Source: a virus (Duplodnaviria > Caudoviricetes). Taken from it: 64,000 bases of DNA. Positions within the stretch are counted from its first letter, which is position 1, and every line of letters starts with the position of its first letter. Under the pieces are notes generated by a model that saw only the letters and a program-made list of their open reading frames with translations, had not been told where the DNA came from and did not search any database. The DNA lies in the IMG/VR virus record IMGVR_UViG_3300046522_000316, positions 96,001 through 160,000 of that record. One strand, 5' to 3'. Positions 1 through 64,000 of the stretch are shown in pieces. Both the position numbers and the translations under genes were made by a program.

Positions 1-279
1 ATGCAAACTATCCTGAAATCCCCGTGCGGTCGTGACTTTGAAATTGCGCCGAAATCCCGCGAGCAATTTAACAAAGAATATATCGACGCCACCGAAATAG
101 AGCGCGAAAAGCTGTCGCCCAACGCCCCGGCGTTCCACGCGATGACTGTAGCGCCACGCTCCGCTTACGACCATTACAAAAGCTCGAACAATTATCACGA
201 ATGGAAAGACTTCAGCGTCGAGTGGCTGAACGTTTGCCAAATCGTGATCATCGGTTCCGAAGAAGAATTTCTCAATTAG
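1..279 (+). CDS. Hypothetical protein, may be truncated by window edge
   Basis: Open frame from position 1; codon usage matches neighbours. Confidence 0.55.
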   Translation: MQTILKSPCGRDFEIAPKSREQFNKEYIDATEIEREKLSPNAPAFHAMTVAPRSAYDHYKSSNNYHEWKDFSVEWLNVCQIVIIGSEEEFLN

Positions 280-292
280 GTAGCAATCCCCA

Positions 293-2398
293 ATGGCTGA
301 AAAGAAAGTGAAACCCAAGGCGAAGGCTGATCCAGCCGTCGAAGGGAAAAAGCTCAAGAAAACGAAAGTCGCTGAAGGCGTGGAAAAAACCACCAAAAAG
401 AAATCAGCATCGCAGGAAGATTTCACGATCCACGAAGGGCTGGCCGGTATCCGTGCGAAACCTTCCATGTACCTTGGCGAGCAAGGCGCACCGATGGCGT
501 ACCGCTGCCTGAAAGAAGGCGTGGATAACTGCTACGACGAACACATTGCCGGTCGCAACAAAGTAATCGAAGTTATTCTGGATTACGACACCGGTTGTTA
601 CATCGTGGCCGACCAAGCGGGCGGCATTCCTACCGATTTCATGAAGCTGAAATCTGGTGAGAAAATTTCGATCATGACTGCCGCGTATACCAAAACGCAC
701 GCAGGCGCAAAATTCAACGACAAGGCCTACAAAACTTCGGCAGGTACTCACGGTATCGGTATGTCCGCAGTTAACGCCGTGTCTGAGCGCATGCGTGTGT
801 GGACAACGTACAACGGCAAGCTGGCGACACAAACGTACAGCAAAGGCGAAATCGTTCCGGGGCCGAAAAAAGATTTGCATCCGTACATCGTCAAGGCGGT
901 GGACAAGGATGTAATGGGCCACCTGAAAGACAAGCTGCAAAAATACGGAACGATTGTCGCAATCGAACTGGATCAGACCGTCGTTTCTATCAACGCGAAA
1001 GCCGGTAAACTTCCGAAGACTTTCGAAGCGGCAGAACCGAACGCAACTGAAGTTGGCGTGTGGCTGAACAACGTCGCGATGCTCAACCCCGGTCTGGAAA
1101 TTCGTTTCTCCACGATCCGCAAGGGCAAGCGCAAAGACGAACTTTTCCTGAACAAAAAGGATTTGGCGTTCGTACCGAAAAACATGTGCGAATTGCGCGA
1201 CCTCACACCGCAGGGCAAGACGTTCATTTTCAAAAGCGACAACATCACTTGCGCGCTGGTTTGGTCTGACCACACCGACGCCGATAACTTCCTGACATTC
1301 GTGAACACTTCGCCAACCGTAGACGGTGGCTGGCACGTAACGGGTTTCACCGCTGCACTTTCCAAAGCCGTGAAAAAACACGTGCCGGAAAAGAAACCAG
1401 CGAAAGGAAAAGGCAAGTCGCAAGGTTACACCGGTTCCGACCTGCTGATCGGCCTGACGGGCATGTTCGACTGGCGTATGCACGGCGCTGCGTACACGTC
1501 GCAGGTAAAAGACAAACTCAGTTCGAAAGTGGACAAAGAAGTCGAAGACATTATGTTCCCGGCTTTCGATAAATACTTCACGGATAACCCGAAGGTCGCG
1601 AAAGACATTATCAAGCGCGCCTTGATCATGAACAAAGGCCGTGAAGAATTGGCCGCTGTCGTGAAATCCATGGCCGACGTGAAGAAACAAGGCAAGGGCA
1701 CACTGCCTGTCAAACTCGCACAGTCGCCACACTGCAAAGCGTGGGAACGTGAATTGTTTGTGGTGGAAGGGGATTCTGCAAAAGGCCCATCGGTTGACGC
1801 CCGCGACACGCACTATCAGGAAGTTTTGGCAGCTGGTGGTAAACCACTCAACGCCCTGAAAGCACCGATTGCGAAAATCATCACGCACAAAGATATTTCG
1901 GCATTCCTGATTGCCATCGGCGTTGATTTGAAATCGCTTGACCCGAAAGCAGAACGCCCGAAACTCAGCACCGAAAAATTGCGGATCAAATCCGTTCTGT
2001 TGCTGGTTGACCCTGACCCGGACGGCGGTCACATTGCGGTTCTTTATCTGGCCGTGATTTATCGTTTGCTTCCGGATCTGTTCAAAGAAGGCCGCGTGTT
2101 CTGCGTACAGGCGCCGCTTTATGCCGCGCTGGATTCGAAAGGTGCGCTTTACGGTGGTATGACCCACGCCGAGTGCCGTGGTGCTGCGCCGAAATCTGTA
2201 AAGGATCAGGACATTGTGCGTATCAAAGGTTGGGGGGAAGTTGGCCCGGAATATATCGGCCCGATTGCTTTCGATCCAAAATATCGCAAGCTGATTCAAA
2301 TCAACCCGTTCGCATCTGCTGCTGATGAACAGTGGTTCCGCGCCGTGGTTTCTGAAGACGCTGTGAACCGCCGTAAACTTCTCGGCCTTGAGGATTAA
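293..2398 (+). CDS. Type IIA DNA topoisomerase ATPase/TOPRIM subunit (GyrB/ParE-like)
   Basis: GHKL motifs EGVDNCYDE, DQAGGIP, HAGAKF, GTHGIGMSAVN; TOPRIM ELFVVEGDSA and DPDPDGGHI; C-terminal RIKGWGE. Confidence 0.95.
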   Translation: MAEKKVKPKAKADPAVEGKKLKKTKVAEGVEKTTKKKSASQEDFTIHEGLAGIRAKPSMYLGEQGAPMAYRCLKEGVDNCYDEHIAGRNKVIEVILDYDTGCYIVADQAGGIPTDFMKLKSGEKISIMTAAYTKTHAGAKFNDKAYKTSAGTHGIGMSAVNAVSERMRVWTTYNGKLATQTYSKGEIVPGPKKDLHPYIVKAVDKDVMGHLKDKLQKYGTIVAIELDQTVVSINAKAGKLPKTFEAAEPNATEVGVWLNNVAMLNPGLEIRFSTIRKGKRKDELFLNKKDLAFVPKNMCELRDLTPQGKTFIFKSDNITCALVWSDHTDADNFLTFVNTSPTVDGGWHVTGFTAALSKAVKKHVPEKKPAKGKGKSQGYTGSDLLIGLTGMFDWRMHGAAYTSQVKDKLSSKVDKEVEDIMFPAFDKYFTDNPKVAKDIIKRALIMNKGREELAAVVKSMADVKKQGKGTLPVKLAQSPHCKAWERELFVVEGDSAKGPSVDARDTHYQEVLAAGGKPLNALKAPIAKIITHKDISAFLIAIGVDLKSLDPKAERPKLSTEKLRIKSVLLLVDPDPDGGHIAVLYLAVIYRLLPDLFKEGRVFCVQAPLYAALDSKGALYGGMTHAECRGAAPKSVKDQDIVRIKGWGEVGPEYIGPIAFDPKYRKLIQINPFASAADEQWFRAVVSEDAVNRRKLLGLED

Positions 2399-2401
2399 AA
2401 A

Positions 2402-2704
2402 ATGCAAACCGAAATTACTTTGCAGCGCCTGCAACAAATGGTTGTGGACGCGCAACGCAACATCGAACAAAACCTGATGCCAGAAGTACGCATGCGCAGC
2501 ACTGACCCACGCGGCCCGCTGCCATCGTTCCCGAACCACACCGCAAGCGCCTGTCTGGAATCGCTGGAAAAACTCGCAGAGATTCACAAAGGCTACGTGA
2601 AATTCCTCGAAGAAAATCACGTGATGTTTGGCGAAGAACAGTGGAAACGCCTCGAAGCCGCGATGGATGAACTCGGCCTCGAATACCCGGAGGCGCAAGC
2701 TTAA
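2402..2704 (+). CDS. Hypothetical protein between the topoisomerase II subunits
   Basis: 100 aa ORF tightly packed between the two subunit genes. Confidence 0.7.
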   Translation: MQTEITLQRLQQMVVDAQRNIEQNLMPEVRMRSTDPRGPLPSFPNHTASACLESLEKLAEIHKGYVKFLEENHVMFGEEQWKRLEAAMDELGLEYPEAQA

Positions 2705-4297
2705 ATGGCAAAGGTGAAAACGAAAGAAGTAGCGAAGGTTAAAAAATCTTCGCTCACGAAAATGAGCAAGACGGAAGTAGCGAAATCGCCGGTGATTAAA
2801 TTCGTCACCGTCGCACGCGAAACCAAAATGCAAACCATCAACGAATTTTCTGATGGCGCCCTGCATATCTACGGTTCCTACGTGGTGGAAGATCGGGCCG
2901 TTCCCGACTTCCGCGATGGTCTGAAACCAGTTCACCGCGCCGTGTTGTGGGCACTCGATGGCCTCGGCCTGCATCACCACAAAGGTTTCAAGAAATCGGC
3001 GCGTACAGTCGGTGACGCAATCGGTAAATATCACCCGCACGGTGACAGCGCTTGTTATGGCGCAATGGTGACGATTGCAAATAGCAACCCGCCGCTGGTG
3101 TGGGGCCAAGGTGGCTGGGGCAAACCGGATGGCACGACCGCATCCGCATATCGTTACACCGAAGCGAAGAAATCGAAATTTGCTGATACCTTTTTGCTCG
3201 ATCAGCAATATCTGAAAGTTGTTCCGATGGAAAACAACTTTTCGAACGATGAAAAACTTCCGCTGTATCTGCCTGCGCTGCTGCCTACGCTTTTGTTCCT
3301 CACATCGACGCCGCCCCCGGCCTACGGTGTGAAAGTCGGCAACCCTGCGTTCTCGGTCGCCACGGTTTCGAAAGTCGTGGTCGATATGCTCAACGGCAAA
3401 ACGTACACCGCGAAGAAATTGGCGGAAACGTTGAAAATTGTTCACCCGTTCGGCTGCATCGACGTTTCGTCTGACGCGGCAATCGAAGACCTCATGGCGA
3501 CCGGTAAAGGTTCCGTGCAGTACATGCCGCTGATTGATTACGATATCGAAAAGCGCATCATTCGAATTCGTTCGTTCTGTCCGGGCACGCTGACCGGCGA
3601 AGAGGGTTTGGACAAAGCTCTGCAAAAGCTGGCGAATATCGACGGCGTGAAAAACGCGTCGAATACTTCCGGCAAAAAGAACAAACACGCTGGCCCATAC
3701 GGCGCGCATCTGGAAGTAGCTTGTCCGAAAAACATGGACGAAGAATCTTTCGATGAAGTATGCGCGAAAGTAGACAAAGCGGTGAAAAGTTCCGTCGCTT
3801 ATCGACTGGGTATCACGATCCGGAAATCCGGTGAAGAAACCAACCGCTTCAAATACGTGAACTACGTCGAATATTTCACGGCGTGGATCAAGTACCGGGT
3901 CAAGCTCGAAGAACGCCTGATCGACTTCCTGCTGGCGAAGGCTGCGCGTGAATTGCACTTGAACGAAGTGTATTTGTACGCGGTGCAGAATCGTGAAAAA
4001 TTGCTGAAAGCGTTGCCGAAAGTTCTGGCGTCGAAAACCCCGGCTGAAGTGCTGGCGAAGACTCTGAAAATGCCGGTGCCTGATGCGGAAATCATCCTTG
4101 AACGGAAAGTGCGCCAATTGGCAGCGCTGGAAGAATCCGATCTGAAGGCCAAGATCAAAAACATCAAGGGCGAAATCAAGGATTTGAAATCCGACCAGAA
4201 AGAACCGGGCAAGCGTGCTGCGCGTGACACAACCGAGCGCGTGAAAAACTACCTGAAGAAACCTGACCCGACTGTTTCGGGCATCAAGGTTGAGTGA
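2705..4297 (+). CDS. Type IIA DNA topoisomerase breakage-reunion subunit (GyrA/ParC-like), no C-terminal pinwheel
   Basis: RAVPDFRDGLKPVHR, KSARTVG, YHPHGDS, catalytic AYRYTE; only 530 aa. Confidence 0.95.
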   Translation: MAKVKTKEVAKVKKSSLTKMSKTEVAKSPVIKFVTVARETKMQTINEFSDGALHIYGSYVVEDRAVPDFRDGLKPVHRAVLWALDGLGLHHHKGFKKSARTVGDAIGKYHPHGDSACYGAMVTIANSNPPLVWGQGGWGKPDGTTASAYRYTEAKKSKFADTFLLDQQYLKVVPMENNFSNDEKLPLYLPALLPTLLFLTSTPPPAYGVKVGNPAFSVATVSKVVVDMLNGKTYTAKKLAETLKIVHPFGCIDVSSDAAIEDLMATGKGSVQYMPLIDYDIEKRIIRIRSFCPGTLTGEEGLDKALQKLANIDGVKNASNTSGKKNKHAGPYGAHLEVACPKNMDEESFDEVCAKVDKAVKSSVAYRLGITIRKSGEETNRFKYVNYVEYFTAWIKYRVKLEERLIDFLLAKAARELHLNEVYLYAVQNREKLLKALPKVLASKTPAEVLAKTLKMPVPDAEIILERKVRQLAALEESDLKAKIKNIKGEIKDLKSDQKEPGKRAARDTTERVKNYLKKPDPTVSGIKVE

Positions 4298-4304
4298 GGT
4301 CAAC

Positions 4305-4820
4305 ATGAGCAAAGAAAAAATCTACGTGCATGATTCGTCGATTGATTTCAACCTGATCGTGTACTGTTTCATGCGTGCGTATCACCTGCCGCAAATCGAA
4401 GGGCAGGAATTCCCGTTGAAAGATACGTGGTTCGCAATTCCTGCTGTGAAGCACGGCCCGATTGTCAGTCTGGTGAATCCGAATATCGAACTGACGGCGC
4501 TGATGATGATCGACGAAGAGGGCCGCGTGGTGAAAGCTGCGCGGGTAAACCCCAACATCGCGCCAACCCTGAGCGAATTCGAACTGAACGAAATTCGCAA
4601 AGAAATGTTCGACATTCCGATGTGGGAAAAGACGCAGCAGAAATCTTTCCCTTACGACACGATGTTCGACAAAGCTTTGGTGGCGACTCGCTTCAAAGAA
4701 TCCGGCGCTACACAAGCGACCGCGATGAACATTGATTCGAGCAACATCACCTATCAAGAAATTCGCAAGAAAGTGCAGCCGCGTCCGTGTACGACGTGTG
4801 GCGGGAGCAAGAAACGATGA
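4305..4820 (+). CDS. Hypothetical protein with C-terminal CxxC
   Basis: GAGGT RBS then ATG at 4305; ends CTTCGGSKKR. Confidence 0.7.
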   Translation: MSKEKIYVHDSSIDFNLIVYCFMRAYHLPQIEGQEFPLKDTWFAIPAVKHGPIVSLVNPNIELTALMMIDEEGRVVKAARVNPNIAPTLSEFELNEIRKEMFDIPMWEKTQQKSFPYDTMFDKALVATRFKESGATQATAMNIDSSNITYQEIRKKVQPRPCTTCGGSKKR

Positions 4821-5299
4821 ACACCGATTTCAACCCGGCTTCGAATTTGTACGATGAACTACGCCGGGTTTTGGGGATTGCAGCCGATCAAGAAATTCCG
4901 TTCGCTGCAATCCGTGAACGTTTCGCGAAAAAGAACGTGCCTGAATTGCCGGTGGCCTATATCGCACTGGCACTTCAAACGTATCCGAGCATGTATCAAG
5001 ACGGGATGATTTCGCCGGGCCAAGCGGACGCGATGTTTGCGCAAGGCTCTGCGATTTCGAATTACATCGACAACGTTCTGTCACAGGAACATCCGATGGA
5101 TAAACGTTTCCTGTTGCGCTACATGGAACAGGTCTGCATGCAGCTGGGCAACACCCGGCAAACAAGCGTCGGGTTCGGCCACGTAATCGTTTATAATCGC
5201 GAACCGTTTGTTGGTGAAGGATTCGAAACGTTCGACAATTCCCTGTACGTTCCGCCGCTGACCGGGTACTGGGCAATCGTCAAGCGAAAGGAAAACTAA
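4817..5299 (+). CDS. Hypothetical protein
   Basis: ATGA overlap with upstream stop. Confidence 0.7.
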   Translation: MNTDFNPASNLYDELRRVLGIAADQEIPFAAIRERFAKKNVPELPVAYIALALQTYPSMYQDGMISPGQADAMFAQGSAISNYIDNVLSQEHPMDKRFLLRYMEQVCMQLGNTRQTSVGFGHVIVYNREPFVGEGFETFDNSLYVPPLTGYWAIVKRKEN

Positions 5300-5345
5300 A
5301 CTGTAAATATATGGCAGGACAACGAATAATTGACTGCCATATTCC

Positions 5346-5615
5346 GTGAGGTGTGCGGTGAATACATACAGCTTGCGTCGATTGCTGGTTCAAGTAGAAC
5401 TCGCCATGGAAATGGGAAAAGCTTACGGCGAATCCGAAGAGGTAATCGCGGATAAAATGCGACACGCCGCGAAGTGTTCCATTGTGAACGGCCATATCCC
5501 ACGCGAAACGTTTGCTTATGCAGAAATGTTTATGCAGGCCAGTGACCCGGCTGCGTGTTTGCGTGGTGCCCGCCGATTGTTTAATCCGAATCCGTTTTAC
5601 GCGGGCCTCGTATGA
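5346..5615 (+). CDS. Hypothetical protein (start may be GTG 5358)
   Basis: ORF after motif at 5298; GAGGTG before 5358. Confidence 0.6.
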   Translation: MRCAVNTYSLRRLLVQVELAMEMGKAYGESEEVIADKMRHAAKCSIVNGHIPRETFAYAEMFMQASDPAACLRGARRLFNPNPFYAGLV

Positions 5616-6022
5616 AAATCATTCTGGCGACGGTTAATCGAGTTCGTAAAGGGGAAACCTTTTTGGAATCGGTGAACATGGAAGGCCCCGGCGCACAGCC
5701 TTTGTTGATCCAGCTGTTTCAGGATCGCGGCCACATGCTGATCACACACCACAAAGGGAAAACTGTTTTTCATAATTCAGAACTACTCGACGTTATGCCC
5801 GAGGTTGCCGACCGCGTACCGAAAGGGAAAGCCGCTGTCGGTTCTGTCGGAACGCACACGTTTGTTGTGGTGCCTTACGCAAAAGAACGGTTGGTTACTG
5901 CGTTAATTCGCAGCGCCCGCGCCTTCCGTATGGTGCGCAAGCCTGTACGGATAATCGACAACGTTGGCGACTTGCTGAATACACACGCGGAATTGCCAAG
6001 CGATCCCCGCTTCAAGGATTAA
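5612..6022 (+). CDS. Hypothetical protein
   Basis: ATGA-coupled 136 aa ORF. Confidence 0.65.
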   Translation: MKIILATVNRVRKGETFLESVNMEGPGAQPLLIQLFQDRGHMLITHHKGKTVFHNSELLDVMPEVADRVPKGKAAVGSVGTHTFVVVPYAKERLVTALIRSARAFRMVRKPVRIIDNVGDLLNTHAELPSDPRFKD

Positions 6023-6024
6023 CC

Positions 6025-6861
6025 ATGACTCTTTTATCAGTGGATGGCACGAACACAATGCACCGGGCGTATCACGCTATTCGCCCGTTGAGTTACCGGG
6101 GATTTCCCACGCACGTGATTAGCGGGTATTTTTCGATCCTGCGTTCCAATCTGAAAATCACGGGTGCGAAATTCTGCCTGAACTCGTTTGACCGCCCCGG
6201 TAGAAATTTCCGGCATGAATTGCTGGATAACTACAAAGGCGACCGTCCAAAAGACGAAGAGAAAAGTAAATCCATTGCAAAACAGTTGCCGGTGATTGTG
6301 GAACTGCTGGACGCGATGGGGTTTGCGATATTCGGGCGCGTCGGCGTAGAAGCTGACGACGTGATTGGTTCGACTGCTGCGAATTACACGGGCGGTCTGG
6401 CCTATATCCTTTCCAGCGACAAAGATTTCGCGCAGGAATTGATTCACAAACACGTTCGCCTGATCAATCCGAACAAACAGATGACCATTAGCCGTAAAAA
6501 CTGTAAAGAAATATACGGGGTTGAAGCAAAACGAATGATCGACTTCCTAATGCTGGATGGGGATAAGGTCGATTGCATTCCGGGTATTCCCGGCGTTGGC
6601 GGCAAAACCGCAATCAAGCTGATTGAGGAATTCGGAAAGGCGGAAAACATTCCCCATGACCGGTTTCCAAAGAAGGCGCGAGAAACTGTAAATACAAAGA
6701 AGATTCTGAAACTCAATCGACAGCTTGTAACCATACGGCACGACCTGTACGATGCGAATAAGGAATTGGATTTATCAATTTCTAAAGTGAACGTGAAAGC
6801 ATTCACGCGCATTTGCGATAAATATGGATTGGACTCGTTGAAAAAGTCCGTCCTGAAGTAA
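6025..6861 (+). CDS. 5'-3' exonuclease / flap endonuclease (Pol I N-terminal, T5 FEN-like)
   Basis: LLSVDG, FDRPG..FRH...YKGDR, EADDVIG, SSDKDF, GDKVDCIPGIPGVGGKTA helix-3-turn-helix. Confidence 0.92.
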   Translation: MTLLSVDGTNTMHRAYHAIRPLSYRGFPTHVISGYFSILRSNLKITGAKFCLNSFDRPGRNFRHELLDNYKGDRPKDEEKSKSIAKQLPVIVELLDAMGFAIFGRVGVEADDVIGSTAANYTGGLAYILSSDKDFAQELIHKHVRLINPNKQMTISRKNCKEIYGVEAKRMIDFLMLDGDKVDCIPGIPGVGGKTAIKLIEEFGKAENIPHDRFPKKARETVNTKKILKLNRQLVTIRHDLYDANKELDLSISKVNVKAFTRICDKYGLDSLKKSVLK

Positions 6862-6931
6862 ACGCGGGAACCATACCTGCAAACCACCCGGCAATAACGC
6901 CGACCATGCTGGAAAGTAAAGAGAGAAAATC

Positions 6932-7513
6932 ATGACCGAAGTAGCCGTAGTAAAACTGTCGAAGAACGAAACCGCCGCTGTCAAAGCCGTTGCCGCTGCT
7001 GCCAAAACTCTGGAAGGCCTGAAAGCCGACCTGAAAACCGCGCAGACCGTTGTTCGCTCGAACGCCAAGCTGGCTCTGACCACCGCGCCGAAAGTCGTGA
7101 GCAATCTGCAAAAGAACGTCGGTTCCGTCGTTGAAACTCTGCAACAGGCCGTACTGGCCGCGACCACCGAACTGAACGACGCGAAAACCGCGCTGACCAA
7201 CGTTCGTTCGACCGAAAAAGCAGAAGCCGCGCAGAAAGCAAAAGACGCCAAAGCCAAACAACGCGAAGCCGACAAAGCAGCCGCTGCCAAAAACAAAGCC
7301 GCCAATGCCAAGCCTGCTGCCGCCGCTGTCGTTGCCGCACCGGTCGTGAAAGCTCCGAAAGCAAAAGCTGTTGCTGCCCCGGCTGCTGCCAAAGCTCCGA
7401 AAGCAAAAGCTGCTGCCCCGGTTGCCAAAGCTCCGAAAGTTGCCAAGGCGCCGAAAGCTGCCGCTGTTGTTGCTGCGCCGAAAGCCAAAGCTGCGAAAGC
7501 TGCAAAGGCATAA
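6932..7513 (+). CDS. Histone H1/AlgP-like Ala-Lys-rich basic protein
   Basis: Helical N-terminus, C-terminal KAPKAKA repeats; strong RBS-like context and own terminator. Confidence 0.7.
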   Translation: MTEVAVVKLSKNETAAVKAVAAAAKTLEGLKADLKTAQTVVRSNAKLALTTAPKVVSNLQKNVGSVVETLQQAVLAATTELNDAKTALTNVRSTEKAEAAQKAKDAKAKQREADKAAAAKNKAANAKPAAAAVVAAPVVKAPKAKAVAAPAAAKAPKAKAAAPVAKAPKVAKAPKAAAVVAAPKAKAAKAAKA

Positions 7514-7549
7514 GCCTTAGATCCGTAGCGGGTCTGTAGCAAAACCGAA

Positions 7550-7577
7550 AGCGGCCTAGAAATAGGTCGCTTTTTTT
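7550..7577 (+). terminator. Rho-independent terminator
   Basis: AGCGGCCTA-gaaa-TAGGTCGCT then T7. Confidence 0.85.
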
Positions 7578-7596
7578 ATTTCTGCGGGAGAAAAAC

Positions 7597-8397
7597 ATGT
7601 TCAACGCTAGCGGAATTGTTCAAAACATTCTGAGTGGCAGCGTCACCTATTCTGAATTGCTGCGCGATATCGCCACTGTGCAGCAAATGAGTTCCAACGC
7701 CATCGGTGCAGATTACATTGTCAACATGCTGGCCGCTCTCGGTTGCCGTCTTTCTCTCGACGGTGAAAAACTTATCACCGTTCCTTTTGATGCCAGCGTT
7801 ACCGTTACAACTCCGAATCACATGCGTGCGGCTGGGAATGATCTTCCATTCATCAAATCCGAACCGTTCGTGTTGCTGCCAAACTGGCAGGATCTTTATG
7901 CACGCGTCGAAGTTATGCTGCCCGGCAAAACCGAATCGCTGTTGGTAATCGCCTATCGCGAAACCCTGAACATGCAAAACACGTTCGCCGCGCAAGGTCG
8001 CCGCGTTCCATCGCAAATGGTTTGCTTCCCTGTCATGTCGTTGAATGACGGCAAGGTCAAACTAGCGCGCATGTCGCTTTTCAGTTTCATGAAAGGTTCT
8101 GCGGCCTTCTTGAATGGTGGCGCCTGCACCATCGTCGGCCATCACGCACGCAAACGCATTCAAGCGTGCGCCGCGCAACTGAATCACAGCCATGACCCGG
8201 TTAAAGCAATGGCCGAGGCCGAACAGGCGTTGAATGCATTGCGCGCCGACTACCAACAGCCGAACACCCTTACATATGAACAGGGCTGCATGCTGCGTAC
8301 CTTGCTGGACACGCGCAAACGCAATGCAAAGGCCATTCAGGCGGGTATGGGCACCATTCATAACGAACCAAAGGGGCAAGGCGCTAATGGCGCTTGA
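7597..8397 (+). CDS. Hypothetical protein
   Basis: 266 aa ORF with GGGAG RBS. Confidence 0.75.
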   Translation: MFNASGIVQNILSGSVTYSELLRDIATVQQMSSNAIGADYIVNMLAALGCRLSLDGEKLITVPFDASVTVTTPNHMRAAGNDLPFIKSEPFVLLPNWQDLYARVEVMLPGKTESLLVIAYRETLNMQNTFAAQGRRVPSQMVCFPVMSLNDGKVKLARMSLFSFMKGSAAFLNGGACTIVGHHARKRIQACAAQLNHSHDPVKAMAEAEQALNALRADYQQPNTLTYEQGCMLRTLLDTRKRNAKAIQAGMGTIHNEPKGQGANGA

Positions 8398-8422
8398 CCC
8401 TATGAAGGCCCTTTGATACCTT
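8394..8422 (+). promoter_or_regulatory. Host sigma70-type promoter with extended -10
   Basis: TTGACC-N17-TACCTT, TG at extended -10 position; near copy on minus strand at 63127-63156. Confidence 0.6.
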
Positions 8423-8614
8423 AAAGGCCTTCCGTAACGTTTTGTGCCTGATGCATTAGCGCTCACGGAATAAGGGAAGTTTGTAGTTGCTGCCTTATAT
8501 AGGCATGCGCCACCGCCTGTTCTGCGATGTGCGTTTGCCGTTGGTAGTTCGCCGCCCTCGGCAAAAAATGCACAGTCGATAAACGACACTAACGAAATTT
8601 GGAAAGTTGGAGAT

Positions 8615-10531
8615 TTGGAAATGACTATTCTTAAAGGCCAGACCGTAAACGTTAACCACGGCAAGAAAGGCGTATTCAAAGAGACGGTGAAAATCGTCCT
8701 GAAGAACGGCACCGTTCGCACCGAGGAAGGTTCCGAGTTCAACACCGCCGACATGTACAACAAAGGCAAAGGCAAATTCGTTGACCTGAAAGGCGGCGTC
8801 GTGAAGAAAACCGCCGCTGCTGCCGCTGCCCCAGCTGCAAAAGCTGAACGCCCTGCACCGCCGACCATCACTTTCAAAGAACTGGAAGAGAAAGCGCGCA
8901 AAATCAACGGCATCGAAATCGAAAGCCTGAAGCGCAAAGACGGCATTGTCATTCTGGCCGATGGTTCGTCGGTTGCAATCGGTGACATTTCCCGCAAGGG
9001 CAAAGGTTACGGCGCTGACGTTGTGACCCCTGCGCCGAAAGCTGGCAAGAAACCTGCCGCTGTTAAAGCTGCGACCGAAAAAGCCCCGGTGAAAACTTCC
9101 GGCGTTAAGCCAGCTGCAAAAACTGCTGCCCCGGCAAAAACTGGCGGCGCAGTGAAGAAAGTAAAAGCGGCCCCGGCTGACGAAAACGCATTTGACGAAG
9201 GCGCGCTGTATGGCCCGGCTGGTCAATACGAAACTTCCGACGTTCGCGGCAAGACCATCGACTTCAACGGCGACGACGTGAAAGTGGTTAAAACCTTTTC
9301 GTCCGGTCGTTGCGTTCTGGAAAACGGCGAAGAATTCCAAGCCGACGAAATCCGCAAACGTCACGATGGCCGTTTCTGCGTGTATTCCGATGAATACATC
9401 GACGAACTGAAAGAACTGCACGAACAAGCCAACACCCGTGCGAAGGCAATTCAAAAGGCCAAAGACACGCCGAAGCCTGTAACGTCGCGCAGCTTCAAAA
9501 AGAACGTGACTCAAGTTCTGGTCGGCAAGAAAATGCAAATTGTTGAACGTATCCTGACCACTGGCGTAATCGTCATGGATTCCGGGTTGCGTATTGCAAT
9601 TGCTGACGTTGAACAGCAAGGCGCAAAACTGGTTTACGTCGGTGCTGCATCGACCAACCAGAAAGCCGGTGGCGCATTGCCGAAAACCCGCGAAGTTCCG
9701 CCGTTCGAGAAAAAGATCGTTCGCGTTTCTGAATTCGACGACGACACCGCGCAAGACATTTGCGATTTGCTCGAAGAAAACGTGCGCAAAATCATGGCGG
9801 GCGAATATGACGTTCAACTGGTTTCGTCGTTCGCCGGTCGCGGCACCGAATTCTGCACCGTTGCATTCAGCTTCGCGATTGCCGACGCTGACCCGGCGCG
9901 CATTCAGGAAATGGTTGCACGTCAACGCGCTGAAAACTTCGCGGACGACGAAGGCAGCGACCTCGACCCGCACCAGCTGACTCCGAACGCCGACGACATT
10001 CCTGAAGAGGAAGAGGAAGAGCAGGAAGAGGAAGAAGAACAGGAAGAAGAGGAAGAGCAGGAAGAGGAAGAAGAACAGGAAGAAGAGGAAGAGCAGGAGG
10101 AAGAAGAGGAACAGGAAGAAGAGGAAGAGCAGGAGGAAGAGGAAGAGGAACAAGAAGAATTGGAAGAGGAAGAGCAAGCCGACTTCCCTGAAAACCAAAC
10201 CTTCGCCGCTGCCGAAACTTCTTTCCCTATCGACACCTCGGAACTGGTCGGTGACGCTTCGGCCCGTATGGCGAAAATCGTTCCTACTGCCAAGTATCAA
10301 GGCGCAATGCGCAAAGCCGCTGCTGCGTGGTACGAATCGCAAGATGCGTACACCAATTTCGGTTATGCCATTGAACCGGGTTCGACTATCGAAGACGCAG
10401 GTCAAACCTACCTGTTCATCGGCCTGCGCGGCGATGCGGTCGGCCTGATCAACGTTGCGAGTGAAACCGTTCGTTCGGTGGACTTCGAAAAATTCGTTGA
10501 GATTTGCGAAGCCAACGGCATCGAAATCTAA
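8615..10531 (+). CDS. Large modular protein: four ~35-40 aa beta-type repeats, Ala/Lys linkers, (E5Q)n tract
   Basis: Internal repeats aligned by eye; strong codon bias; GGAG RBS. Confidence 0.8.
   Translation: MEMTILKGQTVNVNHGKKGVFKETVKIVLKNGTVRTEEGSEFNTADMYNKGKGKFVDLKGGVVKKTAAAAAAPAAKAERPAPPTITFKELEEKARKINGIEIESLKRKDGIVILADGSSVAIGDISRKGKGYGADVVTPAPKAGKKPAAVKAATEKAPVKTSGVKPAAKTAAPAKTGGAVKKVKAAPADENAFDEGALYGPAGQYETSDVRGKTIDFNGDDVKVVKTFSSGRCVLENGEEFQADEIRKRHDGRFCVYSDEYIDELKELHEQANTRAKAIQKAKDTPKPVTSRSFKKNVTQVLVGKKMQIVERILTTGVIVMDSGLRIAIADVEQQGAKLVYVGAASTNQKAGGALPKTREVPPFEKKIVRVSEFDDDTAQDICDLLEENVRKIMAGEYDVQLVSSFAGRGTEFCTVAFSFAIADADPARIQEMVARQRAENFADDEGSDLDPHQLTPNADDIPEEEEEEQEEEEEQEEEEEQEEEEEQEEEEEQEEEEEQEEEEEQEEEEEEQEELEEEEQADFPENQTFAAAETSFPIDTSELVGDASARMAKIVPTAKYQGAMRKAAAAWYESQDAYTNFGYAIEPGSTIEDAGQTYLFIGLRGDAVGLINVASETVRSVDFEKFVEICEANGIEI
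10004..10177 (+). repeat. Coding 18-bp tandem repeat (EEEEEQ)n
   Basis: GAAGAGGAAGARGARCAG-like units, about nine copies. Confidence 0.9.
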
Positions 10532-10598
10532 TCGCGCCTGTTCCCACGCGGGGGAGCAATAAGAATCCCCCGCAAATTTAATTCCGAGGTAAAAGATC

Positions 10599-11735
10599 AT
10601 GAACGAATTTTTCAGCCGCTTGGTAGGATCTGCACACGTTGCAATCGCTGCCTTTTATCAGAGCCTGTTTTCGCAAGCTCTCAGTACCTCCGCCGATGAA
10701 TTGGCAGACTGGTACAAACTCGATCCGACCGAAGTCGATCTGGAAGACGGCGCAGAAATTTACGCCAAACGTATTTCGCTGCCGATTTGGGATTTGGTGA
10801 ATCCTGATCATGCGGCGGAAATTGCCAGTGACATGATGCTGGAACTCGAAGCCAAGCACGATATGCATTTGTGCAGTTACACCGGCGACGGCGAATTCAT
10901 CGTTTACATCACCAACGAAGAAATCGAACTCGACGCTTTGCGTTTGGCTTTCGACGACCTCGAAGAACTGGAAGAGGAAGAGGAAGAACTCGAAGAACTC
11001 GACGGTTCCGAACTTCAGCAACAACCGGAAAGCGGTCGCGTTCTTTCCATGGTTCCGCGCATCGACCAATCGGCCCCGGCCCATGCTGCGCCAGCCGTTG
11101 AAATCGAAGCGGATTTCCCCGAGGAAGATTTCCCCGAGGAACCGTTGATCGAAGAACCGGCCCCGGTCGCCGCTGTAGCCGCGCCAGCCGAGATTGCAGA
11201 CGCCGATCTGGTAGAGGAAGAACCTTTGCCCGAGGAAACGCCTGTAAACGAAGCACAGGCCGTTGCAGCGCCAACCGAAACCAACGCGCAAGCCGAAGCA
11301 CTGGCGAACGCATTGAATGGCGAACCAGCACAGGCCGTTGAACAGCCCGCGCCAGCACCAGCAGAAACCGAAGCCTCGGCACCGGTTGCAGAAGCCGCAC
11401 CAATCGACGACGTTGTTGATACCGGCCCGGTAAAAGAATCGCCGGAAATCATCGCGGCAATTCACGCGGAAAAAATGCAGCAACTGATGGGCATGTTGCC
11501 GTCTGACACCATGTCTGAAGTTGATGACAATACCGGCGTGCTGTCCCTGATGTACAGTCGTGACGTGAACGGCGAAAATGTGGATTACATCCGCAACATT
11601 CGCCTTGTAAATGAAAACTTCCAAAACATTCGTTATGTGGACGTTTTCTATGTCGAAGACGAAGCGGGTAAAGTGCTGCACCGCACGTCGAGCGTACAGA
11701 GCATTATCCAGCACTTGGATCATCTGAACGCGTAA
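10599..11735 (+). CDS. Acidic Glu/Ala/Pro-rich protein with long disordered centre
   Basis: GAGGT RBS; EEEEEE and EAPA-rich stretch between folded-looking termini. Confidence 0.8.
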   Translation: MNEFFSRLVGSAHVAIAAFYQSLFSQALSTSADELADWYKLDPTEVDLEDGAEIYAKRISLPIWDLVNPDHAAEIASDMMLELEAKHDMHLCSYTGDGEFIVYITNEEIELDALRLAFDDLEELEEEEEELEELDGSELQQQPESGRVLSMVPRIDQSAPAHAAPAVEIEADFPEEDFPEEPLIEEPAPVAAVAAPAEIADADLVEEEPLPEETPVNEAQAVAAPTETNAQAEALANALNGEPAQAVEQPAPAPAETEASAPVAEAAPIDDVVDTGPVKESPEIIAAIHAEKMQQLMGMLPSDTMSEVDDNTGVLSLMYSRDVNGENVDYIRNIRLVNENFQNIRYVDVFYVEDEAGKVLHRTSSVQSIIQHLDHLNA

Positions 11736-11756
11736 CGCGAAACTGTAAATCAGAAT

Positions 11757-11787
11757 GGAAGGGCTACCCTGTGGCCCTTCCTTTTTT
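11757..11787 (+). terminator. Rho-independent terminator
   Basis: GGAAGGGCTAC-cct-GTGGCCCTTCC then T6. Confidence 0.8.
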
Positions 11788-11801
11788 CATTTCTGGAGCC
11801 T

Positions 11802-12263
11802 GTGCATATGATTCACCGCAAACGCAGCGAAAAAATCGAAAACATTTACATGGCGTTGGGCATGCTGGAAAAAGATCCGCGCCGTGAAAAATTCGAAATG
11901 GACATGACCCTCACTTCCCTAATCGGCCCGAACATCGCGTTGAAAACTTCGCACTACGAAGCGGTTATCACCGTTCCGTTCGAAGGGCAGATTGTCATTC
12001 TCGAAATCGACGGGGCCAAACAGCGCTTCGCTGATTACGCCGCGTTCCTCGAATTCTTCCTGCGCTCTTTGGAGCCTGCCCGCCCGGCTACCCTTGCCCT
12101 TGCTGCTGTAATGCCCGATGGCGTCCGCTTGGGCAACTCGGTGGCGTTTGAGCGCAACGGCGTGCGCTACCTGTGCGTTGAAAAAGACGGCCAGTTCGAA
12201 GTGCGTTACAACAGTCAAATGATGGTAATGCCGCACGACGACATTGCCGCCGTTTTCGGTTGA
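11802..12263 (+). CDS. Hypothetical protein
   Basis: GGAG then GTG start. Confidence 0.7.
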   Translation: MHMIHRKRSEKIENIYMALGMLEKDPRREKFEMDMTLTSLIGPNIALKTSHYEAVITVPFEGQIVILEIDGAKQRFADYAAFLEFFLRSLEPARPATLALAAVMPDGVRLGNSVAFERNGVRYLCVEKDGQFEVRYNSQMMVMPHDDIAAVFG

Positions 12264-12280
12264 TCATCCGAGGGATAAAG

Positions 12281-12583
12281 ATGGAACTGGCAGAATTTGT
12301 TTCGCACGTTTTGCAATTTGCAGAACATGACGAAATTGCAATTACGAACCATCCCCTTGATATGCATCCTTTCGAGGCTGCTATCGCCCTCAACAGCGCG
12401 TTGGCCCTTGTGCCCGATGGTGAAGCCGTAAAAGTTTTCGGCACCACTGGCGACACACTTATTATCGTGCGCGTGTCGGCCATTCCTGAATATCGTGAAG
12501 CCATTGAATTCGGTTGCGATAAACGACACGCTGAAGAAATCAAACAAATTTGCGAGCGCCCGAACAATGCAGCTACTGACTAG
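12281..12583 (+). CDS. Hypothetical protein
   Basis: GAGGGA RBS then ATG 12281. Confidence 0.65.
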   Translation: MELAEFVSHVLQFAEHDEIAITNHPLDMHPFEAAIALNSALALVPDGEAVKVFGTTGDTLIIVRVSAIPEYREAIEFGCDKRHAEEIKQICERPNNAATD

Positions 12584-13853
12584 CACTCTCCATCACCTGT
12601 ACGAAAAAGGAATTCTCAAAACGTGCGAACCAACGCATGATTTCGAGTCGTATTCGTATGAGTACATGGGCCGACTGGTTAAGCAGCCCGTTACGGTTGG
12701 TACGCGTATGAAAAAATCAGACCTGTTGAATATCGTGCGCAGTGCGTGCGATGGAAACCTCGAAGACATGGCAACCGTCGCCATGCTTTACAACGTAGGC
12801 TTTGGCCTGCCGTTTGATCGTGAACGCGCCGTAGCGTGGATGCAATATTCGTTGGTGAATCCATCGAGCCAGTTCGACGCCGAATGTGAGTACGCGATTA
12901 AATGCGCAGAGGAAGCGCCGGACGTTTCCTATCCGGACTCGCTGATTTATCCGTGTCTGGATATCGTGCGCAAAATTCACGATCATAAAAACACTGGCAC
13001 CATTCGCAAAGGCTGTTCGGTTCTGCCGCGCTTTAAAGGCGTGCGCGTGTATTTGATTTATCGCACGCAGCCCGGCGTAACGCCGCATCTGTACGCAGGC
13101 TTTTATCATGACAAGGAGAATTATTTCCTTGCGCTGGATAAACTGGTTGCGTTGGGTGCGCCGCGCTATTTCGGTGAACTCCGGGGCCGCGTAACGATTC
13201 CGGAATACACGCCGTTCGGCCACAATGCGATGTATGTAATTGCTGGCACCGTTTACATTCCCGAATCGAAACGGAATGGCGACAAGATCAGCAAAGTGTT
13301 CAAAGAATTCCTGACGGATGAAACGCCGCAGCTGACACCGCAACACTTCAGCGTTGACGACACTGTTGCCATGCTGGAAGAGGCGCAGAAAACTGTAAAT
13401 ACTATTACACGGTCACAGAGCCGATTGGCGGAACAAGGTAAGGCCATTCCTTTGGAGTCGCTGCAACAATTGCAGAAGGCAAACAAACGAGTAGAACAGC
13501 TTACGGCACAGGTAAAGAACGCCAACCCGGAAGCCGAGTATCAGGCCTATCTCAAATCGCGCCCTGAAGCCCGTCTGCGCTTCGTTGCGACTGAAATGTA
13601 CCGCTGGAACCGGGACGGACTTAAAACCGTTCCAATGGGACGCCAGCAGCACCAGCAAATGCAATCGTTAGGGTTTCACAGCCTCACGCATCCAGCCCTC
13701 GAATTCGTTGGTCATGTCGCAGACACAACCGACGTGCGTGAAACTGTAAATAAATTCGAGAAGGCTATGGACGCAAAGGTATCTGCCTTAATCATTCAAC
13801 CCGGCCCCGAATCGACGGTTCGGTTTGTAGACGTTACGAGGATTGATCTGTGA
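12567..13853 (+). CDS. Sel1-like repeat plus degenerate NAD-ligase adenylation-like domain
   Basis: AMLYNVGFGLPFDRERAVAW (Sel1-like); LPRFKGVRVYLIY, IAGTVYIP, LRFVA, QSLGF parallel LigA motifs but KxDG is RFKG. Confidence 0.45.
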   Translation: MQLLTSTLHHLYEKGILKTCEPTHDFESYSYEYMGRLVKQPVTVGTRMKKSDLLNIVRSACDGNLEDMATVAMLYNVGFGLPFDRERAVAWMQYSLVNPSSQFDAECEYAIKCAEEAPDVSYPDSLIYPCLDIVRKIHDHKNTGTIRKGCSVLPRFKGVRVYLIYRTQPGVTPHLYAGFYHDKENYFLALDKLVALGAPRYFGELRGRVTIPEYTPFGHNAMYVIAGTVYIPESKRNGDKISKVFKEFLTDETPQLTPQHFSVDDTVAMLEEAQKTVNTITRSQSRLAEQGKAIPLESLQQLQKANKRVEQLTAQVKNANPEAEYQAYLKSRPEARLRFVATEMYRWNRDGLKTVPMGRQQHQQMQSLGFHSLTHPALEFVGHVADTTDVRETVNKFEKAMDAKVSALIIQPGPESTVRFVDVTRIDL

Positions 13854-14788
13854 GCAATGACATTTCGTACAACGAAGCACATGAGCAACAATTGAAATCG
13901 AGCGAGCGCCAATTGGGCACCGCTACCGAACCGGAAAACGTTACACGTTACAAAGAAAATATTCCGGTTAAAGTTGCCGGTGAATTCCCGGTGCGAATTG
14001 TGCCGCGTGTTGAAGTGGTATTCGGCGCCGTGCTGAATACTGTAAATGAAGTAATAGAACAGCACAAAACGCTGACGCCTTTGATCGGCCACGACAACGG
14101 CGTAGTGGAAGAGGAAGACAATTCGGTTTCCCTCTACAGTCCGCTTTCGCGCAAATACAACGGCGCAGCATTGCAGCCGCTGGAATCGCTTTACGAATTC
14201 CTTGCAGCCCTTGAGCTTGAGCAATATTTGATTGTCTGCGAAGACTCGGTATTGCAGCAGCGCATTCAAGGTCTGATCGACACCCTGCATTCGCAATTGC
14301 AGGATACGTTCGGTGGCCCGGCCTTCGAACAACACGGCCTCGATTTTTCCGTGGCCCGCAGTGATTATTTCTCTACCAGCGTCACGCAGTACACGGTGGA
14401 AGAGAAAACTGTAAATAATATTCATCTGGTGATTCGTGTGTACATTCACGCGGCCAGCTTGACGAATACCCCTGACGATCCTGTCGAAGCTATTAACAGC
14501 GCATTCGGTGCGCCTTACCGGCAAGTGATCAAAAACTTCGCGACTGCAACCAAGATCAAAACGCAGATTGCAGTTGCATTTGATGTTTCTAATTTCACTG
14601 TACGGCCTAACCTTCTGACTCTGTTCACCGCGCTTTGCGCAGAACCGGGCGCACAAGCGGACGCTGTAAACAAAGACGATCATATCGACGCAAACGTAAT
14701 TGTTTCCGTCGCGCTGACAAACCCAAACGCCAAGGTGAAGACTGCCCCGAAAAAGGGTGTGGCACCGGCAAAACGCAAAGGTAGTTAA
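13850..14788 (+). CDS. Hypothetical protein
   Basis: 312 aa ORF coupled to upstream stop. Confidence 0.75.
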   Translation: MSNDISYNEAHEQQLKSSERQLGTATEPENVTRYKENIPVKVAGEFPVRIVPRVEVVFGAVLNTVNEVIEQHKTLTPLIGHDNGVVEEEDNSVSLYSPLSRKYNGAALQPLESLYEFLAALELEQYLIVCEDSVLQQRIQGLIDTLHSQLQDTFGGPAFEQHGLDFSVARSDYFSTSVTQYTVEEKTVNNIHLVIRVYIHAASLTNTPDDPVEAINSAFGAPYRQVIKNFATATKIKTQIAVAFDVSNFTVRPNLLTLFTALCAEPGAQADAVNKDDHIDANVIVSVALTNPNAKVKTAPKKGVAPAKRKGS

Positions 14789-14793
14789 ATCTC

Positions 14794-15351
14794 ATGGCAA
14801 AGCCAGAAAAAACCGTTAAAGCAAAAGCACGCACCAAAGTTTCCCGTCTCGACAAAGCCCTGCGCAAGCTGACCGGCACCAGCGCCAAAACCCCGTTCAG
14901 CATGAAATCCGGCGTGTTCACCGTGACCGGCTTCAGCGTTGTTCCTGCCGAAGTTCCGGGCTACCTGATCGACCGCACCGCGACCCACACCATCTATCGC
15001 CACAAGGCCACCAGCGCCTCGAAGAAAATGGTTGTGTCCGTGTTCGCAAACTCCGACGTTCTGCAACTGCTGGGCGGCAAGGAAGGCGGTAGCGTTACCG
15101 TTCGCCGTCGTTCCGCTTTCACCAGCGCAACCGGCACCCTGAAATTCGACGGCACTTCGGTTATCGTTACCGACACTGACGGCGGTGTTGCCGTGTTCGA
15201 TCTGGCCGCTGGCGATTACGAAATCAAAGCAGCCGATACCGAAGGTTCGCAAACTTCCGGTCGTGGCGTGAAATCGTCTTCCGACGAAGGCAAGAAGAAA
15301 AAGAAAGTCGTCGATATCAAAGAAGGCGGCAAGAAAAAAGCAAAAAAGTAA
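14794..15351 (+). CDS. Basic hypothetical protein with Lys-rich termini
   Basis: Strong codon bias; ends GKKKKK...GGKKKAKK. Confidence 0.75.
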   Translation: MAKPEKTVKAKARTKVSRLDKALRKLTGTSAKTPFSMKSGVFTVTGFSVVPAEVPGYLIDRTATHTIYRHKATSASKKMVVSVFANSDVLQLLGGKEGGSVTVRRRSAFTSATGTLKFDGTSVIVTDTDGGVAVFDLAAGDYEIKAADTEGSQTSGRGVKSSSDEGKKKKKVVDIKEGGKKKAKK

Positions 15352-15494
15352 CTAACACCCGGTACATGGGCGACCTCGACTGAGCGCGCCCGTGACCACC
15401 TCGCAGTAAACTGTAAATACACTGTACAAGATGTGCAGTGCAGAAAACTGTAAATCTCTTTCAGCAACATCAATCAATATATCTGGAGTTATTC

Positions 15495-16001
15495 ATGGCT
15501 AAGCCAGCACCAAAGAAATCCGCCGCCAAATCCAAGCCAGCCCCGAAGAAAGCCGGCAAGAAAAAATCGGCTCCGGAAATCACCGCTGACGATCTGAACC
15601 TGATCAACATGGATGTGCTGTCGCAAATCCTGATCGCGTTCCAAGACAAAGGCTTCGAAACCATCGAAGACGTGATCGGCGCCGTGCAGCAACTGATCGA
15701 AAGCGAAGAGGAAGAGGAAGAAGAGGAAGAAGAGGAAGAAGAGGAAGAGGAAGAAGAGGAAGAGGAAGAGGAAGAGGAAGAGGAAGAAGAGGAAGAGGAA
15801 GAGGAAGAAGAGGAAGAGGAAGAGGAAGAGGAAGAAGAGGAAGAGGAAGAAGAGGAAGAGGAAGAGGAAGAGGAAGAGGAAGAAGAGGAAGAGGAAGAAG
15901 AGGAAGAAGAGGAAGAGGAAGAGGAAGAGGAAGAGGAAGAGGAAGAGGAAGAGGAAGAGGAAGAGGAAGAGGAAGAAGAGGAAGAGGAAGACGACGAATA
16001 A
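15495..16001 (+). CDS. Basic-head / poly-glutamate protein (95 consecutive Glu)
   Basis: GGAG RBS, ATG 15495; Glu codons 15705-15989; two upstream promoter-like motifs and downstream terminator. Confidence 0.8.
   Translation: MAKPAPKKSAAKSKPAPKKAGKKKSAPEITADDLNLINMDVLSQILIAFQDKGFETIEDVIGAVQQLIESEEEEEEEEEEEEEEEEEEEEEEEEEEEEEEEEEEEEEEEEEEEEEEEEEEEEEEEEEEEEEEEEEEEEEEEEEEEEEEEEEEEEEEEEEEEEEEEDDE
15705..15989 (+). repeat. GAA/GAG homopurine coding repeat
   Basis: 285 nt made only of GAA and GAG codons. Confidence 0.95.
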
Positions 16002-16065
16002 TCGTCTCTGATCTTCTGATCTGAACCGCTTCGAAATTCTCCGACTTCTTTCGATCTGAGAATTC

Positions 16066-16097
16066 AAGAAACCCGGTAAAATCGCCGGGTTTCTTTT
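16066..16097 (+). terminator. Rho-independent terminator
   Basis: AAGAAACCCGG / CCGGGTTTCTT stem with T-rich tail. Confidence 0.75.
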
Positions 16098-16141
16098 CGC
16101 CTAAAATCGGCATTCTGAAAATTTAAGGGAACACGAACATC

Positions 16142-16747
16142 ATGGCTAAGAACGATCTGACCATTAACGGCAAATCCGAAATCGGTCGTCTGCGCAAGCA
16201 GCAGCGCGCTCTGGAACAATCCAGCAAAGCGCAAGAAAAAGCACTGGAAGTAACCAACGGCCAAGCAACCGAAGTTGCTGAGCAAATCGCTACCCTCGAA
16301 GCTCAACTGAGCGGCGAGCCGGTCAAAGCTGCCAAAGGCGGCAAGAAAGCCAAGGGCGACGACAAGCCAGCCAAAGGCGGCAAGAAAGCCAAGGCCGAAG
16401 AAAAGCCTGCCAAGAAATCCAAAAAAGACGCCGAAGAAAAACCGGCCAAAGGCGGCAAGAAAGCCAAAGCTGAAGACGTGAAGCCTGCCAAGAAGTCGAA
16501 GAAAGCTGACAAGGAAGACGCGGCCCCGGCCAAGAAATCCAAGAAAGCCGACAAAGACGAAGCTCCGGCCAAGAAGTCCAAAAAGGCTTCGAAAGAAGTA
16601 GAAGCGCCGAAGAAAAAGAAAAAATCCAAGGACGTTGAAACCGACGCTCCGAAGAAAAAGAAAAAGTCGAAAGACGCTGACGCCAAGAAAGTGAAAAAAG
16701 GCGACAAGAAAAAGAAATCCAAAGACTTCGACGAATTCGAAGACTAA
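16142..16747 (+). CDS. Histone-like Lys-rich protein with coiled-coil N-terminus
   Basis: KPAKGGKKAKA and KPAKKSKKA repeats; APKKKKKSKD twice. Confidence 0.75.
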   Translation: MAKNDLTINGKSEIGRLRKQQRALEQSSKAQEKALEVTNGQATEVAEQIATLEAQLSGEPVKAAKGGKKAKGDDKPAKGGKKAKAEEKPAKKSKKDAEEKPAKGGKKAKAEDVKPAKKSKKADKEDAAPAKKSKKADKDEAPAKKSKKASKEVEAPKKKKKSKDVETDAPKKKKKSKDADAKKVKKGDKKKKSKDFDEFED

Positions 16748-16776
16748 TCTGGATCGCCGTCTAGGCTAACAGAACG

Positions 16777-16795
16777 GGGGCCATTGGCCCCTTTT
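16777..16795 (+). terminator. Rho-independent terminator
   Basis: GGGGCC-att-GGCCCC-TTTT. Confidence 0.65.
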
Positions 16796-16800
16796 CTCGT

Positions 16801-17559
16801 ATGCACTGGCTGCACTCGTTAGACCACATCGTTTATCGCTTAGGGGCCGCATGCTTCACACAAACGGAATTCGCACGCGTACTATACGAACTTCGCGAAG
16901 ACCGTAAGCATGCCATGGCAATCGCCTTTGCAGAATCCCATCGCAGCGCCTTCCGTCAAACAGTCGCTAACTTGTCGCTGGATGACAAAGAAGAAACGAA
17001 GGCAAACAGGCTGCGCGCTCAAGCTACGATTATGGAAGACGGCGCACGTTCGTTGATCGCTCGCCCGGCTTTCGTTGCCGCACAAATCGAACTCAAGGCA
17101 ATCGAATATATCCTGAGTCTCGTTGAACCAAATGTGGCAAACATCCCCTACGATTTCATCGCCGTTCAGCGCACAGAAAACACCCTCGCGCTCTACTGGA
17201 AAGCATTTGTCGAAATGCGATCCTACAACGGCCAAATCAATTTCGATACCCGCTCGGAAATTCTCGGACGTGGCCTCACTCTGCCCAAATTCGATGGAAT
17301 CGAAACCCGCGACAACTTCCTGCACGAATTCAACCGGGGCGACCACAAAGCGCTGACGCTGCGTGACCTCGAATTTTTCTACATCACGGCATTGCAACAA
17401 ATCGAAAAATCGCCGCTCGTAAATTCCTACATGGAAGCGCTGACCGATGCCAACAACGATCCCGCTTTTCTCGGAAGTCTTCCGGAAAGCATCCGAACTC
17501 TTGAGCCAGTTGCAGACTGTAAAAGACTCAATAGTGACGTACCAAACTCTCGGGTATGA
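16801..17559 (+). CDS. Hypothetical protein
   Basis: 252 aa ORF. Confidence 0.7.
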   Translation: MHWLHSLDHIVYRLGAACFTQTEFARVLYELREDRKHAMAIAFAESHRSAFRQTVANLSLDDKEETKANRLRAQATIMEDGARSLIARPAFVAAQIELKAIEYILSLVEPNVANIPYDFIAVQRTENTLALYWKAFVEMRSYNGQINFDTRSEILGRGLTLPKFDGIETRDNFLHEFNRGDHKALTLRDLEFFYITALQQIEKSPLVNSYMEALTDANNDPAFLGSLPESIRTLEPVADCKRLNSDVPNSRV

Positions 17560-17741
17560 CGAACAGATTTTTACGTTCGTTGCCAGCCTCGATACCTCGA
17601 ACAATTCTGTGCGTCTCATTTATGACGTGACCCTGAATAACGAACCTGTCCGCTTGCTGGCCGAATTGCCGCCCACGGTGTTAGCGGACTACGGAATTTT
17701 TATCAGCCGCGTTCAACATTGGGAAAACGGCGGTGAAATGC

Positions 17742-18422
17742 ATGAGTCACTTAGACACGATGATTAACCATTTTAATTGTGGCTGCGTAGTGGTCGGGGA
17801 TATCCCTTCAATCACACGGTGCGAAGAGCATGGCGGTTGCATTGTCGCCTTCCACAATCAGAATGTGCCTGCACGCCGCTGGAGTAATGAGGCACAAGAC
17901 CTCAACGTGTGGCAGGGAACACTGCTGCACAATCTCCGCAAAATCAAAGACGAATGTTTTTCCTACATTTTCGCATACCCGGAACTCAACGCGCTCGGCC
18001 CCATGAATTTTCTACGGCCCGAAGCTTGGCGGAATGCGGATATGGAAATGATGCGCCACCTGAAACGCATTTTAAAACCGGGCGGCTACATTTCCTTTGT
18101 CGTTGATCCAAGCGTGCTGCATACAGTGACCTATCAAGTCAGCAAATTGAAAATGAAAATCGACGTGCGCGGTTGCATTCTTGATCGCTTCGACGCTTCC
18201 CCATCTTCGACGCTGGCCTACTCGGTCGCAGATGCCAAAGTGCATCTAATCGTGTACAACGAATATCGGGATAAAATCCCAAAATCGGGTAGCCGCATTC
18301 TGGATCTTAGCGGGCTGAAACTATCCTACGTTTTGAAACGGAAAAGGAAAAACAAATTACTGGTTCTAGCAGGACACCCGTACCACTTTGATAAAGTGAC
18401 GGCGCGTCTAGAGGACGCCTAA
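17742..18422 (+). CDS. Zn-ribbon plus degenerate DNA methyltransferase-like protein
   Basis: CGC...CEEH; YIFAYPEL where LIFxDPPY is expected; LKRILKPGGYI. Confidence 0.35.
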   Translation: MSHLDTMINHFNCGCVVVGDIPSITRCEEHGGCIVAFHNQNVPARRWSNEAQDLNVWQGTLLHNLRKIKDECFSYIFAYPELNALGPMNFLRPEAWRNADMEMMRHLKRILKPGGYISFVVDPSVLHTVTYQVSKLKMKIDVRGCILDRFDASPSSTLAYSVADAKVHLIVYNEYRDKIPKSGSRILDLSGLKLSYVLKRKRKNKLLVLAGHPYHFDKVTARLEDA

Positions 18423-19084
18423 TGGCAGTCAAGACGAAAAAGGTGAAGGTACAGTCGGTTAAGAAATCGAAAATCATCACCAAACCGAAAAAGACACAGG
18501 CCACACGCGAAGCAGAAAAGACCAAAGAGCGAAAGCGTAAATCGACAGCGGCCCCGGTGCGCTCTGCCGGTCGAATTAAAGTGGCGGGCATTCCGTACAA
18601 GCTGCGTAAGTTCGAAAACTTGGGCGCTCGCCCGATGCCCGAAACGTTCTTCACACGACAGGGCAAAAGTCTCAAGGATCTAATCCGAAATACGTTCCGC
18701 ATTTGCATCAACAATGCCGTGGACGTTGAGGCGCACCGTTACCAAAGCACCACGACGAAAGCCGGGCGCAAAGCCGTCAAAGGGATCATGTGGACGAATG
18801 ACCCGTTCCGCCCTGACCGCGTGCGTCGATACCACGAAACGTACATCGTGGGTCTGGATAAAAACGGCGAAAATAAACCACTGATGAAACACAAGCGGGT
18901 GCTTGTGCAATGCACGTGTGAAAACTACGTGTACTGGTGGGAATATGCGAACGCCCGTTGCGGTGCTGCGTACCTGATTTATTCCAACGGTGAACCGCCC
19001 GTGTGGACAAACCCCGGCATGTCGGTAGGCCTGTGCAAACATCTTGTGGCCCTGTCGAAAATTGTCATTGAAGAAAACCTCTGA
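18422..19084 (+). CDS. SWIM-type zinc-finger protein with Lys-rich N-terminus
   Basis: VQCTCENYVY ... GLCKHLVAL. Confidence 0.7.
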   Translation: MAVKTKKVKVQSVKKSKIITKPKKTQATREAEKTKERKRKSTAAPVRSAGRIKVAGIPYKLRKFENLGARPMPETFFTRQGKSLKDLIRNTFRICINNAVDVEAHRYQSTTTKAGRKAVKGIMWTNDPFRPDRVRRYHETYIVGLDKNGENKPLMKHKRVLVQCTCENYVYWWEYANARCGAAYLIYSNGEPPVWTNPGMSVGLCKHLVALSKIVIEENL

Positions 19085-19091
19085 GGTATTC

Positions 19092-19514
19092 ATGAGCGAA
19101 ATTCAAAAAGAACTCGACGCAAAAGTCGCGGCACTTCCTGCAATGATCCGCAGTGTGTTCGGTCGCGACGGCGGCGTACAGTGGCCCATCATCGACACGC
19201 AGGCGCTTTCGTTTGATCTGGTCAACGAATTGCGCAACAAAACCCACGGCGATTTGTTTCTGATCGGCGTCGAAGTTGCTGACCACATTCGCTACACCAA
19301 CAGCGAAGCATATTTCACCGAGAACGATGGCAAGGAAGGCGCGCTGTATCCTTTCTTCGACGTTTCGTTTTCTGCATCGGGCCGTGAATCCGGCTTTGTC
19401 GGCACCCTGTTCGGCATGGACGTTTTCACGCATCCCGATATCGTGCCGAATGTTTTCGCGTGCGTGAAACAGGGCAACAAACCAATGGCCGTTATCGGTT
19501 ATGTGAAACTCTGA
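19092..19514 (+). CDS. Hypothetical protein
   Basis: GAGGT RBS then ATG 19092. Confidence 0.7.
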   Translation: MSEIQKELDAKVAALPAMIRSVFGRDGGVQWPIIDTQALSFDLVNELRNKTHGDLFLIGVEVADHIRYTNSEAYFTENDGKEGALYPFFDVSFSASGRESGFVGTLFGMDVFTHPDIVPNVFACVKQGNKPMAVIGYVKL

Positions 19515-19528
19515 AAAAGGAAACAGAA

Positions 19529-20020
19529 ATGACGCAAACAATTCTGGCGCAACTCACGACTGATCGTGACACCGCCCGCCTGCAAAGCCCGAAAGAAACT
19601 TACCCGATTCTGACTCGCGTACTGGGCGATTACGAACTCGGCGCCAAGGCCAAGAAACCACGCACGGGCGACGACGCTCTGCTGCTGATCATCAAAGGCC
19701 TGATCGCTGGCAACACCGAAACCATCGGCCTGCTGAAAAAGTCGCAGGGCGGCGAAAGCGAACACTCGGCTGAAATCCTGCGTCTGGAAAATCAAAGCCG
19801 TCTGCTGGCGAAATACATTCCGGCCAAGGCTGAAAAAGAAGTGTCCGACAACCCGGACATTCTGACCGAAGAGCAGTATCGTGAAATTCTCGCGAACAAC
19901 ACTTTCGCCGCGCTCGGCCAGTTCCACAAATTCCTGAAAGACAACTTCGCCGGTCGCACTGAAGGCGCTGTCGCTACCCGCGTTTTCAACGCTGTGCAAA
20001 AAGAAAAGGCTGGTGCGTAA
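19529..20020 (+). CDS. YqeY/GatB-domain-like protein
   Basis: DDALLLIIK...ETI, LLAKYIP, LTEEQ, LGQFHKFLKDNFAGRTEG fit the YqeY helical pattern. Confidence 0.6.
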   Translation: MTQTILAQLTTDRDTARLQSPKETYPILTRVLGDYELGAKAKKPRTGDDALLLIIKGLIAGNTETIGLLKKSQGGESEHSAEILRLENQSRLLAKYIPAKAEKEVSDNPDILTEEQYREILANNTFAALGQFHKFLKDNFAGRTEGAVATRVFNAVQKEKAGA

Positions 20021-20508
20021 TGGGCATGCCAACGCTTGCCGAAATTTACGCAATGCCGGAACCGATGCTGAGCGACAATTTCGACCTGCACGCAATCGGC
20101 GGTTGTCCGGAAGCGCTGGTCGCGTTGCCTAAATTCTTTCTGGATAACCACAAAGCATTTTCGCATCTGCATCGTACCTGCATCCGTGCCGAATGGCGCA
20201 AAGCCGCTGAAGGCGACCGCAGTGCGTTGACGCTGGTGTTCTTCGATATTCAAGGTGATCAAGAATATCTGGATACTCACGAAGCGTTCTGCGCTGACAT
20301 GGGCCAGCTGACTCTTCAGCAGTACGACCAAAAAGGCGAAGCAATTCGTCAGGTTATTTTCTCTGACCTGAAGTTTTCCGACGCTGTACAAAAACGCGAT
20401 GCTTCCGAAGGCCGTACCGGTGAACGCGCTGTAACGTTCAAGTACACGTCTGAACGAGTCGTCACGTTTGAATTCGCCACCGTCAAAGAAATTGCTTTGG
20501 ACAAGTGA
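20020..20508 (+). CDS. Possible tail-tube (gp19)-like protein
   Basis: QLTLQQYDQKGEAIR ... D.S ... VTFKY resembles tube-protein C-terminal half. Confidence 0.35.
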   Translation: MGMPTLAEIYAMPEPMLSDNFDLHAIGGCPEALVALPKFFLDNHKAFSHLHRTCIRAEWRKAAEGDRSALTLVFFDIQGDQEYLDTHEAFCADMGQLTLQQYDQKGEAIRQVIFSDLKFSDAVQKRDASEGRTGERAVTFKYTSERVVTFEFATVKEIALDK

Positions 20509-20711
20509 GCGTAACCCGTCCGCGTAGCACTCCTTGCATTGGCAAATGTTCTCACAACGTTGGGGACGCCATTTGCAAGGGGTGCAAACGCACCATCGCA
20601 GAAGTCAGGGATTGGAATCGGTTTTCTCCCGACGAAAAAGTGCAAAGGATGGAAGAATTAAAGGTGCGCGACATTACGACATTCGTGATACCTGTGGAAC
20701 AACTCGACTAG
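20505..20711 (+). CDS. DUF1289-family Cys-rich protein
   Basis: TPCIGKCS...CKGCKRTIAEVRDWNRFSPDEK. Confidence 0.8.
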   Translation: MSVTRPRSTPCIGKCSHNVGDAICKGCKRTIAEVRDWNRFSPDEKVQRMEELKVRDITTFVIPVEQLD

Positions 20712-20723
20712 CGAGAAAAATTC

Positions 20724-20984
20724 ATGAATCACCTGCAAATCGTGCTGGATGAATTCAACAATTTGGGGCGTGTTGCTGAAGCAGCTGGTAGCTCCACTGG
20801 CAACGGCGGTGATTTCCTCGGCCCTATTTCGGTTAGCGAATACGACGCCTGTGTAAGTGCAGCGCAAGTATTTTCCGGGCAGGTAGATGCAGACGTTATT
20901 CATCTGCTTGACGTTCGTGTGACCGAGGCTTCACCGGGTGTATACATTGCTCGCCTGACGGTTGTGTTAACCAAGGAGGCATAA
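20724..20984 (+). CDS. Hypothetical protein
   Basis: 86 aa ORF in packed operon. Confidence 0.6.
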   Translation: MNHLQIVLDEFNNLGRVAEAAGSSTGNGGDFLGPISVSEYDACVSAAQVFSGQVDADVIHLLDVRVTEASPGVYIARLTVVLTKEA

Positions 20985-20988
20985 AAAT

Positions 20989-21153
20989 ATGTTCCGAAAT
21001 AAACAACGTGGCTACATCGACTTCAGTGGTATCGGTACATTTCTGATTTGCGTGGGCGTCGTCGGTGGCATTTTGATCGGCGGCATTATTTTCAAAGTCA
21101 TTCCGTGGCTGTGGGATCTTTCGAAACCGTGGCTGCACCAAATCACAGGGTGA
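20989..21153 (+). CDS. 54 aa membrane peptide with prepilin-like leader (below ORF-track cutoff)
   Basis: AAGGAGG RBS; MFRNKQRGYIDFSGIGTFLICVGVVGGILIGGIIFKVIPWLWDLSKPWLHQITG. Confidence 0.7.
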   Translation: MFRNKQRGYIDFSGIGTFLICVGVVGGILIGGIIFKVIPWLWDLSKPWLHQITG

Positions 21154-21158
21154 AGACT

Positions 21159-21668
21159 ATGCAACATCGCAGTATTACCGATGAAGACTTGCGCGACTTT
21201 CTGGAAGACGAAAACATCACCGACATTTCTTTCGTGGCGCAGGGCCAAGTCCCGTACCACAACGGTGTGCAGCTTTTCGAAAAAGAATACGTCGGTCAAG
21301 GCCCTGACGTAGATTCCGCAATTGAAGGCGCCATGGCTACGTTCAGTGCTGAATATCGCGGCGAACGCGTCTACACTCGCGGCGTTCAGTTGTCCTCTAC
21401 TGACTCCGGCATTCTCGCTGTGTTCGTCGCGGCGATTCGTCCGGCTCCGAAAAACTTCAGCCAAATCCTCAACGATTTGAAGAAAGGCGCACAAGCCCGC
21501 CGCGCTGGCTGGAACGGTGCAGGCCAGTGTGTTTATCTGGAACGCTTCGCAGATTTCGACGTGAGTTTCGAACCGTGTTTCGTTCTGCATAACGCGCAAG
21601 GCAAATTGCAACCGGGTTGGATTCCGTCCATGGGTGATCTGCTGGCCGAAGACTGGGAAATCGCGTAA
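21159..21668 (+). CDS. N-terminal unknown domain fused to DUF2829 (Tad2-like) domain
   Basis: FSQILNDLKKGAQARRAGWNG...GWIPSMGDLLAEDWEI. Confidence 0.75.
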   Translation: MQHRSITDEDLRDFLEDENITDISFVAQGQVPYHNGVQLFEKEYVGQGPDVDSAIEGAMATFSAEYRGERVYTRGVQLSSTDSGILAVFVAAIRPAPKNFSQILNDLKKGAQARRAGWNGAGQCVYLERFADFDVSFEPCFVLHNAQGKLQPGWIPSMGDLLAEDWEIA

Positions 21669-21910
21669 TGATCAAAATCACCAGCGTTGCCGCCTCGGAA
21701 TTGAATGCACACATTGAAAAAATGAATGCCGCAACCCGTGACTGGACAGACCGGGCGGCACGCGGTGAATGCAGTTGGATTTGTGCCGACTGCTGCTGTA
21801 CTTTTCCAAATGGTATGCCTGACGATTGCGCACACGGGCACGACTTCTGCACACAGATAATCCAACGCGACAAACAGCGCGCCATGCGTGACGGTAATGA
21901 ACCATCTTAA
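21668..21910 (+). CDS. Small Cys-rich protein
   Basis: CSWICADCCC...CAHGHDFC. Confidence 0.65.
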   Translation: MIKITSVAASELNAHIEKMNAATRDWTDRAARGECSWICADCCCTFPNGMPDDCAHGHDFCTQIIQRDKQRAMRDGNEPS

Positions 21911-21921
21911 CGGAGGAAAAA

Positions 21922-22935
21922 ATGTCTGCTGATAAAAATATGACCGGCGAACAAATTCAGCAGATTATGGATATGTTTCTGTACAAGGCACTCGAACCAC
22001 TTGTCCTGTACACGAATATTTTCGATCCGCAAGTTGAGTATCTGTTGCTGCTGGTAGCGACCAACCGTAAACGCAAGCTGAGTTCGTTGGATCGTGGTGA
22101 AGCCGTGGAAAAGCTCGCGGCCTATCTCAGTGTTCAGGATCGCAAGCAGAAATTCGAGTTCATTCGTGCGGCTCGCGTGGAAAGATTTTTCATCCACAAG
22201 TTTCTGATTTCGTTCACTGAACAAAACATGGGCTACGTGAAACGCTACAAGGAATTCTTGCTGAATCCTACCAAGGAAAAGAAGATTGCCCTTGACCGTG
22301 ACGCGGTGCTGATCGGGATGTGTGAGCGCTCGGCACTCTACAACACCCTGCAAATTTGCAACGCGTACCTGAAACGTTTTTACGTGTACCGAAATTCTGT
22401 CGTTGACCTGTACGTGAAGAACGCCAACAAGTGGGCGAAGGCTCACGTGATCGGTGCGCAAGGCCGGTCGAGTTTCAAAGACCTTGTGCAGTCGATTATC
22501 AAGGCTGTAATCACGGCGATGGATAAATACGACAGTCGAAAAGGTGCCTTAACTTCCTACGTCACGTTCTGGACAAAAAACGCGATGAAGGCGAGTAAAG
22601 AACACGAATATGGCGTGGCTTACACTGTGCCGCAAGCGCAGAAGAAAAAGCTTTTCGAGGGGACTAGCCACCACGTCAATTTCAGTGTGAGCCTCGACAC
22701 GATTTACGGCGACGATGACGACGAAGGTTCAAGCATGGCCCTGCATTCTGTTCTGGCGCCGGGCCACACGCTGGAAAAAGGAATCGAAGTCGAACAAAGT
22801 CGCTCGCTTGTGCAGATGCTTGCGAAAAAAGTAGATCCGATGGGCATCGCTCGGTTGAGTCTGGATATTGGCGAGCATTTTACGCCAGAAGAACAGGCAA
22901 TTATGCGCCAGCACATGCTCGAAGAAAAACTGTAA
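21922..22935 (+). CDS. Phage sigma factor (sigma70 regions 2-3, no recognisable region 4)
   Basis: FKDLVQ...AMDKYDSRKGALTSYVTFWTKNAM matches regions 2.2-2.4; VSLDTIYGDDDD matches region 3.2. Confidence 0.8.
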   Translation: MSADKNMTGEQIQQIMDMFLYKALEPLVLYTNIFDPQVEYLLLLVATNRKRKLSSLDRGEAVEKLAAYLSVQDRKQKFEFIRAARVERFFIHKFLISFTEQNMGYVKRYKEFLLNPTKEKKIALDRDAVLIGMCERSALYNTLQICNAYLKRFYVYRNSVVDLYVKNANKWAKAHVIGAQGRSSFKDLVQSIIKAVITAMDKYDSRKGALTSYVTFWTKNAMKASKEHEYGVAYTVPQAQKKKLFEGTSHHVNFSVSLDTIYGDDDDEGSSMALHSVLAPGHTLEKGIEVEQSRSLVQMLAKKVDPMGIARLSLDIGEHFTPEEQAIMRQHMLEEKL

Positions 22936-22944
22936 ATAAACTGA

Positions 22945-23139
22945 GTGATGTTCATGAAAGAAAAAAGCAAAGTCGCAGTTGTCGATTTCCAAAATCCGCG
23001 TGACGCACAGGGCAACATCGTGCTTTTCCTGACGACTGAAGAACGCGCCCAACAGATTGCAGCAGAGGCCTACGAAAAGGCACTTAAAAACGTACTGGAA
23101 CGCGCAGCCTCTGTCTACTGGCCGGGCGATCCGACATAA
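22945..23139 (+). CDS. Hypothetical protein
   Basis: 64 aa ORF after motif at 22927. Confidence 0.55.
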   Translation: MMFMKEKSKVAVVDFQNPRDAQGNIVLFLTTEERAQQIAAEAYEKALKNVLERAASVYWPGDPT

Positions 23140-23151
23140 AGGGATTACACC

Positions 23152-23778
23152 ATGAGCAATTTGCTTGCACACGCTGACCGTGAATTCGCAATCACCATGC
23201 GGAACATGCGGGCCAATCCGGAAAACGACGAAAGCGATTTGACGATGCAGGAACACATGCATCAAAACGTGCGTGAAATTCTGGAAGTAGTTTCCCGTCA
23301 GGGGCACACCGGTTTCAGCATCAATTTTCTGTTCCAGATGGTTCAGAAAGTTGGAATGTTTGAACCGCTTTCTCCGATCCTCGGCACCGACGACGAATGG
23401 GTTGACGTTGCCAATATCAGCGGCGGGCAACCGATGTTGCAGAACGCTCGCTGTGGTCACATTTTCCGTGATGGTGATTCAGGGGCTTACGATTCCACCG
23501 GTCGCATTGTCGTTTGTGAAGACGGCCAGACCGTGACGAATTATCAGAGCCGGGTTTACATCGAATTTCCGTATGTGCCGACTCGGGTTTACGCCCCGCA
23601 TGGTGAAGACCTAGAACGTTTCACCCGCGCCGGTATTGTGGTTGGTGACGACTACAAAACTGCCGACGAAGTTCGCGAACTTTACAAGGTTCTGAAACGC
23701 ACGGAAGAATTGCGCGAAGCTGGGCAAGCATTTGTTGCAGAAGTAGCGGCAACCGGCCTACCCAACGTAGACGAATAA
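23152..23778 (+). CDS. Hypothetical phage protein
   Basis: AAGGGA RBS; 208 aa. Confidence 0.75.
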   Translation: MSNLLAHADREFAITMRNMRANPENDESDLTMQEHMHQNVREILEVVSRQGHTGFSINFLFQMVQKVGMFEPLSPILGTDDEWVDVANISGGQPMLQNARCGHIFRDGDSGAYDSTGRIVVCEDGQTVTNYQSRVYIEFPYVPTRVYAPHGEDLERFTRAGIVVGDDYKTADEVRELYKVLKRTEELREAGQAFVAEVAATGLPNVDE

Positions 23779-23846
23779 AACTGTAAATAATACTCAGGAG
23801 AGAAAAGCTTTCCGGGTATTCGACTTGAATCTAGAGGAACAACCGC

Positions 23847-25097
23847 ATGGCGACCGCCGTTTTTAAAGGCATGGGCAGCATCCGCACCAACAGTGGCAAG
23901 GGTGATTCGCTCCGCTTGGACGAAGTTGTTGATATCATCCAGTGGCCGAAAAACAAATATTTCCTGTTCCGCATTTTGCCGATCATGCCGCTGCAAGTGC
24001 GTCAGGTCTGGATCAAACTGTGGGCCGGTGGCAAGGGCAAAGAAAAACGCGAAGTGAACATTCCGCGTTACGCTATCGACTTCGATCCGAACGATCCGGA
24101 AACCCCGAAAAAAGGCGTGAAGTGCCCGTACATGGCGCTGGCCGACAAGTTCAAAGGCCAGAAAGAAAAGCCGGTGCGTGCGTCCGACTTCTGGTTGTTC
24201 AACGTGATCGACCGCGACATGCAGGAAGAAGGCCCGCCGCGTAAAGCGTCGAAGCCAACCAAGGAAGAAAAGAATTCCGGTTTCAAGGATATCAATTCTG
24301 AAACTTGGACTCCGGTTCGCGTTGCGCGTCTGACCATGACTTCGATCAACCGACTGCAAGAACTGTCGGAAGAAAACAAAATCAAGTCGAAGAAATCCGG
24401 CAAAACCGCGCAGTACGACGTATCCGATGCGAAGTATGGTTTCGACACCAAACTGAAATTCAAACCGGACGCAGCGGGCACCGACAAATACACCATCGAC
24501 AAAGCGGACGGCCCTACCCCGCTGAGCGACGAAGAGCAAGGCTATCTGACGTGGAACCTCACTGAAGAACTTCTGGACGCCACCGGTCGCATGACCGAAA
24601 AGGCTGCGAAGGAAGACGTTAAGCGTATGGAAATCATCGGCGGCGAAGAACTCGACGATGATGACGAAGACGAAGACGAAAAGCCGAAGAAAAAGAAAGG
24701 CAAATCCACTTCGCTCGACGACGATGACGACGAAGACGAAAAGCCGAAGAAAAAGAAAAAGAAATCTTCCATCGACGATGACGATGATGAAGACGAAAAA
24801 CCGAAAAAGAAAAAGAAGTCCAAGTCCATCGACGACGATGACGACGAAGACGAAAAGCCGAAGAAAAAGAAAAAGTCTTCGGACAAAGACGCCAAGTCTT
24901 CCAAGGTGAAAAAGAAGTCGAAGTCGGACGACGATGACGACGAAAAGCCGAAGAAGAAAAAGAAGGCCAAGGAAGAAGAAGCTCCGAAGAAAAAGAAAAA
25001 ATCTTCGGACAAGGACGAGAAAGGCGGCGCCAAAAAGAAAGTGAAGAAAGACGCCAAGAAAGGCAGCGGCAAGAAAAAGAACGCGTGGGATGACTAA
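23847..25097 (+). CDS. Probable ssDNA-binding protein (gp32-like) with charge-block repeat tail
   Basis: LFRILP...CP...FWLFNVIDR core; adjacent to recA; DDDDEDEKPKKKKK repeats. Confidence 0.5.
   Translation: MATAVFKGMGSIRTNSGKGDSLRLDEVVDIIQWPKNKYFLFRILPIMPLQVRQVWIKLWAGGKGKEKREVNIPRYAIDFDPNDPETPKKGVKCPYMALADKFKGQKEKPVRASDFWLFNVIDRDMQEEGPPRKASKPTKEEKNSGFKDINSETWTPVRVARLTMTSINRLQELSEENKIKSKKSGKTAQYDVSDAKYGFDTKLKFKPDAAGTDKYTIDKADGPTPLSDEEQGYLTWNLTEELLDATGRMTEKAAKEDVKRMEIIGGEELDDDDEDEDEKPKKKKGKSTSLDDDDDEDEKPKKKKKKSSIDDDDDEDEKPKKKKKSKSIDDDDDEDEKPKKKKKSSDKDAKSSKVKKKSKSDDDDDEKPKKKKKAKEEEAPKKKKKSSDKDEKGGAKKKVKKDAKKGSGKKKNAWDD
24652..25000 (+). repeat. Coding repeat of alternating acidic and basic blocks
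   Basis: GACGATGACGACGAAGACGAAAAGCCGAAGAAAAAG-like unit, five to six copies. Confidence 0.85.
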
Positions 25098-25164
25098 TCG
25101 GTAACTGCCGACCGGGCCTAGATTCTTAGGCCCACTTCCCTGATCTACCTGCTGTGGAGAATGC

Positions 25165-26724
25165 ATGGCAAAAACCGCCGTAAAGACCAAAAAGCTCGAC
25201 CTTTCCGAAAAGGTTCTGAAGACTTCCAAGTCGAAAGTTCCAGCCGTCGTTGAGAAAAAGACTTCCAAGTCGAAAGCTCCGGCAGTGAAAGGCTCTAAGA
25301 GCAAGGATGTAGCCGTCGCGGCCAAGCCCGACAAATTTGTCTTCAACCCTTACGCATCATTCGAAGACGAAATTGATAACATGGAAAAAAAGGTCGGTCT
25401 GACCTCCATGTCTGTCAACGAAAAAGAAGACCGGTTGGGAACAGGCAGTCTCTGTCTCGATCTGCAAATGGCCGGTGGCCTTCTGGCCGGTGGTTGGTAC
25501 ACCTTCTACGGTGCGGAACAGTCGTGTAAAACCACGCTCGCCACAACCGTGATGGGTTCCATTGTTCGCAAAGCATCTTTCCTCGGTAAAGCGTTTTTCT
25601 TCGACTACGAAGGTTCGTTCTCCGCTGAATATGCGAACGCGATGTGGAAATACAACGGCGGCGGAAGTGCCGGTACTGTTGAGCAAGTTTTCGGTCTGGC
25701 TGGGAAAGACGGCGACTGGATTATTCGCCCACGTATCCGCAACTATGCGCCAGCAGTTGGCGAAGACTTTTTCGATGCGTTGGCTAGCACACTGAAAAAG
25801 CTTCCGTCTGTTCTGAAACTCGATGGTGATTTCTTCTACATTTACGAAAACACCAAAGCGAATCAGAAGCTGTGCAAAGGTCATTACGACGTTAAATATT
25901 TCAAGAAGACCAACAAGTTCAAAGTCCCGGCGCCACACGGCTTGCCGCAGGCTGTGTTCCTTGTGGACTCTTACCCGGCAATGCTTTCGCGTCGTGCAGA
26001 CGATAGCGAAGAGGGTAAAGACGGTCTGGCCTCGCAAGCGCGTATGTTCTCTGACGGGATCAAACGTGTTAAAGGCCGCATGAAAGAAAAACGCGTTCTG
26101 GTTCTCGGCATCAACCAATTGCGTTCTGTTCCGATGGCGATGTACGGCCCGACCGAACAGGAACCTTGCGGCCAAGCGCTGAAGTATTTCTCTGACGCTC
26201 GTTTCCGTATGTCTCCGATTGCGATTCCGCACGCGAAAGGCATGATGGAAGAAGAGCCGTCGATTAGCGGCGTCGGTGTTGATACCTACCGTTACATCAA
26301 GTGCCACGCTTTCAAAAATAAACTCGGTGGCCCGCAAAAATCCAACATGATCATGCGTCTGTATGTGTCGAACGAAAACGGCGAAGGCCTCGGTTTCGAC
26401 CGCGTGTGGGATACGTGGATGTATCTGAAAGAAACTGGCCAAATTTCCGGCCAGCGCAACAAAATGAAATTCGCAGAAGGTACACCGTTCGCAGGTCACA
26501 CCCTGTCGTACATGGATCTGAAGAAATTGGTCGATGGCAAAAAAGAATTGATCAAATCTTGCTGCGAAAAAATGAAGGTCAAGCCGCTGCGTATTTACGA
26601 GTGGTGCCGCAAGCAAATCGAATCCGGCAAGGGTTACGATTTGTACCTTGATCAAATCAAAGCAACCCACACCAAAAAGGCAGCGAAAGCCGCAGCCAAA
26701 GGTGACGGAGAGGACGAAGAATGA
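25165..26724 (+). CDS. RecA/UvsX-like recombinase
   Basis: TGSLCLDLQMAGG, YGAEQSCKTT, FDYEG, LVDSYPAM, INQLR, GQALKYFSDARF. Confidence 0.9.
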   Translation: MAKTAVKTKKLDLSEKVLKTSKSKVPAVVEKKTSKSKAPAVKGSKSKDVAVAAKPDKFVFNPYASFEDEIDNMEKKVGLTSMSVNEKEDRLGTGSLCLDLQMAGGLLAGGWYTFYGAEQSCKTTLATTVMGSIVRKASFLGKAFFFDYEGSFSAEYANAMWKYNGGGSAGTVEQVFGLAGKDGDWIIRPRIRNYAPAVGEDFFDALASTLKKLPSVLKLDGDFFYIYENTKANQKLCKGHYDVKYFKKTNKFKVPAPHGLPQAVFLVDSYPAMLSRRADDSEEGKDGLASQARMFSDGIKRVKGRMKEKRVLVLGINQLRSVPMAMYGPTEQEPCGQALKYFSDARFRMSPIAIPHAKGMMEEEPSISGVGVDTYRYIKCHAFKNKLGGPQKSNMIMRLYVSNENGEGLGFDRVWDTWMYLKETGQISGQRNKMKFAEGTPFAGHTLSYMDLKKLVDGKKELIKSCCEKMKVKPLRIYEWCRKQIESGKGYDLYLDQIKATHTKKAAKAAAKGDGEDEE

Positions 26725-26939
26725 AACCCGACGACGTAGTAACAGAAAACACGGCAGCGCACGCGGCAGGTATGACGGCTGCGTCGTTGGAATTCCTCAA
26801 GACCAATCTGGAAGCGCTCATGAAATTGCAGGCATATTTGCAGGCAAATAAATTGGGCGGCGGTCGGGAAGTCGCATTGTCGATTACCAACCTGCAACAA
26901 AGCATCTTCTGGCTGACTGAAGCCAAAATCAAAATCTGA
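26721..26939 (+). CDS. Acb2/Tad1-like helical hairpin protein
   Basis: REVALSITNLQQSIFWL resembles the RExSLAxTxLEEAxxW family pattern. Confidence 0.5.
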   Translation: MKPDDVVTENTAAHAAGMTAASLEFLKTNLEALMKLQAYLQANKLGGGREVALSITNLQQSIFWLTEAKIKI

Positions 26940-26955
26940 TGCGGTAAAAGAGACG

Positions 26956-26976
26956 GGGGCCTTTTGGCCCCTTTCT
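26956..26976 (+). terminator. Probable terminator
   Basis: GGGGCC-tttt-GGCCCC-TTTCT. Confidence 0.55.
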
Positions 26977-27024
26977 CCATTCTTGGGCCTGCAAATCAAT
27001 CCGATTTTAATCGTGGAGTAGACC

Positions 27025-27510
27025 GTGGAACAAAAAGCTAAATCCAAAGAAGTCCTGATCGTGCTGCGCAACATGGCGGGCTTTGTGCTGAAAGCTTATC
27101 GCGTGATGGTGCCGCAATTTGGCGAACCAGATTTCAACAAAGAGATTCGCACGCGCACAGGTTTTACGAATCGCGAACACAAACGCCGGGAACAGAAAAA
27201 GGCGAGCGCAATTTTTATCGTGCATCACGACCTGCGCGACTACGAATCTTTTCAAGGTGGATGGGAACGCACCTGCGCAATTCTCGACGGCAGTGTTCCA
27301 CAACGTAGTACCAACCCAAATTTTATTCGGATTCACAACGCGCTGATTCCGTACCCAACTTTCCAAGGCATGTTTGAGTTCTACAAAGAAATCGGCTTCG
27401 ACCACAAGCGCAATAAATTCGATCCCGATAGCTACGCGATGAAACTGGAAAACGACGTAGAATTTCAGCGCACGGAATTTCATCGTGCGTCATTTAATGC
27501 GCGTGCATAA
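27025..27510 (+). CDS. Hypothetical protein
   Basis: GGAG then GTG start. Confidence 0.7.
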   Translation: MEQKAKSKEVLIVLRNMAGFVLKAYRVMVPQFGEPDFNKEIRTRTGFTNREHKRREQKKASAIFIVHHDLRDYESFQGGWERTCAILDGSVPQRSTNPNFIRIHNALIPYPTFQGMFEFYKEIGFDHKRNKFDPDSYAMKLENDVEFQRTEFHRASFNARA

Positions 27511-27651
27511 CCCCGTGACGCTCGTCGGATGCCGGGGCAACCTAGCGGTCGGGTAGTTGACAGTCGCGGCCCCAGTGTGCTAGGCCCCAGCCCTGCCCAA
27601 GCCCCGCAGCCCGTGGGCGTCTCCGGGCATAACTTCCGATATCGCGTGAGC

Positions 27652-27680
27652 TTGCCTAAGTGCTTGATTTTCGGTAGAAT
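27652..27680 (+). promoter_or_regulatory. Host sigma70-type promoter
   Basis: TTGCCT-N17-TAGAAT upstream of GNAT gene. Confidence 0.6.
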
Positions 27681-27784
27681 TGACGGGTTCAGCGCGGTCG
27701 TGCTGAGCAACACACTAACGGAATATGGGAAGTTTCATTTCCCTGAATGCCATGCATACAACCAGCAGTTTGAAGGATCGGTAT

Positions 27785-28258
27785 ATGGATATCGACTATC
27801 AGTCATTCGAGTCCGGGGATTTTTCTTGCCTACTCGTAATGTCTAACGGATGCGCAGATTCAATCGGTTATATTGCAGACCACATCCCGCGCAAAGACAG
27901 CGTGCTTGTGGTGGCGTCTCATAAGAATGTTGAGTCGTCGGAAACGGAAGTGGCCGGGTACATTATGGCTACTGCAAATGATCAGGGCATTTATATTCAC
28001 AATGTTCTGGTGCTGGACAATTTCCAACGCAAAGGCATCGCTACAAAGATGCTGATGGAAATCGAAAAACTGATTTGGGAAGGCACTGCGTCATACCCGA
28101 TTATGCTTTTTACAGGCGAAGAAAATAAAGCGGCAATGAATTGTTATGCGGGCGCTGGTTATACCGTTGCGTTACGCATTCCGAATTGTCGCGACTCAGG
28201 CGAAGCACGAATAGCACTGCGTAAAGACAGTGGCGTCGGCTATCATCTGGCCTCATAA
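27785..28258 (+). CDS. GNAT acetyltransferase
   Basis: YIHNVLVLDNFQRKGIATKML; ENKAAMNCYAGAGY. Confidence 0.85.
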   Translation: MDIDYQSFESGDFSCLLVMSNGCADSIGYIADHIPRKDSVLVVASHKNVESSETEVAGYIMATANDQGIYIHNVLVLDNFQRKGIATKMLMEIEKLIWEGTASYPIMLFTGEENKAAMNCYAGAGYTVALRIPNCRDSGEARIALRKDSGVGYHLAS

Positions 28259-28341
28259 AAAGCAGTAGGAGCGAATGGTAATTTTATATTACCGGGGCAG
28301 CATTTAGGCCCTTGCTACGTCTATAATCGGGGATTTACATA

Positions 28342-29592
28342 GTGGCTCATTCTAAATTTGACGACCTGATCAAAGCGCTCAATGCCTTTGAATCCGGTAT
28401 GGCAGAAAATACGCTCACGCGTAAAAGCGACATTATCAAACGGCTTGATGAAATTTCTAACCAAGCCACTATCCTGTTGAATCAGGGTAGCCTCCCAACG
28501 GGTAGCAAATCGACGCTTCTGAAGATCCGGAAACTGGTCAAAGAAACCGCCGAAGGTTTGCGCACCGACGTGTTCAGTTCCTTGGGGCCGATCCGTCGTA
28601 TTTCTCGCGATCATTTGGGCACGCTTCACTCTGCATTGACTTTGCAGCTTGGCGGCGGTCTGACTGCTGAAGAGAAAACGCAAATCCGCGAAAGCTACGC
28701 CTCCGACGAAGACACCGCCAGCGAAGTCGAACGCCTCATTGAAGCATTCGATCCCGGCTCGTTGACCATCGGCGGCACGAAAGTCGATCTGCAATTGGCG
28801 CTGAATCATGTTCGCCAATTTCTGGATCAGAATTTCACGCTCTCGCAATTGCGCTCGATCCAGCCTTACAAATCCGGCGAATTGACTCCGGGCGGAAAGC
28901 CAGTCAAAAATCCTGACTCTGTTTGGAATGACCTCACGTACAGCGAAGTGCTGGCCGCGTCCGAGGAAACCCCAAAAGGCAAAACCCGTCTGGCCGCTCT
29001 CAAGCGCGAACTGGTCAAAAAACACGATGATGATTTGGCGACTCTTTCCGAGTCCTACAAAGAATTGTCGCGTCGTATGCCGCGAACCCTGAAACATCCC
29101 TTTGCCCCAATCTATTATCCTGTTGTTCCGATTTTCCAAGACATTGGCGTTTACAAAAATCCAACCCGTTTGGAAAACGCTGGCCTCAAGGTGACTCGCA
29201 TTGGCGACCACTTTATCGTTCTGGAAAACCAACTGCTGCTGTGCATTGATCTTGATCGCATCGGCATTAAAGACGGCATTCGTTTGACCAAAGACGGCCA
29301 GCGGATGAAAACTGTAAATAATAACAGTGCGTTGGAAACCGAAGTACACAAGATCGTTGGTCACATCAACGAAACGGCTCGCCACTCCGGCACTTCGTTT
29401 GCTGTTGCATCCGATACCATTGTGCGCAATCCGAACAACCCGCGAATCGCTCTCGTCTGGTTGATTGAAGAAAAAGTTCGTAAGAAACTTGCCAACACGT
29501 TGACCAACACAAAAGTTCAGTGGGATATTCCGCGCCATCAAATGGAACCCACGCGCCTTAGCAAACGCCCTGCGCCAGCACGGACGAAGTGA
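28342..29592 (+). CDS. Hypothetical protein
   Basis: 416 aa ORF. Confidence 0.75.
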   Translation: MAHSKFDDLIKALNAFESGMAENTLTRKSDIIKRLDEISNQATILLNQGSLPTGSKSTLLKIRKLVKETAEGLRTDVFSSLGPIRRISRDHLGTLHSALTLQLGGGLTAEEKTQIRESYASDEDTASEVERLIEAFDPGSLTIGGTKVDLQLALNHVRQFLDQNFTLSQLRSIQPYKSGELTPGGKPVKNPDSVWNDLTYSEVLAASEETPKGKTRLAALKRELVKKHDDDLATLSESYKELSRRMPRTLKHPFAPIYYPVVPIFQDIGVYKNPTRLENAGLKVTRIGDHFIVLENQLLLCIDLDRIGIKDGIRLTKDGQRMKTVNNNSALETEVHKIVGHINETARHSGTSFAVASDTIVRNPNNPRIALVWLIEEKVRKKLANTLTNTKVQWDIPRHQMEPTRLSKRPAPARTK

Positions 29593-30098
29593 CAGAAAAG
29601 TACAATGAGGGAGACTGCACGATTTGCGAAAAGTATCAGTCGCTTTTGCACTGGCACCACACAATTCCGCAATCGCTTGGCGGTAAAAACAGCCTGCAAA
29701 TCCCTCTTTGCGCTCAGTGTCATAACCTTCTGCATGCACATGCGTTGGCTATTTACGCTAGAACTAAAACAGGCCGAGCAATCCAGAAAAAATACTGGGC
29801 GACTCCGGCCATGGAACACAATGCAGGCCAGTGGTTAAAAATACTGGTAGAGGCAATTTTGTCTGACGAAGCTGTTGTGGGTAAACAGTACGTCATGCAA
29901 TTCAAAGCGTCCCCTGCGTTGCACACAGCACTGCAACTGTTCAAATCGGACAGCAACGTATCGTCGCTAGAGAAAGCGATGATATTAGCAATTAGTGATC
30001 ATTTAAGAAATAGGGGCTACTTGGATAATGAGCGTTCAATCAGGGATCAAAGCACGGGTAACAAAGGCACTCCGCGAAGTAAGCCCAACCTGTGGTGA
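29589..30098 (+). CDS. HNH endonuclease with possible C-terminal DNA-binding domain
   Basis: CTIC...HHTIPQSLGG...LCAQCHNLLH. Confidence 0.8.
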   Translation: MTEKYNEGDCTICEKYQSLLHWHHTIPQSLGGKNSLQIPLCAQCHNLLHAHALAIYARTKTGRAIQKKYWATPAMEHNAGQWLKILVEAILSDEAVVGKQYVMQFKASPALHTALQLFKSDSNVSSLEKAMILAISDHLRNRGYLDNERSIRDQSTGNKGTPRSKPNLW

Positions 30099-30993
30099 TT
30101 GCAGCGGCCTACAAGACGACGTACTGGTCGAAGGAAATACGGTTCCATGTGGGGTGGTTCCGAAGGGTAATCTGACCAAGAAAAGTGCGACGGAAAAAGG
30201 TAATGTTTCGGCTAAAGAGTCCGCAAAAAACCGCGAACCAAAAACCGAAGCGTCTAGTATTTGTCCAAAGTTTTCGCCAAACACTCGCCCTGTCGGGGCG
30301 CTAGGCGATAACAAAATTGCTGAACTGGCTGACCTGATCGGCAGCATTGACGCTAAGGCCCTGCGTGCCCTTGGCGTCCTGATGTTTAACGAGCCTGCGA
30401 CACGTGATCAAGGCATGACCTTTATGCAGAAGGTTTATGTTCGTTATCGCGGCGCAGCAAATCGCAATTACATTTCCAATTTCATGCAAGCGTATGTCAT
30501 GTACGCGACTTCACAACAATACAAACTCATGAGCGCCGATGGCCGCTGCGTCCTGACCTACGGGCCGCATTGCCGTCCGGTAATTCACACCGAAGCCGAA
30601 TTTAAACCCATGCATGACAGCATGATGGCGAAAGGTGCATTGCTCGACCCTGATGCAACTACTTTGATTTCCCGGCGCTGGCGCCACGAAGAGGAATTCA
30701 ATCTCGGCATTTCCGACCTTGGCGATAAAATGGCTAAAGACGGAATCGGTGTTTCGACGATTGACGATGTGTTTACCTCAAGTGGTGTTCGGAAAGGTCG
30801 CAAAAAAGGTTTGCCGGATCTTATCAGTCTGGTGGCCGACGCGGCAGCTGGTTACGACGTGGACGGTCAAGCCGCCAACTTTGTGGAACGCGATGTTAAG
30901 CGTGACAAAGGCGACGACGGTGATGATGACGCGCCGAAAAAGAAACGTGGTTCCGGGGTTAAAGTTCGTAACGTTCGTGGGGGTGCAGAATAA
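30028..30993 (+). CDS. Hypothetical protein with Cys-containing N-terminus
   Basis: CGDC...CG...CPKF. Confidence 0.7.
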   Translation: MSVQSGIKARVTKALREVSPTCGDCSGLQDDVLVEGNTVPCGVVPKGNLTKKSATEKGNVSAKESAKNREPKTEASSICPKFSPNTRPVGALGDNKIAELADLIGSIDAKALRALGVLMFNEPATRDQGMTFMQKVYVRYRGAANRNYISNFMQAYVMYATSQQYKLMSADGRCVLTYGPHCRPVIHTEAEFKPMHDSMMAKGALLDPDATTLISRRWRHEEEFNLGISDLGDKMAKDGIGVSTIDDVFTSSGVRKGRKKGLPDLISLVADAAAGYDVDGQAANFVERDVKRDKGDDGDDDAPKKKRGSGVKVRNVRGGAE

Positions 30994-32099
30994 TGCTGGG
31001 TAAATACATCACTCAAATCGGAATTGATCCTCAGTCCCATGATGGGCAACGTTTGGTCGAGGAATGTATTCTCTGTTTGTCCGGCGTAAATTCTGCTTTC
31101 GATTTCCAGCGCAACGTCAAAACCATCGACCTGACCCCTACAGGTATGAGCGGAAAAGATGTGCGACTCGGCCTCATGGAAAAAAGCTATCTCACGGTCA
31201 ACGTGAAGTATGCAGCTTTGTTCCTCGCGCTTGTCCCAAACAATGCAGACGCCTACAACAAGCTCCAAGCGTATTTGAACGCGGAAGACATTGCGATTTT
31301 CCGTCATTACTTTACGCGCCGTTCGTTCAAGGCCAACGTTAAGGCCTACGCCACTGCGCGTGGCCTGTGTGCCCGTGACGTTTCGATTGTGGCAATGCGC
31401 CGGGACAAAAAGGCGTTCGATGAACTGTTGGAAAAAGCGACCCGTCACATTAAATCCCGTGTGCGGAAAAAACTTAGTTTTGTGGTGAAATCTGACAACG
31501 GCACCAACAACGATTTCAACGGCGACCTGACTTGCAAAGTCCTGCGCGCTTACCACTCGCTGATCCCGACAAAGCAGCCTGAAGCCTACATCGTCAATTA
31601 CCTGCGCCGTTCCGCGTCCAACGAGACGACGAACCTGTGCAAGAAGCACACGACCGGCAAGCGGGGCCGTATGGTGGCAACCGGTGACGACGGCTACGGC
31701 GGTCAGAACTATGAGGTTGTTTGCCGTTCGGAAAACCAGACTCACAAAGGCGCAGATGGCGAATCTGAATTCGACATGCTGATGGGTACTCAGATTGAGG
31801 ACTCGACGCCAACAATTGAATCGTCGATTTTAATGAGCCGTTTGTTCGGCAAGTTCAAAGGTCGCAAACTCAAAGTGTTGGAAATTTTGAGTGGGCACAT
31901 CGACGAAGGTTTCACGCGGTTCCTGAAACGCAACAATAAACTTGGCCGGGGCATCGACCATACCGACTACCAACGTCGTGTTCCGCACCAGACCTTTCTG
32001 AATACACTCGCTGAATATGTCGGCGTTTACCGGGAAGCGTTCATGCGTTTTGTGCAATACATCGGTGGTGTACTGACTGCACATAAGGAGTTTGCTTAA
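30993..32099 (+). CDS. Probable second, ECF-like sigma factor
   Basis: FDELL...DLTCKVLRAY...YIVNYLRRSASNETTN (region 2-like); LAEYVGVYREAF (HTH-like). Confidence 0.5.
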   Translation: MLGKYITQIGIDPQSHDGQRLVEECILCLSGVNSAFDFQRNVKTIDLTPTGMSGKDVRLGLMEKSYLTVNVKYAALFLALVPNNADAYNKLQAYLNAEDIAIFRHYFTRRSFKANVKAYATARGLCARDVSIVAMRRDKKAFDELLEKATRHIKSRVRKKLSFVVKSDNGTNNDFNGDLTCKVLRAYHSLIPTKQPEAYIVNYLRRSASNETTNLCKKHTTGKRGRMVATGDDGYGGQNYEVVCRSENQTHKGADGESEFDMLMGTQIEDSTPTIESSILMSRLFGKFKGRKLKVLEILSGHIDEGFTRFLKRNNKLGRGIDHTDYQRRVPHQTFLNTLAEYVGVYREAFMRFVQYIGGVLTAHKEFA

Positions 32100-32452
32100 T
32101 GGATGTGAAAGTCCACCTCAAGGACATGGAAGCAGACGCGCTGACCCTGTGGAAAGTGGATGCTCCGATTACCTACAAGCGCCAGATTATGAAAGAGCTT
32201 TACAATCTGATCCGGCTGCAACCAAACCAAACTGACGTGCGCCTTTTTAATGATCTGAAGCGCACGTGCTACAACGTGACACGCGTCGAATTTGACTGTG
32301 CATTGGCCTCGCTGAAATATTTCGATGTGATCGGGATTCATCCCGTACCACTGGCAGAAGGCGATGTTTTCCACGTCAACCGGAAACGCCGCAGTGTCCC
32401 GCTTTGGAGAAAATACTTAAAACAACTTGGGGCCGCTTCCGTGGCATCGTAG
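32099..32452 (+). CDS. Hypothetical protein upstream of helicase
   Basis: TAATG-coupled ORF. Confidence 0.7.
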   Translation: MDVKVHLKDMEADALTLWKVDAPITYKRQIMKELYNLIRLQPNQTDVRLFNDLKRTCYNVTRVEFDCALASLKYFDVIGIHPVPLAEGDVFHVNRKRRSVPLWRKYLKQLGAASVAS

Positions 32453-32462
32453 TAGGTAAACT

Positions 32463-33980
32463 ATGCAGATTCACAGTCAGACCGCTGAACTCCGGGCGTT
32501 GCTAACAGTAACGACCAAAAAGATGAACGAAGAACAGCGAACACTGTGGCTCGGCAAACTCAACAAGGATCATTTCTTCACGCCGGTGATGCGACAAGCT
32601 TTCGAGCGAATCACATCGCTGGCGCGGAAGCGTTTCCAAATCGTCAGCTGGAAAAGTCTGATTGAAGACCCAAGCCTCGACGAAGACATTCGCGATATCT
32701 TGTCAGAAACCAAGGAAAAACCTTGTCTCAAGAAATCGCAAATGCGGGAGACGCTGGAAACTCTTGAAGAGTTCCGCAAAATTCGAGTCATGCGAGACGT
32801 TGCGAATCTTATTTATGAATCGCTCGAAGGCACGGCAGTTGATGCTGAAAACCTTCTGAACCGCGTCCAGCAGAACATTACGAAAGCCACCGCCGCTAAG
32901 CATCAAGACATTTCTTTTCTGCGCTTCGGTAAGGATGCAAACAGTCGCGAAGTAACCGACCGTATCTGTCGTAACGAAACCATGCCCCGGATTAAAACGG
33001 GCATGGCCGCTTACGATTTGGCGAACGGCGGGTTTCCGGATTCTGGTGTGGTGTTTCTGGCCGCAACAACTTCCGGTGGTAAATCGACAGTCGCGATGAA
33101 CATCGCGCTGCACATGTTTTTGAATGAAAAGCTTAGCGTTTTCCGCGTCTCTCTCGAAATGCAGGAGATTCAAGAAACGCAGCGGATGTATTCCCACTTA
33201 ACCGGCATTCCGCTCAAGCGGTTCAAGCATGCCGTGTTGACCGAGGAAGACAAACGCAAAATCCGCAAGGTCGAAAAGGATCTTGCAAAGCATGGTGAAA
33301 AGCACGGTATCCACCAGACGATCCACTGCCCGAAAGGCGGATTGTCGATGGAAGAAACTTTGCAACTCGCCAAGCCGTTCGGCTACAAAATCATCGTGAT
33401 CGACTACATCGGTTTGTTGAACGAAGACAGCGGCAAAGATCAGTGGAAATCGCTGATGGATGCGGCGCGTATCGCGAAGAACTACACGCAAGAAACTGGC
33501 GCCCTCGTTATCCTGCTTGCACAGTTGGATGACGAAAAAGAAAGCATGCGTTATTCCAAAGGTATGAAGGAACACGCCGACGTTGTAATCCAGTGGAACT
33601 ATACCCGTCCGGAAAGTCGCGAAGTGCGCCTGATTCCAATGTTCGTTTCCAAAGACCGGGACGGTGAAACAAACTTCGGTTACGACCTCGAAGAACGTTT
33701 CGATATCATGACTGTATTTAACCCCGGCACGCAAAACGGCGGATCGGGTGGAGGAAACCTTGAGTTCGAAGATGACGACGGAGACAAAAAGCCGAAAAAG
33801 AAAAAGCTTAAAGACGGGTCAAGCAAAAAGCTCAAAGACTCCGACGACAAGCCGAAAAAGCTCAAGAAAAAAGGAACCAAGTCACTCAAAGAAGAACTCA
33901 ACCCCGGTAAAAAGAAAAAGAAATCTAAATCCAGCCCCAAATCCATCGGGTATGACGATGGGCCTGCCGCGCTCTCTTGA
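32463..33980 (+). CDS. DnaB-like replicative helicase with Lys-rich tail
   Basis: LAATTSGGKST, SLEM, IVIDYIGLL, LLAQL. Confidence 0.9.
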   Translation: MQIHSQTAELRALLTVTTKKMNEEQRTLWLGKLNKDHFFTPVMRQAFERITSLARKRFQIVSWKSLIEDPSLDEDIRDILSETKEKPCLKKSQMRETLETLEEFRKIRVMRDVANLIYESLEGTAVDAENLLNRVQQNITKATAAKHQDISFLRFGKDANSREVTDRICRNETMPRIKTGMAAYDLANGGFPDSGVVFLAATTSGGKSTVAMNIALHMFLNEKLSVFRVSLEMQEIQETQRMYSHLTGIPLKRFKHAVLTEEDKRKIRKVEKDLAKHGEKHGIHQTIHCPKGGLSMEETLQLAKPFGYKIIVIDYIGLLNEDSGKDQWKSLMDAARIAKNYTQETGALVILLAQLDDEKESMRYSKGMKEHADVVIQWNYTRPESREVRLIPMFVSKDRDGETNFGYDLEERFDIMTVFNPGTQNGGSGGGNLEFEDDDGDKKPKKKKLKDGSSKKLKDSDDKPKKLKKKGTKSLKEELNPGKKKKKSKSSPKSIGYDDGPAALS

Positions 33981-34707
33981 TAAGCTCACACGCGGCGAAC
34001 ACATCGACATTGTTGCAGGCAACACCCGCATAGGAACCCATGACGTTTTTCCAACGAAAAATGTTTTCCTTGTCGAACATCGACCGGTGCCAAACGGAGT
34101 CTTCCGTGCTGACCCGACCATCCCGCCATGGCGTTATGCAGACGCACTTGCCATGGACGTTCCATACGATGCCCCGCGCACTCGCCACGAAAATATTCAC
34201 TACTACGAAGAAAAAGAATCTCCGCTCGCAATGAACGAGTTCGAGGTTCCTGACTCTGAATTAGTGGATTTCAATTCGGAAGCATCGCGGGAACTGGAAC
34301 GCTACAAAAAACTCTTTTATAAAAACGCCGCGTCTCTCAGTGCTTTGCACGATGCGGCGGAATATGTTGAGGCTGCTTTGAGTAGCGGCCTCGATATCGA
34401 ACTCGACATGGACTTGGCGTTGCTCAACGCCTTTGTCCCGCTGTCCCGGCTCGACGCAATCGCAACCATGGCGCGTTCCACTTCTTTGACCGGAACGCAG
34501 CAAGAATCCTACATCGAAAAAGTCACTGCATTCCTTGCTGAAAAAACTGTCCACGCTCTCGATAAATACGACGCGGGTGTGGCTGCACGCAAGGGATTCG
34601 AACATGCTAAGGAACTGTATGCACGCGTACTTACGAAAGAACAGCAAACTACGCAGAATGCCGATCATCCGCAAACGATGTGGGGCATCCGAGGTACACG
34701 CAAATAA
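33952..34707 (+). CDS. Hypothetical protein, possible small terminase by position only
   Basis: TAATG-coupled directly upstream of large terminase; helical C-terminal half. Confidence 0.5.
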   Translation: MTMGLPRSLDKLTRGEHIDIVAGNTRIGTHDVFPTKNVFLVEHRPVPNGVFRADPTIPPWRYADALAMDVPYDAPRTRHENIHYYEEKESPLAMNEFEVPDSELVDFNSEASRELERYKKLFYKNAASLSALHDAAEYVEAALSSGLDIELDMDLALLNAFVPLSRLDAIATMARSTSLTGTQQESYIEKVTAFLAEKTVHALDKYDAGVAARKGFEHAKELYARVLTKEQQTTQNADHPQTMWGIRGTRK

Positions 34708-37607
34708 TGAAGATGAAGAAATCGAAAGGGGGCTTATTAGTCCCCGACAAGCGCATCATGGTGGCGCAGGATAATCCGTTCGATTACCTTCTGAATTTGA
34801 AGGAACACGGACGGGTTCCCGCCCACGATGACATTGAACACATGGGCAAGTCCGCCGCATCCATGATTACAAGTCTGGATGTGGATTCGGAAATCAATAT
34901 TTCGAAAACCATCCGCGAATTGATGGACTCGAAAGTTGTAATCCCGAAGGACATGAAAATCGACGACGGCGATTTGCCAGTCGCGAAAAACTTTTACGAA
35001 TGGGTCACGCAAGACAAATTCGGCACCATCGGTGATGAACGTCCATTCCTCGAACAATTGATTTGGGGCCTGATCGGATTCAACGACGTTTGTTATCAGT
35101 GTTCCGATATGCAGTGGTTGTTGCACGACCACAAAGTTGACGACACGTATTCAAAACTCGAACGGAAAGTCGCGCTGCTGGAAGAGGGCGTGTGTCCTCA
35201 CTGTCACCGTGGGCGCTCTGAAGCCGTCAACGCGGGCGTGATGCCGTACTACAACGAACTGGCAATCAACGCCGGGCAGCGTTGCGTAATCGGCAGCACA
35301 CCAGTTCTATCGCAGCATGGCCTGCTGCATATCGACGAAGTTTATCCGGGGGCACCAAACGGATTTACTGAATTCGAAACACCAATTCACAACGGCCAAC
35401 AATTTGAAACCACGTCGCATTATTTCGTCGCTGAGCCAGAAATGGTTTATCGGGTTAATACTGCACGTGGTTTTGCTGTTACTGGCACAGCTGATCACCC
35501 TATCGACACGGAATTTGGTTTCGTGAAAATTGGTGAACTGGTGCCGAACACGCAGCTGGAAATTCACTACGGCCAAAGGATCTTCGGCCAAGGTGTGTTG
35601 CGTGATGCTCGCCAAATGGGCAGCAACTTTTTCAATACAATTCTTCCGCTGCGAATACGCACATCGTGCGAAGCGGATGTAATCAAATTTCTGCAAGGCC
35701 TCTTCCGCGAAGCGCGGCGCGTATTTGTGGGCACCGAAGCCCTACGCGACGTTAGCGCACTTCTCCTGAATGCTGGTTATCCTCACACGATTGACGGCCC
35801 AGCAATTCAACTCGAAAACGCCACGTTCGAAAATCTGAAAACAGATGCTTGGACTTCCGGCACATTCACCGATCAAATCACAGAAATTTCTGAGTTCGGC
35901 GTTCTTCCTACCTACGATTTCACTCTGCCGGAAACGCACCAGTTCATCACTGGCGGTATTCTTTCGCACAACTCCGGTAAATCCCACACCGTGGGCACGT
36001 ATCTAGCGCCCTATCACTTGCACCGATTGCTGAAGCTGCAAAAGCCTGCGCAGTTCTACGGCCTGTCGCGTACCACGATGCTGCAAGGCACGTTCGCGGC
36101 CCTGACCTACACGCAAGCAAAGGATACTTTGTGGACGCCGTTCTATGGCGCGCTCATTGAGTCCGCATGGTTCAAGCAATACCACGGGATGCTCAAGCAT
36201 TACGAAAACGTTTATGGCGAACGTCTTTTCAAACTGACGGATACCTTCGTTGACTACCGCGTTCGGGGACTCCAATATCACCCGATGGGGCCAGACAAGC
36301 GGGTAATGCGGGGACGTACTCGCGTCTTTTTCTCAATCGACGAAATTGCATACTTCGACGCTGAAAAAGATAGTGGCAAAGTGAAAATCAACGCCTACGA
36401 AGTTTACGATGCATTGGCGAACAGCTTGCTTACCGTGCGCGGTGCGGCTGAACAGTTGATTCAACGTGGCTTCGACGACGTGCTAAGTGCCTACGCGATG
36501 AACGTAAGTTCTCCGACCGCAAAAAACGACATGATTCACGTGCTGTTGGATCGTGCGAAAGAATCCCAATCCATTTACGGGATTCACAGGCCAACGTGGG
36601 AAGTAAACCCGAACTTCAAACGCACTTCCAAAGTTATTGTCGATGCATACCGCAAAGATCCGGAATCTGCTGAAAAGAACTTTGGCGCAAACCCTCCGCT
36701 TATTGCAAACCCATTCCTCGCGAACCATAAATTCATCATGGATACCGAGGACACGACAAGAAAGAATCCGATTCGACTTGTCACGCGTTTCAAGAACAGC
36801 AAGAAACTCGGCCAGTCGCAGATGTACGCGGAAATCGCGAAAATCAAGAAGTGTGGTCGGCCTTCCATTCTGGCTATTGACGCCGGGGAAAAAGACAACA
36901 GCTTTTCGATGTGCGGCGGCACCCTCGACGAAGACTTTAATTTAAACGTAGACCTTGTTTGCGAAATCATTCCACTGCCCGGCTATCGGATCAACTTTTC
37001 GATGGTTTATTCGGAAGTGATATTGCCAATCATGCAGGCACGTAACGTAAAGGTGTTGCTGGCTGACCGCTGGAACTCCCGAACGTTTTTGAGTGATGCG
37101 GAAGGCGATATGGGTGATCCGGACGACGATTCGGACACACCGAGTTTTATTGCTAAACAATACAGCCTGAAATACGTGGACATGGTGGGCGTCAGAACAC
37201 GAATGGAACAGGGCCAAGTCCGCTTACCCAAATCCGAAATCAAGGTTAACACTTTGATCGACGCAATTGATTCAAACTACCGTGAGTTCTACCACGAAAA
37301 ACCAGTGGCTCATTTGTACAAACAGATGTTTACCATTCGCGACCAATTAAAAGGTGTTGGTAAAGGCGATGGGTATACCGATGATAACTGGCGAGCGATG
37401 GCCCTGCTGTTGTGGGGTTTGATGGAAGAGGAATTTATGGCTCTGCTTATGGCGGAACCTATCAACATGACTCTAGCGCGCCCTAACGCATTGGCTGCTT
37501 CGAAACTTGGCGCAGGCGGTGGCGGATCGGTTGGCAATGGTGGCGGGGGCCTGACCACACAAAACGGCGCACCACTCATGATCATGAGTTCCGGTCGCGG
37601 TCGTTAA
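34707..37607 (+). CDS. Large terminase subunit containing an intein
   Basis: Walker A GQR|SGKS after intein removal, FSIDEIA Walker B, SSP, nuclease AIDAG and TDD. Confidence 0.88.
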   Translation: MKMKKSKGGLLVPDKRIMVAQDNPFDYLLNLKEHGRVPAHDDIEHMGKSAASMITSLDVDSEINISKTIRELMDSKVVIPKDMKIDDGDLPVAKNFYEWVTQDKFGTIGDERPFLEQLIWGLIGFNDVCYQCSDMQWLLHDHKVDDTYSKLERKVALLEEGVCPHCHRGRSEAVNAGVMPYYNELAINAGQRCVIGSTPVLSQHGLLHIDEVYPGAPNGFTEFETPIHNGQQFETTSHYFVAEPEMVYRVNTARGFAVTGTADHPIDTEFGFVKIGELVPNTQLEIHYGQRIFGQGVLRDARQMGSNFFNTILPLRIRTSCEADVIKFLQGLFREARRVFVGTEALRDVSALLLNAGYPHTIDGPAIQLENATFENLKTDAWTSGTFTDQITEISEFGVLPTYDFTLPETHQFITGGILSHNSGKSHTVGTYLAPYHLHRLLKLQKPAQFYGLSRTTMLQGTFAALTYTQAKDTLWTPFYGALIESAWFKQYHGMLKHYENVYGERLFKLTDTFVDYRVRGLQYHPMGPDKRVMRGRTRVFFSIDEIAYFDAEKDSGKVKINAYEVYDALANSLLTVRGAAEQLIQRGFDDVLSAYAMNVSSPTAKNDMIHVLLDRAKESQSIYGIHRPTWEVNPNFKRTSKVIVDAYRKDPESAEKNFGANPPLIANPFLANHKFIMDTEDTTRKNPIRLVTRFKNSKKLGQSQMYAEIAKIKKCGRPSILAIDAGEKDNSFSMCGGTLDEDFNLNVDLVCEIIPLPGYRINFSMVYSEVILPIMQARNVKVLLADRWNSRTFLSDAEGDMGDPDDDSDTPSFIAKQYSLKYVDMVGVRTRMEQGQVRLPKSEIKVNTLIDAIDSNYREFYHEKPVAHLYKQMFTIRDQLKGVGKGDGYTDDNWRAMALLLWGLMEEEFMALLMAEPINMTLARPNALAASKLGAGGGGSVGNGGGGLTTQNGAPLMIMSSGRGR
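35283..35972 (+). mobile_element. Intein (230 aa) with degenerate LAGLIDADG remnant
   Basis: Starts CVIGSTPV, ends TYDFTLPETHQFITGGILSHN followed by Ser; FLQGLFREA remnant. Confidence 0.92.
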
Positions 37608-37609
37608 AT

Positions 37610-37646
37610 ACGGCGCTCCATTTGGGGCGCTGTTTACTTTCTTTTT
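37610..37646 (+). terminator. Probable terminator after terminase
   Basis: ACGGCGCTCC / GGGGCGCTGT stem and T-rich tail. Confidence 0.6.
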
Positions 37647-37699
37647 GCTGGTGACTATTATGAAAACTTTGCATCCCAAGATTTTCGAGGAATTCCCTA

Positions 37700-38716
37700 A
37701 TGTCACTAAACCTGACGCAGTTCAAATGGTTTCAGTATGACGAAAAAGCGGCGGAACTGGTTTTCGATCAGGATCGCCACAACGAAGACTACGTGCTGGA
37801 ACTTCACCCCGGAAATATCTACGGTGTAAAGAAACGCGCACATGGCATTTTCGTCGTACACAAAAACAGTCCTGATATTCAGTTCTCGCTGAACGATCAG
37901 GAATACACGCGCATCGTTATGCATTCCAAGGGCTGGTCTGGAAAGATCAAGCGCCAAGAAGTGAAAGCGGGCGTCGGTGGACTCGACAAACCCGTAACCG
38001 AACTGCCTGCCGGTTGGGTTCGGATGGACGTTGATAGCTCCAACCTCAACACCGTTATTTACGACAAGAAACGAAAAGTTTTGTACGTTGCATTCCACAA
38101 CGGCGCGTCGTGGGCCTACGAGAATGTTTCGCTGAAAGAATACAAGGAAATGGAAGCCGCTGAATCGCGTGGCCGTTTCTTTATTTACCGAATCAAATAC
38201 GTGAAGCCTCAATACAAACTGGGGAACAACTTCGACCAACCGCCATACGACGTTGAGAAAACCAGCCCGAGCATTATGGTTCCGAATCCAGCCGAGAAAA
38301 ATAAACCGGTGGAAGAAAAATCTGTAAAGGAACCTAAGAAGACTGCGAAAAAACCGGCTGCAAAACCGGGTCACGCAGCTTTGAAAATTCCGAAGGGCGC
38401 ACTCGATACGTGGATGGGTTCTGAGGAAGGTTCGTTCGAGGATCACCACGTCGGCAATAAGCCACCTGATCACCACGTTTTTAAAATCTTGCAAAGCGGC
38501 AAGATCGAAAAAGAAGCTGACGTTTTCGCCCTGTTGAAATCCCTGAAGAACAGTTCGTTTGTGGCGGCAGATAAGCGCGCATTTAACACCGCCGCTAAAT
38601 CGCTGCTGTCGATTACCGACGAATATCCTTTCTCGGAAGCAGGCGTGAAAGAGTATCGCGCAGCACGCAACACGATTCTGGATATGATCAAGAAATCCGC
38701 ACTCAATTTTATGTAG
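37700..38716 (+). CDS. KTSC-domain protein
   Basis: SSNLNTVIYD...LYVAFHNG..WAYENV...Y..M..AESRGRFF. Confidence 0.85.
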   Translation: MSLNLTQFKWFQYDEKAAELVFDQDRHNEDYVLELHPGNIYGVKKRAHGIFVVHKNSPDIQFSLNDQEYTRIVMHSKGWSGKIKRQEVKAGVGGLDKPVTELPAGWVRMDVDSSNLNTVIYDKKRKVLYVAFHNGASWAYENVSLKEYKEMEAAESRGRFFIYRIKYVKPQYKLGNNFDQPPYDVEKTSPSIMVPNPAEKNKPVEEKSVKEPKKTAKKPAAKPGHAALKIPKGALDTWMGSEEGSFEDHHVGNKPPDHHVFKILQSGKIEKEADVFALLKSLKNSSFVAADKRAFNTAAKSLLSITDEYPFSEAGVKEYRAARNTILDMIKKSALNFM

Positions 38717-38723
38717 GAAGAAA

Positions 38724-39362
38724 ATGCCAATCCTAGCCGATGCACTGGTTGAGCCAATCAAAGAAGACGAAGGCCGTTATTTGCAGATGATTGCAGACGG
38801 CGACCTTGAAGAGTCCGAGCCATTTGGTTTTATGGGAATCGGATACAAACTTTACGTGGGCACTGATCGTTACGTTCCGGGCCTGTCGAACTGTCGGTTG
38901 GTCGTCCTGTTCAAAGGCGAAGATTGTGTTTATTCCTGCTATTTCAAAATGGCGGAAAACCAATACTTCGGAAATCGCGTGGTGCAGGTTGAGGTTCGGC
39001 AGTCTCCATCGTTGCCGGGCCTTGCGCGTTCCATGATGCGCAATTATTTCCTGCGTTTTTATGATTCGATTCGCACGGATCTTTCAAGCACACCGCAAGG
39101 CCGCAATATGTGGCAGCAGTTCTACACGGATTATCGGAAAGCCGGTGACGTGTATTTTTATCAAGGGTTGGTAAATATCGACCTGCGCAAATCGGACGGG
39201 TCGAATAATCAAGATGCATCCTGTCCAGAGGTGGTAACTCACTTGCGCGCCATGCGCAACGCCTGCACCGTACTGCGTGAAGGGATGTGGCACGACAATA
39301 AAGAGGGTAACGTTATTGTTATCTACGCATCCAACAAACCTCTATGGACAAAAGATCAATGA
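38724..39362 (+). CDS. Hypothetical protein, possibly GNAT-like fold
   Basis: VQVEVRQ...GLARSMM...STPQGRNMW. Confidence 0.5.
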   Translation: MPILADALVEPIKEDEGRYLQMIADGDLEESEPFGFMGIGYKLYVGTDRYVPGLSNCRLVVLFKGEDCVYSCYFKMAENQYFGNRVVQVEVRQSPSLPGLARSMMRNYFLRFYDSIRTDLSSTPQGRNMWQQFYTDYRKAGDVYFYQGLVNIDLRKSDGSNNQDASCPEVVTHLRAMRNACTVLREGMWHDNKEGNVIVIYASNKPLWTKDQ

Positions 39363-41299
39363 AACTACGAAAAACGAACCGGGTTCCAATCGGTCAAGCG
39401 CCAGCTAATCGCGCCCCGCAAGCGATGGGTACTGCAAAGCAGTATTACCCGAAAACCAATCAGCAAAAGATTGACGATTATCTGGCAACGGCAGGCAGCG
39501 GCGGCAACGCGCAAATGTCTCAGATGCCGATTGAAATCGACATTGATCCGATGCTGAAAGATATCGTGTTTTCCGAAGACCTTGAACAGAAAAAACTGGT
39601 CATGCGGATTTACACGGACATGTATTACAACGATTCCATCGGCGGTTCCATTGTCGATATCAAATCGCAGCTGATGTTCTCCGACTTCACCATTTCCGGA
39701 ATCATGGATCGCCGGGTGATGGATGATTTCATGGAAAACGTTGATCGTCTGGATATCCGCAACCTGATGCCCGACGTGGCAATCGACTACAACGTAAAAG
39801 GCGGTTTCATCGGATCGCTTTTGTACAACGAAAAATCGCAAGTGTTCTCGCGGATCATGCCGCACGCGTATGAAAACACAAAGATCGACATGCTGCCTTT
39901 CCACGGCACCGATCCGCTGATCACTGTAGCGTTTCCCGAATACATCCGGGCGACCATGGCTTCCGATAGTCCGCGTGTAAAAGCACTGCGTGAATTCCTC
40001 GGCGCCGACGTGATGAAACAGCTTTCGAACGAAGCGTTAGAACTCGACCAGAAATCCACCGTTTACGTTCCGCGCCGTTCCGGTTCCAGTTCAACGGGCA
40101 CCAGTTATTACCGTCGAATCATGCCGTGGTATTTGCTGGAGAAAAACCTTTTCCGTGGCACGTTGGTACGAAGTGCAATGCGTCAAAAGGGTATTCTGCA
40201 CGTAACGCTCGACGGCGCTGGCGAATGGGAACCAACACTGGCCGACATGCAGGCCGTGATGGATATGTTCATGAACGCCGATGCTGACCCGGTAGGCGCC
40301 GTGGTTGCAACGCGTGGCGGTATTTCCACTGAGGAAATTCGTGACCCACAAGGCGGTTGGACAATCTTCGATAACAAAGATGCAATCGACTCGATTAAAA
40401 TGAAAGCACTCGGTATTTCCGATGCATTCCTTTCGGGTGACGCGACTTATGCGAACGGCGATACTTCGACCTCTTTCTTTATCGACGCAATTCGTACCGA
40501 ACGTGATTGGCTGACCCGCAAGACTTTGTACAGCCGCATTTTCCCGATGATTTCCGCGTTGAAAGGCTACACGCTGAACCGCGACGGGAAATTGATTACT
40601 CGCGGTAACAGCCTCGACAAACTCGATCCAATGGGCAGTTTCGAACGACTCAACGACGGCACCCGTTTGTTGATTCCGACGATCCATTGGGAAAAGACTT
40701 TGCAGCCTGAAGGCGATCAGCAATACATGGATATGCTGCAAGCCATGTCGGATAAAGGCGTACCGGTTCCACTGCGCGTTATGGCGGCAGCTGGTGGCCT
40801 GAACCTTGACCGTTTGTTGGCCGGTCAGGATTCCGATTTGTTGGCGCAAGAATCGCTTTATCAATACCAAAAGAAAATCAAAGATTTGAAAAAGAAATAC
40901 GGTATTGATGACGCTGGCGATATGGGCGGCGGTGGCATGGGCGGTGGCGGTTTCGCTTCTACTGCATCCAGCTACGATCAGCAATTGATGCACATGGCCC
41001 GCACTAATCCCGGTTTGTTCGAAGCATTCCGCGCACAGGCACAATCCATTTATAACCAGAACCTCGACAATACGCATTCCGATGTATTGGCCCGCAACAA
41101 TGGTCAAATCGTTGGTTTGGCGAATCGCGAATTCGGTGAAATGGGCGATGCTTACGGCTATTCGCATGACGGCAAAAAGAAACATTTGACCAATCAAAAG
41201 TTGGCGAAAGAACGTCAGAACGAAAAGATCGTTAAATTCCTTCGGGATCGTGATGCTCGTACCGGCGTCGGTGCAAAGCGTTCGCGCACTCGTTTGTAA
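39359..41299 (+). CDS. Portal protein
   Basis: Follows terminase; KALGISDAFLSGDATYAN...FF...R..L pattern typical of portals. Confidence 0.65.
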   Translation: MKLRKTNRVPIGQAPANRAPQAMGTAKQYYPKTNQQKIDDYLATAGSGGNAQMSQMPIEIDIDPMLKDIVFSEDLEQKKLVMRIYTDMYYNDSIGGSIVDIKSQLMFSDFTISGIMDRRVMDDFMENVDRLDIRNLMPDVAIDYNVKGGFIGSLLYNEKSQVFSRIMPHAYENTKIDMLPFHGTDPLITVAFPEYIRATMASDSPRVKALREFLGADVMKQLSNEALELDQKSTVYVPRRSGSSSTGTSYYRRIMPWYLLEKNLFRGTLVRSAMRQKGILHVTLDGAGEWEPTLADMQAVMDMFMNADADPVGAVVATRGGISTEEIRDPQGGWTIFDNKDAIDSIKMKALGISDAFLSGDATYANGDTSTSFFIDAIRTERDWLTRKTLYSRIFPMISALKGYTLNRDGKLITRGNSLDKLDPMGSFERLNDGTRLLIPTIHWEKTLQPEGDQQYMDMLQAMSDKGVPVPLRVMAAAGGLNLDRLLAGQDSDLLAQESLYQYQKKIKDLKKKYGIDDAGDMGGGGMGGGGFASTASSYDQQLMHMARTNPGLFEAFRAQAQSIYNQNLDNTHSDVLARNNGQIVGLANREFGEMGDAYGYSHDGKKKHLTNQKLAKERQNEKIVKFLRDRDARTGVGAKRSRTRL

Positions 41300-41317
41300 T
41301 TTATTCATAGCAGCCAA

Positions 41318-41329
41318 AAACTGTAAATA
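41318..41329 (+). promoter_or_regulatory. AAACTGTAAATA candidate phage promoter (this copy precedes the candidate RNA)
   Basis: Exact copies start at 5298, 6683, 13390, 13741, 14406, 15408, 22927, 23778, 29309, 41318; ...AAATC variants at 11740, 15445; all on +. Confidence 0.7.
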
Positions 41330-41333
41330 ATGT

Positions 41334-41542
41334 ACAAGGAGTTGAGAAACGTTCGACACTAGCCAGACCAAAGGGTTGGGGATCGGGTAACGACGCTACG
41401 GGCTTAGCTGGCCATTACATGATAGTCGTTGCCCACTTGACCGATAATGATATGTGGAACGTTCTCTCAATTTCTCCTTTGTTCAGGCAAAGGTGGTACA
41501 ACCCAACCGCGCCCTGTGAGCAATTGCACGGCGCGGTTTTTT
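41334..41542 (+). ncRNA. Candidate structured small RNA
   Basis: Long-range stem 41334-41354 with 41457-41482, inner stem 41385-41394 with 41425-41434; bounded by promoter motif and terminator. Confidence 0.5.
41505..41542 (+). terminator. Rho-independent terminator
   Basis: AACCGCGCC / GGCGCGGTT stem then T-tract. Confidence 0.75.
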
Positions 41543-41560
41543 CGTTTCTGGAGCCGAAAT

Positions 41561-41860
41561 ATGTGGGACGAATTAACACACGAAGAACAACTGAATTTTC
41601 TGATTGAATTGTGCGGAACATCTAGCGGATATCCGACGATTGATCACGAACTGGTTTTCCTGTGCGAAGCGGTATTGAATACCAAACAGCGCCGGGAATA
41701 CGTGGATCACATGAGCGGCACAATTGCCGATCACACCTATCGCCGGATTGATCCTGAACACCCGGACGCCGCGACTCAGTATTACTTCAACATGATGCAC
41801 GCTGCTGTTGAATTGCGTGCGAAAATGATTTGGTGTGCTGCAACAGGGAACGAACCGTAA
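41561..41860 (+). CDS. Hypothetical protein
   Basis: GGAG RBS then ATG 41561. Confidence 0.7.
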   Translation: MWDELTHEEQLNFLIELCGTSSGYPTIDHELVFLCEAVLNTKQRREYVDHMSGTIADHTYRRIDPEHPDAATQYYFNMMHAAVELRAKMIWCAATGNEP

Positions 41861-42636
41861 TGGCTGGTTCACCGATTAACTCGACAAAGCATTTGCAACG
41901 TCAGGGCCTCGATTCGAAAATCATTCACGCGGGCGTTGTGGTGGATAACCTCGACCCGCGAAAGAATTGCCGTGTGCGTGTGCGTATTCCCGGTATTTTC
42001 CCTGACACAATCCCCGACAATCATTTGCCGTGGGCATTGCCAATGAATCAGGACTACACGACCGACGACGATAAGCCGACGCGTTCCGGATTCCAGAACG
42101 TTCCTCCAGTCGGTGCAAAGGTTGGTGTGCGCTTCCCTAAAGGCGATCCACACAAGCCGGAATTAGCGCCGTATCCCGGTGATAAAAAGACGATTTCTTC
42201 GATTGCAAATACCAACTATCCGTTCCGCATGGTTATGGAATTGGAGAACGGTTGCGCAATCGTGGCCGACAAGAAAACGAACGAAGTATTCGTCACCAAT
42301 CCGGGCGATGCGCACTTTGTTTTCCTCGGTGATTACAGCAAAACAATCGTTGGTTCCTGCACCGAAATCATCACTGGATCGAAAGGCGATGTGCCCGGTT
42401 ATTTGACCAATGCCAGCAATACCAAAATCAGCGAGATTCAAGAAAAGTCGGCTGGTGGTGTGAGCAAAGGCAAAGGCAATAAATTCGAAAAGATCACCGG
42501 CAATTACACGCTGGAAATCGGTGGCAATCGCACGGTGAAAGTGAACGGCAATGACCAATTAACTGTTGGCCGTAACCGTGATGAAAAAGTCGGCGGCAAC
42601 CACAAAATTCAATCCTCCCGTTCTGATACGAACTGA
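41860..42636 (+). CDS. Baseplate hub/spike protein (T4 gp5 / VgrG-like)
   Basis: GVVVDNLDP...RVRVRIPG...LPWA OB-fold; C-terminal VxGNxTxxVxGN beta-helix repeats. Confidence 0.9.
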   Translation: MAGSPINSTKHLQRQGLDSKIIHAGVVVDNLDPRKNCRVRVRIPGIFPDTIPDNHLPWALPMNQDYTTDDDKPTRSGFQNVPPVGAKVGVRFPKGDPHKPELAPYPGDKKTISSIANTNYPFRMVMELENGCAIVADKKTNEVFVTNPGDAHFVFLGDYSKTIVGSCTEIITGSKGDVPGYLTNASNTKISEIQEKSAGGVSKGKGNKFEKITGNYTLEIGGNRTVKVNGNDQLTVGRNRDEKVGGNHKIQSSRSDTN

Positions 42637-42644
42637 GGCCCACT

Positions 42645-43265
42645 ATGCCAACTCCAATTGCTTCGCGATTCACGCGCACAGGCGATACCTATCTGCTGGA
42701 AGATACCGATCTGGCCGGTGGTTATCGCAGCGTTTCAACAATTGCAGCACGCGACAATATTCCGCTTAGCGCCCGGCGTATCGGTATGGCCGTTTATTGC
42801 ATTGCGGATAAAACCGAATATTTGCTGCTGAATGCGTTGACCAATGCAAGCTGGTCACAACGCCCGTTGTTCAGCGGCAAGGCCCATGCTGTGGCACAGG
42901 TTGTGGCGGTCAATCCATTGCAGCAATACACGCCGCTGACGTTTGAACAATACGCAATGGCAAAGGTGCGCGAATGGTTTAACGGCCTACCGGCTGCAAA
43001 TCGCGTACTGAATAAACCGATCTATTATTTCAAGATCGTTTGTGGAACAGGCACTGCTTCGCTGGCAGCTGGAACCATTCTCCCGCCGCCTGCTGAATAC
43101 ATCGGTGACGCGACTTTCATTTACGACAATGCGGCCAATACGCTTCCGGTAATTCTGGATAATGCGGCATTGGTTTGTATTTCGAAAACGTTGGTGCCAC
43201 TCGGTGACGCAGTAATTCGGGCGATGGACGAATACGCCGACCGTAAAGCAGCGGAGAACCCTTAA
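42645..43265 (+). CDS. Probable virion/tail-associated protein
   Basis: N-terminal LEDTDLAGGYRSV...RDNIPLSARRIGM shared with 43803. Confidence 0.55.
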   Translation: MPTPIASRFTRTGDTYLLEDTDLAGGYRSVSTIAARDNIPLSARRIGMAVYCIADKTEYLLLNALTNASWSQRPLFSGKAHAVAQVVAVNPLQQYTPLTFEQYAMAKVREWFNGLPAANRVLNKPIYYFKIVCGTGTASLAAGTILPPPAEYIGDATFIYDNAANTLPVILDNAALVCISKTLVPLGDAVIRAMDEYADRKAAENP

Positions 43266-43444
43266 TGGCAAACGTTGAATACACGCGCACGTTTCTTTCT
43301 GGTGAATTGCTGGCAGGTAATCGCCGTTCCGATCCCCACGGCGTGCGTTGGATTAAAGAACCAATTCCTACACAACAAAAACACAAGATGACTCGACAGG
43401 TTGGGCGTTACCTTTCTGATGACCCATCAACCTATTTGAAATAA
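43265..43444 (+). CDS. 59 aa hypothetical protein (below ORF-track cutoff)
   Basis: TAATG-coupled; stop just before terminator. Confidence 0.6.
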   Translation: MANVEYTRTFLSGELLAGNRRSDPHGVRWIKEPIPTQQKHKMTRQVGRYLSDDPSTYLK

Positions 43445-43465
43445 CCCACTTAATCGTGGGTTTTT
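43443..43465 (+). terminator. Rho-independent terminator
   Basis: AACCCAC-ttaatc-GTGGGTT-TTT. Confidence 0.65.
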
Positions 43466-43495
43466 GTGTTTTCCCGCTAATTTAATGGTAAGTTT

Positions 43496-43813
43496 ATGAC
43501 TAAACTATTCGAACCACGTGTGCTTGGTGCAGGCATTACAATTGAGGAAAAGCCAACGCAGCCAAACCATGGCGCTCGGCTGGTGGACGTTCAGAGCTAT
43601 GCCACGATTACGAAGGCGACACTGACCAACGTATTAGAGGTGTTGATTCCTGTTCGTTCTCCGGATTATATCGTTCAGTGTTTTGATCAAACGAAACATA
43701 TCTTTTATCCGGATAGTGTCCAAGAAGTCGGAGAGAATATCGAGATTAAATTCCTCGAACCTCAATCCGGCGAAGTAAGGGTGCTGTTCGTCGGAGGCGA
43801 CAGTGGCGACTAA
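43496..43813 (+). CDS. Hypothetical, probably structural
   Basis: Beta-rich 105 aa ORF among tail genes. Confidence 0.65.
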   Translation: MTKLFEPRVLGAGITIEEKPTQPNHGARLVDVQSYATITKATLTNVLEVLIPVRSPDYIVQCFDQTKHIFYPDSVQEVGENIEIKFLEPQSGEVRVLFVGGDSGD

Positions 43814-44630
43814 TATTTCGCAACGGTTTGTAAAAACCGGTGACTTTTTTCTGTTGGTGGATACTGACCTTCGCGGTGGTTTCCGGATTGTAAGCAGCTT
43901 GACCGAACGGGACGCAATTCCGATTCAAGCGCGTAAACAAGGCATGATGGTTCGCGTAATTGAGGCGACCGGAATCACTAACTGGGAACTGGGTTTCGGG
44001 AAACCGATTACCAACGCCGGTTGGGTTGAAGCGAGTCTCGGCGGCAAAGGGGATTATATTCCAATTGCTGGCGGTGCCCTCGAAGGCGAAATCAAAGCGA
44101 ACGAATTCGGTTCGGTAAATTTCAATGACACGTTGAAAATGGAATCGCTCGACGGGAATTTGCAGATGACGCGAATGACCCCGCAGGCACAGGATGATCC
44201 CGAACCGCGTGGCATGCTGACCTTCAACAACGGTCGTGAAAACACCGTCGAAATCAATACCGAAATCGGGCAAATGGTTTGCAAAACCGAAGTGGCGCTG
44301 TCGTCTGATCGCACACTGAAAACCGAAATCACGCGTATTGAAGGCGCGGTGAAAAAGATCCGCCGTTTGTACGGCTACACGTTCAAGAAAGTCGGCGCAG
44401 GTAATCGCCTGTTCATGGGCCTGATTGCGCAGGAAGTAAAACAGATTATGCCGGAAGCCGTGACCAACACCACGGACGGCAAACTGGCTGTGTTCTACGG
44501 ATCGCTGGCCGGTGTATTTGTCGAAGCTTTCCACGAAATCGACGACCGCCTGAAAGCAATCGAAAAATCGGTTGAAGAAATTCGTTTGCATCTTGACCTC
44601 GATAAGAGCGACGAAAGCGATGGGGTGTGA
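43803..44630 (+). CDS. Short tail-fibre-like protein with C-terminal peptidase S74 chaperone domain
   Basis: SSDRTLKTEI...GLIAQEV...PEAV...Y..L....VEAFHEID. Confidence 0.8.
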   Translation: MATNISQRFVKTGDFFLLVDTDLRGGFRIVSSLTERDAIPIQARKQGMMVRVIEATGITNWELGFGKPITNAGWVEASLGGKGDYIPIAGGALEGEIKANEFGSVNFNDTLKMESLDGNLQMTRMTPQAQDDPEPRGMLTFNNGRENTVEINTEIGQMVCKTEVALSSDRTLKTEITRIEGAVKKIRRLYGYTFKKVGAGNRLFMGLIAQEVKQIMPEAVTNTTDGKLAVFYGSLAGVFVEAFHEIDDRLKAIEKSVEEIRLHLDLDKSDESDGV

Positions 44631-45078
44631 ATACGGCCCCAGCCCAATTTTTACGGTCGTTGCTTCGGAGATTCCTAACTCGGGCAAACGACCAGACACA
44701 CCGAAACCAGAAATAAACGAAGTGGGCGAATCGGCATGCGTTACCGGGCTTTCCAGTCTGGCACAGCGCCTGACGCAGGATATTCTTGTGGCCCATGAGC
44801 GCGTGCATTACGGATTTCCAATGCCGCAATTTCTTTTGCTCGCCCATGAATCGGAATTCGATCATCCAGACTTGGCGATTGCACAGCAGCTGCACCAATA
44901 TGTGGAATTTCGGGATATCACAATCGGTTATCCGCTGTCGATCAATGCGTATTTGTATATCACTGATCCAGCGGCTTACGGATTGCCACGCGGCTTAACT
45001 GAGGAAGAGGTTCTGAATAGTTTTCTTCGGAATTCTGTGCGGATTACCTACATCGTCAAGAATACGGATTTAAAATAA
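44620..45078 (+). CDS. Hypothetical protein
   Basis: ORF filling gap, TAATG-coupled to next gene. Confidence 0.6.
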   Translation: MGCEYGPSPIFTVVASEIPNSGKRPDTPKPEINEVGESACVTGLSSLAQRLTQDILVAHERVHYGFPMPQFLLLAHESEFDHPDLAIAQQLHQYVEFRDITIGYPLSINAYLYITDPAAYGLPRGLTEEEVLNSFLRNSVRITYIVKNTDLK

Positions 45079-46403
45079 TGGCAAACTATCGCTACATGGG
45101 TGAGCGTGACCTCGAATACACGGACGCCAGCGACGAATATGATCTGCATTTTGTGCAAGGTGATTTGTTCACCATGTACCGCCACGGGCAGGTCTACATC
45201 GTTCAGCATTCCGACGCACCTGAAGTTATTTTCAAACTGAAACTGAAGCAGGGCAATGACCTGCACAACATGAGCGAAGAGCTTTTGTCGGTCGAAACCG
45301 ATCCGGACAATCCGCCGTACATGTTGTTCAAACCGTCGTTCGAAATGATGCCGTTGCTTTACGATTATTTCAACCGCACTTATTTCAACAACGAATGCCC
45401 GGTTGTGAAATTCCGCAAGACTACGAAAAGCACTGTGTGGGGAATGGCGCAGCTGGAATGGCTCGGTAAAAAACCGGTTTACACGTTCTTCGTGAATGAA
45501 AGCGCAATGATCGACCGCGTGCTGTTCTCGAATACCGTTCTGCACGAACAGATTCACCTTCGTAACTTCGCGAAGGGTTACAAGTTGATGGACATTGATC
45601 CAAGTTCGTCGAAGGATTATTTGCACGATGACCACGGCCCCCATTTCCAAGACGAAATGCGCCGCCTGAATGCGAAAGGCTTCCACATTCTGCTGGCCGC
45701 AACACACGAAGAATTCAAACGTGATGCAACGGAAGAATTCTACGCAATTGTTGCGCAGGAAACAGCGGGCGCTCGCGTCATGTCATGGAACGCGTGGTAC
45801 ACGGCGAAAGAACTTACCGCCGATGACGCCGAACGTCTGGCCGGGCAGCTGAAGGAAATCAACCCGCATGCGGAATACACGATTAAACTGATCAAGACAA
45901 AAGATCGGAACGTGACGCACGCGACCCACATCAAAGGAACGAAAACGTTTACCGATTCGACTTTGAAAAAGAAAATCCAAGGCGATATCGACCTGCGCAT
46001 GGCCGAGGTTTTGTACACGACCTATTTGCGTCCGTCGATTGCTGTGGAATTGCCTGATTACAAAGACGTGCCGGATCTGTACGCGTTGCCGCTGGATAAC
46101 TTCTACAAATCCATGCGTAGCTACACCGATGACCGAATGGTGTTGCGCGCAAAATGGATGAAGTTTCCGGGCAAGCTTTTGAGTTCCCAAATCGACAAGA
46201 AGTTCAGCACCTTGATTGGTCGCATGGGCCGGGACTCAATCCACGATGACGACGTGGTGAACATCCTGAACGATATCCGCGCAGCGTATGCGGATCGTTT
46301 TTCGTACCAACAATATGTGGACGCCATGCATGCGTTCATCAAGAAATATGATCGCAAAGGCCTGCTTGCAGAGTACGCCAAAATTATGCGACTGATTGCG
46401 TGA
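45078..46403 (+). CDS. SprT-like zinc metalloprotease domain protein
   Basis: YFNRTYF...WG.A...TVLHEQIH...HGPHF. Confidence 0.8.
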   Translation: MANYRYMGERDLEYTDASDEYDLHFVQGDLFTMYRHGQVYIVQHSDAPEVIFKLKLKQGNDLHNMSEELLSVETDPDNPPYMLFKPSFEMMPLLYDYFNRTYFNNECPVVKFRKTTKSTVWGMAQLEWLGKKPVYTFFVNESAMIDRVLFSNTVLHEQIHLRNFAKGYKLMDIDPSSSKDYLHDDHGPHFQDEMRRLNAKGFHILLAATHEEFKRDATEEFYAIVAQETAGARVMSWNAWYTAKELTADDAERLAGQLKEINPHAEYTIKLIKTKDRNVTHATHIKGTKTFTDSTLKKKIQGDIDLRMAEVLYTTYLRPSIAVELPDYKDVPDLYALPLDNFYKSMRSYTDDRMVLRAKWMKFPGKLLSSQIDKKFSTLIGRMGRDSIHDDDVVNILNDIRAAYADRFSYQQYVDAMHAFIKKYDRKGLLAEYAKIMRLIA

Positions 46404-46419
46404 CAAAAGGGGATTGACG

Positions 46420-46995
46420 GTGGCTTACACAAAGCGACGTAGAAGCAGCACGAAACAATCGCGTGCCAAAAAGGCATACGAAAAGAAAACAGCCCTTCCG
46501 GAAACAACAGTGAAAATGTCCCGCAGTGATATCACCAGCGCGCTTATGCAGGCGCTGACTTATTACTACGTGAAGAAAACCTGTTCGGTTCACAAAGAAG
46601 TGGGCGTGGTGCCATGGGGCCGGTCGCGACTTGATGCATTGGTTATCGACTATCCCGGCAATTTCCACGGGGTTGAAATCAAAAGCTGCTTGGCAGATTT
46701 CCGCGCTGATAAAAAATGGCGTGATTATTTGCCACACGTGAACAAGATGTATTTCTTGTTTGCACCGTCAATCACTCAATCGCGGTGCTATCCGGAAATT
46801 CGCGCAGAACTGAAAGCAGAGGGTGTGGGCATTCTGGTTCTGAGCGAAACCACCGGGCGTATTTCGTGCAGTCAGAAAGCGAAGCATCGGCCTGTCGCAA
46901 TCACTGCAAAATTTCGCATGTATCGCAAACTGGCTTGGCTCGCGGGTGACGCTAAGCACACCATTACCAGAACGCAGCGGGTGTTTTTGAAATGA
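46420..46995 (+). CDS. MmcB-like PD-(D/E)xK nuclease
   Basis: RLDAL...GVEIKSCLADFRADKKWRDYL...KMYF. Confidence 0.8.
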   Translation: MAYTKRRRSSTKQSRAKKAYEKKTALPETTVKMSRSDITSALMQALTYYYVKKTCSVHKEVGVVPWGRSRLDALVIDYPGNFHGVEIKSCLADFRADKKWRDYLPHVNKMYFLFAPSITQSRCYPEIRAELKAEGVGILVLSETTGRISCSQKAKHRPVAITAKFRMYRKLAWLAGDAKHTITRTQRVFLK

Positions 46996-47603
46996 TCGGG
47001 AAATTTATTGCACTGGAATCCATCGAAGCAGCCGGTAAAGGAACTGCCTCGATTTACGTTGGTGATCATGCAAAGAAACGCGGGTTGGAAATGATCTTTA
47101 CCCGTGAGCCGGGCGGCACTCCATTTGCTGAAGCGATCCGCACGCTAATGCTTGATAACGAAGGGAAAATTCCCGCGTTGTGTCAACCTTTCCTGTCGTA
47201 TGCTTCCCGCATTCAACATACCGAACATTTGATTCGTCCGGCGCTGGAACGTGGCGCGCACGTTTTCAGTGAACGTTATTACTGGTCAGCACTCGCTTAC
47301 CAAACGCGCACCTGTGATCAGACGTGGGCCATTCACGAAATGTGTTCGGAACATTTGATCAAACCTGATCTGACAATTCTGTTGGATCTGCCGCCAGAAG
47401 TCAGCTTCCAGCGTATGCACGAATCCCGCGTTGCAAAGGGAATCGCTCTCGATGAATTCGAGAAAAAACCTTTGTCTTATTTCGCTGAAGTGCGTGAGGC
47501 CTACCACAATCTGATTGATGATTCGTGGGTTGTGATCGACGCACAGCAACCCCTTGAAGAGGTGCAGCGCCAAGTATTGGCACTGATCGACCGAACGGTG
47601 TAA
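46992..47603 (+). CDS. tmk: Thymidylate (dNMP) kinase
   Basis: FIALESIEAAGKGT, TREPGGT, ERY..S.LAYQ, PDLTILLDLP. Confidence 0.88.
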   Translation: MIGKFIALESIEAAGKGTASIYVGDHAKKRGLEMIFTREPGGTPFAEAIRTLMLDNEGKIPALCQPFLSYASRIQHTEHLIRPALERGAHVFSERYYWSALAYQTRTCDQTWAIHEMCSEHLIKPDLTILLDLPPEVSFQRMHESRVAKGIALDEFEKKPLSYFAEVREAYHNLIDDSWVVIDAQQPLEEVQRQVLALIDRTV

Positions 47604-47605
47604 AA

Positions 47606-48031
47606 ATGAAAATGATGCTCGCATTAGCGGCCAGTGGTAAAAAGTATTTGTCGGGCGGGCTGATGATTCGGTTGGCCCGGAACTACCCGGATATTCGCGA
47701 CCTCGGTAATCGCCTGCTGCGTCTGCCCATTATCCCGCGTGGGAATTTCGTTCCCAAATTGCCTAAAGGTGATGACCACCTGATCAAGTTTGCAGAACAG
47801 AATAAGTTCTCGCTTTATTACGGTTATCGCGTGTACAAAAACGCAGAAGGCAAAGACCAAATGGAATCTTTGCTGATGTGCGTGGACGACAAGGGCCGCG
47901 TAGTTGAAACCGAAGAAAGCCGGTTGGATAACACGTCGAGTTATGTAGGAATGCGTATCCCGACTGACGATATCAAAAGCCGTCGCTACGCCAACAAATT
48001 CAACCGGATGGATTACCTAAAGGCCCAATGA
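47606..48031 (+). CDS. Tagged hypothetical protein (MKMMLALAA)
   Basis: Shared N-terminal tag. Confidence 0.75.
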   Translation: MKMMLALAASGKKYLSGGLMIRLARNYPDIRDLGNRLLRLPIIPRGNFVPKLPKGDDHLIKFAEQNKFSLYYGYRVYKNAEGKDQMESLLMCVDDKGRVVETEESRLDNTSSYVGMRIPTDDIKSRRYANKFNRMDYLKAQ

Positions 48032-49713
48032 TGGAAATGACAATTGCAGCCTCAGTATCGCCGCCCGGTGCAGCGGATGCGTTCATTAAACTTTTGATCG
48101 CGATTTACAAGGCGCCCGAATTCGACTACGGTACGAATTTTCAAACGAAATTGAAGAAGTGGAACGAACAAGCGCAGCCGTTCCTTGAGCAGTACGCGAT
48201 CAAGCGCACCTTTGCCAAAACTTTGTCGATGTTGGTCAATGGCGAAGACGTATCGAACGAGAAATATTCGATCATCGTGAAGGGCTGTTTCGACTCCCTG
48301 AAAAAGAAAAAGAAATCGTTCGATAAAGACAAAGGTTTGTCCAAGCTGCAATTGAGTTTCCTGAATGACGTGCGTCTGGCCTACAACGGATCGTCGGGTG
48401 CGGGTAATCGCATCATGCAGAACGTTGGCTATTTCAAAGATTCGCATATCAGCAAAATGTTTTTGCACGAAGGCGAACACGTTGACACTTCGGTGCAGCA
48501 ATCGCTTTATGATCGCCTCGAAGAACACGTGAAAACTCACGGCAAAGTGAAGGGCCACGTGATGCCGAATACCACGCTTGAGAAATGGCGTGATAAGGCG
48601 AAAGAAGTGGGCGGCAACCTGACGGAACACCAAGACTATTTGGACATGCGCCGCCAGCGTAAAGCCATCGCAGATAAAGCGATTGCGAATATAGTTCGGG
48701 CATCCGGTGAACACATTGTGGACGTGGACGTAATCCGCGAACAAATGAACGGCGTGCAGCACGATATTCCTGATTGGTTCGTCGGCAAGATCGACGACAA
48801 AGGGAATTACTTCACCACTGACGGTTTGCAACTGCTGAATAAACCGATTGGTGAAGGTTCGATGAACCCGAATTACAAAGCGGGATCGACCGTTTACTAC
48901 TGCCAGTACAAAGCACCATTTGCTGCAAATCTTTCGAACGTCTACACGATTGCAGCCCGTACCGAAGGCCGCGTGCAGTCTTTTAACGTCGTGCAAAACA
49001 TGCTGCCCGATGTGACGAAGTATGTGAAAAAATGGTTGCCTGATTTGGCTAAGGGGCCGGGATCGTTGCGTGGTGTTGCTGCTGCCGTTTGTGAGACGAT
49101 TTACCAGACAAGTGCGCGCATCGGTTCGACCCGTGGCAACACAGCCGGGGAAACGACCTACGGCATTTCTACGCTGCTGCGCAAACACATTCTGTTCAAT
49201 GATCAACGTGCGATTTTCAAGTACATCGGCAAGAAAGGCGGTGCGCAGAAACACGTGATCAAATTCGAAGATCAGCGGACGCAAATGCTGCATGCTGCAC
49301 TTGACGAATTCCTGTACGAGAAAAAGCCAGCGGAATATGTTTTCACTTTCCGTGGCAAACCTCTATCGAACAGCCAAGTGAACGGCTACCTGCGTGACCT
49401 CGGATTTCCTGAAGGTTTCAGCATTCACAAATTCCGTAAGCTGCGCGGTACAGCGATGGCGAAATTGCTGATGGACAAATGCCCGTTTGGTGCCCGCGCC
49501 CGCGATGCTGACGTAAACAAATGGATCGAAACGCAGTGTTTGAAAATCGGTAAGGAACTCGGTCATTTGGCCGGGGAGAAAGTGACGGCCACCACGGCAA
49601 TCGCGAACTATATCGACCCTTCGGTATTCCTGCCGGTCTACGAAAAAACGAACACGCGTCCAAACTCCAAAATCCAAAAAGCGATTGACCTCGCTACGAA
49701 GAGTGCAGAATAA
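48028..49713 (+). CDS. DNA topoisomerase IB with long N-terminal extension (MMEMTIAAS)
   Basis: SARIG (R), YIGKKG (K), IHKFR (R), ELGH (H), ANYIDP (catalytic Y). Confidence 0.9.
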   Translation: MMEMTIAASVSPPGAADAFIKLLIAIYKAPEFDYGTNFQTKLKKWNEQAQPFLEQYAIKRTFAKTLSMLVNGEDVSNEKYSIIVKGCFDSLKKKKKSFDKDKGLSKLQLSFLNDVRLAYNGSSGAGNRIMQNVGYFKDSHISKMFLHEGEHVDTSVQQSLYDRLEEHVKTHGKVKGHVMPNTTLEKWRDKAKEVGGNLTEHQDYLDMRRQRKAIADKAIANIVRASGEHIVDVDVIREQMNGVQHDIPDWFVGKIDDKGNYFTTDGLQLLNKPIGEGSMNPNYKAGSTVYYCQYKAPFAANLSNVYTIAARTEGRVQSFNVVQNMLPDVTKYVKKWLPDLAKGPGSLRGVAAAVCETIYQTSARIGSTRGNTAGETTYGISTLLRKHILFNDQRAIFKYIGKKGGAQKHVIKFEDQRTQMLHAALDEFLYEKKPAEYVFTFRGKPLSNSQVNGYLRDLGFPEGFSIHKFRKLRGTAMAKLLMDKCPFGARARDADVNKWIETQCLKIGKELGHLAGEKVTATTAIANYIDPSVFLPVYEKTNTRPNSKIQKAIDLATKSAE

Positions 49714-49715
49714 AT

Positions 49716-50000
49716 ATGGAAATGATGCTGGCAGTTGCCAACGAAAATCGCAACCCTGTTTCGGTAGACAAATTGCCGAAAGGTTCCAAGGTCACTCATT
49801 TTGTGCTGTATCACGAAGGCACTTTTAACATCTTGGGGCGTGGTCGTGCCGCTACCGCCAAACAGGCGACAAAACAAATGGATCGCCTTATGTCGCTGGG
49901 GATGAAAGCGGATCTTGCGCTTTACGCAGAAGACGGCGACCGCACGGTTTTGCTGCGCGAAACGTATATCCTGAAACGTACCGGCCCTGAGAAGGTTTAA
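49716..50000 (+). CDS. Tagged hypothetical protein (MEMMLAVAN)
   Basis: Shared N-terminal tag. Confidence 0.7.
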   Translation: MEMMLAVANENRNPVSVDKLPKGSKVTHFVLYHEGTFNILGRGRAATAKQATKQMDRLMSLGMKADLALYAEDGDRTVLLRETYILKRTGPEKV

Positions 50001-50003
50001 CAA

Positions 50004-50375
50004 ATGGAATTGCTGATCGCTGTTGCGTCGAACAAAATCGACAAAGGGAATTTGATTCCCGCCGATACGAAAATCCAAGCGTATTCGATCCACGACAACC
50101 ATTCGGAAAAATATCTGAACGCTGGTTCGCATGCGCCGTGCAGTGCGGCCCAAGCGCTGAAGAAAATCAAAGAATTCACCAAACAATACGGCGGCGTCAC
50201 CGTGCTGTTCGACCTGCTGGAACCTAGCGGGCGTACCATCCGCGCCAAGCGTTCTTATTCGATGAATTATGGCGATTTGATTCAGCCGTATCGCGGTACG
50301 GAAACCATCCTGCAAGATGTTATGGCACCAACGCCGAAACCTACGAATCAGGCAAAGAAAGTTCGTCACATTTAA
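50004..50375 (+). CDS. Tagged hypothetical protein (MELLIAVAS)
   Basis: Shared N-terminal tag. Confidence 0.7.
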   Translation: MELLIAVASNKIDKGNLIPADTKIQAYSIHDNHSEKYLNAGSHAPCSAAQALKKIKEFTKQYGGVTVLFDLLEPSGRTIRAKRSYSMNYGDLIQPYRGTETILQDVMAPTPKPTNQAKKVRHI

Positions 50376-50394
50376 TAAAAAGAGCGTGGGACAA

Positions 50395-50700
50395 ATGGAC
50401 GTATACGAAAGCGGTGTTTGTATTGGTCAGCGCGGCGAACAAGGCCCGGAAGGCCCACGCGGCCCCTGTGGCCCTACTTGCAAGGGGCCTGAGTGCGGCT
50501 GTGGCAGTGTGTGCGGGCCTATTGGTCAGCATGGCTTTCCGGGTGCAGATTGGAACGATGGAAAGGGAGGTGATCGTGGAATTCCCGGCCCCGACTACGG
50601 CGGCGATAACGCTGGCCCATCGAAGAAAGAAGCTCACGCTATGCCGTGGTATGTCGCACACGTAATGCGGCAAACGCGCCGTCAACAACGGGTGAATTAA
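50395..50700 (+). CDS. Small Cys-containing collagen-like (Gly-X-Y) protein
   Basis: GQR GEQ GPE GPR GPC GPT ... GPI GQH GFP GAD. Confidence 0.7.
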   Translation: MDVYESGVCIGQRGEQGPEGPRGPCGPTCKGPECGCGSVCGPIGQHGFPGADWNDGKGGDRGIPGPDYGGDNAGPSKKEAHAMPWYVAHVMRQTRRQQRVN

Positions 50701-51129
50701 ATGGAAGTGAATATCGCATTAGGTGCGAGTCCGAATCAGGTTTATTTGTTCTTCGATAAACTGCGTCTGCGCGGATTCGAATTGAGTGAATCCAAATACG
50801 GGCACCCGAAAGCCATCCGCAAATATTACGACTTGTCCGGGCATTACAAATGTTCGGTAAATGTCGGCACCTACAAATTCGGTGAAGGTGCAGGCTGGTA
50901 CGAATACACAGTGTGGGTTGAATCTGCTGTGAAAGACGCAGTGACCGGCGAGCCTGTGGCAGCGGAAGAACTGAAAAACGGTTATTCGTTTACCACGCAG
51001 GACAACGAACGCATTACGCTTTTCACTTATTTCCTCGACTCGATTCTGACGCAGCCTGAATGCGTTGGCCTACCAACTCCGCTTGCCGTGGATGAAGTCC
51101 GCGAAGGCGAATATCGGATTAAATTTTAA
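50701..51129 (+). CDS. Tagged hypothetical protein (MEVNIALGA)
   Basis: Shared N-terminal tag. Confidence 0.7.
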   Translation: MEVNIALGASPNQVYLFFDKLRLRGFELSESKYGHPKAIRKYYDLSGHYKCSVNVGTYKFGEGAGWYEYTVWVESAVKDAVTGEPVAAEELKNGYSFTTQDNERITLFTYFLDSILTQPECVGLPTPLAVDEVREGEYRIKF

Positions 51130-51395
51130 TGGAAATTCAAATGGCTTTGGCCGCGAATAAAAAGCTGGTTCCAACCGGCACCACCATGGCAGGTTTCGAG
51201 ATTCAAAAAGACGGTAGCCCCATGATGACCATCGGCGGCAAATCCACTTGGCCGAGGATCGAAACGCAATTGGCACAGCACATTAAACTGGTCGGTGACG
51301 TGCATCTGGTGATCTGGATTCGCGACAAAAACGGCGACATGACCACGACCAAAACCCTTTACGGCCTCGACGGCGATCAAGTGGTGGAAAAATAA
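51129..51395 (+). CDS. Tagged hypothetical protein (MEIQMALAA)
   Basis: Shared N-terminal tag. Confidence 0.7.
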   Translation: MEIQMALAANKKLVPTGTTMAGFEIQKDGSPMMTIGGKSTWPRIETQLAQHIKLVGDVHLVIWIRDKNGDMTTTKTLYGLDGDQVVEK

Positions 51396-51827
51396 ATGAA
51401 AATGGAAATCGCAACCGCTGCTGAACCGACAATGCTGCCGAGCCGCTACGCCATTGGCGAGCCTGTGTTTTTTCACCCGGCAATTCACGACTTCACGCCG
51501 GAACAAATCCAGAAAAACGCACTGAAAGCCAAAATCATGGGCGTGCGTTTCACCAAAGAAAAAGTGCTGTACGAATTGGCGTTGGATACCGCACTTGATC
51601 CGGGGCCTGCCGAATATTACGAAGCAATTCCACTGGCTGACGTGGATTCGTATTTCGTGCTGAACGCAGCCGATGCAATGGACGGCGACCGTTTGCTGGC
51701 CGACGTTTCCTACATGGCGACTGGCTCCAGCAAAACCCGTACACCACAAGAAATCCGCAAGTTCGCTCAATTCTTTTTGGCGGTTGCGGCTGACCTTCCC
51801 GAACTGCGTAAAGAACAGGGCAAATAA
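51396..51827 (+). CDS. Tagged hypothetical protein (MKMEIATAA)
   Basis: Shared N-terminal tag. Confidence 0.7.
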   Translation: MKMEIATAAEPTMLPSRYAIGEPVFFHPAIHDFTPEQIQKNALKAKIMGVRFTKEKVLYELALDTALDPGPAEYYEAIPLADVDSYFVLNAADAMDGDRLLADVSYMATGSSKTRTPQEIRKFAQFFLAVAADLPELRKEQGK

Positions 51828-51829
51828 AA

Positions 51830-52219
51830 ATGGAAGTGATGATCGCCCTCGGGGCCTCAATTAAAGTCAGTGACCGGGGCGAACATTTCGGTAAAGAATT
51901 TCGTTCCGAACACGGTTACATCTGCGTGAAAACAGGCGGGCAATTCTCGCCATGCAAACACAGCGTAACCGATTACGTGGTTAACGAAGAATCACGCGGA
52001 CAGGGCCACGGTGATTTCCTGCTGAAGGGAATTGTGCGCACGTATAAATCGGATATCGGCGGGCAGGTTAGCAGCATTGCCAGCCTGCACGTGTTCTACA
52101 AAAACGGGTTCCGACCAGCACTCAAACTCGATGCAACTTTGGAAGAGACGAAAAAGCTTTTCAAAGATGAATGGGGTAGCCTGCTGATGGTTTATAAACC
52201 GGCGAAGGATTTCACTTAA
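51830..52219 (+). CDS. Tagged GNAT-fold acetyltransferase (MEVMIALGA)
   Basis: YVVNEESRGQGHGDFLL...VFYKNGF. Confidence 0.7.
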   Translation: MEVMIALGASIKVSDRGEHFGKEFRSEHGYICVKTGGQFSPCKHSVTDYVVNEESRGQGHGDFLLKGIVRTYKSDIGGQVSSIASLHVFYKNGFRPALKLDATLEETKKLFKDEWGSLLMVYKPAKDFT

Positions 52220-53136
52220 TGGAAATGCAATTGGCGTTGGCCGGGAGTTCCGTACTCTATCATTTGATCCCGATGGAATACGCAATTGAAGCAATGCAAA
52301 AAGACCGCTTCCGGCTGATGCCAACCAACGAAGGCGTCGAGTCTGAATTCGGGGATGCTCAATATTTCCTGAGCCTTGCACGTTCGAAACTTTCCGATTA
52401 TTTCATCAAAGAAGCTGGCTCGACGCACGTCATTTTCGTGCTGGACGGCCAGAAGCTGAACGCGAATTACCAAATCAAAGCGGTCGATTATTGGGCGAGC
52501 CAAAAGCACGTTTCCAACGACGAAAAAGAAGACCGCCTGTTCGCAAACAAAATGTACATTCCGTGCATTCGATACATCAAAGAAATCCATTTCATGAAAG
52601 AAAGCGGCAAGTACAAGGAAAACGAATCGTTAACCTTGGCGCTGCTGGCAAAACGCAACAAGATCCAGCTGTTCCAGTACGACGATCAAAAGGCATTTGT
52701 GCGGCTTGATAAACGCAAGACAATCAAGCTGGAAGTTTCCAACATTAAGAAAAAGAAATTCGGTAAGAACGAATGGACGCCCGGCCCGGACTACACGCTA
52801 GAAGCGTGGTATGTCGCATCGCAAATCGTGTTCAAGGGTGACAAGCCGCATTACACGCAATTCATGGCCGGGGCCAAGCACAAAGAAGAACGCAAGGCCC
52901 GCGAACGTGTGGCCCGCGATATTCGAAACCTGATTAAATATCGGGATGTAGAAGCGGGGCCTGTGCGTGACTTCAATCAGTTGGCGGGGTTCCTCAAAGA
53001 TCCGCACGACGCCGAATTTCTGGAAAAGATCAAGCGTGTGAAACGTCGCCTGAAGACCGACACCAAAGGATTTCTTGATTACGTGCGCAAGCGCTGGATG
53101 ACTCAAGAAGAAAAAGAAATGCACGGCTTGGAGTAA
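52219..53136 (+). CDS. Tagged protein with possible ADP-ribosyltransferase fold (MEMQLALAG)
   Basis: LYH ... FLSLARS ... VDYW...DEKEDR. Confidence 0.4.
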   Translation: MEMQLALAGSSVLYHLIPMEYAIEAMQKDRFRLMPTNEGVESEFGDAQYFLSLARSKLSDYFIKEAGSTHVIFVLDGQKLNANYQIKAVDYWASQKHVSNDEKEDRLFANKMYIPCIRYIKEIHFMKESGKYKENESLTLALLAKRNKIQLFQYDDQKAFVRLDKRKTIKLEVSNIKKKKFGKNEWTPGPDYTLEAWYVASQIVFKGDKPHYTQFMAGAKHKEERKARERVARDIRNLIKYRDVEAGPVRDFNQLAGFLKDPHDAEFLEKIKRVKRRLKTDTKGFLDYVRKRWMTQEEKEMHGLE

Positions 53137-53140
53137 ACGC

Positions 53141-54952
53141 ATGGAAATGCAATTGGCTGTGGCCGCAGTACGACTTAGTGTTGCGCGCCCATTCGTAAAG
53201 GGCTGGAATAAAAACGGAATCGGTGTGAAAGCCGTCCGTAAATTCCTGCCTAAAAATAGCAAAGGTTATCGGCTGTATATGCCGATCAAGAAAACGAAGG
53301 CCGACCGCGTAGTGGTGCCACATGCGGTGTTCCACGCAATCCACGAAGCCGGTTACAGCATCGAAGATTACATCAACGGAATCGCGGTGGCTCCGGACGG
53401 TAAACGTCGCGTGCGTATCGGCAAGATTTTGCGCGATGCAGAAGCCATTAAAGAATTCGCAAACGATCCGCAACGTTCGGCCCACAAAGACGAATACACC
53501 TGCGTGATTTCTGCGCATCCTTACGATGTGATCGGAATGTCTACCGGGCGCCGTTGGGATAAGACGACCTGCATGCGCTTAGCAACGCCTGAGAACAAAG
53601 GTGACGCAGGCGAGAAGGCCGTAGAATTCATGCCGGGCACCGTTGCGGAAGGCACGTTGGTTGCCTACGTGATCAGCCCCAAAGATAAAAACATCAACAA
53701 GCCTCACGCTCGCCTGTTGATCAAACCGTACAAGAAAGCCGACGATCAATCTTTCGTTTATTTCAAAGTCGAAACCGCTGTTTACGGCCAGCCTATTCCC
53801 GGTTTTAAACGCACTGTTGAAAACTGGTTGAAGCGTGTGAACAAAGGCGCGCAGGCCGGTATCTACAAGCTGCACAACAGCGTGCATATCGACGGCTCTG
53901 ATGATAAGCGCACGGCGATCATCGCGGATTACGAAACGATCAAAGATAAAGACAATTTCATTCTGAAAAATATGTACCCGGCTGGCGGGCCGAAAGTCTG
54001 GCTGACCGCCGACAAACGTTGGTTGCCCGACATGCTGCGCATCACCACCGACATTCACAATCTGGAAGAAATTCTGAATGCTGCGCGTGGCCTCAACATG
54101 GGCGCGAAAAAGATCGGTGCGATTTACGATCAGGTTATTCCTGCTGACGATCTGCGCAATTACGATCTGGCCGAATTCCTGATGGGCACGCATGCACAGG
54201 AATTGTTCGAAACCAGTAAACACCTTGGTGATGCTGCGCACGAACAATTCGCGTGGAACGAAGACGAAGAACCTACCAACGCCGGTCATGCAATGAAATA
54301 CGGCCTGTACGATTCGCGCTGGCTGGCGAACGTTGACGATATCAGCACCGACCTTTTGCGGCAGGCTGCGCAGAAGTTTATTTATGGCGCTTACCACTGG
54401 ACGAAAGAACTGCAAGATTCTCGGACGCCGGGCGCTGAAAAGATTCGTCTGTATTTCGCATTTGTTTCGCACGGACTTCTGGCCGACACTGGCTGGCTCA
54501 CTCCGCGTGTGAAAATCCAGAACCTGAAAGACTTCGTGAAGAAATCGAAAATTCCTGCCGGTTGGGATGAAAAGATTGTGGACATTGTGCGGTCGTTTGA
54601 CTGGCACCCGAATTTCCGCAACTCGACCTCGAATAATCTTCAGGGTGAAGCCTGCGTGCTGAATGCGGCGCCGGACTGGGCAGCTGTGTTCCCTGAATGG
54701 ATTCCCGAAGCGCGTAAATACCTGAGCGAAAAAGCGGTTGGTGTTCTGGCTAAAATGGCGAAGCACAACAAAGCAATTCGCGAACAGTTGGTCTACTGGG
54801 CCTACGCGCAAAACCGCGATGCACTTTCCAACGGATACCACTGGTTCACCACACGTAAAAACGTGCGTGATTTTATTCACCGCGTAGCTGAATCCAAAGG
54901 CGATGGCGAAGCCGAAGTATTCGCCCAACGCATTCTGTCCCTACAGAGTTAA
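53141..54952 (+). CDS. Tagged large protein, paralog 1 (MEMQLAVAA)
   Basis: HPYDVIGMSTGRRWD..CMRL domain shared with next two genes. Confidence 0.8.
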   Translation: MEMQLAVAAVRLSVARPFVKGWNKNGIGVKAVRKFLPKNSKGYRLYMPIKKTKADRVVVPHAVFHAIHEAGYSIEDYINGIAVAPDGKRRVRIGKILRDAEAIKEFANDPQRSAHKDEYTCVISAHPYDVIGMSTGRRWDKTTCMRLATPENKGDAGEKAVEFMPGTVAEGTLVAYVISPKDKNINKPHARLLIKPYKKADDQSFVYFKVETAVYGQPIPGFKRTVENWLKRVNKGAQAGIYKLHNSVHIDGSDDKRTAIIADYETIKDKDNFILKNMYPAGGPKVWLTADKRWLPDMLRITTDIHNLEEILNAARGLNMGAKKIGAIYDQVIPADDLRNYDLAEFLMGTHAQELFETSKHLGDAAHEQFAWNEDEEPTNAGHAMKYGLYDSRWLANVDDISTDLLRQAAQKFIYGAYHWTKELQDSRTPGAEKIRLYFAFVSHGLLADTGWLTPRVKIQNLKDFVKKSKIPAGWDEKIVDIVRSFDWHPNFRNSTSNNLQGEACVLNAAPDWAAVFPEWIPEARKYLSEKAVGVLAKMAKHNKAIREQLVYWAYAQNRDALSNGYHWFTTRKNVRDFIHRVAESKGDGEAEVFAQRILSLQS

Positions 54953-54956
54953 ACAA

Positions 54957-57716
54957 ATGAAATTAGAAATGGCATTGGCCGCCGTGTCCATGAAAACGGC
55001 ACTGAAATATCGCCGCAATTGGGATCGCAATGCACCGATTGTGAAGCTGTTGCAATCCATGATGCCGTTCGGGCCGGGCAAGAAAGGGTATCGCCTGTAT
55101 TTCGATATCGGTGTGAACCATAAAGCGCACTTCACGGTTCCCCCGGCTGTGCGTTCGGCCCTGCAAAAAGCAGGCTATGCACCAACCGATTATCTGGCGA
55201 AGAAATGCGTCAAGATCGGTGACAAAGAACAGAAGAACGTTTTCAATATCGGCAAAGTAATTGCGAAAGATCCACACGCAAAAGCGGCGTTCGATAACGA
55301 TCCACAATTGCAGAACACCAAACAGGGTGCGTTGCAGGTCGTGATCAGCTGTCACCCGTATGACGTAATCGGTATGAGTACCGGGCGTGCGTGGGACAAA
55401 ATGTCGTGCATGCGCCTTGCTGATGGCGAACACCGTCTCGATCCCGGTTCGAACTCGCATTACGTGCGCAACGACGTTTCGGAAGGCACCTTGGTTGCCT
55501 ACGTTGTCGGCGCCGATGATTCGAATATTCAGCAACCGAAAGCACGCTGCTTGCTGAAGCCTTTCTACAACGAAAAAGGCGAAGTGCTTTATCGTCGTGA
55601 AACCCGCATTTACGGCAACCCGGTTCCCGGTTTCGATATTATTCTTTCGCGTTTTCTGCGTAAGATTAATGCGCACCTTCCGGAAGGCACGTTCCAAATG
55701 GCTAAGGGCCTTTACAACGACGGCATGGGCGATTACACGTACCACAAACCGAGCCATGACGATAACCTGTCGATTGAAGACGTGACGCTTGATCCTGCGC
55801 ACGCCGTGCAATACGTGCAGCAGCAAGTGAAAGCCATGGAAGATCATGCTTTCCGTGATGATCATATCGACAATATCATCACCTTCCTGAACAACGATGA
55901 AATTCAAAGTCGTTTGAAAGAAACGCAAATTGATGAAATCGTCGAAACCCTCAAAGGCGTGAAGGCCGCAGTTAACGGCATTCATTTGCTGGCCTACAAA
56001 GACCAGCCTTTGAGTACGGTGCTGGCCGAAGTCGGTCGCCGCATTGGTTCGTTCGAGAAAACGAAAGGCTTCACGAAAGAAATTCTGGCTGGTCTGGATG
56101 ACGACCGTGTTCACAACCTTTCGCACGGTGGGGGCAATCCCGTAATCGAAGCGCTTAGCCGCGTGGAAGATTTGAACGATTATGAACTGCGTGATAATTC
56201 CCGCATTTTCAAAATGATCCTCACTGGCAAAACTCCAGTGCCTTCGAAAGAAGAATTGGAAAACTTGCCGAATTGCGCACGCATTTTGAATACCGCTGCG
56301 CACGCTGCCCGCCACATGACGATGCTCAATGATGATTCGATGCAGAAAGGTGCATACGCAATTATCGACCTTGGAATTGATGTGGAAAACGCAATCTGGC
56401 TCGGCCCGGATGCAGCTGACATGATGTACGCAACTGGCGGCATTAATCTTTTCCTCGGTTATGTGATGGATAACGTCGGCAAACTGAGTTCGGATGCGTT
56501 GTGGGCCGCTGACCCTGCCGTAACCGCATTGGCGCTCGCGAATCGCCGGGTGTTCCGCTTCCTTGATAAACAGGAAGATCGCCAAATTGCATTCATGATG
56601 GATCATGTGAAAATGGAACAGGTTAAATATCTGATCCTGAATCCGAGTAAAGAACAACTTTTCAAAGACAACAAAGCGGCGCTCATTAAATACCTCGACG
56701 ATAACGAGGAAGTTATTCCGTCGATCCTCGGCAATGGTTGGGAACCGCAGTACGTGAAAAACTTGGCGAATCTCCATTTGCCAGCCGTAATGCATTTGAC
56801 CGAAAGCGATGGCATTTTCACTTCGGGACTAGCCGATACGATGCAGGGGATTATCCCGGCACTTATGGCATGGGACGGCCCGAAACTGGAACCGCTGACC
56901 ACCGATATCGAAAACGCATTGCAGATTATTGTGCAGGCCGGGAACCTTCTGGATAAACCGTTGCATTTGGAACGGAAAATCGACGAAGAACAATTCGAAA
57001 TTCGCGATATCACGGATGTTTCCGACAACTACGTGCAACGCGCTGGCGCCAATCGCTACACCCGCATTAAATCGTTCCCTGAATTGCTGTATAAACTGGA
57101 TTTCAACGGCGAACGTGCGGACATTACCCATTCGACCGAACTCATGGAACATTTGGGCGGCGATGCATTCGGTTGGGTTCCTACCGAGAAGCTTCCGGGC
57201 GAAGTTCGCGGCATGCTGAAACTGGTTCGTGAAATGGATTTAGATCCTGCAATTGATGCGCTCTACAGCCTGATCAACGCCACGCGTTTGCTTCCATTGG
57301 AAGAGGTGGATGCGGGCGTTGAACGACGCATGAATGATCGTGAAATTTTCATGCCCGACGATGACGTATTGGACGAAGACGCTTACGAAGAGGCGGATGC
57401 CGCCTACAATGAAATTCGTCAATCAATTGAAGATGAAATCATTGAGAACAATTACAAAACCCTTCGCCTCAATCGCAAGCTGTTGGAAGCGTTGGAAAAA
57501 GTGAAAGACTTCGTGGGCTACGACGAAGACGTTGATTATTTCGATGACGATGCACCACTCGCCACATTCGCCACCGATTTGACGAACGTTTCCGAAGACG
57601 ATTACGCTGACAATGAAGACCGCGTGCGTGATTTGCGGGCTGAGTTGAAAAGCGAATGCGAAAGCCGTCCGAACGAACAGCAGGAAATGGAAGACGACGC
57701 TGGTTTCAGCGAATAA
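54957..57716 (+). CDS. Tagged large protein, paralog 2 (MKLEMALAA)
   Basis: ATG 54957 follows upstream stop; shared N-terminal domain; acidic C-terminus. Confidence 0.8.
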   Translation: MKLEMALAAVSMKTALKYRRNWDRNAPIVKLLQSMMPFGPGKKGYRLYFDIGVNHKAHFTVPPAVRSALQKAGYAPTDYLAKKCVKIGDKEQKNVFNIGKVIAKDPHAKAAFDNDPQLQNTKQGALQVVISCHPYDVIGMSTGRAWDKMSCMRLADGEHRLDPGSNSHYVRNDVSEGTLVAYVVGADDSNIQQPKARCLLKPFYNEKGEVLYRRETRIYGNPVPGFDIILSRFLRKINAHLPEGTFQMAKGLYNDGMGDYTYHKPSHDDNLSIEDVTLDPAHAVQYVQQQVKAMEDHAFRDDHIDNIITFLNNDEIQSRLKETQIDEIVETLKGVKAAVNGIHLLAYKDQPLSTVLAEVGRRIGSFEKTKGFTKEILAGLDDDRVHNLSHGGGNPVIEALSRVEDLNDYELRDNSRIFKMILTGKTPVPSKEELENLPNCARILNTAAHAARHMTMLNDDSMQKGAYAIIDLGIDVENAIWLGPDAADMMYATGGINLFLGYVMDNVGKLSSDALWAADPAVTALALANRRVFRFLDKQEDRQIAFMMDHVKMEQVKYLILNPSKEQLFKDNKAALIKYLDDNEEVIPSILGNGWEPQYVKNLANLHLPAVMHLTESDGIFTSGLADTMQGIIPALMAWDGPKLEPLTTDIENALQIIVQAGNLLDKPLHLERKIDEEQFEIRDITDVSDNYVQRAGANRYTRIKSFPELLYKLDFNGERADITHSTELMEHLGGDAFGWVPTEKLPGEVRGMLKLVREMDLDPAIDALYSLINATRLLPLEEVDAGVERRMNDREIFMPDDDVLDEDAYEEADAAYNEIRQSIEDEIIENNYKTLRLNRKLLEALEKVKDFVGYDEDVDYFDDDAPLATFATDLTNVSEDDYADNEDRVRDLRAELKSECESRPNEQQEMEDDAGFSE

Positions 57717-57741
57717 AAACAGTAATTTTATAGTATGTTAC

Positions 57742-57777
57742 GCCGGGAAGGTTTAGGCTGACCCGGCTTTCTTTTTT
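57742..57777 (+). terminator. Probable terminator
   Basis: GCCGGG / CCCGGC stem then TTTCTTTTTT. Confidence 0.6.
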
Positions 57778-57791
57778 ATGGATCAAAAAAC

Positions 57792-60455
57792 ATGCTAATT
57801 GACTTGGCTTTCCTCGGTACAGCAGCGGTTTCAATGCGTAGTGCTTTGAAATACCGCCGCAATTGGGATAAGAACGGGCCGACCGTTCAACTGCTTCGCA
57901 AATTCATGCCGCGTGGTTCCAAAGGGTTTCGCGTTTATGTTCCCATTGGTCACGCACAAGTTACGAACAACGTGGTCATTCCGTTGCCAGTTCGTTTGGC
58001 CGTTCGCAAAGCCGGTTTCCGCATCACTGATTACCGGGCGAAACGCTGCGTTAAGCTGAACGATAAAGATCAGAAAAACGTATTCAATATCGGTAAGGTT
58101 ATTTCGAAAGATTCCGTGGCTAAGGCCGCATTCGACAATGACCCGCAATTGCAGAACAGTTCTACCTCCGAATTCACAATGGTTATTTCCTGTCACCCAT
58201 ACGACATTATCGGTATGTCCACTGGCCGTGATTGGGATGAAACCAGCTGCATGCGCATGGGCGATTATCGCGACGATTACAGCGATGGTTCCAACGTCAG
58301 TTATTTGAAACACGACGTGGCCGAAGGAACGTTGGTTGTTTACGCCGTGCGCTCTGATGATCCAAATATCACGAAACCGTTGGGTCGTTGCCTGTTGAAA
58401 CCTTTCCTGCGTGATGACGGATCGGGTTCTATTTTCTACCGTCGTGAAACCGATGTTTATGGCAACCCGGTTCCCGGTCTGGCTGAAACGTTGGCGCGCT
58501 TCCTGCGCAAATTGAATGCCGGTGTTCCTGCCGGGATTTATAAGCTCAACGAAAAGCTTTACAACGACGGCCTTGTACCGCGTGCAGAGAACGATGGTTC
58601 TTCCGAAGGGCCAACCGTTGACTGGGCAGTGGTTGACGATCAGCAGAAGCTGAAAGAACGCCCGGAAATGTTTGCAGATTTTGCGAACTATTTGATGAAA
58701 CGAAACGCGGAAGGAATCACCGACACCAGTGTGGTGATCAACATCCTGATCGACCATGCAAAAACGATCAACGCACGTTTCGTTAAACCAGCGGCCCGCG
58801 TACTTGCCAATCCGAAATTCGCTGCTGCATTCCTTGAACATGCTGCGTCTTCTTTCTCGGATTCCGATTCGGATAGCATCGCTAAATTCATGGCATCGCC
58901 TGAGTTCCGCCGTGCGCTGTTGCTGGCTGAACGCGAAGCAGAAGAGGCGCCGGATACCTACCGTTCGCTTTCGTTCCTGAGTCCGAAAAACGCACATCGT
59001 TATTTCGTGCGTGAAGTAAAAGACAATCCGGACAATTACAACTATGCGGCAATCAGCTACGCGTGCGGCACCGTTGACCTGTTGCCGGACGATGTTGAAT
59101 CCATTCCAGAACTGCACAAACTCGTATTTAAATATGCGGAATTGATTCGCGAAAGTTCTGTGTTTGGTTCGACTGCCTATCAGGAATCGGCACACCGCGT
59201 GCTGTCTACGGTTGAGCCGTACAAAGGCGATTACACGGAAGCGGAAATTCAGGATATCGCGGTAACGTTGGCCGGTGACAAAAAGACTTATCGCGCAATC
59301 ATCGCGTGGTTTATCAATTCCACCAGCGCAAACGACATTGTGACCTCTGATCTGCTGGCCGGTTTCATTCGCGAAGCCCGTTTCCGTTGGGCGCTGCGTG
59401 ATCGTCGGATGCGTAAACGAATTCTCGGCCTGAAAAACATTTCTGCAACAGCGCAAGAAATGGTTGTGCGGTCTATCGACGAACTGATGGACAACCACGA
59501 CGCACAGGATGCAGCCAGCATTCAACGTGACCTGATTGCCCATATGCGCCGTGGTGGTTTCGACTGCCTGACTGCGAAGATGTATATGCGCATTTTGGGT
59601 AACGCACCGCAGCTGTTTAAATCCATCTGGTATTCGCAGGAAAACGAACTCAATGCCAATCTGGTCGAAGAGCTTCTGACCCGGCCTTCGATGTTGAGCA
59701 ACTGCGTTCGTGAGAATCCAGATGCTGTGCCGCAAAACGAATTCCAGAAGAATATTTTCCGTGTGGCGAAAACGTTCGTGGTTGTAATCGGGGAACCAAC
59801 CGAGGAAGACAAAAAGATCGGCGTTGTCGATCCGGACGTAATGAAAATTCTGGTTAAATTCGGTGGTGGAATGCGTGCCCTTGGGCATTACATTATCAAC
59901 CTCGCGGATTACCCGGACTTGCTGAACGGTTCGACCTACGTTGGCGCCGGTATTTTCCCGCTGGATTTGATCGGTGAAGACAACGGCCACAAGTTCCTTG
60001 AATCGCTGCGAGAAAAAGATATCGACGCAACGCAAACCCTGTTGAAAGCTGTAGCGCACGATTTCGCGCAAATGGGTTTGTACGCGGGCGCAGCTACCCG
60101 GCAGAATCGCGTTCTCAGTAATGCCGGTGCCCCTAGCGGTATTGCAACGATGGCGAAATCCCCGCCAGAATTCGCGGTCGCGGCCCAAGGGCGTTACGTT
60201 GCGGCAATTCAGAAGGTGAACAGTTTTATCGAAAACTTCCCGGTAAACGGGACTATCGAAGACTGGGAAAAACTTCTGCCTCTGATGGATATGGAACATC
60301 TGCCAGCCTTCAACGAAATGGTGGACGGCATGCTGGATAATCAGCGGCAAGTTCAACAGACCGCGCAGATGTTTGCGATGTTTGCCCAAGGCGAAACGAA
60401 AGAGGCATTGAAGGCCGCGCTTCCGCCTGACTGGCTCACGATAAAGGATTTGTAA
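57792..60455 (+). CDS. Large protein, paralog 3 (variant tag MLIDLAFLGTAA)
   Basis: Shared N-terminal domain with 53141 and 54957. Confidence 0.8.
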   Translation: MLIDLAFLGTAAVSMRSALKYRRNWDKNGPTVQLLRKFMPRGSKGFRVYVPIGHAQVTNNVVIPLPVRLAVRKAGFRITDYRAKRCVKLNDKDQKNVFNIGKVISKDSVAKAAFDNDPQLQNSSTSEFTMVISCHPYDIIGMSTGRDWDETSCMRMGDYRDDYSDGSNVSYLKHDVAEGTLVVYAVRSDDPNITKPLGRCLLKPFLRDDGSGSIFYRRETDVYGNPVPGLAETLARFLRKLNAGVPAGIYKLNEKLYNDGLVPRAENDGSSEGPTVDWAVVDDQQKLKERPEMFADFANYLMKRNAEGITDTSVVINILIDHAKTINARFVKPAARVLANPKFAAAFLEHAASSFSDSDSDSIAKFMASPEFRRALLLAEREAEEAPDTYRSLSFLSPKNAHRYFVREVKDNPDNYNYAAISYACGTVDLLPDDVESIPELHKLVFKYAELIRESSVFGSTAYQESAHRVLSTVEPYKGDYTEAEIQDIAVTLAGDKKTYRAIIAWFINSTSANDIVTSDLLAGFIREARFRWALRDRRMRKRILGLKNISATAQEMVVRSIDELMDNHDAQDAASIQRDLIAHMRRGGFDCLTAKMYMRILGNAPQLFKSIWYSQENELNANLVEELLTRPSMLSNCVRENPDAVPQNEFQKNIFRVAKTFVVVIGEPTEEDKKIGVVDPDVMKILVKFGGGMRALGHYIINLADYPDLLNGSTYVGAGIFPLDLIGEDNGHKFLESLREKDIDATQTLLKAVAHDFAQMGLYAGAATRQNRVLSNAGAPSGIATMAKSPPEFAVAAQGRYVAAIQKVNSFIENFPVNGTIEDWEKLLPLMDMEHLPAFNEMVDGMLDNQRQVQQTAQMFAMFAQGETKEALKAALPPDWLTIKDL

Positions 60456-60881
60456 ATGGAACTTTTTATTGCACTAGCTGCCGAGGATGTGAGCGCACGG
60501 ATTTCTGACGGTGTGCGTTCCATTCTGAAAAAGTCGTACAGTTCGTTGTTTGCCAATGTGTTCGTGCGGGTTTTCGATATTGATGATCGGCACAAATCTG
60601 ATATCAAAATCGTTCGTGAAATGGCGAAAGAATTTGCACCGGTTTGGGTTACTGTCGAGAACGCACAGCACGATATCGTGACGTTTGTTTTCGCGGTGCC
60701 TACGCTGGCGCCTGTGCTGCACATTCCGAATCCGCCGCTGGCCTACGTGATCCACAACGAAAAAGTCGAGCAATTCAAACTCGAACCACGCGTTGTACAG
60801 GTTCGCGGTGCTGACTACGCAATCGCTGCTGCTGTCGCACGCCGGGCACCGAACTTTATCGAAATTGGAGTGAGCAAATAA
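60456..60881 (+). CDS. Tagged hypothetical protein (MELFIALAA)
   Basis: Shared N-terminal tag. Confidence 0.7.
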   Translation: MELFIALAAEDVSARISDGVRSILKKSYSSLFANVFVRVFDIDDRHKSDIKIVREMAKEFAPVWVTVENAQHDIVTFVFAVPTLAPVLHIPNPPLAYVIHNEKVEQFKLEPRVVQVRGADYAIAAAVARRAPNFIEIGVSK

Positions 60882-61105
60882 TGGAAATGATCCTCTCGCT
60901 TGCGCGGGCTGGATCGGCGGAACGGTGGGATGCAATTCCAGAAGTACGGTTCGACCGTGCGAAGGAAGGGCACTCACTGAATGCGTCCGGCAAACTCACA
61001 AAAAAGCGCCGCAGAAAACGCCTGAAAAGCGGACTGATCGACACGCCTCTAAAGGGCGCAGAGAAACGGCAAATGGATATTCAGGACACGGTTAGATGCC
61101 CGTGA
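60881..61105 (+). CDS. Tagged small basic protein (MEMILSLAR)
   Basis: Shared N-terminal tag. Confidence 0.65.
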   Translation: MEMILSLARAGSAERWDAIPEVRFDRAKEGHSLNASGKLTKKRRRKRLKSGLIDTPLKGAEKRQMDIQDTVRCP

Positions 61106-61112
61106 GGTAGAT

Positions 61113-61376
61113 ATGCCAAAGCTAACAATTAAAGGTCGTGCCAAACAATCGGATGGCGTGCAAAAACCTGAACACGATGGCGCTCGCATTTTACGTTGGG
61201 AAGACGACGACAAAATGATGCACGATGTACCGAAGGCTAAAAAAGCTTCGTTGCTGAAAGATCGCACGCGTTCCGGGCAGCAAGGCGCCATGGCTTTCCC
61301 GCACGATTACATCGACAAAATGCACGTGTCCAAATCGAACTGGTTGGGCCGTCGTGAACGGGGACGCCAACGATGA
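61113..61376 (+). CDS. Small basic hypothetical protein
   Basis: GAGGT RBS. Confidence 0.65.
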   Translation: MPKLTIKGRAKQSDGVQKPEHDGARILRWEDDDKMMHDVPKAKKASLLKDRTRSGQQGAMAFPHDYIDKMHVSKSNWLGRRERGRQR

Positions 61377-61999
61377 CCGAGATTACGATTGACGGGTGGG
61401 CCTGCGACAACGAAGACAAAGAACCAGTCGAATCGACCGGGCGTCTTCGTGATATTTTCGGTGATCCTTTTAAAGATTTCCGCGAAATGCAGGACGCGAA
61501 GAAAAAGAATCAGTGGCAAGAAATCGAAATTGATTTGAATCCAGAAGTGAACCCGCTGTCGCCCGAAGGTTTCGACCAGACGTTTCAGCAGGTTGCGCAG
61601 GCCACGAAACCGCGACCGAAAGGGATTGGTGAAGACTGGTTCCGTTCGTTGCTGCGCAAAGGCCTTCAGAACGCGCAGGCCAACAAAGAACGCAACGCAC
61701 TGGCAACCGCTAGCGATCCAACTGGAAAGCAGCAGCACGGCGACCACAAGGCCGATGGCAAGTTGGCACGCACGGCGAAAGTGGCACAAGACCACAAGAT
61801 GAAAAAGCAGCAAGCTTTGCGGGATCTGCAAAAGCGTTTGGCAACCGTCAACAGCAAACGCCCGAAAGATCCAACGAAGGTAAAAGCGTGGTCGGATCGT
61901 CGCCAAGCGCTGGTGAAAAAGATTGCAGAAAAACGTGAGTCGATGCGTTTCTCTGACAAGCGTGTGGCTGGTCTACGGGAGGAACGCCGTGGAAATTGA
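61373..61999 (+). CDS. Hypothetical protein
   Basis: ATGA-coupled ORF. Confidence 0.7.
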   Translation: MTEITIDGWACDNEDKEPVESTGRLRDIFGDPFKDFREMQDAKKKNQWQEIEIDLNPEVNPLSPEGFDQTFQQVAQATKPRPKGIGEDWFRSLLRKGLQNAQANKERNALATASDPTGKQQHGDHKADGKLARTAKVAQDHKMKKQQALRDLQKRLATVNSKRPKDPTKVKAWSDRRQALVKKIAEKRESMRFSDKRVAGLREERRGN

Positions 62000-62375
62000 A
62001 ATGGATTTTCAGAAACCGAATGGACTCGAATTAAGCACGCTGCACAATTTGGGGCAGATGCTTATCGAGTACATGCCGGACTGGTCGCCAAATTATATGC
62101 GCTGTGATTCGCCTGTCGATCTTCGGGGTTTCTTCCTGAATGGCAAAATGTTCACCCGCGCAACGTATCAGTTTTCCAAATACGGAAATGAATTCTTTAT
62201 TCACGTGGACTTCCGCGACACCGTGGAAATTTATGTGGTTCAGAAAAAGGTCGGGGAAGTTATCCGGCGCAAACTTTACACTGTGGATAGGCCGGATAGC
62301 CTGAAACTTTTCCGCATCATTACAGACGAATTGGAGACGGCTACTAATGCCTATCAAGAAAGCGAAGCCAATTAA
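61989..62375 (+). CDS. Hypothetical protein
   Basis: GGAGG then GTG 61989. Confidence 0.65.
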   Translation: MEIEMDFQKPNGLELSTLHNLGQMLIEYMPDWSPNYMRCDSPVDLRGFFLNGKMFTRATYQFSKYGNEFFIHVDFRDTVEIYVVQKKVGEVIRRKLYTVDRPDSLKLFRIITDELETATNAYQESEAN

Positions 62376-62787
62376 AAAGTCCAGCACCAAGTCTGGCAAG
62401 AAAGCAAAAGTCAGTGCGGTTGCAACGCGGGCGCGTAAGCTGGGCCTGACTTCGCACGGTTATGGTCGGTGGGGTAAAAACGGGCGTATCACGCACCGTA
62501 CCGCTGGCAATAAATTGGTCGAAGTTAAAGACAGCAAACACAACCGGGTAATGACTCGCGAAGGCAAAAGCAAAGCCAGTACCTTGCTTGCAAAAATGAG
62601 CGCCGACTACACGCAGAAAGCCGTGAAAATCAAAATGGCACTCAAGAAGGCAGAAGGCCGCGACGACAAAGAACAGGTTTCCCATCTGAAACAGTTGCTC
62701 GCCAAAGCTCAGAAAGAAATGGAAAAGGCGCGTGAGCGTACTTTGAAACTGCATGGCCGTCCGAAGAAACAAGCGGGCGCCGCGTAA
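62347..62787 (+). CDS. Basic hypothetical protein
   Basis: GGAG RBS; Lys/Arg-rich; LGLTSHGYGRWG. Confidence 0.7.
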   Translation: MPIKKAKPIKKSSTKSGKKAKVSAVATRARKLGLTSHGYGRWGKNGRITHRTAGNKLVEVKDSKHNRVMTREGKSKASTLLAKMSADYTQKAVKIKMALKKAEGRDDKEQVSHLKQLLAKAQKEMEKARERTLKLHGRPKKQAGAA

Positions 62788-62800
62788 ATTGACCACAAAC

Positions 62801-62845
62801 AAAAAAGCCCCCGAATCCAATGCGGAAACGGGGGCTTTTTCTTTT
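62801..62845. terminator. Bidirectional terminator at convergent units
   Basis: A6-GCCCCCG ... CGGGGGC-T5. Confidence 0.85.
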
Positions 62846-62848
62846 CTG

Positions 62849-63085
62849 TTACATGCTGAACAGTACGTTGCGGTCTAGGTCGTGTTTATCGCAGAACACT
62901 TGGGCTTCCCGTTCTGCATTAGCTGCTTCTGATGCGGTGTAGATACCAGATGCAGCGCGACGGGCCGCTAGTTCTGCCTGTAGATAATCCGTCATGAATA
63001 CCGCCAGCTTAACGGATGCGCCGTGGCAGATTTCAACGCCTTCAGCGGCCAATACACGGGCGATTGCGTCTTCTAGGTCGTTCAT
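62849..63085 (-). CDS. Small hypothetical protein
   Basis: AGGAAG RBS before ATG at 63085; behind sigma70-like promoter. Confidence 0.7.
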   Translation of the reverse strand: MNDLEDAIARVLAAEGVEICHGASVKLAVFMTDYLQAELAARRAASGIYTASEAANAEREAQVFCDKHDLDRNVLFSM

Positions 63086-63126
63086 TGTGGGGCTTCCTGA
63101 GTTGTGAAAGAGCGGGTGAAGGCCCA

Positions 63127-63156
63127 AAGGTATCAAAGGCCCGGCCTGCAAGTCAA
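63127..63156 (-). promoter_or_regulatory. Host sigma70-type promoter with extended -10
   Basis: TTGACT-N18-TACCTT; shares CCTTTGATACCTT with the 8394 promoter. Confidence 0.6.
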
Positions 63157-63165
63157 CCACAAACG

Positions 63166-63201
63166 AAAAAGCCCCGCAGGCACAAGGCTTTACGGGGCTT
63201 T
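63166..63201 (-). terminator. Rho-independent terminator
   Basis: GCCCCG / CGGGGC stem with T5 on minus strand. Confidence 0.7.
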
Positions 63202-63203
63202 GA

Positions 63204-63506
63204 TTACTCGACGATCAGCGCAGTTTTTTCAGCGAGCCTGATATAACACTCGACGCCGCGACTGCTGCCCGTCGAATGAATATACATGTGCAACGCATTC
63301 ATATGTTTCGGGAGGCCGTGTTCATTCCCCAAGAAAATATAATTGCTGAAATCTTCGTGAGGAATCCACTCGCTGACCAGACGTTTTAGTTCCGCTTCCA
63401 TTTCTGGCGTGCTGCGAAACGTCAATTTCGACCGGCCCCACAAATGCTTAAACGACGGGCCGAGTTTTCCACCTTCGAGAATTTGATGCATGGGCAACAA
63501 TTCCAT
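63204..63506 (-). CDS. Hypothetical protein
   Basis: AGGAGG RBS. Confidence 0.7.
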   Translation of the reverse strand: MELLPMHQILEGGKLGPSFKHLWGRSKLTFRSTPEMEAELKRLVSEWIPHEDFSNYIFLGNEHGLPKHMNALHMYIHSTGSSRGVECYIRLAEKTALIVE

Positions 63507-63514
63507 GACGCCTC

Positions 63515-63820
63515 CTAGATCGGGTAATTACCGCAGCAACTGACAATCAGGGTCTGGCCGTTTTTATCGCCGCTGGTGATAATCACGTCGTTGTTACGCA
63601 GGCCGTGAGAACCAGTCGCCAAGTTACGGAAATCGTCTTCACCGAATGCTTTGCAGTTGTCGAACTGCTTTGTGAATTCTGCGCGTGCGTCGAGACGTGT
63701 GCTAACCAACATCTGCACATCTGGAATACGCGCAATATAACCGCGAAACAGTTCCTCGATTTCGTCGAAGCTCATGGCGCCCATCTGGAAAAAGCATTGA
63801 TACGTGTCGATCTTTTTCAC
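63515..63820 (-). CDS. Hypothetical protein
   Basis: Coupled to upstream stop. Confidence 0.65.
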   Translation of the reverse strand: MKKIDTYQCFFQMGAMSFDEIEELFRGYIARIPDVQMLVSTRLDARAEFTKQFDNCKAFGEDDFRNLATGSHGLRNNDVIITSGDKNGQTLIVSCCGNYPI

Positions 63821-63999
63821 ATCAAATACTCGTTGACCGTGTAGCGTTCATGTTCCGCAACGTTTTTCCATTCCAGCCGGTTGACCATGATGTGGTGGAA
63901 GAACGACGGGTGTACTTTCGCATCACATTCGAACGTATCTTGAATGTGCGTCACGCGGACTTTATCCGCCCGTGGCAATGCGTCCTGAATCAGGCGCAC
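63817..63999 (-). CDS. Hypothetical protein, may be truncated by window edge
   Basis: Open to the window end. Confidence 0.55.
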   Translation of the reverse strand: MRLIQDALPRADKVRVTHIQDTFECDAKVHPSFFHHIMVNRLEWKNVAEHERYTVNEYLM

Positions 64000-64000
64000 A

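What the first reader, a model, noticed from the sequence alone, without database searches (positions are those of the whole stretch)
5298..41329. Strand-specific 12-mer AAACTGTAAATA: candidate promoter of a phage sigma lacking region 4
Seen: 10 exact copies (5298, 6683, 13390, 13741, 14406, 15408, 22927, 23778, 29309, 41318) plus two AAACTGTAAATC (11740, 15445), all on the coding strand; chance expectation under equal base use is about 64000/4^12 = 0.004. Several sit right after stop codons; the five intragenic copies all read (E/K)TVN using GTA and AAT codons that look less favoured here; one copy contains the stop of the sigma gene. Known: T4 gp55 lacks region 4 and reads the single box TATAAATA. 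Inference: cognate promoter of the 21922 sigma. Caveat: the 11740 copy lies just before a terminator hairpin, so a non-promoter binding role is possible.
Basis: partly seen in the sequence, partly recalled or inferred. Interest (0 to 1): 0.75.

Follow-up and report, generated by a model that had tools for sequence, protein, structure and literature searches.

The report
Private promoter box of a jumbo phage
The repeated 12-letter word is real and is most likely the private promoter that a giant Pseudomonas-type phage places in front of its DNA-replication genes; the same box was already marked as a putative promoter in the related phage Lu11, so it is a solid but largely ordinary finding.

Summary
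There are 10 exact and 3 one-mismatch copies of AAACTGTAAATA, all on the + strand, against 0.21 expected.

The window is a Lu11/HRDY3/PaBG-type jumbo phage. In the window plus four relatives, all 109 copies point the way of the local gene. About 60% lie in the ~9% of DNA that is non-coding. Most end 16-70 nt before a start codon, and an A is favoured 7 nt downstream. Intragenic copies are kept at the DNA level while the proteins around them diverge.

The box precedes genes for SSB, DNA polymerase, clamp loader, primase and thymidylate synthase. The GenBank record of Lu11 already labels these sites 'putative middle/late promoter'.

The sigma at 21922 has regions 1.2 to 2.4 and no detectable region 3 or 4. 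Its link to this box is plausible but unproven. A second box, GTAATTTA(A), precedes tail-sheath genes, and a weak second sigma candidate lies at 30993. Other first readers of this scan noted both motifs elsewhere in the same genome.

Verdict: new member of a known kind.

The parts
5298..5309 (+). class A box, exact; overlaps the TAA stop of gene 4787-5299; 36 nt before ORF 5346
   Evidence: orthologous site in HRDY3 at 151552
6498..6509 (+). one-mismatch copy (AAAGA), intragenic, other reading phase; probably not functional
   Evidence: kept in HRDY3, absent in Lu11
6683..6694 (+). class A box, exact, inside gene 6025-6861 (HRDY3 ortholog is annotated 5'-3' exonuclease); reads ETVN
   Evidence: DNA motif kept in HRDY3 and Lu11
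11740..11751 (+). variant box ending in C, 5 nt after the stop of 10599-11735 and 5 nt before a terminator hairpin
11757..11781 (+). intrinsic-terminator-like hairpin (11 pairs) followed by a T run
13390..13401 (+). class A box, exact, inside gene 12495-13853; reads KTVN
   Evidence: the box core ACTGTAAA(T/C) is kept in HRDY3 (ACTGTAAACT) and in full in Lu11, although the flanking protein is only 40-44% identical
13741..13752 (+). class A box, exact, inside gene 12495-13853, about 98 nt before the start of gene 13850
14406..14417 (+). class A box, exact, inside gene 13850-14788; reads KTVN
15408..15419 (+). class A box, exact, intergenic; first of a tandem pair before the gene that starts near 15505
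   Evidence: the same tandem pair is annotated as promoters in Lu11
15445..15456 (+). variant box ending in C; second of the tandem pair
21922..22935 (+). sigma 1, 337 aa. Residues 4-229 resemble sigma-70 regions 1.2, the non-conserved region and 2.1-2.4. A disordered linker follows, then a conserved 3-helix C-terminal module (about 284-334)
   Evidence: C-terminal module
22927..22938 (+). class A box, exact; encodes K-L-stop of sigma 1; lies before the small ORF 22945 and the Tad3-like gene
   Evidence: a box at the same gene end in another frame in PaBG, and just after the stop in AD1
23778..23789 (+). class A box, exact; overlaps the stop of 23152-23778; 57 nt before the SSB gene 23847-25097
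   Evidence: a box before SSB also in Lu11, HRDY3, PaBG, AD1 and Peetri
29309..29320 (+). class A box, exact, inside gene 28342-29592; upstream of the topoisomerase, sigma-2-candidate and helicase genes
   Evidence: kept in Lu11 although the flanking protein is 35% identical
41318..41329 (+). class A box, exact, 19 nt after the portal gene; 14 nt downstream of a class B box
   Evidence: same tandem in HRDY3
41296..41303 (+). class B box GTAATTTA (candidate late promoter)
30993..32099 (+). candidate second sigma-like protein (368 aa), ortholog of PaBG gene 112; weakly supported
   Evidence: negative; HHpred claim in PMC7412058

Best explanation
AAACTGTAAATA (with one more A in front in most copies) is the core of a phage-specific, single-block, -10-type promoter. 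It spans about -18 to -7, and transcription most likely starts at the A found 7 nt (sometimes 6) downstream. It heads the transcription units for DNA replication, recombination and nucleotide metabolism of a Lu11-like jumbo phage. These phages carry no detectable RNA polymerase of their own, so host core RNA polymerase must read the box after being redirected by a phage factor. The most likely factor is the sigma at 21922-22935. It keeps the promoter-melting region 2 but has no detectable regions 3 and 4, which fits a promoter without a -35 element. Shown here: the motif, its strict orientation, its enrichment between genes, its fixed distance to start codons, its conservation across the clade at orthologous sites, and DNA-level selection on intragenic copies. 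Inferred: that it is a start signal, where the start lies, and which factor reads it.
For: Excess: 13 copies against 0.21 expected. In the window, HRDY3, Lu11, PaBG and AD1 together, 109 of 109 copies (up to one mismatch) face the same way as the local gene, and about 60% lie in the ~9% of DNA that is non-coding. The reversed-word control gives 0-3 hits per genome. The motif end lies mostly 16-70 nt before the next start codon. No other conserved block occurs within 30 nt on either side, but A at +7 occurs in 70% of intergenic and 60% of intragenic sites, preceded by G and T. Sites are orthologous in HRDY3. A box sits before SSB in Lu11, HRDY3, PaBG, AD1 and the distant Peetri, whose sigma is 27% identical. 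At the sigma gene's end the box is kept in different reading frames. Intragenic copies are kept where the flanking protein is 35-45% identical and use rare codons. The core CTGTAAAT/TGTAAAYA is among the most enriched intergenic 8-mers in each of the five sequences. Downstream genes are DNA polymerase A, clamp loader, primase, thymidylate synthase, an Mre11-like phosphoesterase and SSB. The motif is asymmetric. Lu11's annotators independently labelled these sites 'putative middle/late promoter'. No RNA polymerase beta-type gene (PF00562, controls positive) was found in four relatives; PMC7824862 also reports that group 2 jumbo phages, where it places Lu11 and PaBG, have sigma factors but no RNAP. 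Sigma 1 aligns to sigma-70 residues 111-447 with Z 12-15 and keeps the Y..WW melting motif. It lies in a block of small genes with a Tad2-like anti-defence gene, which is typical of early genes. Sigma 1 and the box co-occur down to 27% sigma identity.
Against: No transcript 5' end was observed; no usable RNA run exists. The pairing with sigma 1 rests on co-occurrence and architecture only. The clade has a second private box before the sheath genes and a possible second sigma that occurs in nearly the same set of phage records (81 against 85), so the pairs could be swapped. By analogy with T4, a region-2-only sigma would be expected to serve late genes, not replication genes. The sigma 1 gene lies 6.5 kb downstream of the tandem class A boxes at 15408/15445 with two hairpins between and no recognisable sigma-70 promoter, so how it is first expressed is unexplained. 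The 11740 copy would fire straight into a terminator.
Confidence: 0.55

Rival explanations
1. The box is a promoter, but sigma 1 does not read it. It would be read by the 30993 protein or by host sigma-70 holoenzyme remodelled by phage factors (as T4 middle promoters are through AsiA and MotA). Sigma 1, like T4 gp55, would serve the late box GTAATTTA(A).
For: There are two box classes with different regulons: replication genes against sheath and virion genes. T4's region-2-only sigma is the late one (established knowledge; T4 late consensus TATAAATA cited in PMC5587285). Sigma 1 and the 30993 family occur in nearly the same set of phage records. Both genes lie downstream of class A boxes.
Against: The 30993 protein is only weakly sigma-like. 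It has no Pfam or PDB profile match, and hhalign to sigma 1 gives about 1% probability, although over the right segment. With an A at -7, TAAATA matches TATAAT at only 3 of 6 positions and lacks the critical T at -7, so it is a poor sigma-70 element (sequence). The 30993 gene sits in a replication-gene operon behind a class A box, the place expected for a late factor in an SPO1-like cascade. Sigma 1 sits among early-type small genes.
Confidence: 0.3
2. The word acts in RNA, not DNA: an endonuclease processing site, a stability element or the operator of a translational repressor, carried on the mRNA of the coding strand.
For: Strict co-orientation with genes and a position between genes fit an RNA signal as well as a promoter. 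The 11740 copy lies in what would be a 3' untranslated region just before a terminator.
Against: The distance to the start codon varies from 16 to 70 nt, and the box does not overlap ribosome-binding sites. An A is conserved at a fixed +7, as at a transcription start. Only 2 of 90 intergenic sites precede a terminator, and 7 follow one, the usual terminator-then-promoter order. Tandem copies occur before one gene. No conserved pairing partner lies around the word.
Confidence: 0.06
3. The word is a DNA site for something other than transcription initiation: a polar recombination hotspot (Chi-like), a replication or packaging signal, or the site of a DNA-binding regulator.
For: It is strand-polarised and over-represented, as Chi sites are. 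RecA-like and exonuclease genes lie in the same block.
Against: Chi-like words follow the replication direction and are spread through coding DNA. Here the orientation flips with each gene block, and the copies gather 16-70 nt before start codons. The sites stay at orthologous gene boundaries across genomes with different gene order. The asymmetric single block does not look like the site of a dimeric regulator.
Confidence: 0.04

Closest known systems
'Putative middle/late promoter' features in the GenBank record of Pseudomonas phage Lu11 (JQ768459; Adriaenssens et al., J Virol 2012, text not held here)
   Same: Same word (AAAACTGTAAATA within 16-nt features), same orientation rule and same places: a tandem pair before the ortholog of the 15505 gene, and sites before SSB, DNA polymerase I, the clamp loader and an endonuclease.
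   Different: This is a different phage (sigma 70% identical to Lu11's, 87% to HRDY3's). Lu11's features are predictions without mapped starts. Almost all annotated features lie between genes (one, 57718-57733, overlaps the end of a small CDS); copies deep inside genes, such as 17954 and 24281, are unmarked. No sigma is assigned, and the GTAATTTA box before the sheath genes is not marked.
T4 late promoters (TATAAATA) read by gp55 with gp33 and the gp45 clamp
   Same: A single AT-rich -10-type box without a -35 element. The octamer differs by one base (TGTAAATA). There are tens of copies per genome, some inside genes. The phage sigma has homology to region 2 only. Lu11 and PaBG are placed in the T4-like 'group 2.2' of jumbo phages, which encode sigma factors and a gp33 ortholog (PMC7824862).
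   Different: Four more conserved bases lie upstream (AAAC; AATC in AD1). The regulon is replication and nucleotide metabolism, not structural genes. Sheath genes carry another box. Sigma 1 is 337 aa and resembles sigma-70 residues 111-447, including the non-conserved region, rather than the 185-aa gp55 (size from memory). Dependence on a clamp or on gp33 was not tested.
Bacillus phage SPO1 sigma cascade (gp28 for middle genes, gp33/34 for late genes), from my own knowledge
   Same: Two phage-specific promoter classes with different regulons and possibly two phage sigma-like proteins. The candidate late factor is encoded in a middle-type operon.
   Different: SPO1 promoters are bipartite (-35 and -10), whereas here each class is one block. 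The second sigma here is unconfirmed.
Extended -10 promoters of sigma-70 (TGnTATAAT)
   Same: A TG just upstream of an AT-rich hexamer, with no need for a -35 element. A at -11 is kept.
   Different: The TG is one base closer. The hexamer TAAATA has A instead of the critical T at -7. The further upstream AAAC has no counterpart.

Membership tests
Lu11-type class A promoter motif | Sequence AAAACTGTAAATA or a close variant | tested here: met
   10 exact and 3 one-mismatch copies; identical core in the Lu11 features
Lu11-type class A promoter motif | Always points the way of the downstream gene and is enriched between genes | tested here: met
   109 of 109 co-oriented; about 60% lie in the ~9% non-coding DNA
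Lu11-type class A promoter motif | Occupies orthologous positions in relatives | tested here: met
   HRDY3 sites match the window sites one for one; a box lies before SSB in five relatives
Lu11-type class A promoter motif | Transcripts start just downstream | not testable with these tools
   No RNA run holds the phage; only indirect support from the A at +7
T4 late promoter / gp55 system | Box TATAAATA | tested here: not met
   The core is TGTAAATA and is extended upstream by AAAC
T4 late promoter / gp55 system | Drives late structural genes | tested here: not met
   Downstream genes are replication and nucleotide-metabolism genes; sheath genes carry GTAATTTA instead
T4 late promoter / gp55 system | Sigma belongs to the gp55 family | tested here: inconclusive
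   Pfam Sigma70_r2 only; PHROG 17569 'RNA polymerase sigma factor'; the best structural matches are sigma-70 domain 2 with its non-conserved region; gp55 itself was not compared
T4 late promoter / gp55 system | Needs a gp33-like co-activator and a sliding clamp | not tested
   Lu11 encodes a sliding clamp, and PMC7824862 reports gp33 orthologs in group 2 phages; neither was examined here
Sigma-70 family (for the 21922 protein) | Region 2 with the core-binding and melting motifs | tested here: met
   Pfam E 3.6e-6; PDB profile match to RpoD over 105-229; Z 15.4, rmsd 3.5 over 219 residues to sigma-70 domain 2
Sigma-70 family (for the 21922 protein) | Region 4 helix-turn-helix that reads a -35 element | tested here: inconclusive
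   No Pfam hit at E up to 10; the C-terminal profile finds no sigma in the PDB; Foldseek and VIA on the C-terminal model give no sigma-4 match, best Z 3.6. Absence of a match is not proof of absence
Sigma-70 family (for the 30993 protein) | Region 2 | tested here: inconclusive
   One of 19 close homologs hits Sigma70_r2 at E 6e-4; 17 of 100 Atlas neighbours are Sigma70_r2 clusters; hhalign places residues 166-212 on region 2 of sigma 1 at about 1% probability; none of 45 diverse members and no PDB chain match

The most novel reading that the evidence does not exclude
Lu11-like jumbo phages run a two-step private transcription cascade on host core RNA polymerase. An early-made sigma without regions 3 and 4 (21922) reads a 13-nt single-block box through region 2 plus its own conserved C-terminal module, and switches on the replication genes and a second, very divergent sigma (30993). 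That second sigma then reads GTAATTTA(A) before the virion genes. This would be a new architecture for promoter recognition: an upstream extension of the -10 element read without sigma-3.
Probability: 0.25. Interest if true: 0.6.

Novelty: new member of a known kind. Interest (0 to 1): 0.35.

Why it matters
For this widespread group of soil, plant and water jumbo phages, the box gives a ready map of the replication-gene transcription units. It also gives a compact orthogonal promoter part, and a clear biochemical question: how does a sigma with only regions 1.2 to 2.4 read 12-13 bases? Together with the second box it sets out a testable early, middle and late programme for phages that lack their own RNA polymerase. 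A 2026 review still describes that programme only as 'likely' sigma-driven (PMC13282480). The motif itself was already annotated in Lu11, so the gain is refinement rather than discovery.

Tried and rejected
1. No whole genome is held for the window, so genome-wide counts come from four relatives fetched in pieces.
2. RNA evidence: no listed holder is on record as RNA. Three runs labelled or guessed as RNA hold only contigs of 90-95% relatives and show no starts or ends, so they say nothing about expression.
3. The Lu11 genome paper is not held. The claim of prior annotation rests on the GenBank features alone.
4. Full-text search for the motif words returned only unrelated papers.
5. A naive longest-ORF gene caller was misled by very long antisense frames. 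It was replaced by a codon-usage model trained on the window.
6. Sigma-70-type promoter scan of 4.6-24.5 kb: 7 hits against 11 expected, none before the sigma operon.
7. T7-type RNA polymerase family search: no hit, but the controls did not ring either, so it is uninformative.
8. C-terminal module of sigma 1: the PDB profile, Foldseek and VIA-wide gave no meaningful match.
9. The 30993 protein: a PDB profile of close and of diverse homologs, Pfam on 45 diverse members and hhalign against sigma 1 gave nothing significant.
10. Looking for phages with only one of the two sigma-like genes, to split the pairing, failed. The two families are found in nearly the same phage records (85 and 81). The one sigma-1-only record examined (Alcaligenes phage Afa-NA1, 78 kb) starts inside its RecA gene and shows only a diverged box, AATCTGTTAATCA, before SSB.
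11. The 6498 copy is probably chance or decayed: it is in another phase and is not kept in Lu11.


Full report
OBSERVATION

A search for AAACTGTAAATA with up to one mismatch finds 13 sites, all on the + strand. Two end in C (11740, 15445), and a further one-mismatch copy lies at 6498. Dinucleotide-preserving shuffles expect 0.21, and none of 100 shuffles reaches 13. A shorter ACTGTAAAT lies at 14039. No copy lies beyond 41.4 kb or on the - strand.

- Stops overlap or abut the copies at 5298, 11740, 22927, 23778 and 41318.
- The five exact intragenic copies read (E/K)TVN in one phase.
- The codons used are minor ones. Seven of the twelve TVN tripeptides in the window are spelled ACT GTA AAT, where codon usage predicts about 1% each.
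- A strong hairpin with a T run follows the 11740 copy.

WHAT THE WINDOW IS

Nearly all genes are on the + strand until a strand switch near 62.8 kb. The genes include:
- a sigma factor (21922-22935), SSB and a RecA/UvsX-like protein;
- the large terminase, the portal and a baseplate hub.

The nearest record is Pseudomonas phage HRDY3 (313 kb, syntenic, sigma 87% identical). Next come Lu11 (70%), PaBG (51%) and the Erwinia/Dickeya Alexandra/Y3/AD1 group (38-39%). The DNA comes from rhizosphere and soil metagenomes.

THE MOTIF ELSEWHERE

HRDY3 has 36 copies (up to one mismatch) against 0 for the reversed word. They lie on whichever strand carries the genes, at places orthologous to the window's sites. 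I fetched the complete sequences of HRDY3, Lu11, PaBG and AD1 and called genes with a codon model trained on the window.

- All 109 copies in the five sequences face the same way as the local gene. About 60% lie between genes or at gene edges, while only about 9% of the DNA is non-coding.
- The distance from the end of the box to the next start codon is mostly 16-70 nt.
- Nothing else is conserved within 30 nt on either side. The exception is an A seven bases downstream (70% of intergenic sites, 60% of intragenic sites), often preceded by G and T. In the window, 7 of the 10 exact copies have A at +7 and the other 3 have A at +6 (sequence).
- This geometry places the word at about -18 to -7, with TAAATA in the -10 position and A at -11.
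- In a blind count of intergenic 8-mers, the core (CTGTAAAT, TGTAAATA, TGTAAACA) is at or near the top in every genome. The upstream part differs by lineage: AAAC in the Pseudomonas group, AATC in AD1.
- A box sits just before the SSB gene in Lu11, HRDY3, PaBG (AAAACTGTCAATA), AD1 (AAAACTGTAAACA) and the distant P. putida phage Peetri, whose sigma is only 27% identical.
- At the end of the sigma gene the box is read as K-L-stop here and as N-C-Q-stop in PaBG, and it follows the stop in AD1. So the DNA is conserved, not the protein.
- Intragenic copies are likewise kept in HRDY3 and Lu11 where the surrounding protein is only 35-45% identical.

WHICH GENES

In Lu11 and HRDY3 the box lies 29-70 nt before the following genes, besides SSB:
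- DNA polymerase A;
- the clamp-loader ATPase;
- a DnaG-type primase;
- thymidylate synthase;
- an Mre11-like phosphoesterase.

This is a replication and nucleotide-metabolism regulon, so middle-type rather than late.

PRIOR KNOWLEDGE

The GenBank record of Lu11 (2012) carries 16-nt 'regulatory/promoter' features noted as 'putative middle/late promoter'. Every one I read holds this word, and they coincide with my motif hits. The record marks sigma-70-like promoters separately. The accompanying paper is not held. I found no experimental mapping in this clade. A 2026 review says only that such sigma factors 'likely' direct host polymerase to phage promoters.

THE SIGMA

- Pfam finds only region 2, at residues 182-223.
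- A profile of 38 homologs matches RpoD over residues 105-229.
- The AlphaFold model (pLDDT 80) has residues 4-229 superposing on sigma-70 residues 111-447, which are region 1.2, the non-conserved region and regions 2.1-2.4. Z is 12-15.
- A poorly ordered linker follows (225-283), then a conserved three-helix module (284-334; invariant K302, D305, G308, R311, L312).
- Folded alone, that module (pLDDT 80) matches no sigma-4 or any other clear fold.

So 'no region 4' is consistent with all tests, though not proven. The protein is unlike the short T4 gp55. No RNA polymerase beta-type gene was found in four relatives. This agrees with the published grouping of Lu11 and PaBG among RNAP-less, sigma-encoding 'group 2.2' jumbo phages.

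THE COMPLICATION

The same k-mer count showed a second private box, GTAATTTA(A) (also CTAATTTA), always between genes and always co-oriented.

- In Lu11 it precedes both tail-sheath genes and a virion structural protein. Lu11's record does not mark it.
- The window has one exact copy at 41296, 14 nt before the class A copy at 41318. It has variants at 28278, 43477 and 57722.
- The gene at 30993-32099 is the ortholog of PaBG gene 112, which Evseev et al. suggested as a second sigma from HHpred (PMC7412058).
- My tests of that gene are weak. One of 19 close homologs hits Sigma70_r2. Language-model neighbours include Sigma70_r2 clusters. hhalign puts residues 166-212 on region 2 of sigma 1, but at about 1% probability. 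Pfam on 45 diverse members and PDB profiles find nothing.
- The two sigma-like families occur in nearly the same set of phage records (85 and 81), so presence and absence cannot split the pairs.

Sigma 1 sits in a block of small genes with a Tad2-like anti-defence gene, which looks early. The 30993 gene lies in a replication operon behind the class A box at 29309, where a late factor would be expected. This is inference only. How sigma 1 is first made is open: no sigma-70-type promoter was found before its operon, and two hairpins separate it from the class A pair at 15408/15445.

RIVALS

An RNA-level signal or a Chi-like DNA site would also be strand-polarised. Several results argue for a start signal instead:
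- the fixed +7 A;
- the distance to start codons;
- the tandem copies;
- the usual terminator-then-box order (7 sites against 2);
- the flipping of orientation with each gene block.

Both sites that are followed by a terminator (11740 here and one in AD1) end in C instead of A. They are probably decayed or special cases.

VERDICT

The promoter reading is well supported by comparison. The pairing with the 21922 sigma is plausible, at roughly even odds. The T4 late analogy is only partial. The motif class was already annotated in Lu11, so this is a new member of a known kind.

Other first readers of this scan noted both boxes and the possible second sigma in neighbouring windows of the same genome. 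I had found the second box independently before reading those notes.

Noticed in passing
window 41296-41303; variants at 28278-28285, 43477-43484, 57722-57729; Lu11 and HRDY3 copies listed: A second private box, GTAATTTA(A) or CTAATTTA, is always intergenic and co-oriented. It is often followed 4-6 nt later by (A/G)TA. In Lu11 it precedes both tail-sheath genes and a virion structural protein, yet the Lu11 record does not annotate it. It is a candidate late promoter. At 43477 it ends only 11 nt before the ATG at 43496 (12 nt if the following A is counted), which would give a nearly leaderless mRNA.
   Followed up: partly
window 30993-32099 (+): This 368-aa protein is the ortholog of PaBG gene 112 and belongs to a large family (470 representatives at E up to 0.001). 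It is possibly a very divergent second sigma, but the evidence is weak and mixed.
   Followed up: partly
window 21048-21668 and 23152-23778 (+): Tad2-like and Tad3-like (anti-Thoeris) genes flank the sigma gene (Pfam E 2e-19 and 2e-27). The annotated tables of HRDY3, Lu11, PaBG and AD1 show no gene of the Tad3-like size between sigma and SSB (homology was not tested). Here the gene is bracketed by two class A boxes (22927, 23778), as if inserted together with a duplicated promoter.
   Followed up: no
window 21922-22935, residues about 284-334: The C-terminal three-helix module of the sigma is conserved (invariant K302, D305, G308, R311, L312) and has no recognisable fold match. It may replace the sigma-3/4 functions or bind a partner.
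   Followed up: partly
window 404-4312 (-) and similar: Very long antisense open frames (up to 1302 codons) lie opposite real + strand genes. A codon-usage model rejects them, but they mislead longest-ORF gene calling.
   Followed up: partly
window 29589-30098 (+): A small ORF just after the class A copy at 29309 reads like an HNH nuclease (Cys pairs and a His-His, Asn, His pattern seen in the sequence). It was not searched.
   Followed up: no
window 62790-62850: Genes switch strand here. A hairpin with A and T runs on both sides sits between the convergent genes, like a two-way terminator.
   Followed up: no
L064 (Alcaligenes phage Afa-NA1) 3565-4740: An IS605-type transposase gene lies next to the sigma gene in this 78-kb record. 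The record starts inside its RecA gene and may be incomplete or rearranged.
   Followed up: no

Follow-up and report, generated by a model that had tools for sequence, protein, structure and literature searches.

The window, by which we mean the whole 64,000-nucleotide stretch of viral DNA that was analysed (positions 96,001 to 160,000 of the IMG/VR record IMGVR_UViG_3300046522_000316), carries on its + strand a gene for a strongly polyacidic protein. Translated and counted for charge, 15495-16001 gives 168 residues with a net charge of -96, and all of the last 98 residues are acidic (95 Glu followed by DDE). The gene is the middle member of a trio, the other two products being basic, and the following features can be placed in this region:

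14794-15351, + strand: upstream member of the trio, 185 residues, net charge +18 (phrog_22271), with a basic N-terminus, a beta-rich core and a Lys-rich tail
15408-15418, + strand: distal copy of the promoter motif AAACTGTAAAT, matching the 'putative middle/late promoter' of Lu11
15445-15455, + strand: proximal copy of the promoter motif AAACTGTAAAT, 47 nt ahead of the ATG
15485-15488, + strand: Shine-Dalgarno sequence GGAG, 6 nt ahead of the ATG
15495-16001, + strand: coding sequence of the polyacidic protein (P0001), from translation; orthologues occupy the same slot
15495-15569, + strand: Lys-rich head, residues 1-25, net charge +10, predicted to be disordered
15570-15704, + strand: small acidic helical domain, residues 26-70, net charge -8, with invariant L34, L36, N38 and E55, clade-restricted
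15705-15989, + strand: tract of 95 Glu codons, residues 71-165, with 54 GAA and 41 GAG (count as assembled)
15990-16001, + strand: C-terminal DDE and stop codon, an acidic ending found again in most orthologues
16066-16095, + strand: intrinsic terminator hairpin with a U-rich 3' side, dG -19.2 kcal/mol, z -5.7
16142-16747, + strand: downstream member of the trio, 201 residues, net charge +28 (phrog_36478), with an N-terminal coiled coil, Lys-rich repeats and the tip DFDEFED

An earlier, sequence-only reading had described a Lys-rich N-terminus, a short helical segment, 95 Glu codons at 15705-15989 and a DDE ending, all of which the translation bears out, with the helices recovered by AlphaFold2. 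It had also called the mixing of GAA and GAG irregular, and this is correct, since Tandem Repeats Finder resolves the tract as an imperfect hexanucleotide repeat (period 6, 86% matches, with a higher order of 48 nt). Within the tract two GAG codons are never adjacent, and GAG makes up 43% of the Glu codons versus 15% in the 46 other long + strand open reading frames of the window. To our knowledge, a homopolymeric acidic tail of ~100 residues is very unusual for a bacterial virus. Because the repeat contains no stop codons, open reading frames also span it on the minus strand and in shifted frames (poly-Leu/Phe, poly-Pro/Leu and poly-Lys/Arg); these are by-products of the repeat, and the Glu frame alone has conserved start signals, an N-terminal domain and a stop right behind the tract. 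The +1 frame of 15705-15989 is an open poly(Lys/Arg) frame that closes a few codons past the tract, such that a frameshift there would give a chimera of a Glu block and a Lys-Arg block, of whose use we saw no sign.

The window comes from a giant Pseudomonas phage of soil; its DNA is ~75% identical to that of the Pseudomonas jumbo phages HRDY3 and Lu11, and its flanks are present in soil, rhizosphere, plant and food metagenomes of 13 studies. Orthologues of the polyacidic protein lie in the same position in Lu11 (Lu11_0161, AFH14695.1), HRDY3 (XDJ15127.1) and PaBG (gp125, AGS82009.1), all annotated as hypothetical proteins, and tblastn with the window protein reached E 7e-12 in HRDY3 and E 3e-6 in Lu11. 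These orthologues share the slot, the head, the helical domain, the acidic tail and the double promoter with the window. Given its helical domain behind a Lys-rich head, its uninterrupted acidic tail (~60-110 residues in the Lu11_0161/PaBG gp125 family) and its slot between Lys-tailed genes, the window protein belongs by sequence to an unnamed family made up of these hypothetical proteins. The database remark on PaBG gp125, 'similar to Utp1...', can most likely be put down to low-complexity similarity. We found no paper on the function of this family, nor any functional or proteomic statement about it, in the literature that we searched on PaBG, on Dickeya phages and on comparative genomics and in reviews of jumbo phages.

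Ten further IMG/VR contigs were found via the upstream gene, and all of them carry the polyacidic gene, as eight complete copies and two that end within the tract. The upstream gene family reaches 59 phage records from Erwinia, Dickeya and Yersinia; in the five jumbo-phage loci of these hosts that we opened, the slot holds a protein of ~260 residues (phrog_30618, with members Y3_323, JA29_309, YOLOSWAG_321 and fHeYen902_225) built from three helical modules, Lys-rich linkers and two Asp/Glu tracts. It resembles the window protein in its slot between homologous flanking genes, in its similar charge and in the TGTAAA cores upstream, but differs in its length, its three modules and its two tracts, and the folded parts show no similarity by hmmscan or hhalign (no PHROG match for the window protein; hhalign probability of 0.6% between the two family alignments, A3 and A4), so that only slot and charge are common to the two proteins. 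Taken over the window, Lu11, HRDY3, PaBG, the eight IMG/VR contigs and the enterobacterial jumbo phages, the order of basic-tailed protein, polyacidic protein and Lys-rich coiled-coil protein is the same in 17 of 17 loci. The trio sits in a replication/recombination gene block in the loci examined; in HRDY3 and Lu11 this block lies between DNA polymerase I and the genes for a sigma factor, SSB and RecA. The sigma factor of the window matches Sigma70 region 2, and the window contains no tRNA gene.

The polyacidic gene forms an expression unit of its own, since it combines upstream TGTAAA cores with a GGAG and a strong terminator. The ribosome binding site and the terminator that had been proposed before are both found (15485-15488 and 16066-16095), and so are the two upstream motifs, except that the word common to them is the 11-mer AAACTGTAAAT and not quite the 12-mer that had been described. 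Measured from the CTGTAAA core, the two copies lie 84 and 47 nt from the ATG. The window contains 12 copies of the 10-nt core AACTGTAAAT, always on the + strand, where 0.12 would be expected; for CTGTAAA the counts are 19 on the + strand and one on the - strand. In the GenBank record of Lu11 the motif is labelled 'putative middle/late promoter' and stands in two copies ahead of the orthologue; 36 copies are found in that genome versus none for a reversed control pattern. Annotated Lu11 copies lie directly 5' of genes for DNA polymerase I/exonuclease, DNA polymerase III and an endonuclease, with another 5' of an operon whose last gene encodes the tail sheath, and in the window the motif is also present ahead of an SSB-like gene at 23847. 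Each of the 17 loci has one to four TGTAAA cores ahead of the acidic gene (37 in total) and none in the gap ahead of the Lys-rich gene (17 gaps). This difference suggests that the two genes are under different control, or that the Lys-rich gene needs read-through of the terminator. The GGAG is kept in 13 of 13 Pseudomonas-type loci and is replaced by AGGA in the enterobacterial-type loci, and the terminator hairpins of Lu11 and of the metagenomic locus L005 have the stem of the window with different loops. The polyacidic protein is real, and it is probably well expressed or abundant.

Five more CTGTAAA copies, all on the + strand (13393, 13744, 14040, 14409 and 14664, a span of 1.3 kb), sit inside or just behind the two genes upstream of the trio, and this cluster may represent internal promoters feeding the charged-protein genes. 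For the poly-Glu gene no transcript or proteome record was found. A soil metatranscriptome contig of 235 nt (X18) aligns to the Lys-rich gene at 16372-16609 with ~93% similarity, a weak hint that this gene is transcribed in soil in a relative, DNA carry-over being another explanation; the count of one such contig for the Lys-rich gene versus none for the poly-Glu gene is too weak to use.

A tract of this kind raises the concern of an assembly artefact, which the sequence-only reading had itself named. The existence and the approximate size of the tail are secure, being found at 17 loci that include cultured phages with non-repetitive tails, and the tail is not a one-off artefact because the same gene is found in Lu11, HRDY3, PaBG, the eight contigs and the enterobacterial jumbo phages. 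The exact count of 95 is not confirmed, as contigs built from short reads break off within it: in three other studies the Logan contigs end ~41 nt into the tract from both edges, the repeat being skipped by the tool, and two IMG/VR contigs (L007 and L009, one of them 314 kb long) end within the homologous tract, at the start of a pure GAAGAG run. For that related phage, each of the first 73-76 tract codons is identical in three separate assemblies, and the irregular part of the tract is therefore assembled reproducibly, while the repeat is a recurrent assembly breakpoint. Because of this breakpoint, protein catalogues probably lack the polyacidic gene or list it in truncated form, and the family is possibly under-represented in protein sets for the same reason.

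Among the 12 Pseudomonas-type loci the tails measure 98, 109, 99, 94, 105, 58, 100, 94, 108, 83, 104 and 84 residues, and ten of them are without any non-acidic residue. The tails of Lu11 and PaBG (99 and 94 residues, the latter with two non-acidic residues) are non-repetitive mixtures of Asp and Glu, as opposed to the almost pure Glu of the window and HRDY3; the tail of a metagenomic relative (L013) is mixed as well, and the rest of the 12 are almost pure Glu. The net charge of the polyacidic protein averages -94.9 (SD 6.8) over eight cultured phages, with a median of -96 over the 17 loci; it ranges from -93 to -107 in the Lu11, HRDY3 and PaBG orthologues and from -84 to -100 in the phrog_30618 proteins. 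It is thus held near -95 while the length (125-266 residues), the composition (Glu or Glu/Asp) and the folded modules vary. Between the window and L005, whose flanking proteins are 91% identical, the tails have 98 and 105 residues and the longest common block of codons is 23; a second pair of close relatives (L011 and L012) has strongly different codon patterns, with tails of 108 and 83 residues. As codon patterns diverge between close relatives while lengths stay similar, selection acts on the charged polypeptide and not on the DNA repeat; the pattern indicates a tract that turns over quickly, in the manner of slippage, with its length and charge constrained.

Behind the disordered head, AlphaFold2 (run on a nine-sequence alignment) predicts helices at residues 31-36, 39-50 and 57-76 with a mean pLDDT of 74; the last of them extends into the tail, and the model of residues 1-77 is all-helical. 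L34, L36, N38 and E55 are invariant across the family alignments, in the pattern L-x-L-x-N ... G-F-E-T. Database searches with this domain gave next to nothing: neither the whole protein nor the head has a Pfam match at E<=0.1, nor do nine aligned members at E<=10, and PHROGs holds no match to either the whole protein or the head. A profile search of the PDB yielded chance-level matches only, and Foldseek with the head model against PDB and BFVD nothing below E ~1.6. The best VIA-align hits, at Z 3.0-3.6 and so within noise, are to the two helices of ribbon-helix-helix proteins, with no sequence-profile match. A word-indexed homologue search returned 0 matches, the ESM Atlas no usable neighbour, and exact-sequence look-ups found nothing on record. 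An exhaustive search with the domain profile through 1.84 billion representatives brought up one true relative (truncated, 80 residues) and one spurious repeat protein, which indicates that the helical domain is restricted to the clade of the window. We do not think that the modelled domain binds DNA, because of its acidic character and of the Glu that is invariant at the turn between helices; an identity as SAP/HeH or ribbon-helix-helix is unproven, given the best Z of 3.6, the missing profile match and this acidity.

We propose that the protein acts as a polyanionic partner, and as a competitor of DNA, for the Lys-rich proteins of the phage itself, by analogy with prothymosin-alpha and histone H1, a reading to which we assign a probability of roughly 45%. 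The anatomy of the protein, its expression signals, the kept slot and net charge and the promoter motif in common with replication genes are established by the sequences; the disorder of the tail, its binding to Lys-rich proteins and its biological purpose we infer as follows. With ~100 charges on a small handle, the protein would compete with DNA electrostatically: its Glu tail, being disordered, would bind the Lys-rich disordered regions of the phage's DNA-coating proteins. The products of the two flanking genes would be its first clients, and the A/K-rich protein encoded at 6932 and the Lys-tailed replication enzymes probable further ones; these clients would be kept soluble, exchange faster on DNA, or be stripped off it, for instance ahead of packaging. 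The reading is favoured by the kept slot, the charge near -95, the promoters of its own, the motif common with replication genes and the many candidate polycationic clients in the window, several of whose proteins (including the SSB-like and helicase-like ones) have Lys-rich segments. The tie to the adjacent Lys-rich protein (16142), which had been proposed from the window alone, gains good support from the comparison, as 17 of 17 loci keep the polyacidic gene between a basic-tailed and a Lys-rich protein, while the tie to the 6932 protein, proposed at the same time, is drawn solely from charge (net +24). Against the reading stand the charge mismatch between the polyanion and its flanking partners (-96 versus +28 and +18) and the acidic nature of the conserved helical domain itself. 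As the Lys-rich gene has no promoter motif, the pair need not be co-produced.

Prothymosin-alpha and H1 resemble the proposed pair as a disordered polyanion and a Lys-rich disordered DNA-binding protein that would likewise compete with DNA and exchange fast. Prothymosin-alpha has a net charge of roughly -44. The window protein has about twice that charge, and differs further in its near-homopolymeric tail, its basic head, its folded handle and its being phage-encoded; there is no sequence relationship, Pfam showing no homology to prothymosin or parathymosin (E<=0.1 for the whole protein and head, E<=10 for the nine members). Nucleoplasmin, a pentameric beta-sandwich core with acidic tracts, was ruled out as a model, residues 1-77 being modelled as all-helical and having no Pfam match. 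Disordered polyanion-polycation pairs bind very tightly yet dynamically, and prothymosin-alpha speeds the release of H1 from nucleosomes (PMC7661507; bioRxiv 10.1101/2020.04.17.046243). Acidic runs destabilise translating bacterial ribosomes, most of all near the N-terminus, an effect that is counteracted by a nascent chain filling the exit tunnel (bioRxiv 10.1101/2021.02.02.429294), so that 95 Glu codons need not give a high output. In 17 of 17 loci the first acidic run is preceded by at least ~55 other residues, a late start that fits this exit-tunnel rule.

A polyanion of 100 residues would bind to whatever polycation it meets, so in physical terms a host target is just as possible, and the tail might be a DNA-mimicking decoy that soaks up host nucleoid proteins (HU, MvaT/H-NS-like, AlgP-like) or DNA-sensing defence proteins. 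Its high negative charge density, the tolerance of either Asp or Glu and the maintenance of the family in phages of different hosts speak for such a role, which we nevertheless regard as doubtful: the gene bears a motif found before replication genes and not an obvious early signal, it stands inside the replication block and always between phage-encoded polycations, which are a sufficient target, and it has no match in Pfam, known DNA-mimic families included. Ocr (T7 gp0.3) and Arn (T4) are likewise strongly acidic phage proteins that imitate the charge of DNA. They are folded, with spaced carboxylates, and are encoded by early genes; the window protein, by comparison, has a homopolymeric tail and a motif seen before replication genes. 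With no Pfam match and a homopolymeric acidic part, we rejected an assignment to the folded phage DNA mimics (Ocr, ArdA, Arn). HMGB1, T4 gp32, T7 gp2.5 and bacterial SSB have acidic tails that mimic DNA, compete for basic surfaces and regulate the binding of partners, and under the proposed reading the window protein would work in a similar way to those of HMGB1, gp32 and SSB. These tails comprise ~10-50 residues on a recognised DNA-binding fold, whereas our searches brought up no DNA-binding domain in the window protein, whose folded part is acidic. From sequence, a chaperone of the phage's own polycations and a decoy for host DNA-binding proteins cannot yet be separated.

The protein could also, though we think it unlikely, be the fixed-valence (~-95) polyanionic scaffold of a charge-coded compartment, either a condensate in which a replication zone forms as a complex coacervate or a chromatin-like state of the phage DNA; its partners would be the flanking Lys-rich proteins and the Lys-tailed replication enzymes of the phage, whose release from DNA it would also time. 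The many window proteins with Lys-rich segments, the further acidic proteins, the fixed valence and the separate strong promoter would fit such a scaffold, but DNA is already the dominant polyanion of the cell, and a big net charge on one component opposes coacervation unless the polycations are in excess.

A capsid-internal or scaffolding role is quite improbable. The tail would then occupy the inside of the prohead until DNA entry expels or cleaves it, or would be packaged bound to the Lys-rich proteins. Such a role would agree with the 'middle/late' label of the Lu11 motif and the copy 5' of the operon ending in the tail sheath, and A-P-E at residues 26-28 resembles S/A/G-X-E, the pattern of prohead protease sites in phiKZ-like phages; the putative cleavage Glu, however, is Gln in HRDY3 and in most metagenomic orthologues. 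PaBG virion proteins are proteolytically processed (PMC7412058), which we count in favour. The polyacidic protein is not one of the 14 virion proteins of PaBG, but it would probably go unseen with Coomassie staining and trypsin; its gene lies in the replication block and not among the head genes, and a polyanion in a DNA-filled head would be an added electrostatic cost. That the protein serves as a cation buffer, its ~100 carboxylates per molecule sequestering Mg2+ or polyamines and so tuning DNA condensation, packaging or host translation, has physical plausibility and a hint at polyamine handling in the annotation of Lu11, and we give it very little credence, as it leaves the conserved helical domain, the basic head and the fixed slot between Lys-rich proteins unexplained. 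A functionless expansion of a slippage-prone GAA/GAG microsatellite or an assembly artefact, for which one could cite the hexanucleotide-type repeat with its quickly changing pattern, the contigs that break within it and a metagenomic copy of 58 acidic residues only, is barely tenable against the conservation of frame, start signals, N-terminal domain and stop right after the tract, the similar-length non-repeat tails of Lu11, PaBG and the enterobacterial phages, and the near absence of non-acidic residues from the Pseudomonas-type tails.

What is new here is the pure poly-Glu variant, the finding that net charge stays constant between architectures that are not homologous, the conserved pair of promoters ahead of the acidic gene with none ahead of the Lys-rich gene, the turnover of the codon pattern and the limits on tract length. 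A charge near -95 is kept in jumbo phages of Pseudomonas, Erwinia, Dickeya and Yersinia though almost everything else changes and acidic runs are risky for ribosomes. Under the proposed role as a polyanionic partner of phage Lys-rich proteins, this would point to an undescribed electrostatic handling of DNA-coating proteins in phages, akin to that of H1 and prothymosin-alpha in eukaryotes; the scaffold, if real, would parallel the proteinaceous nucleus of jumbo phages by electrostatic means and with protein alone. Lu11, HRDY3, PaBG and Y3 can be cultured, which makes the idea directly testable, and the tail would lend itself to studies of polyelectrolyte complexes between proteins and of how acidic runs are translated.

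Over the 17 loci the flanking proteins have net charges of +11 to +18 upstream and of +19 to +31 for the coiled-coil protein downstream. The upstream protein gave a model of moderate quality (pLDDT 61) with beta-strands over residues 40-147 (core pLDDT ~78); its core has weak, non-significant matches to Hfq/Sm-like and SH3-like small barrels and to the BirA C-terminal domain (Z <= 5.8). At its C-terminus the Lys-rich coiled-coil protein always has a short acidic-aromatic tip (DFDEFED, EYDDFE, DYDFED or DDFEFEME in the window and L001-L018), which is SSB-like in its resemblance to the tips by which SSB and T7 gp2.5 bind other proteins at their C-termini. In the polyacidic proteins of the enterobacterial phages, an invariant Phe stands within the last acidic tract (EDFDDEDE).

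Other strongly charged proteins are encoded nearby. The A/K-rich, H1-like protein at 6932-7513 (193 residues, net charge +24) has no Pfam match, and the motif CTGTAAAT lies 246 nt upstream of it. A 636-residue protein with a net charge of -53 (8621-10531) combines a Lys/Ala/Pro-rich linker with an (EEEEEQ)x8 tract and is a second, different acidic-repeat protein of this block; adjacent to it lies a 378-residue acidic protein with a net charge of -68 (10599-11735). In Lu11, 222038-223426 of JQ768459.1 (L019) is annotated as a putative glutathionylspermidine synthase, and a putative polyphosphate kinase is annotated ~4 kb upstream of the trio; together, these two annotations hint at polyion handling.

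Follow-up and report, generated by a model that had tools for sequence, protein, structure and literature searches.

Several RNA systems of phages and bacteria offer points of comparison for a folded RNA encoded next to a phage portal gene. The packaging RNAs (pRNAs) of phi29 relatives keep their secondary structure while their sequences diverge freely. In enterobacteria, small RNAs derived from 3' untranslated regions (3' UTRs) arise by two routes, with or without a promoter of their own. It has been observed that a structured RNA can, while still nascent, act on its own transcribing polymerase (PMC9378689), and that 6S-1 RNA reduced to a minimal form, with a central bubble between two helical arms, is functional in vitro (PMC8876501). 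In T4-type phages, PeSLs (promoter/stem-loop cassettes) flank protein-coding ORFans and occur as many repeats with conserved sequence (PMC2839356, PMC4122927).

A folded RNA unit was found in a Lu11-like jumbo Pseudomonas phage, in the spacer between the portal gene and the baseplate genes. The DNA analyzed is a stretch of 64,000 nucleotides (the window; positions 96,001 to 160,000 of IMG/VR record IMGVR_UViG_3300046522_000316), in which the plus-strand segment from 41318 to 41542 begins with a late-promoter motif and ends with a strong terminator, with a rod-like fold and a small hairpin in between (Table 1). Compared with annotated portal proteins, the upstream gene product is 86% identical in amino acid sequence to that of Pseudomonas phage HRDY3 and 76% identical to that of Lu11. 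The phage is a terminase-type myovirus, and its relatives have an annotated large-terminase gene two genes 5' of the portal gene. The initial annotation had proposed a self-contained structured RNA gene after the portal gene. With a phage promoter in front, a terminator behind, no open reading frame (ORF), and extensive strand-specific covariation, that proposal is now well supported. The element belongs to a previously undescribed, covariation-backed RNA family of 17 variants in three to four subfamilies, which has no entry in Rfam.

Table 1. Features of the portal-adjacent RNA locus, in positions of the window
Feature	Position	Strand	Basis or remark
Portal protein gene	39344..41299	+	PHROG 16240 portal protein, E 5e-261
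Phage middle/late promoter motif AAACTGTAAATA	41318-41329	+	Repeats in the window; Lu11 annotation
P0 5' strand (GUAC), tentative	41332-41335	+	Partner 41496-41499; MFE and alifold
P1 5' strand, closing stem of ~20 bp	41338-41357	+	Partner 41454-41474 (conserved register); covaries
Internal bubble, 5' strand (ACUAGCCAGACCAAAG)	41358-41373	+	87% mean pairwise identity, 11 sequences
P2 5' strand	41374-41380	+	Partner 41436-41442
P3 5' strand	41385-41394	+	Partner 41425-41434
Fast-evolving apical region	41395-41424	+	Small hairpin 41401-41413 (GGCU-UAGCU-GGCC)
P3 3' strand	41425-41434	+	11-sequence alignment
P2 3' strand	41436-41442	+	11-sequence alignment
Internal bubble, 3' strand (GAUAAUGAUAU)	41443-41453	+	Core N-A-U-A-[A/C/G]-U-G-A, -10-like
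P1 3' strand	41454-41474	+	Alignment of 11 sequences
P4 small hairpin (CCUUUGU-UCAG-GCAAAGG)	41476-41493	+	90% identity
Linker (UGGUACAACCC), includes P0 3' strand	41494-41504	+	100% identity in 11 sequences
Intrinsic terminator	41505-41542	+	Stem 41505-41519/41524-41538; U-run 41537-41542
GGAG ribosome-binding site	41550-41553	+	Ahead of the 99-aa ORF
99-aa ORF	41561-41860	+	Protein kept in all relatives, element present or absent
gp5/VgrG-like hub gene	41830-42636	+	Downstream neighbor, after the 99-aa ORF

The 12-mer at the head of the unit, AAACTGTAAATA, had already been singled out in the initial annotation. It is repeated in the window in 10 exact and 3 one-mismatch copies, all on the plus strand, and a search at up to two mismatches returned 15 matches against 4.9 ± 2.0 expected. 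The motif is 100% identical across 11 relatives, and the record of Lu11 carries a "putative middle/late promoter" at the equivalent spot after its portal gene. The copy at 41318 is the final one on the plus strand, as none occurs from 41330 to 64000, where all genes are on that strand. By analogy with the late promoters of T4 (TATAAATA), the RNA would start at about 41334 to 41336. P1 begins a few nucleotides from this predicted start in most variants and 10 to 17 nucleotides after it in L013, L016, and L018. At the other end, the unit closes as first described, with a terminator hairpin and a run of six U residues that terminates at 41542. The terminator sequence is unique within the window and is 100% identical among phages whose flanking genes are just 60 to 85% identical, and the 66 bp adjoining the element are 99 to 100% conserved.

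The absence of a credible ORF held up as well. The only frames at the locus are short, at 62 to 68 amino acids, apart from a 5' extension of the next gene that crosses the terminator, and coding is ruled out because the lengths of the relatives differ by 1 to 4 nucleotides, with indels that are not multiples of three. Rfam gave no match to the whole window at gathering score, only matches of the palindromic terminator to a microRNA model when the locus was searched at E ≤ 10, and no match to the loci of ten relatives at E ≤ 5. No tRNA or tmRNA was found by ARAGORN. A Y RNA or YrlA was rejected: four relatives' genomes gave no match above cut-off to the Ro (TROVE) protein, ARAGORN found no tRNA-like module, and the T-loop-like GUUCGACAC atop P1 is not kept in other variants. 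A terminator-type riboswitch does not fit either: the interior is swapped between subfamilies with only short junction motifs in common, and nothing upstream has complementarity to the terminator arm (CCGCGCC/GGCGCGG). A literature search returned nothing on transcription in Lu11 or HRDY3 or on this RNA. No public RNA run was listed for a 1.3-kb stretch. A 261-nucleotide stretch occurs in part in one peat run recorded as RNA (a small share of words) and in part in wastewater "RNA-Seq cDNA" runs of uncertain kind, all of which yield contigs only and no transcript ends; two 239-nucleotide pieces that share both ends resemble a bubble between strains in the assembly graph rather than transcripts.

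The plus strand from 41300 to 41545 folds at -86.1 kcal/mol (z = -4.63; 0 of 200 shuffles as good), the minus strand folds less well (z = -2.25), and the predicted transcript from 41335 to 41542 reaches a z of -5.18. In the refined fold, P1 (20 bp) is followed by a 16/11-nucleotide internal bubble, P2, P3, and the apical part, and then by a nearly invariant 3' tail made up of P4, the linker, and the terminator. The inner stem proposed initially, GGGTAACGAC/GTCGTTGCCC, is present as P3 and covaries. The long stem drawn from 41334-41354 to 41457-41482 was right as to complementarity, but its outermost register (ACAAGG/CCTTGT) competes with the conserved P4, and the register that is conserved is that of Table 1. 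Two smaller pairings did not survive the alignment. ATCGG/CCGAT depends on a G at column 126 that is present in the window alone, with A or C elsewhere, and P2 takes its place, while GCCAG/CTGGC is broken without compensation in L006, L055, and L057.

Covariation in related phages, a check put forward in the initial annotation, yielded the compensatory changes looked for. In the refined alignment of the 11 closest variants, 99.1% of 638 pair cells are standard, and 11 pairs (33 cells) have changed on both sides. None of 500 shuffles matched these pairing and compensatory values, and slid controls were 37 to 47% paired. P1 has 18 pairs, 5 of them with compensatory double changes and 98.5% of cells paired, and one of its positions is seen as A-U, C-G, and U-A; in the remaining subfamilies its sequence is quite different, with a helix of 16 to 20 bp retained. 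All cells of the 6 pairs in P2 are paired (100%), and columns 59/123 covary, with U-A in 4 sequences and C-G in 7. P3 has 10 pairs, of which 5 show compensatory double changes (97.3% of cells paired). Independent compensatory changes were found in the other subfamilies, at 7 pairs in D/E and 8 pairs in F/G/H. Since G-U cells far outnumber A-C cells in subfamilies A/B/C (26 versus 4) and the minus strand folds much worse, the fold belongs to a plus-strand RNA and not to the DNA.

The two remaining helices lie outside what covariation can prove. P0 is invariant and therefore beyond the reach of the test; it lies at or before the predicted start and may form only in read-through portal transcripts. 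P4 is found in all element-carrying variants, with the stem CCUUUG/CAAAGG retained even in Lu11, and its changes are one-sided only. In the bubble, the 5' motif AGCCA(R)(C)AC crosses subfamilies, being common to HRDY3, L012, L013, L016, and L018. On the 3' strand, columns A127, T128, A129, T131, and G132 are invariant in the 11 sequences; few interior columns of a 9-variant alignment are invariant, A127, A129, T131, and A133 among them; and a consensus scan flagged GATAAT. Bubble identity (81 to 87%) is not clearly above the synonymous-site baseline of 76 to 85%, and the strongest constraint is on the 3' tail rather than on the bubble. The apical region, at a mean identity of 59%, falls under the same baseline and is wholly different in the remaining subfamilies; in L055 the stem of its hairpin is retained (U-G to U-A) and the loop is swapped. 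A hairpin within the 5' bubble (CUAGCC/GGUUGG) is contradicted by the 11-sequence alignment, and a likeness between the 3' bubble motif and the phage late-promoter motif (AUACUG-AAA versus AAACUGUAAAUA) was too weak to use.

All 17 versions were found in Lu11-like jumbo phages. Covariance model R1 finds HRDY3 and L012 (E ~1e-9), and model R2 finds L018 (E 4.5e-5). In every carrier the element follows the portal gene, and the fold begins 19 to 40 nucleotides past the portal stop codon in most of them and 64 to 95 nucleotides past it in L013 to L016 and L018. The window and two complete relatives contain one copy each, and the sole other match in HRDY3 (E 0.23) falls inside a coding sequence. 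Terminator pattern scans of IMG/VR and metagenomes gave no additional variant. Because it is cleanly missing in some close relatives, the element is accessory. L008 to L011 have the promoter, terminator, ribosome-binding site, and downstream gene without it, and L019 and L022 lack the whole spacer; the portals of the close element-less relatives are 87 to 88% identical. The more distant group members NCTB, Yoloswag, and JA29 have no spacer following the portal gene. The lack of the element in these phages is not accounted for by simple deletion between direct repeats. In PaBG, a fold of equal topology stands straight after the portal stop codon, with E 2.4 (homology unproven) and a promoter motif only past the terminator. 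This layout is compatible with an RNA that forms the end of portal transcripts rather than a leader.

The reading that we favor, at a probability of about 0.5, is that of a stand-alone, accessory, late noncoding RNA gene whose RNA acts in trans by binding a protein. The host core RNA polymerase, directed by a sigma factor of the phage, would initiate a few bases past the late-promoter motif, at about 41335, and stop at the intrinsic terminator at 41542, giving an RNA of about 205 nucleotides; portal transcripts that read through would carry the same sequence at their 3' end. The RNA would combine a variable rod (P1, bubble, P2, P3, and apical part) with the nearly invariant 3' tail, and the helices would fix the geometry of the conserved bubble for recognition by a protein. 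We infer that function resides in the terminated RNA and that it has such a partner. Across the family, the helices persist, sequence turnover in the apical part outpaces that at synonymous sites, the 3' tail and terminator stay essentially unchanged, and the element is gained and lost between close relatives. Such behavior points to conflict or regulation more than to housekeeping.

The most sharply defined form of this, which we consider rather unlikely, is a 6S-like open-promoter mimic by which sigma70-type RNA polymerase holoenzyme would be sequestered in the late phase of infection. In this model, P1 would take the place of downstream promoter DNA and P2/P3 that of upstream promoter DNA, the 3' bubble strand would present its -10-like N-A-U-A-N-U at the edge of the upstream helix, and trapping of the host sigma70 holoenzyme would leave transcription to the phage sigma factor. 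N-A-U-A-N-U-G-A does start at the P2 edge, which is the geometry of a -10 element in the open complex. The motif is missing or displaced in HRDY3 and L012, and it could arise from chance in an A/U-rich loop. The 6S-like layout noted at the outset is real as far as closing stem, bubble, and terminal stem go, but the Infernal-type check against the Rfam 6S model gave no match: RF00013, which did score on control genomes, found nothing in the locus, in ten relatives' loci, or in the genomes of four relatives searched at E ≤ 10.

The main alternative, which we consider less likely, is a leader acting in cis on the downstream late operon (99-aa gene, hub, and fibers) by tuning the passage of polymerase through the terminator. 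Its mode of action could be attenuation, insulation, or, in the manner of put/EAR-like RNAs, rendering polymerase terminator-resistant. The order of promoter, 170-nucleotide fold, strong terminator, ribosome-binding site, and an ATG 18 nucleotides past the terminator is consistent with this, and transcripts from the 41318 motif, the last before more than 22 kb of plus-strand genes, may need to read through the terminator, which would make the element a leader. Further terminator-like sites occur at 43443 and about 57740. The promoter-hairpin-ribosome-binding-site cassette is seen again, insert-free, at position 11740, and HK022 putRNA is a nascent phage RNA able on its own to suppress termination (PMC9378689). 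However, L008 to L011 share the promoter, terminator stem, and downstream genes without the element, so that read-through probably does not depend on it. The 5' arm of the terminator has no complementary partner, and thus no antiterminator hairpin is visible; the interior is swapped between subfamilies, unlike ligand- or polymerase-binding cores; EAR and other Rfam leader families give no match; and in PaBG the terminator is preceded by the fold and followed by the promoter. A further alternative is that the element structures the 3' UTR of the portal mRNA, either for processing by an RNase III-type enzyme or as a 3'-end stabilizer, and so sets the ratio of portal message to downstream message, the released RNA being functionless. 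The PaBG fold, without a promoter motif ahead of it, speaks for this. The short distance from the portal stop in most carriers, a P1 that is a near-perfect duplex of 16 to 21 bp and so of a length suited to RNase III, and a terminator after the element in all cases are also in keeping with it. A simple hairpin would be enough for that purpose, yet P2, P3, P4, and the junction motifs are under selection too, a dedicated and 100% conserved promoter motif stands between stop codon and fold, and close relatives do without the element; we regard this explanation as decidedly unlikely.

The initial annotation had also offered a packaging-linked RNA of the phi29 type, docking on the portal during DNA packaging. 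The adjoining portal gene, the late promoter, and a secondary structure retained while the sequence diverges freely speak for it, but packaging cannot depend on an element that is absent both from close relatives with portals 87 to 88% identical and from distant group members. The annotated large-terminase gene of the relatives, the lack of a conserved mutually complementary loop pair (the apical loop being swapped in L055), and the failure of the Rfam pRNA model to match make this highly improbable. A further alternative, whose probability we judge to be very small, is a DNA-level element (origin, pac site, or cruciform) or a selfish MITE-like inverted-repeat insertion. The element is a long inverted repeat with a clean presence/absence contrast among close relatives and a 99 to 100% conserved flank of 66 bp. 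Its arms, however, vary in sequence and stay complementary, whereas transposase-bound ends would keep their sequence, and its excess of G-U over A-C pairs, the worse fold of the minus strand, and its single-copy state argue against this explanation.

Compared with known systems, the accessory RNA gene that we propose has partial likenesses to several. Its flanks are, as in PeSLs, a composite cassette of promoter, terminator stem-loop, and ribosome-binding site, and its insert is likewise present or absent among close relatives, with the insert-free form in L008 to L011 and at 11740. In contrast to PeSLs, the cargo is a noncoding RNA, and only the 12-nucleotide promoter motif is repeated, the terminator and P4 being unique in the window. 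Like the 3'-UTR-derived small RNAs of enterobacteria, the element uses the terminator of the upstream mRNA, with an internal promoter ahead of it in Lu11-like phages and none in PaBG, in parallel with the two routes to such RNAs; it differs from them in being much larger and almost fully folded, with no evident single-stranded seed. With phi29 pRNA it shares a phage origin, a structure kept while sequence diverges, and 5' and 3' ends that form a helix, and the link to the portal is thematic. The element is, unlike pRNA, nonessential, without interlocking loops, and from a different type of phage.

The lambda pR'-"6S"-tR' region and HK022 putRNA are alike in arrangement, with a promoter, a leader of about 200 nucleotides, a strong terminator, and structural genes after it, and the element stands, as putRNA does, between promoter motif and terminator. 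HK022 put, however, consists of two short stem-loops (~70 nucleotides), whereas the element is a 146-nucleotide rod with a tail. In contrast to lambda, no Q-type protein is known in the element's phage, and relatives have the same terminator without the element. Jumbo phages are annotated mostly protein by protein, and very few of their noncoding RNAs have comparative support. As a leader, the element would represent a novel class of transcription control in phages; as a decoy of RNA polymerase, it would mean that the takeover of host transcription by sigma-encoding phages has an RNA-based component as well. Lu11 and HRDY3 are cultured, so that the element is open to direct testing under either reading.

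The comparison with 6S RNA (RF00013; SsrS of Escherichia coli and 6S-1 of Bacillus subtilis) is the most detailed in shape. The two are of like size class (a rod of ~146 nucleotides in a whole of ~205) and like topology, with a P1 of ~20 bp, a 16/11-nucleotide bubble, and 16 bp in P2 plus P3, all supported by covariation. In both, sequence drifts freely and shape is retained. The 3' bubble strand of the element runs from terminal stem to closing stem, like the nontemplate strand of an open promoter. In contrast to 6S RNA, the element is phage-encoded, accessory, and late, and it carries the extra invariant 3' tail of P4, linker, and terminator. It also has a literal -10-like hexamer, which to our knowledge 6S RNAs generally lack. 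If the decoy explanation is true, this would be the first 6S-like RNA polymerase regulator from a virulent phage, with literal -10 mimicry.

A previously undescribed family of structured RNAs occurs in Lu11-like jumbo Pseudomonas phages, the group to which the window belongs. The element lies in the 261-nt spacer between the portal gene and a conserved 99-amino-acid ORF, which is followed by a gp5/VgrG-like hub gene, and the likeliest reading is an accessory late noncoding RNA that binds a protein. Amino acid identity of the portal protein is 86% to the phage HRDY3, 76% to Lu11, and 52% to PaBG. Identical copies of the element are found on one IMG/VR contig and one JGI contig. In the much smaller relative Alcaligenes phage Afa-NA1 (L046, 78 kb), the portal gene is followed by about 600 nt without an annotated gene (3346-3943).

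Folding of 41300-41545 yields -86.1 kcal/mol on the plus strand (z -4.63; minus strand, z -2.25), and the predicted transcript (41335-41542), ending in a strong terminator, has a z of -5.18. The initial annotation had read a self-contained RNA gene here. The 12-mer, stems, and terminator that it listed are all found in the sequence, the absence of a credible ORF was borne out, and the RNA gene reading is supported. No tRNA or tmRNA was found in the element, and the proposed Rfam comparison matched no family. The long stem is a real helix (P1), but the outermost register given for it competes with P4, a conserved hairpin, and the proposed pairings ATCGG/CCGAT and GCCAG/CTGGC are lost in relatives.

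Features of the portal locus, with mean pairwise identity among 11 close variants and, as baseline, synonymous sites of the flanking genes
Feature	Position	Identity	Remark
Portal gene	39344-41299		PHROG 16240, E 5e-261
Promoter	from 41318	100%	
P0 outer helix	41332-41335 with 41496-41499		
P1	41338-41357 with 41454-41474	80%	
Bubble, 5' strand	41358-41373	87%	
P2	41374-41380 with 41436-41442	86%	
P3	41385-41394 with 41425-41434	71%	
Apical region	41395-41424	59%	contains hairpin 41401-41413
Bubble, 3' strand	41443-41453	81%	
P4	41476-41493	90%	
Linker	41494-41504	100%	
Terminator	41505-41542	99%	
99-aa ORF	41561-41860		conserved; downstream of element
Synonymous-site baseline		76-85%	

Compensatory changes, proposed as a check in related phages, are present. 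Among the 11 close variants, standard pairs fill 99.1% of 638 pair cells, and 11 pairs (33 cells) carry double-sided changes. Not one of 500 shuffles comes up to the alignment in pairing, double changes, or covariation, and sliding the partners by 1 to 3 columns lowers pairing to 37 to 47%. Other subfamilies have compensatory pairs of their own (7 and 8). G-U cells number 26 versus 4 A-C cells in the aligned set (A/B/C), which marks the selected structure as plus-strand RNA rather than a DNA cruciform. P0, positioned at or upstream of the inferred start site, is invariant among relatives and thus beyond the reach of the test.

From the regional identity values, the RNA combines a rod constrained in structure but free in sequence with a hypervariable tip; its 3' tail is frozen. 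The window's terminator sequence is matched at 100% identity even in HRDY3 and the related sequence L012, where the adjoining gene is only ~62% identical. The 36-nt terminator hairpin, unique within the window, is likewise 100% identical in L001, L005, L006, L012, L013, L016, and L018, phages whose flanking genes share only 60 to 85% DNA identity. This conservation far exceeds the need of a generic terminator, and the hairpin may bind a protein specifically or play a second role.

Portal-based retrieval and contigs encoding the 99-amino-acid protein together gave 17 distinct versions: a group of 11 close to the window (L005, L006, L055, L057, L059-L064), HRDY3 with L012, a group of L013, L016, and L018, and Lu11. 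Promoter motif, long closing stem, interior, hairpin CCUUUG/CAAAGG, and terminator follow in this order in all 17; the closing-stem sequence is unrelated across subfamilies, yet in every case it forms a 16- to 20-bp helix. A covariance model from three sequences retrieves HRDY3 and L012 (E ~1e-9), and a model of 13 sequences built on the refined structure adds L018 (E 4.5e-5). L013 and L016 match the latter partially (E 1.2-1.5) and are tied in through alignment and the fold in common with L018; Lu11 (E 0.85) is tied in through synteny and identical submotifs (among them GGCUUAGCUGGCC and AUACUGA). In PaBG (L003 3340-3510), a 123-nt fold plus terminator (z -6.4) begins 9 nt past the portal stop codon and has the topology of the element (outer helix, perfect 16-bp P1-like stem, two inner hairpins, small hairpin, terminator); with E 2.4 against the 13-sequence model, it is a candidate relative of the Lu11-type element on the strength of its topology. 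The postportal spacer of L020, an IMG/VR contig with a 67% identical portal (4274-4442), opens with ACAAGGA as does the window's stem and continues with other hairpins and another terminator, the late-promoter motif being absent; it may be a further diverged or replaced version.

The element is single copy: no second copy was found within the window, two complete relatives gave one significant match apiece, and a weak second match in HRDY3 lies inside a CDS. It is cleanly missing from the relatives L008-L011, where the promoter motif and first P1 bases run directly into the terminator; in L019/L022 it is gone together with the entire spacer, and the more distant NCTB, Yoloswag, and JA29 have no postportal spacer. 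That distribution makes the element an accessory module of the Lu11 branch, and perhaps of PaBG also; the simplest history is ancestral presence followed by two losses. The locus and additional variants are present in public runs from rhizosphere, soil, wastewater, and peat, which provide contigs only, without information on transcript ends. Contigs of a peat metatranscriptome (X27) and of a wastewater run (X18) carry such variants: one, on a 12.9-kb contig from peat, has 41387-41477 replaced by 88 other bases, and another has 42 differences over 238 nt. Natural diversity exceeds the retrieved set.

Across the window, the 12-mer AAACTGTAAATA occurs 10 times exactly and 3 times with one mismatch, exclusively on the plus strand; at up to two mismatches there are 15 matches versus 4.9 expected. 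It differs by one base from the T4 late motif, TATAAATA. The Lu11 record annotates a "putative middle/late promoter" at the equivalent site 3' of the portal gene, and the phage group has its own sigma70-family factor(s) (PMC7412058). Six to seven copies lie inside 2 kb at 13390-15456, those at 15408 and 15445 being 37 nt apart with a small hairpin between; this stretch may hold very short genes or more small RNAs.

Of three readings compatible with the anatomy, we favor, at a probability of about 0.5, a late RNA that stands alone or, equivalently, forms the 3' end of portal transcripts. The element comes with a promoter and a terminator of its own, P1 begins a few bases from the inferred start in most variants, and in PaBG the fold lies upstream of the terminator, with the promoter motif found downstream of it only. 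Element-less relatives retain promoter, terminator, and downstream genes, so the element is not needed in cis. This weighs on the main rival, a cis-acting leader, which we consider distinctly less probable and which the lack of antiterminator pairing and the replaceable interior also disfavor. For a leader, 41318 is the last late-motif copy ahead of >22 kb of plus-strand genes, and the next gene's RBS lies a few bases 3' of the terminator, so that some read-through must occur. The arrangement is also reminiscent of the lambda pR'-tR' layout. HK022 put (PMC9378689) offers a similar parallel. A processing or stabilizing structure of portal mRNA, the third reading, is possible but improbable and leaves the extra conserved parts and the dedicated promoter unexplained.

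An RNA polymerase decoy resembling 6S RNA, as initially suggested, is possible but a minority reading of low probability. The refined fold (closing stem, 16/11-nt bubble, terminal stem) has a layout that is enough for 6S-1 RNA to function in vitro (PMC8876501). From the P2 edge, the 3' bubble strand reads N-A-U-A-[A/C/G]-U-G-A, agreeing with the -10 consensus at both key positions, A-11 and T-7, and has the geometry of the nontemplate strand in an open complex. Columns A127, T128, A129, T131, and G132 are invariant (11/11 sequences); across nine variants few interior columns stay invariant, and these include A127, A129, T131, and A133. The reading stays a minority one because the motif is missing or shifted in HRDY3 and L012, likeness to TATAAT can arise by chance in an A/U-rich loop, a 6S covariance model did not match the relatives' sequences, and bubble conservation is not clearly above synonymous sites. 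The suggested packaging role, as for phi29-type RNA, is unlikely, given that the element is dispensable and has no interlocking loops.

An insert-free promoter-hairpin-RBS cassette is also present at window 11740-11800: about 5 nt past the late motif AAACTGTAAATC comes a terminator-like hairpin with its U-run, and then the RBS TCTGGAGC, the arrangement of the portal locus in L008-L011. The flanks of the element look similar to PeSLs, promoter/stem-loop cassettes of T4-type phages, where they border optional modules (PMC2839356, PMC4122927).
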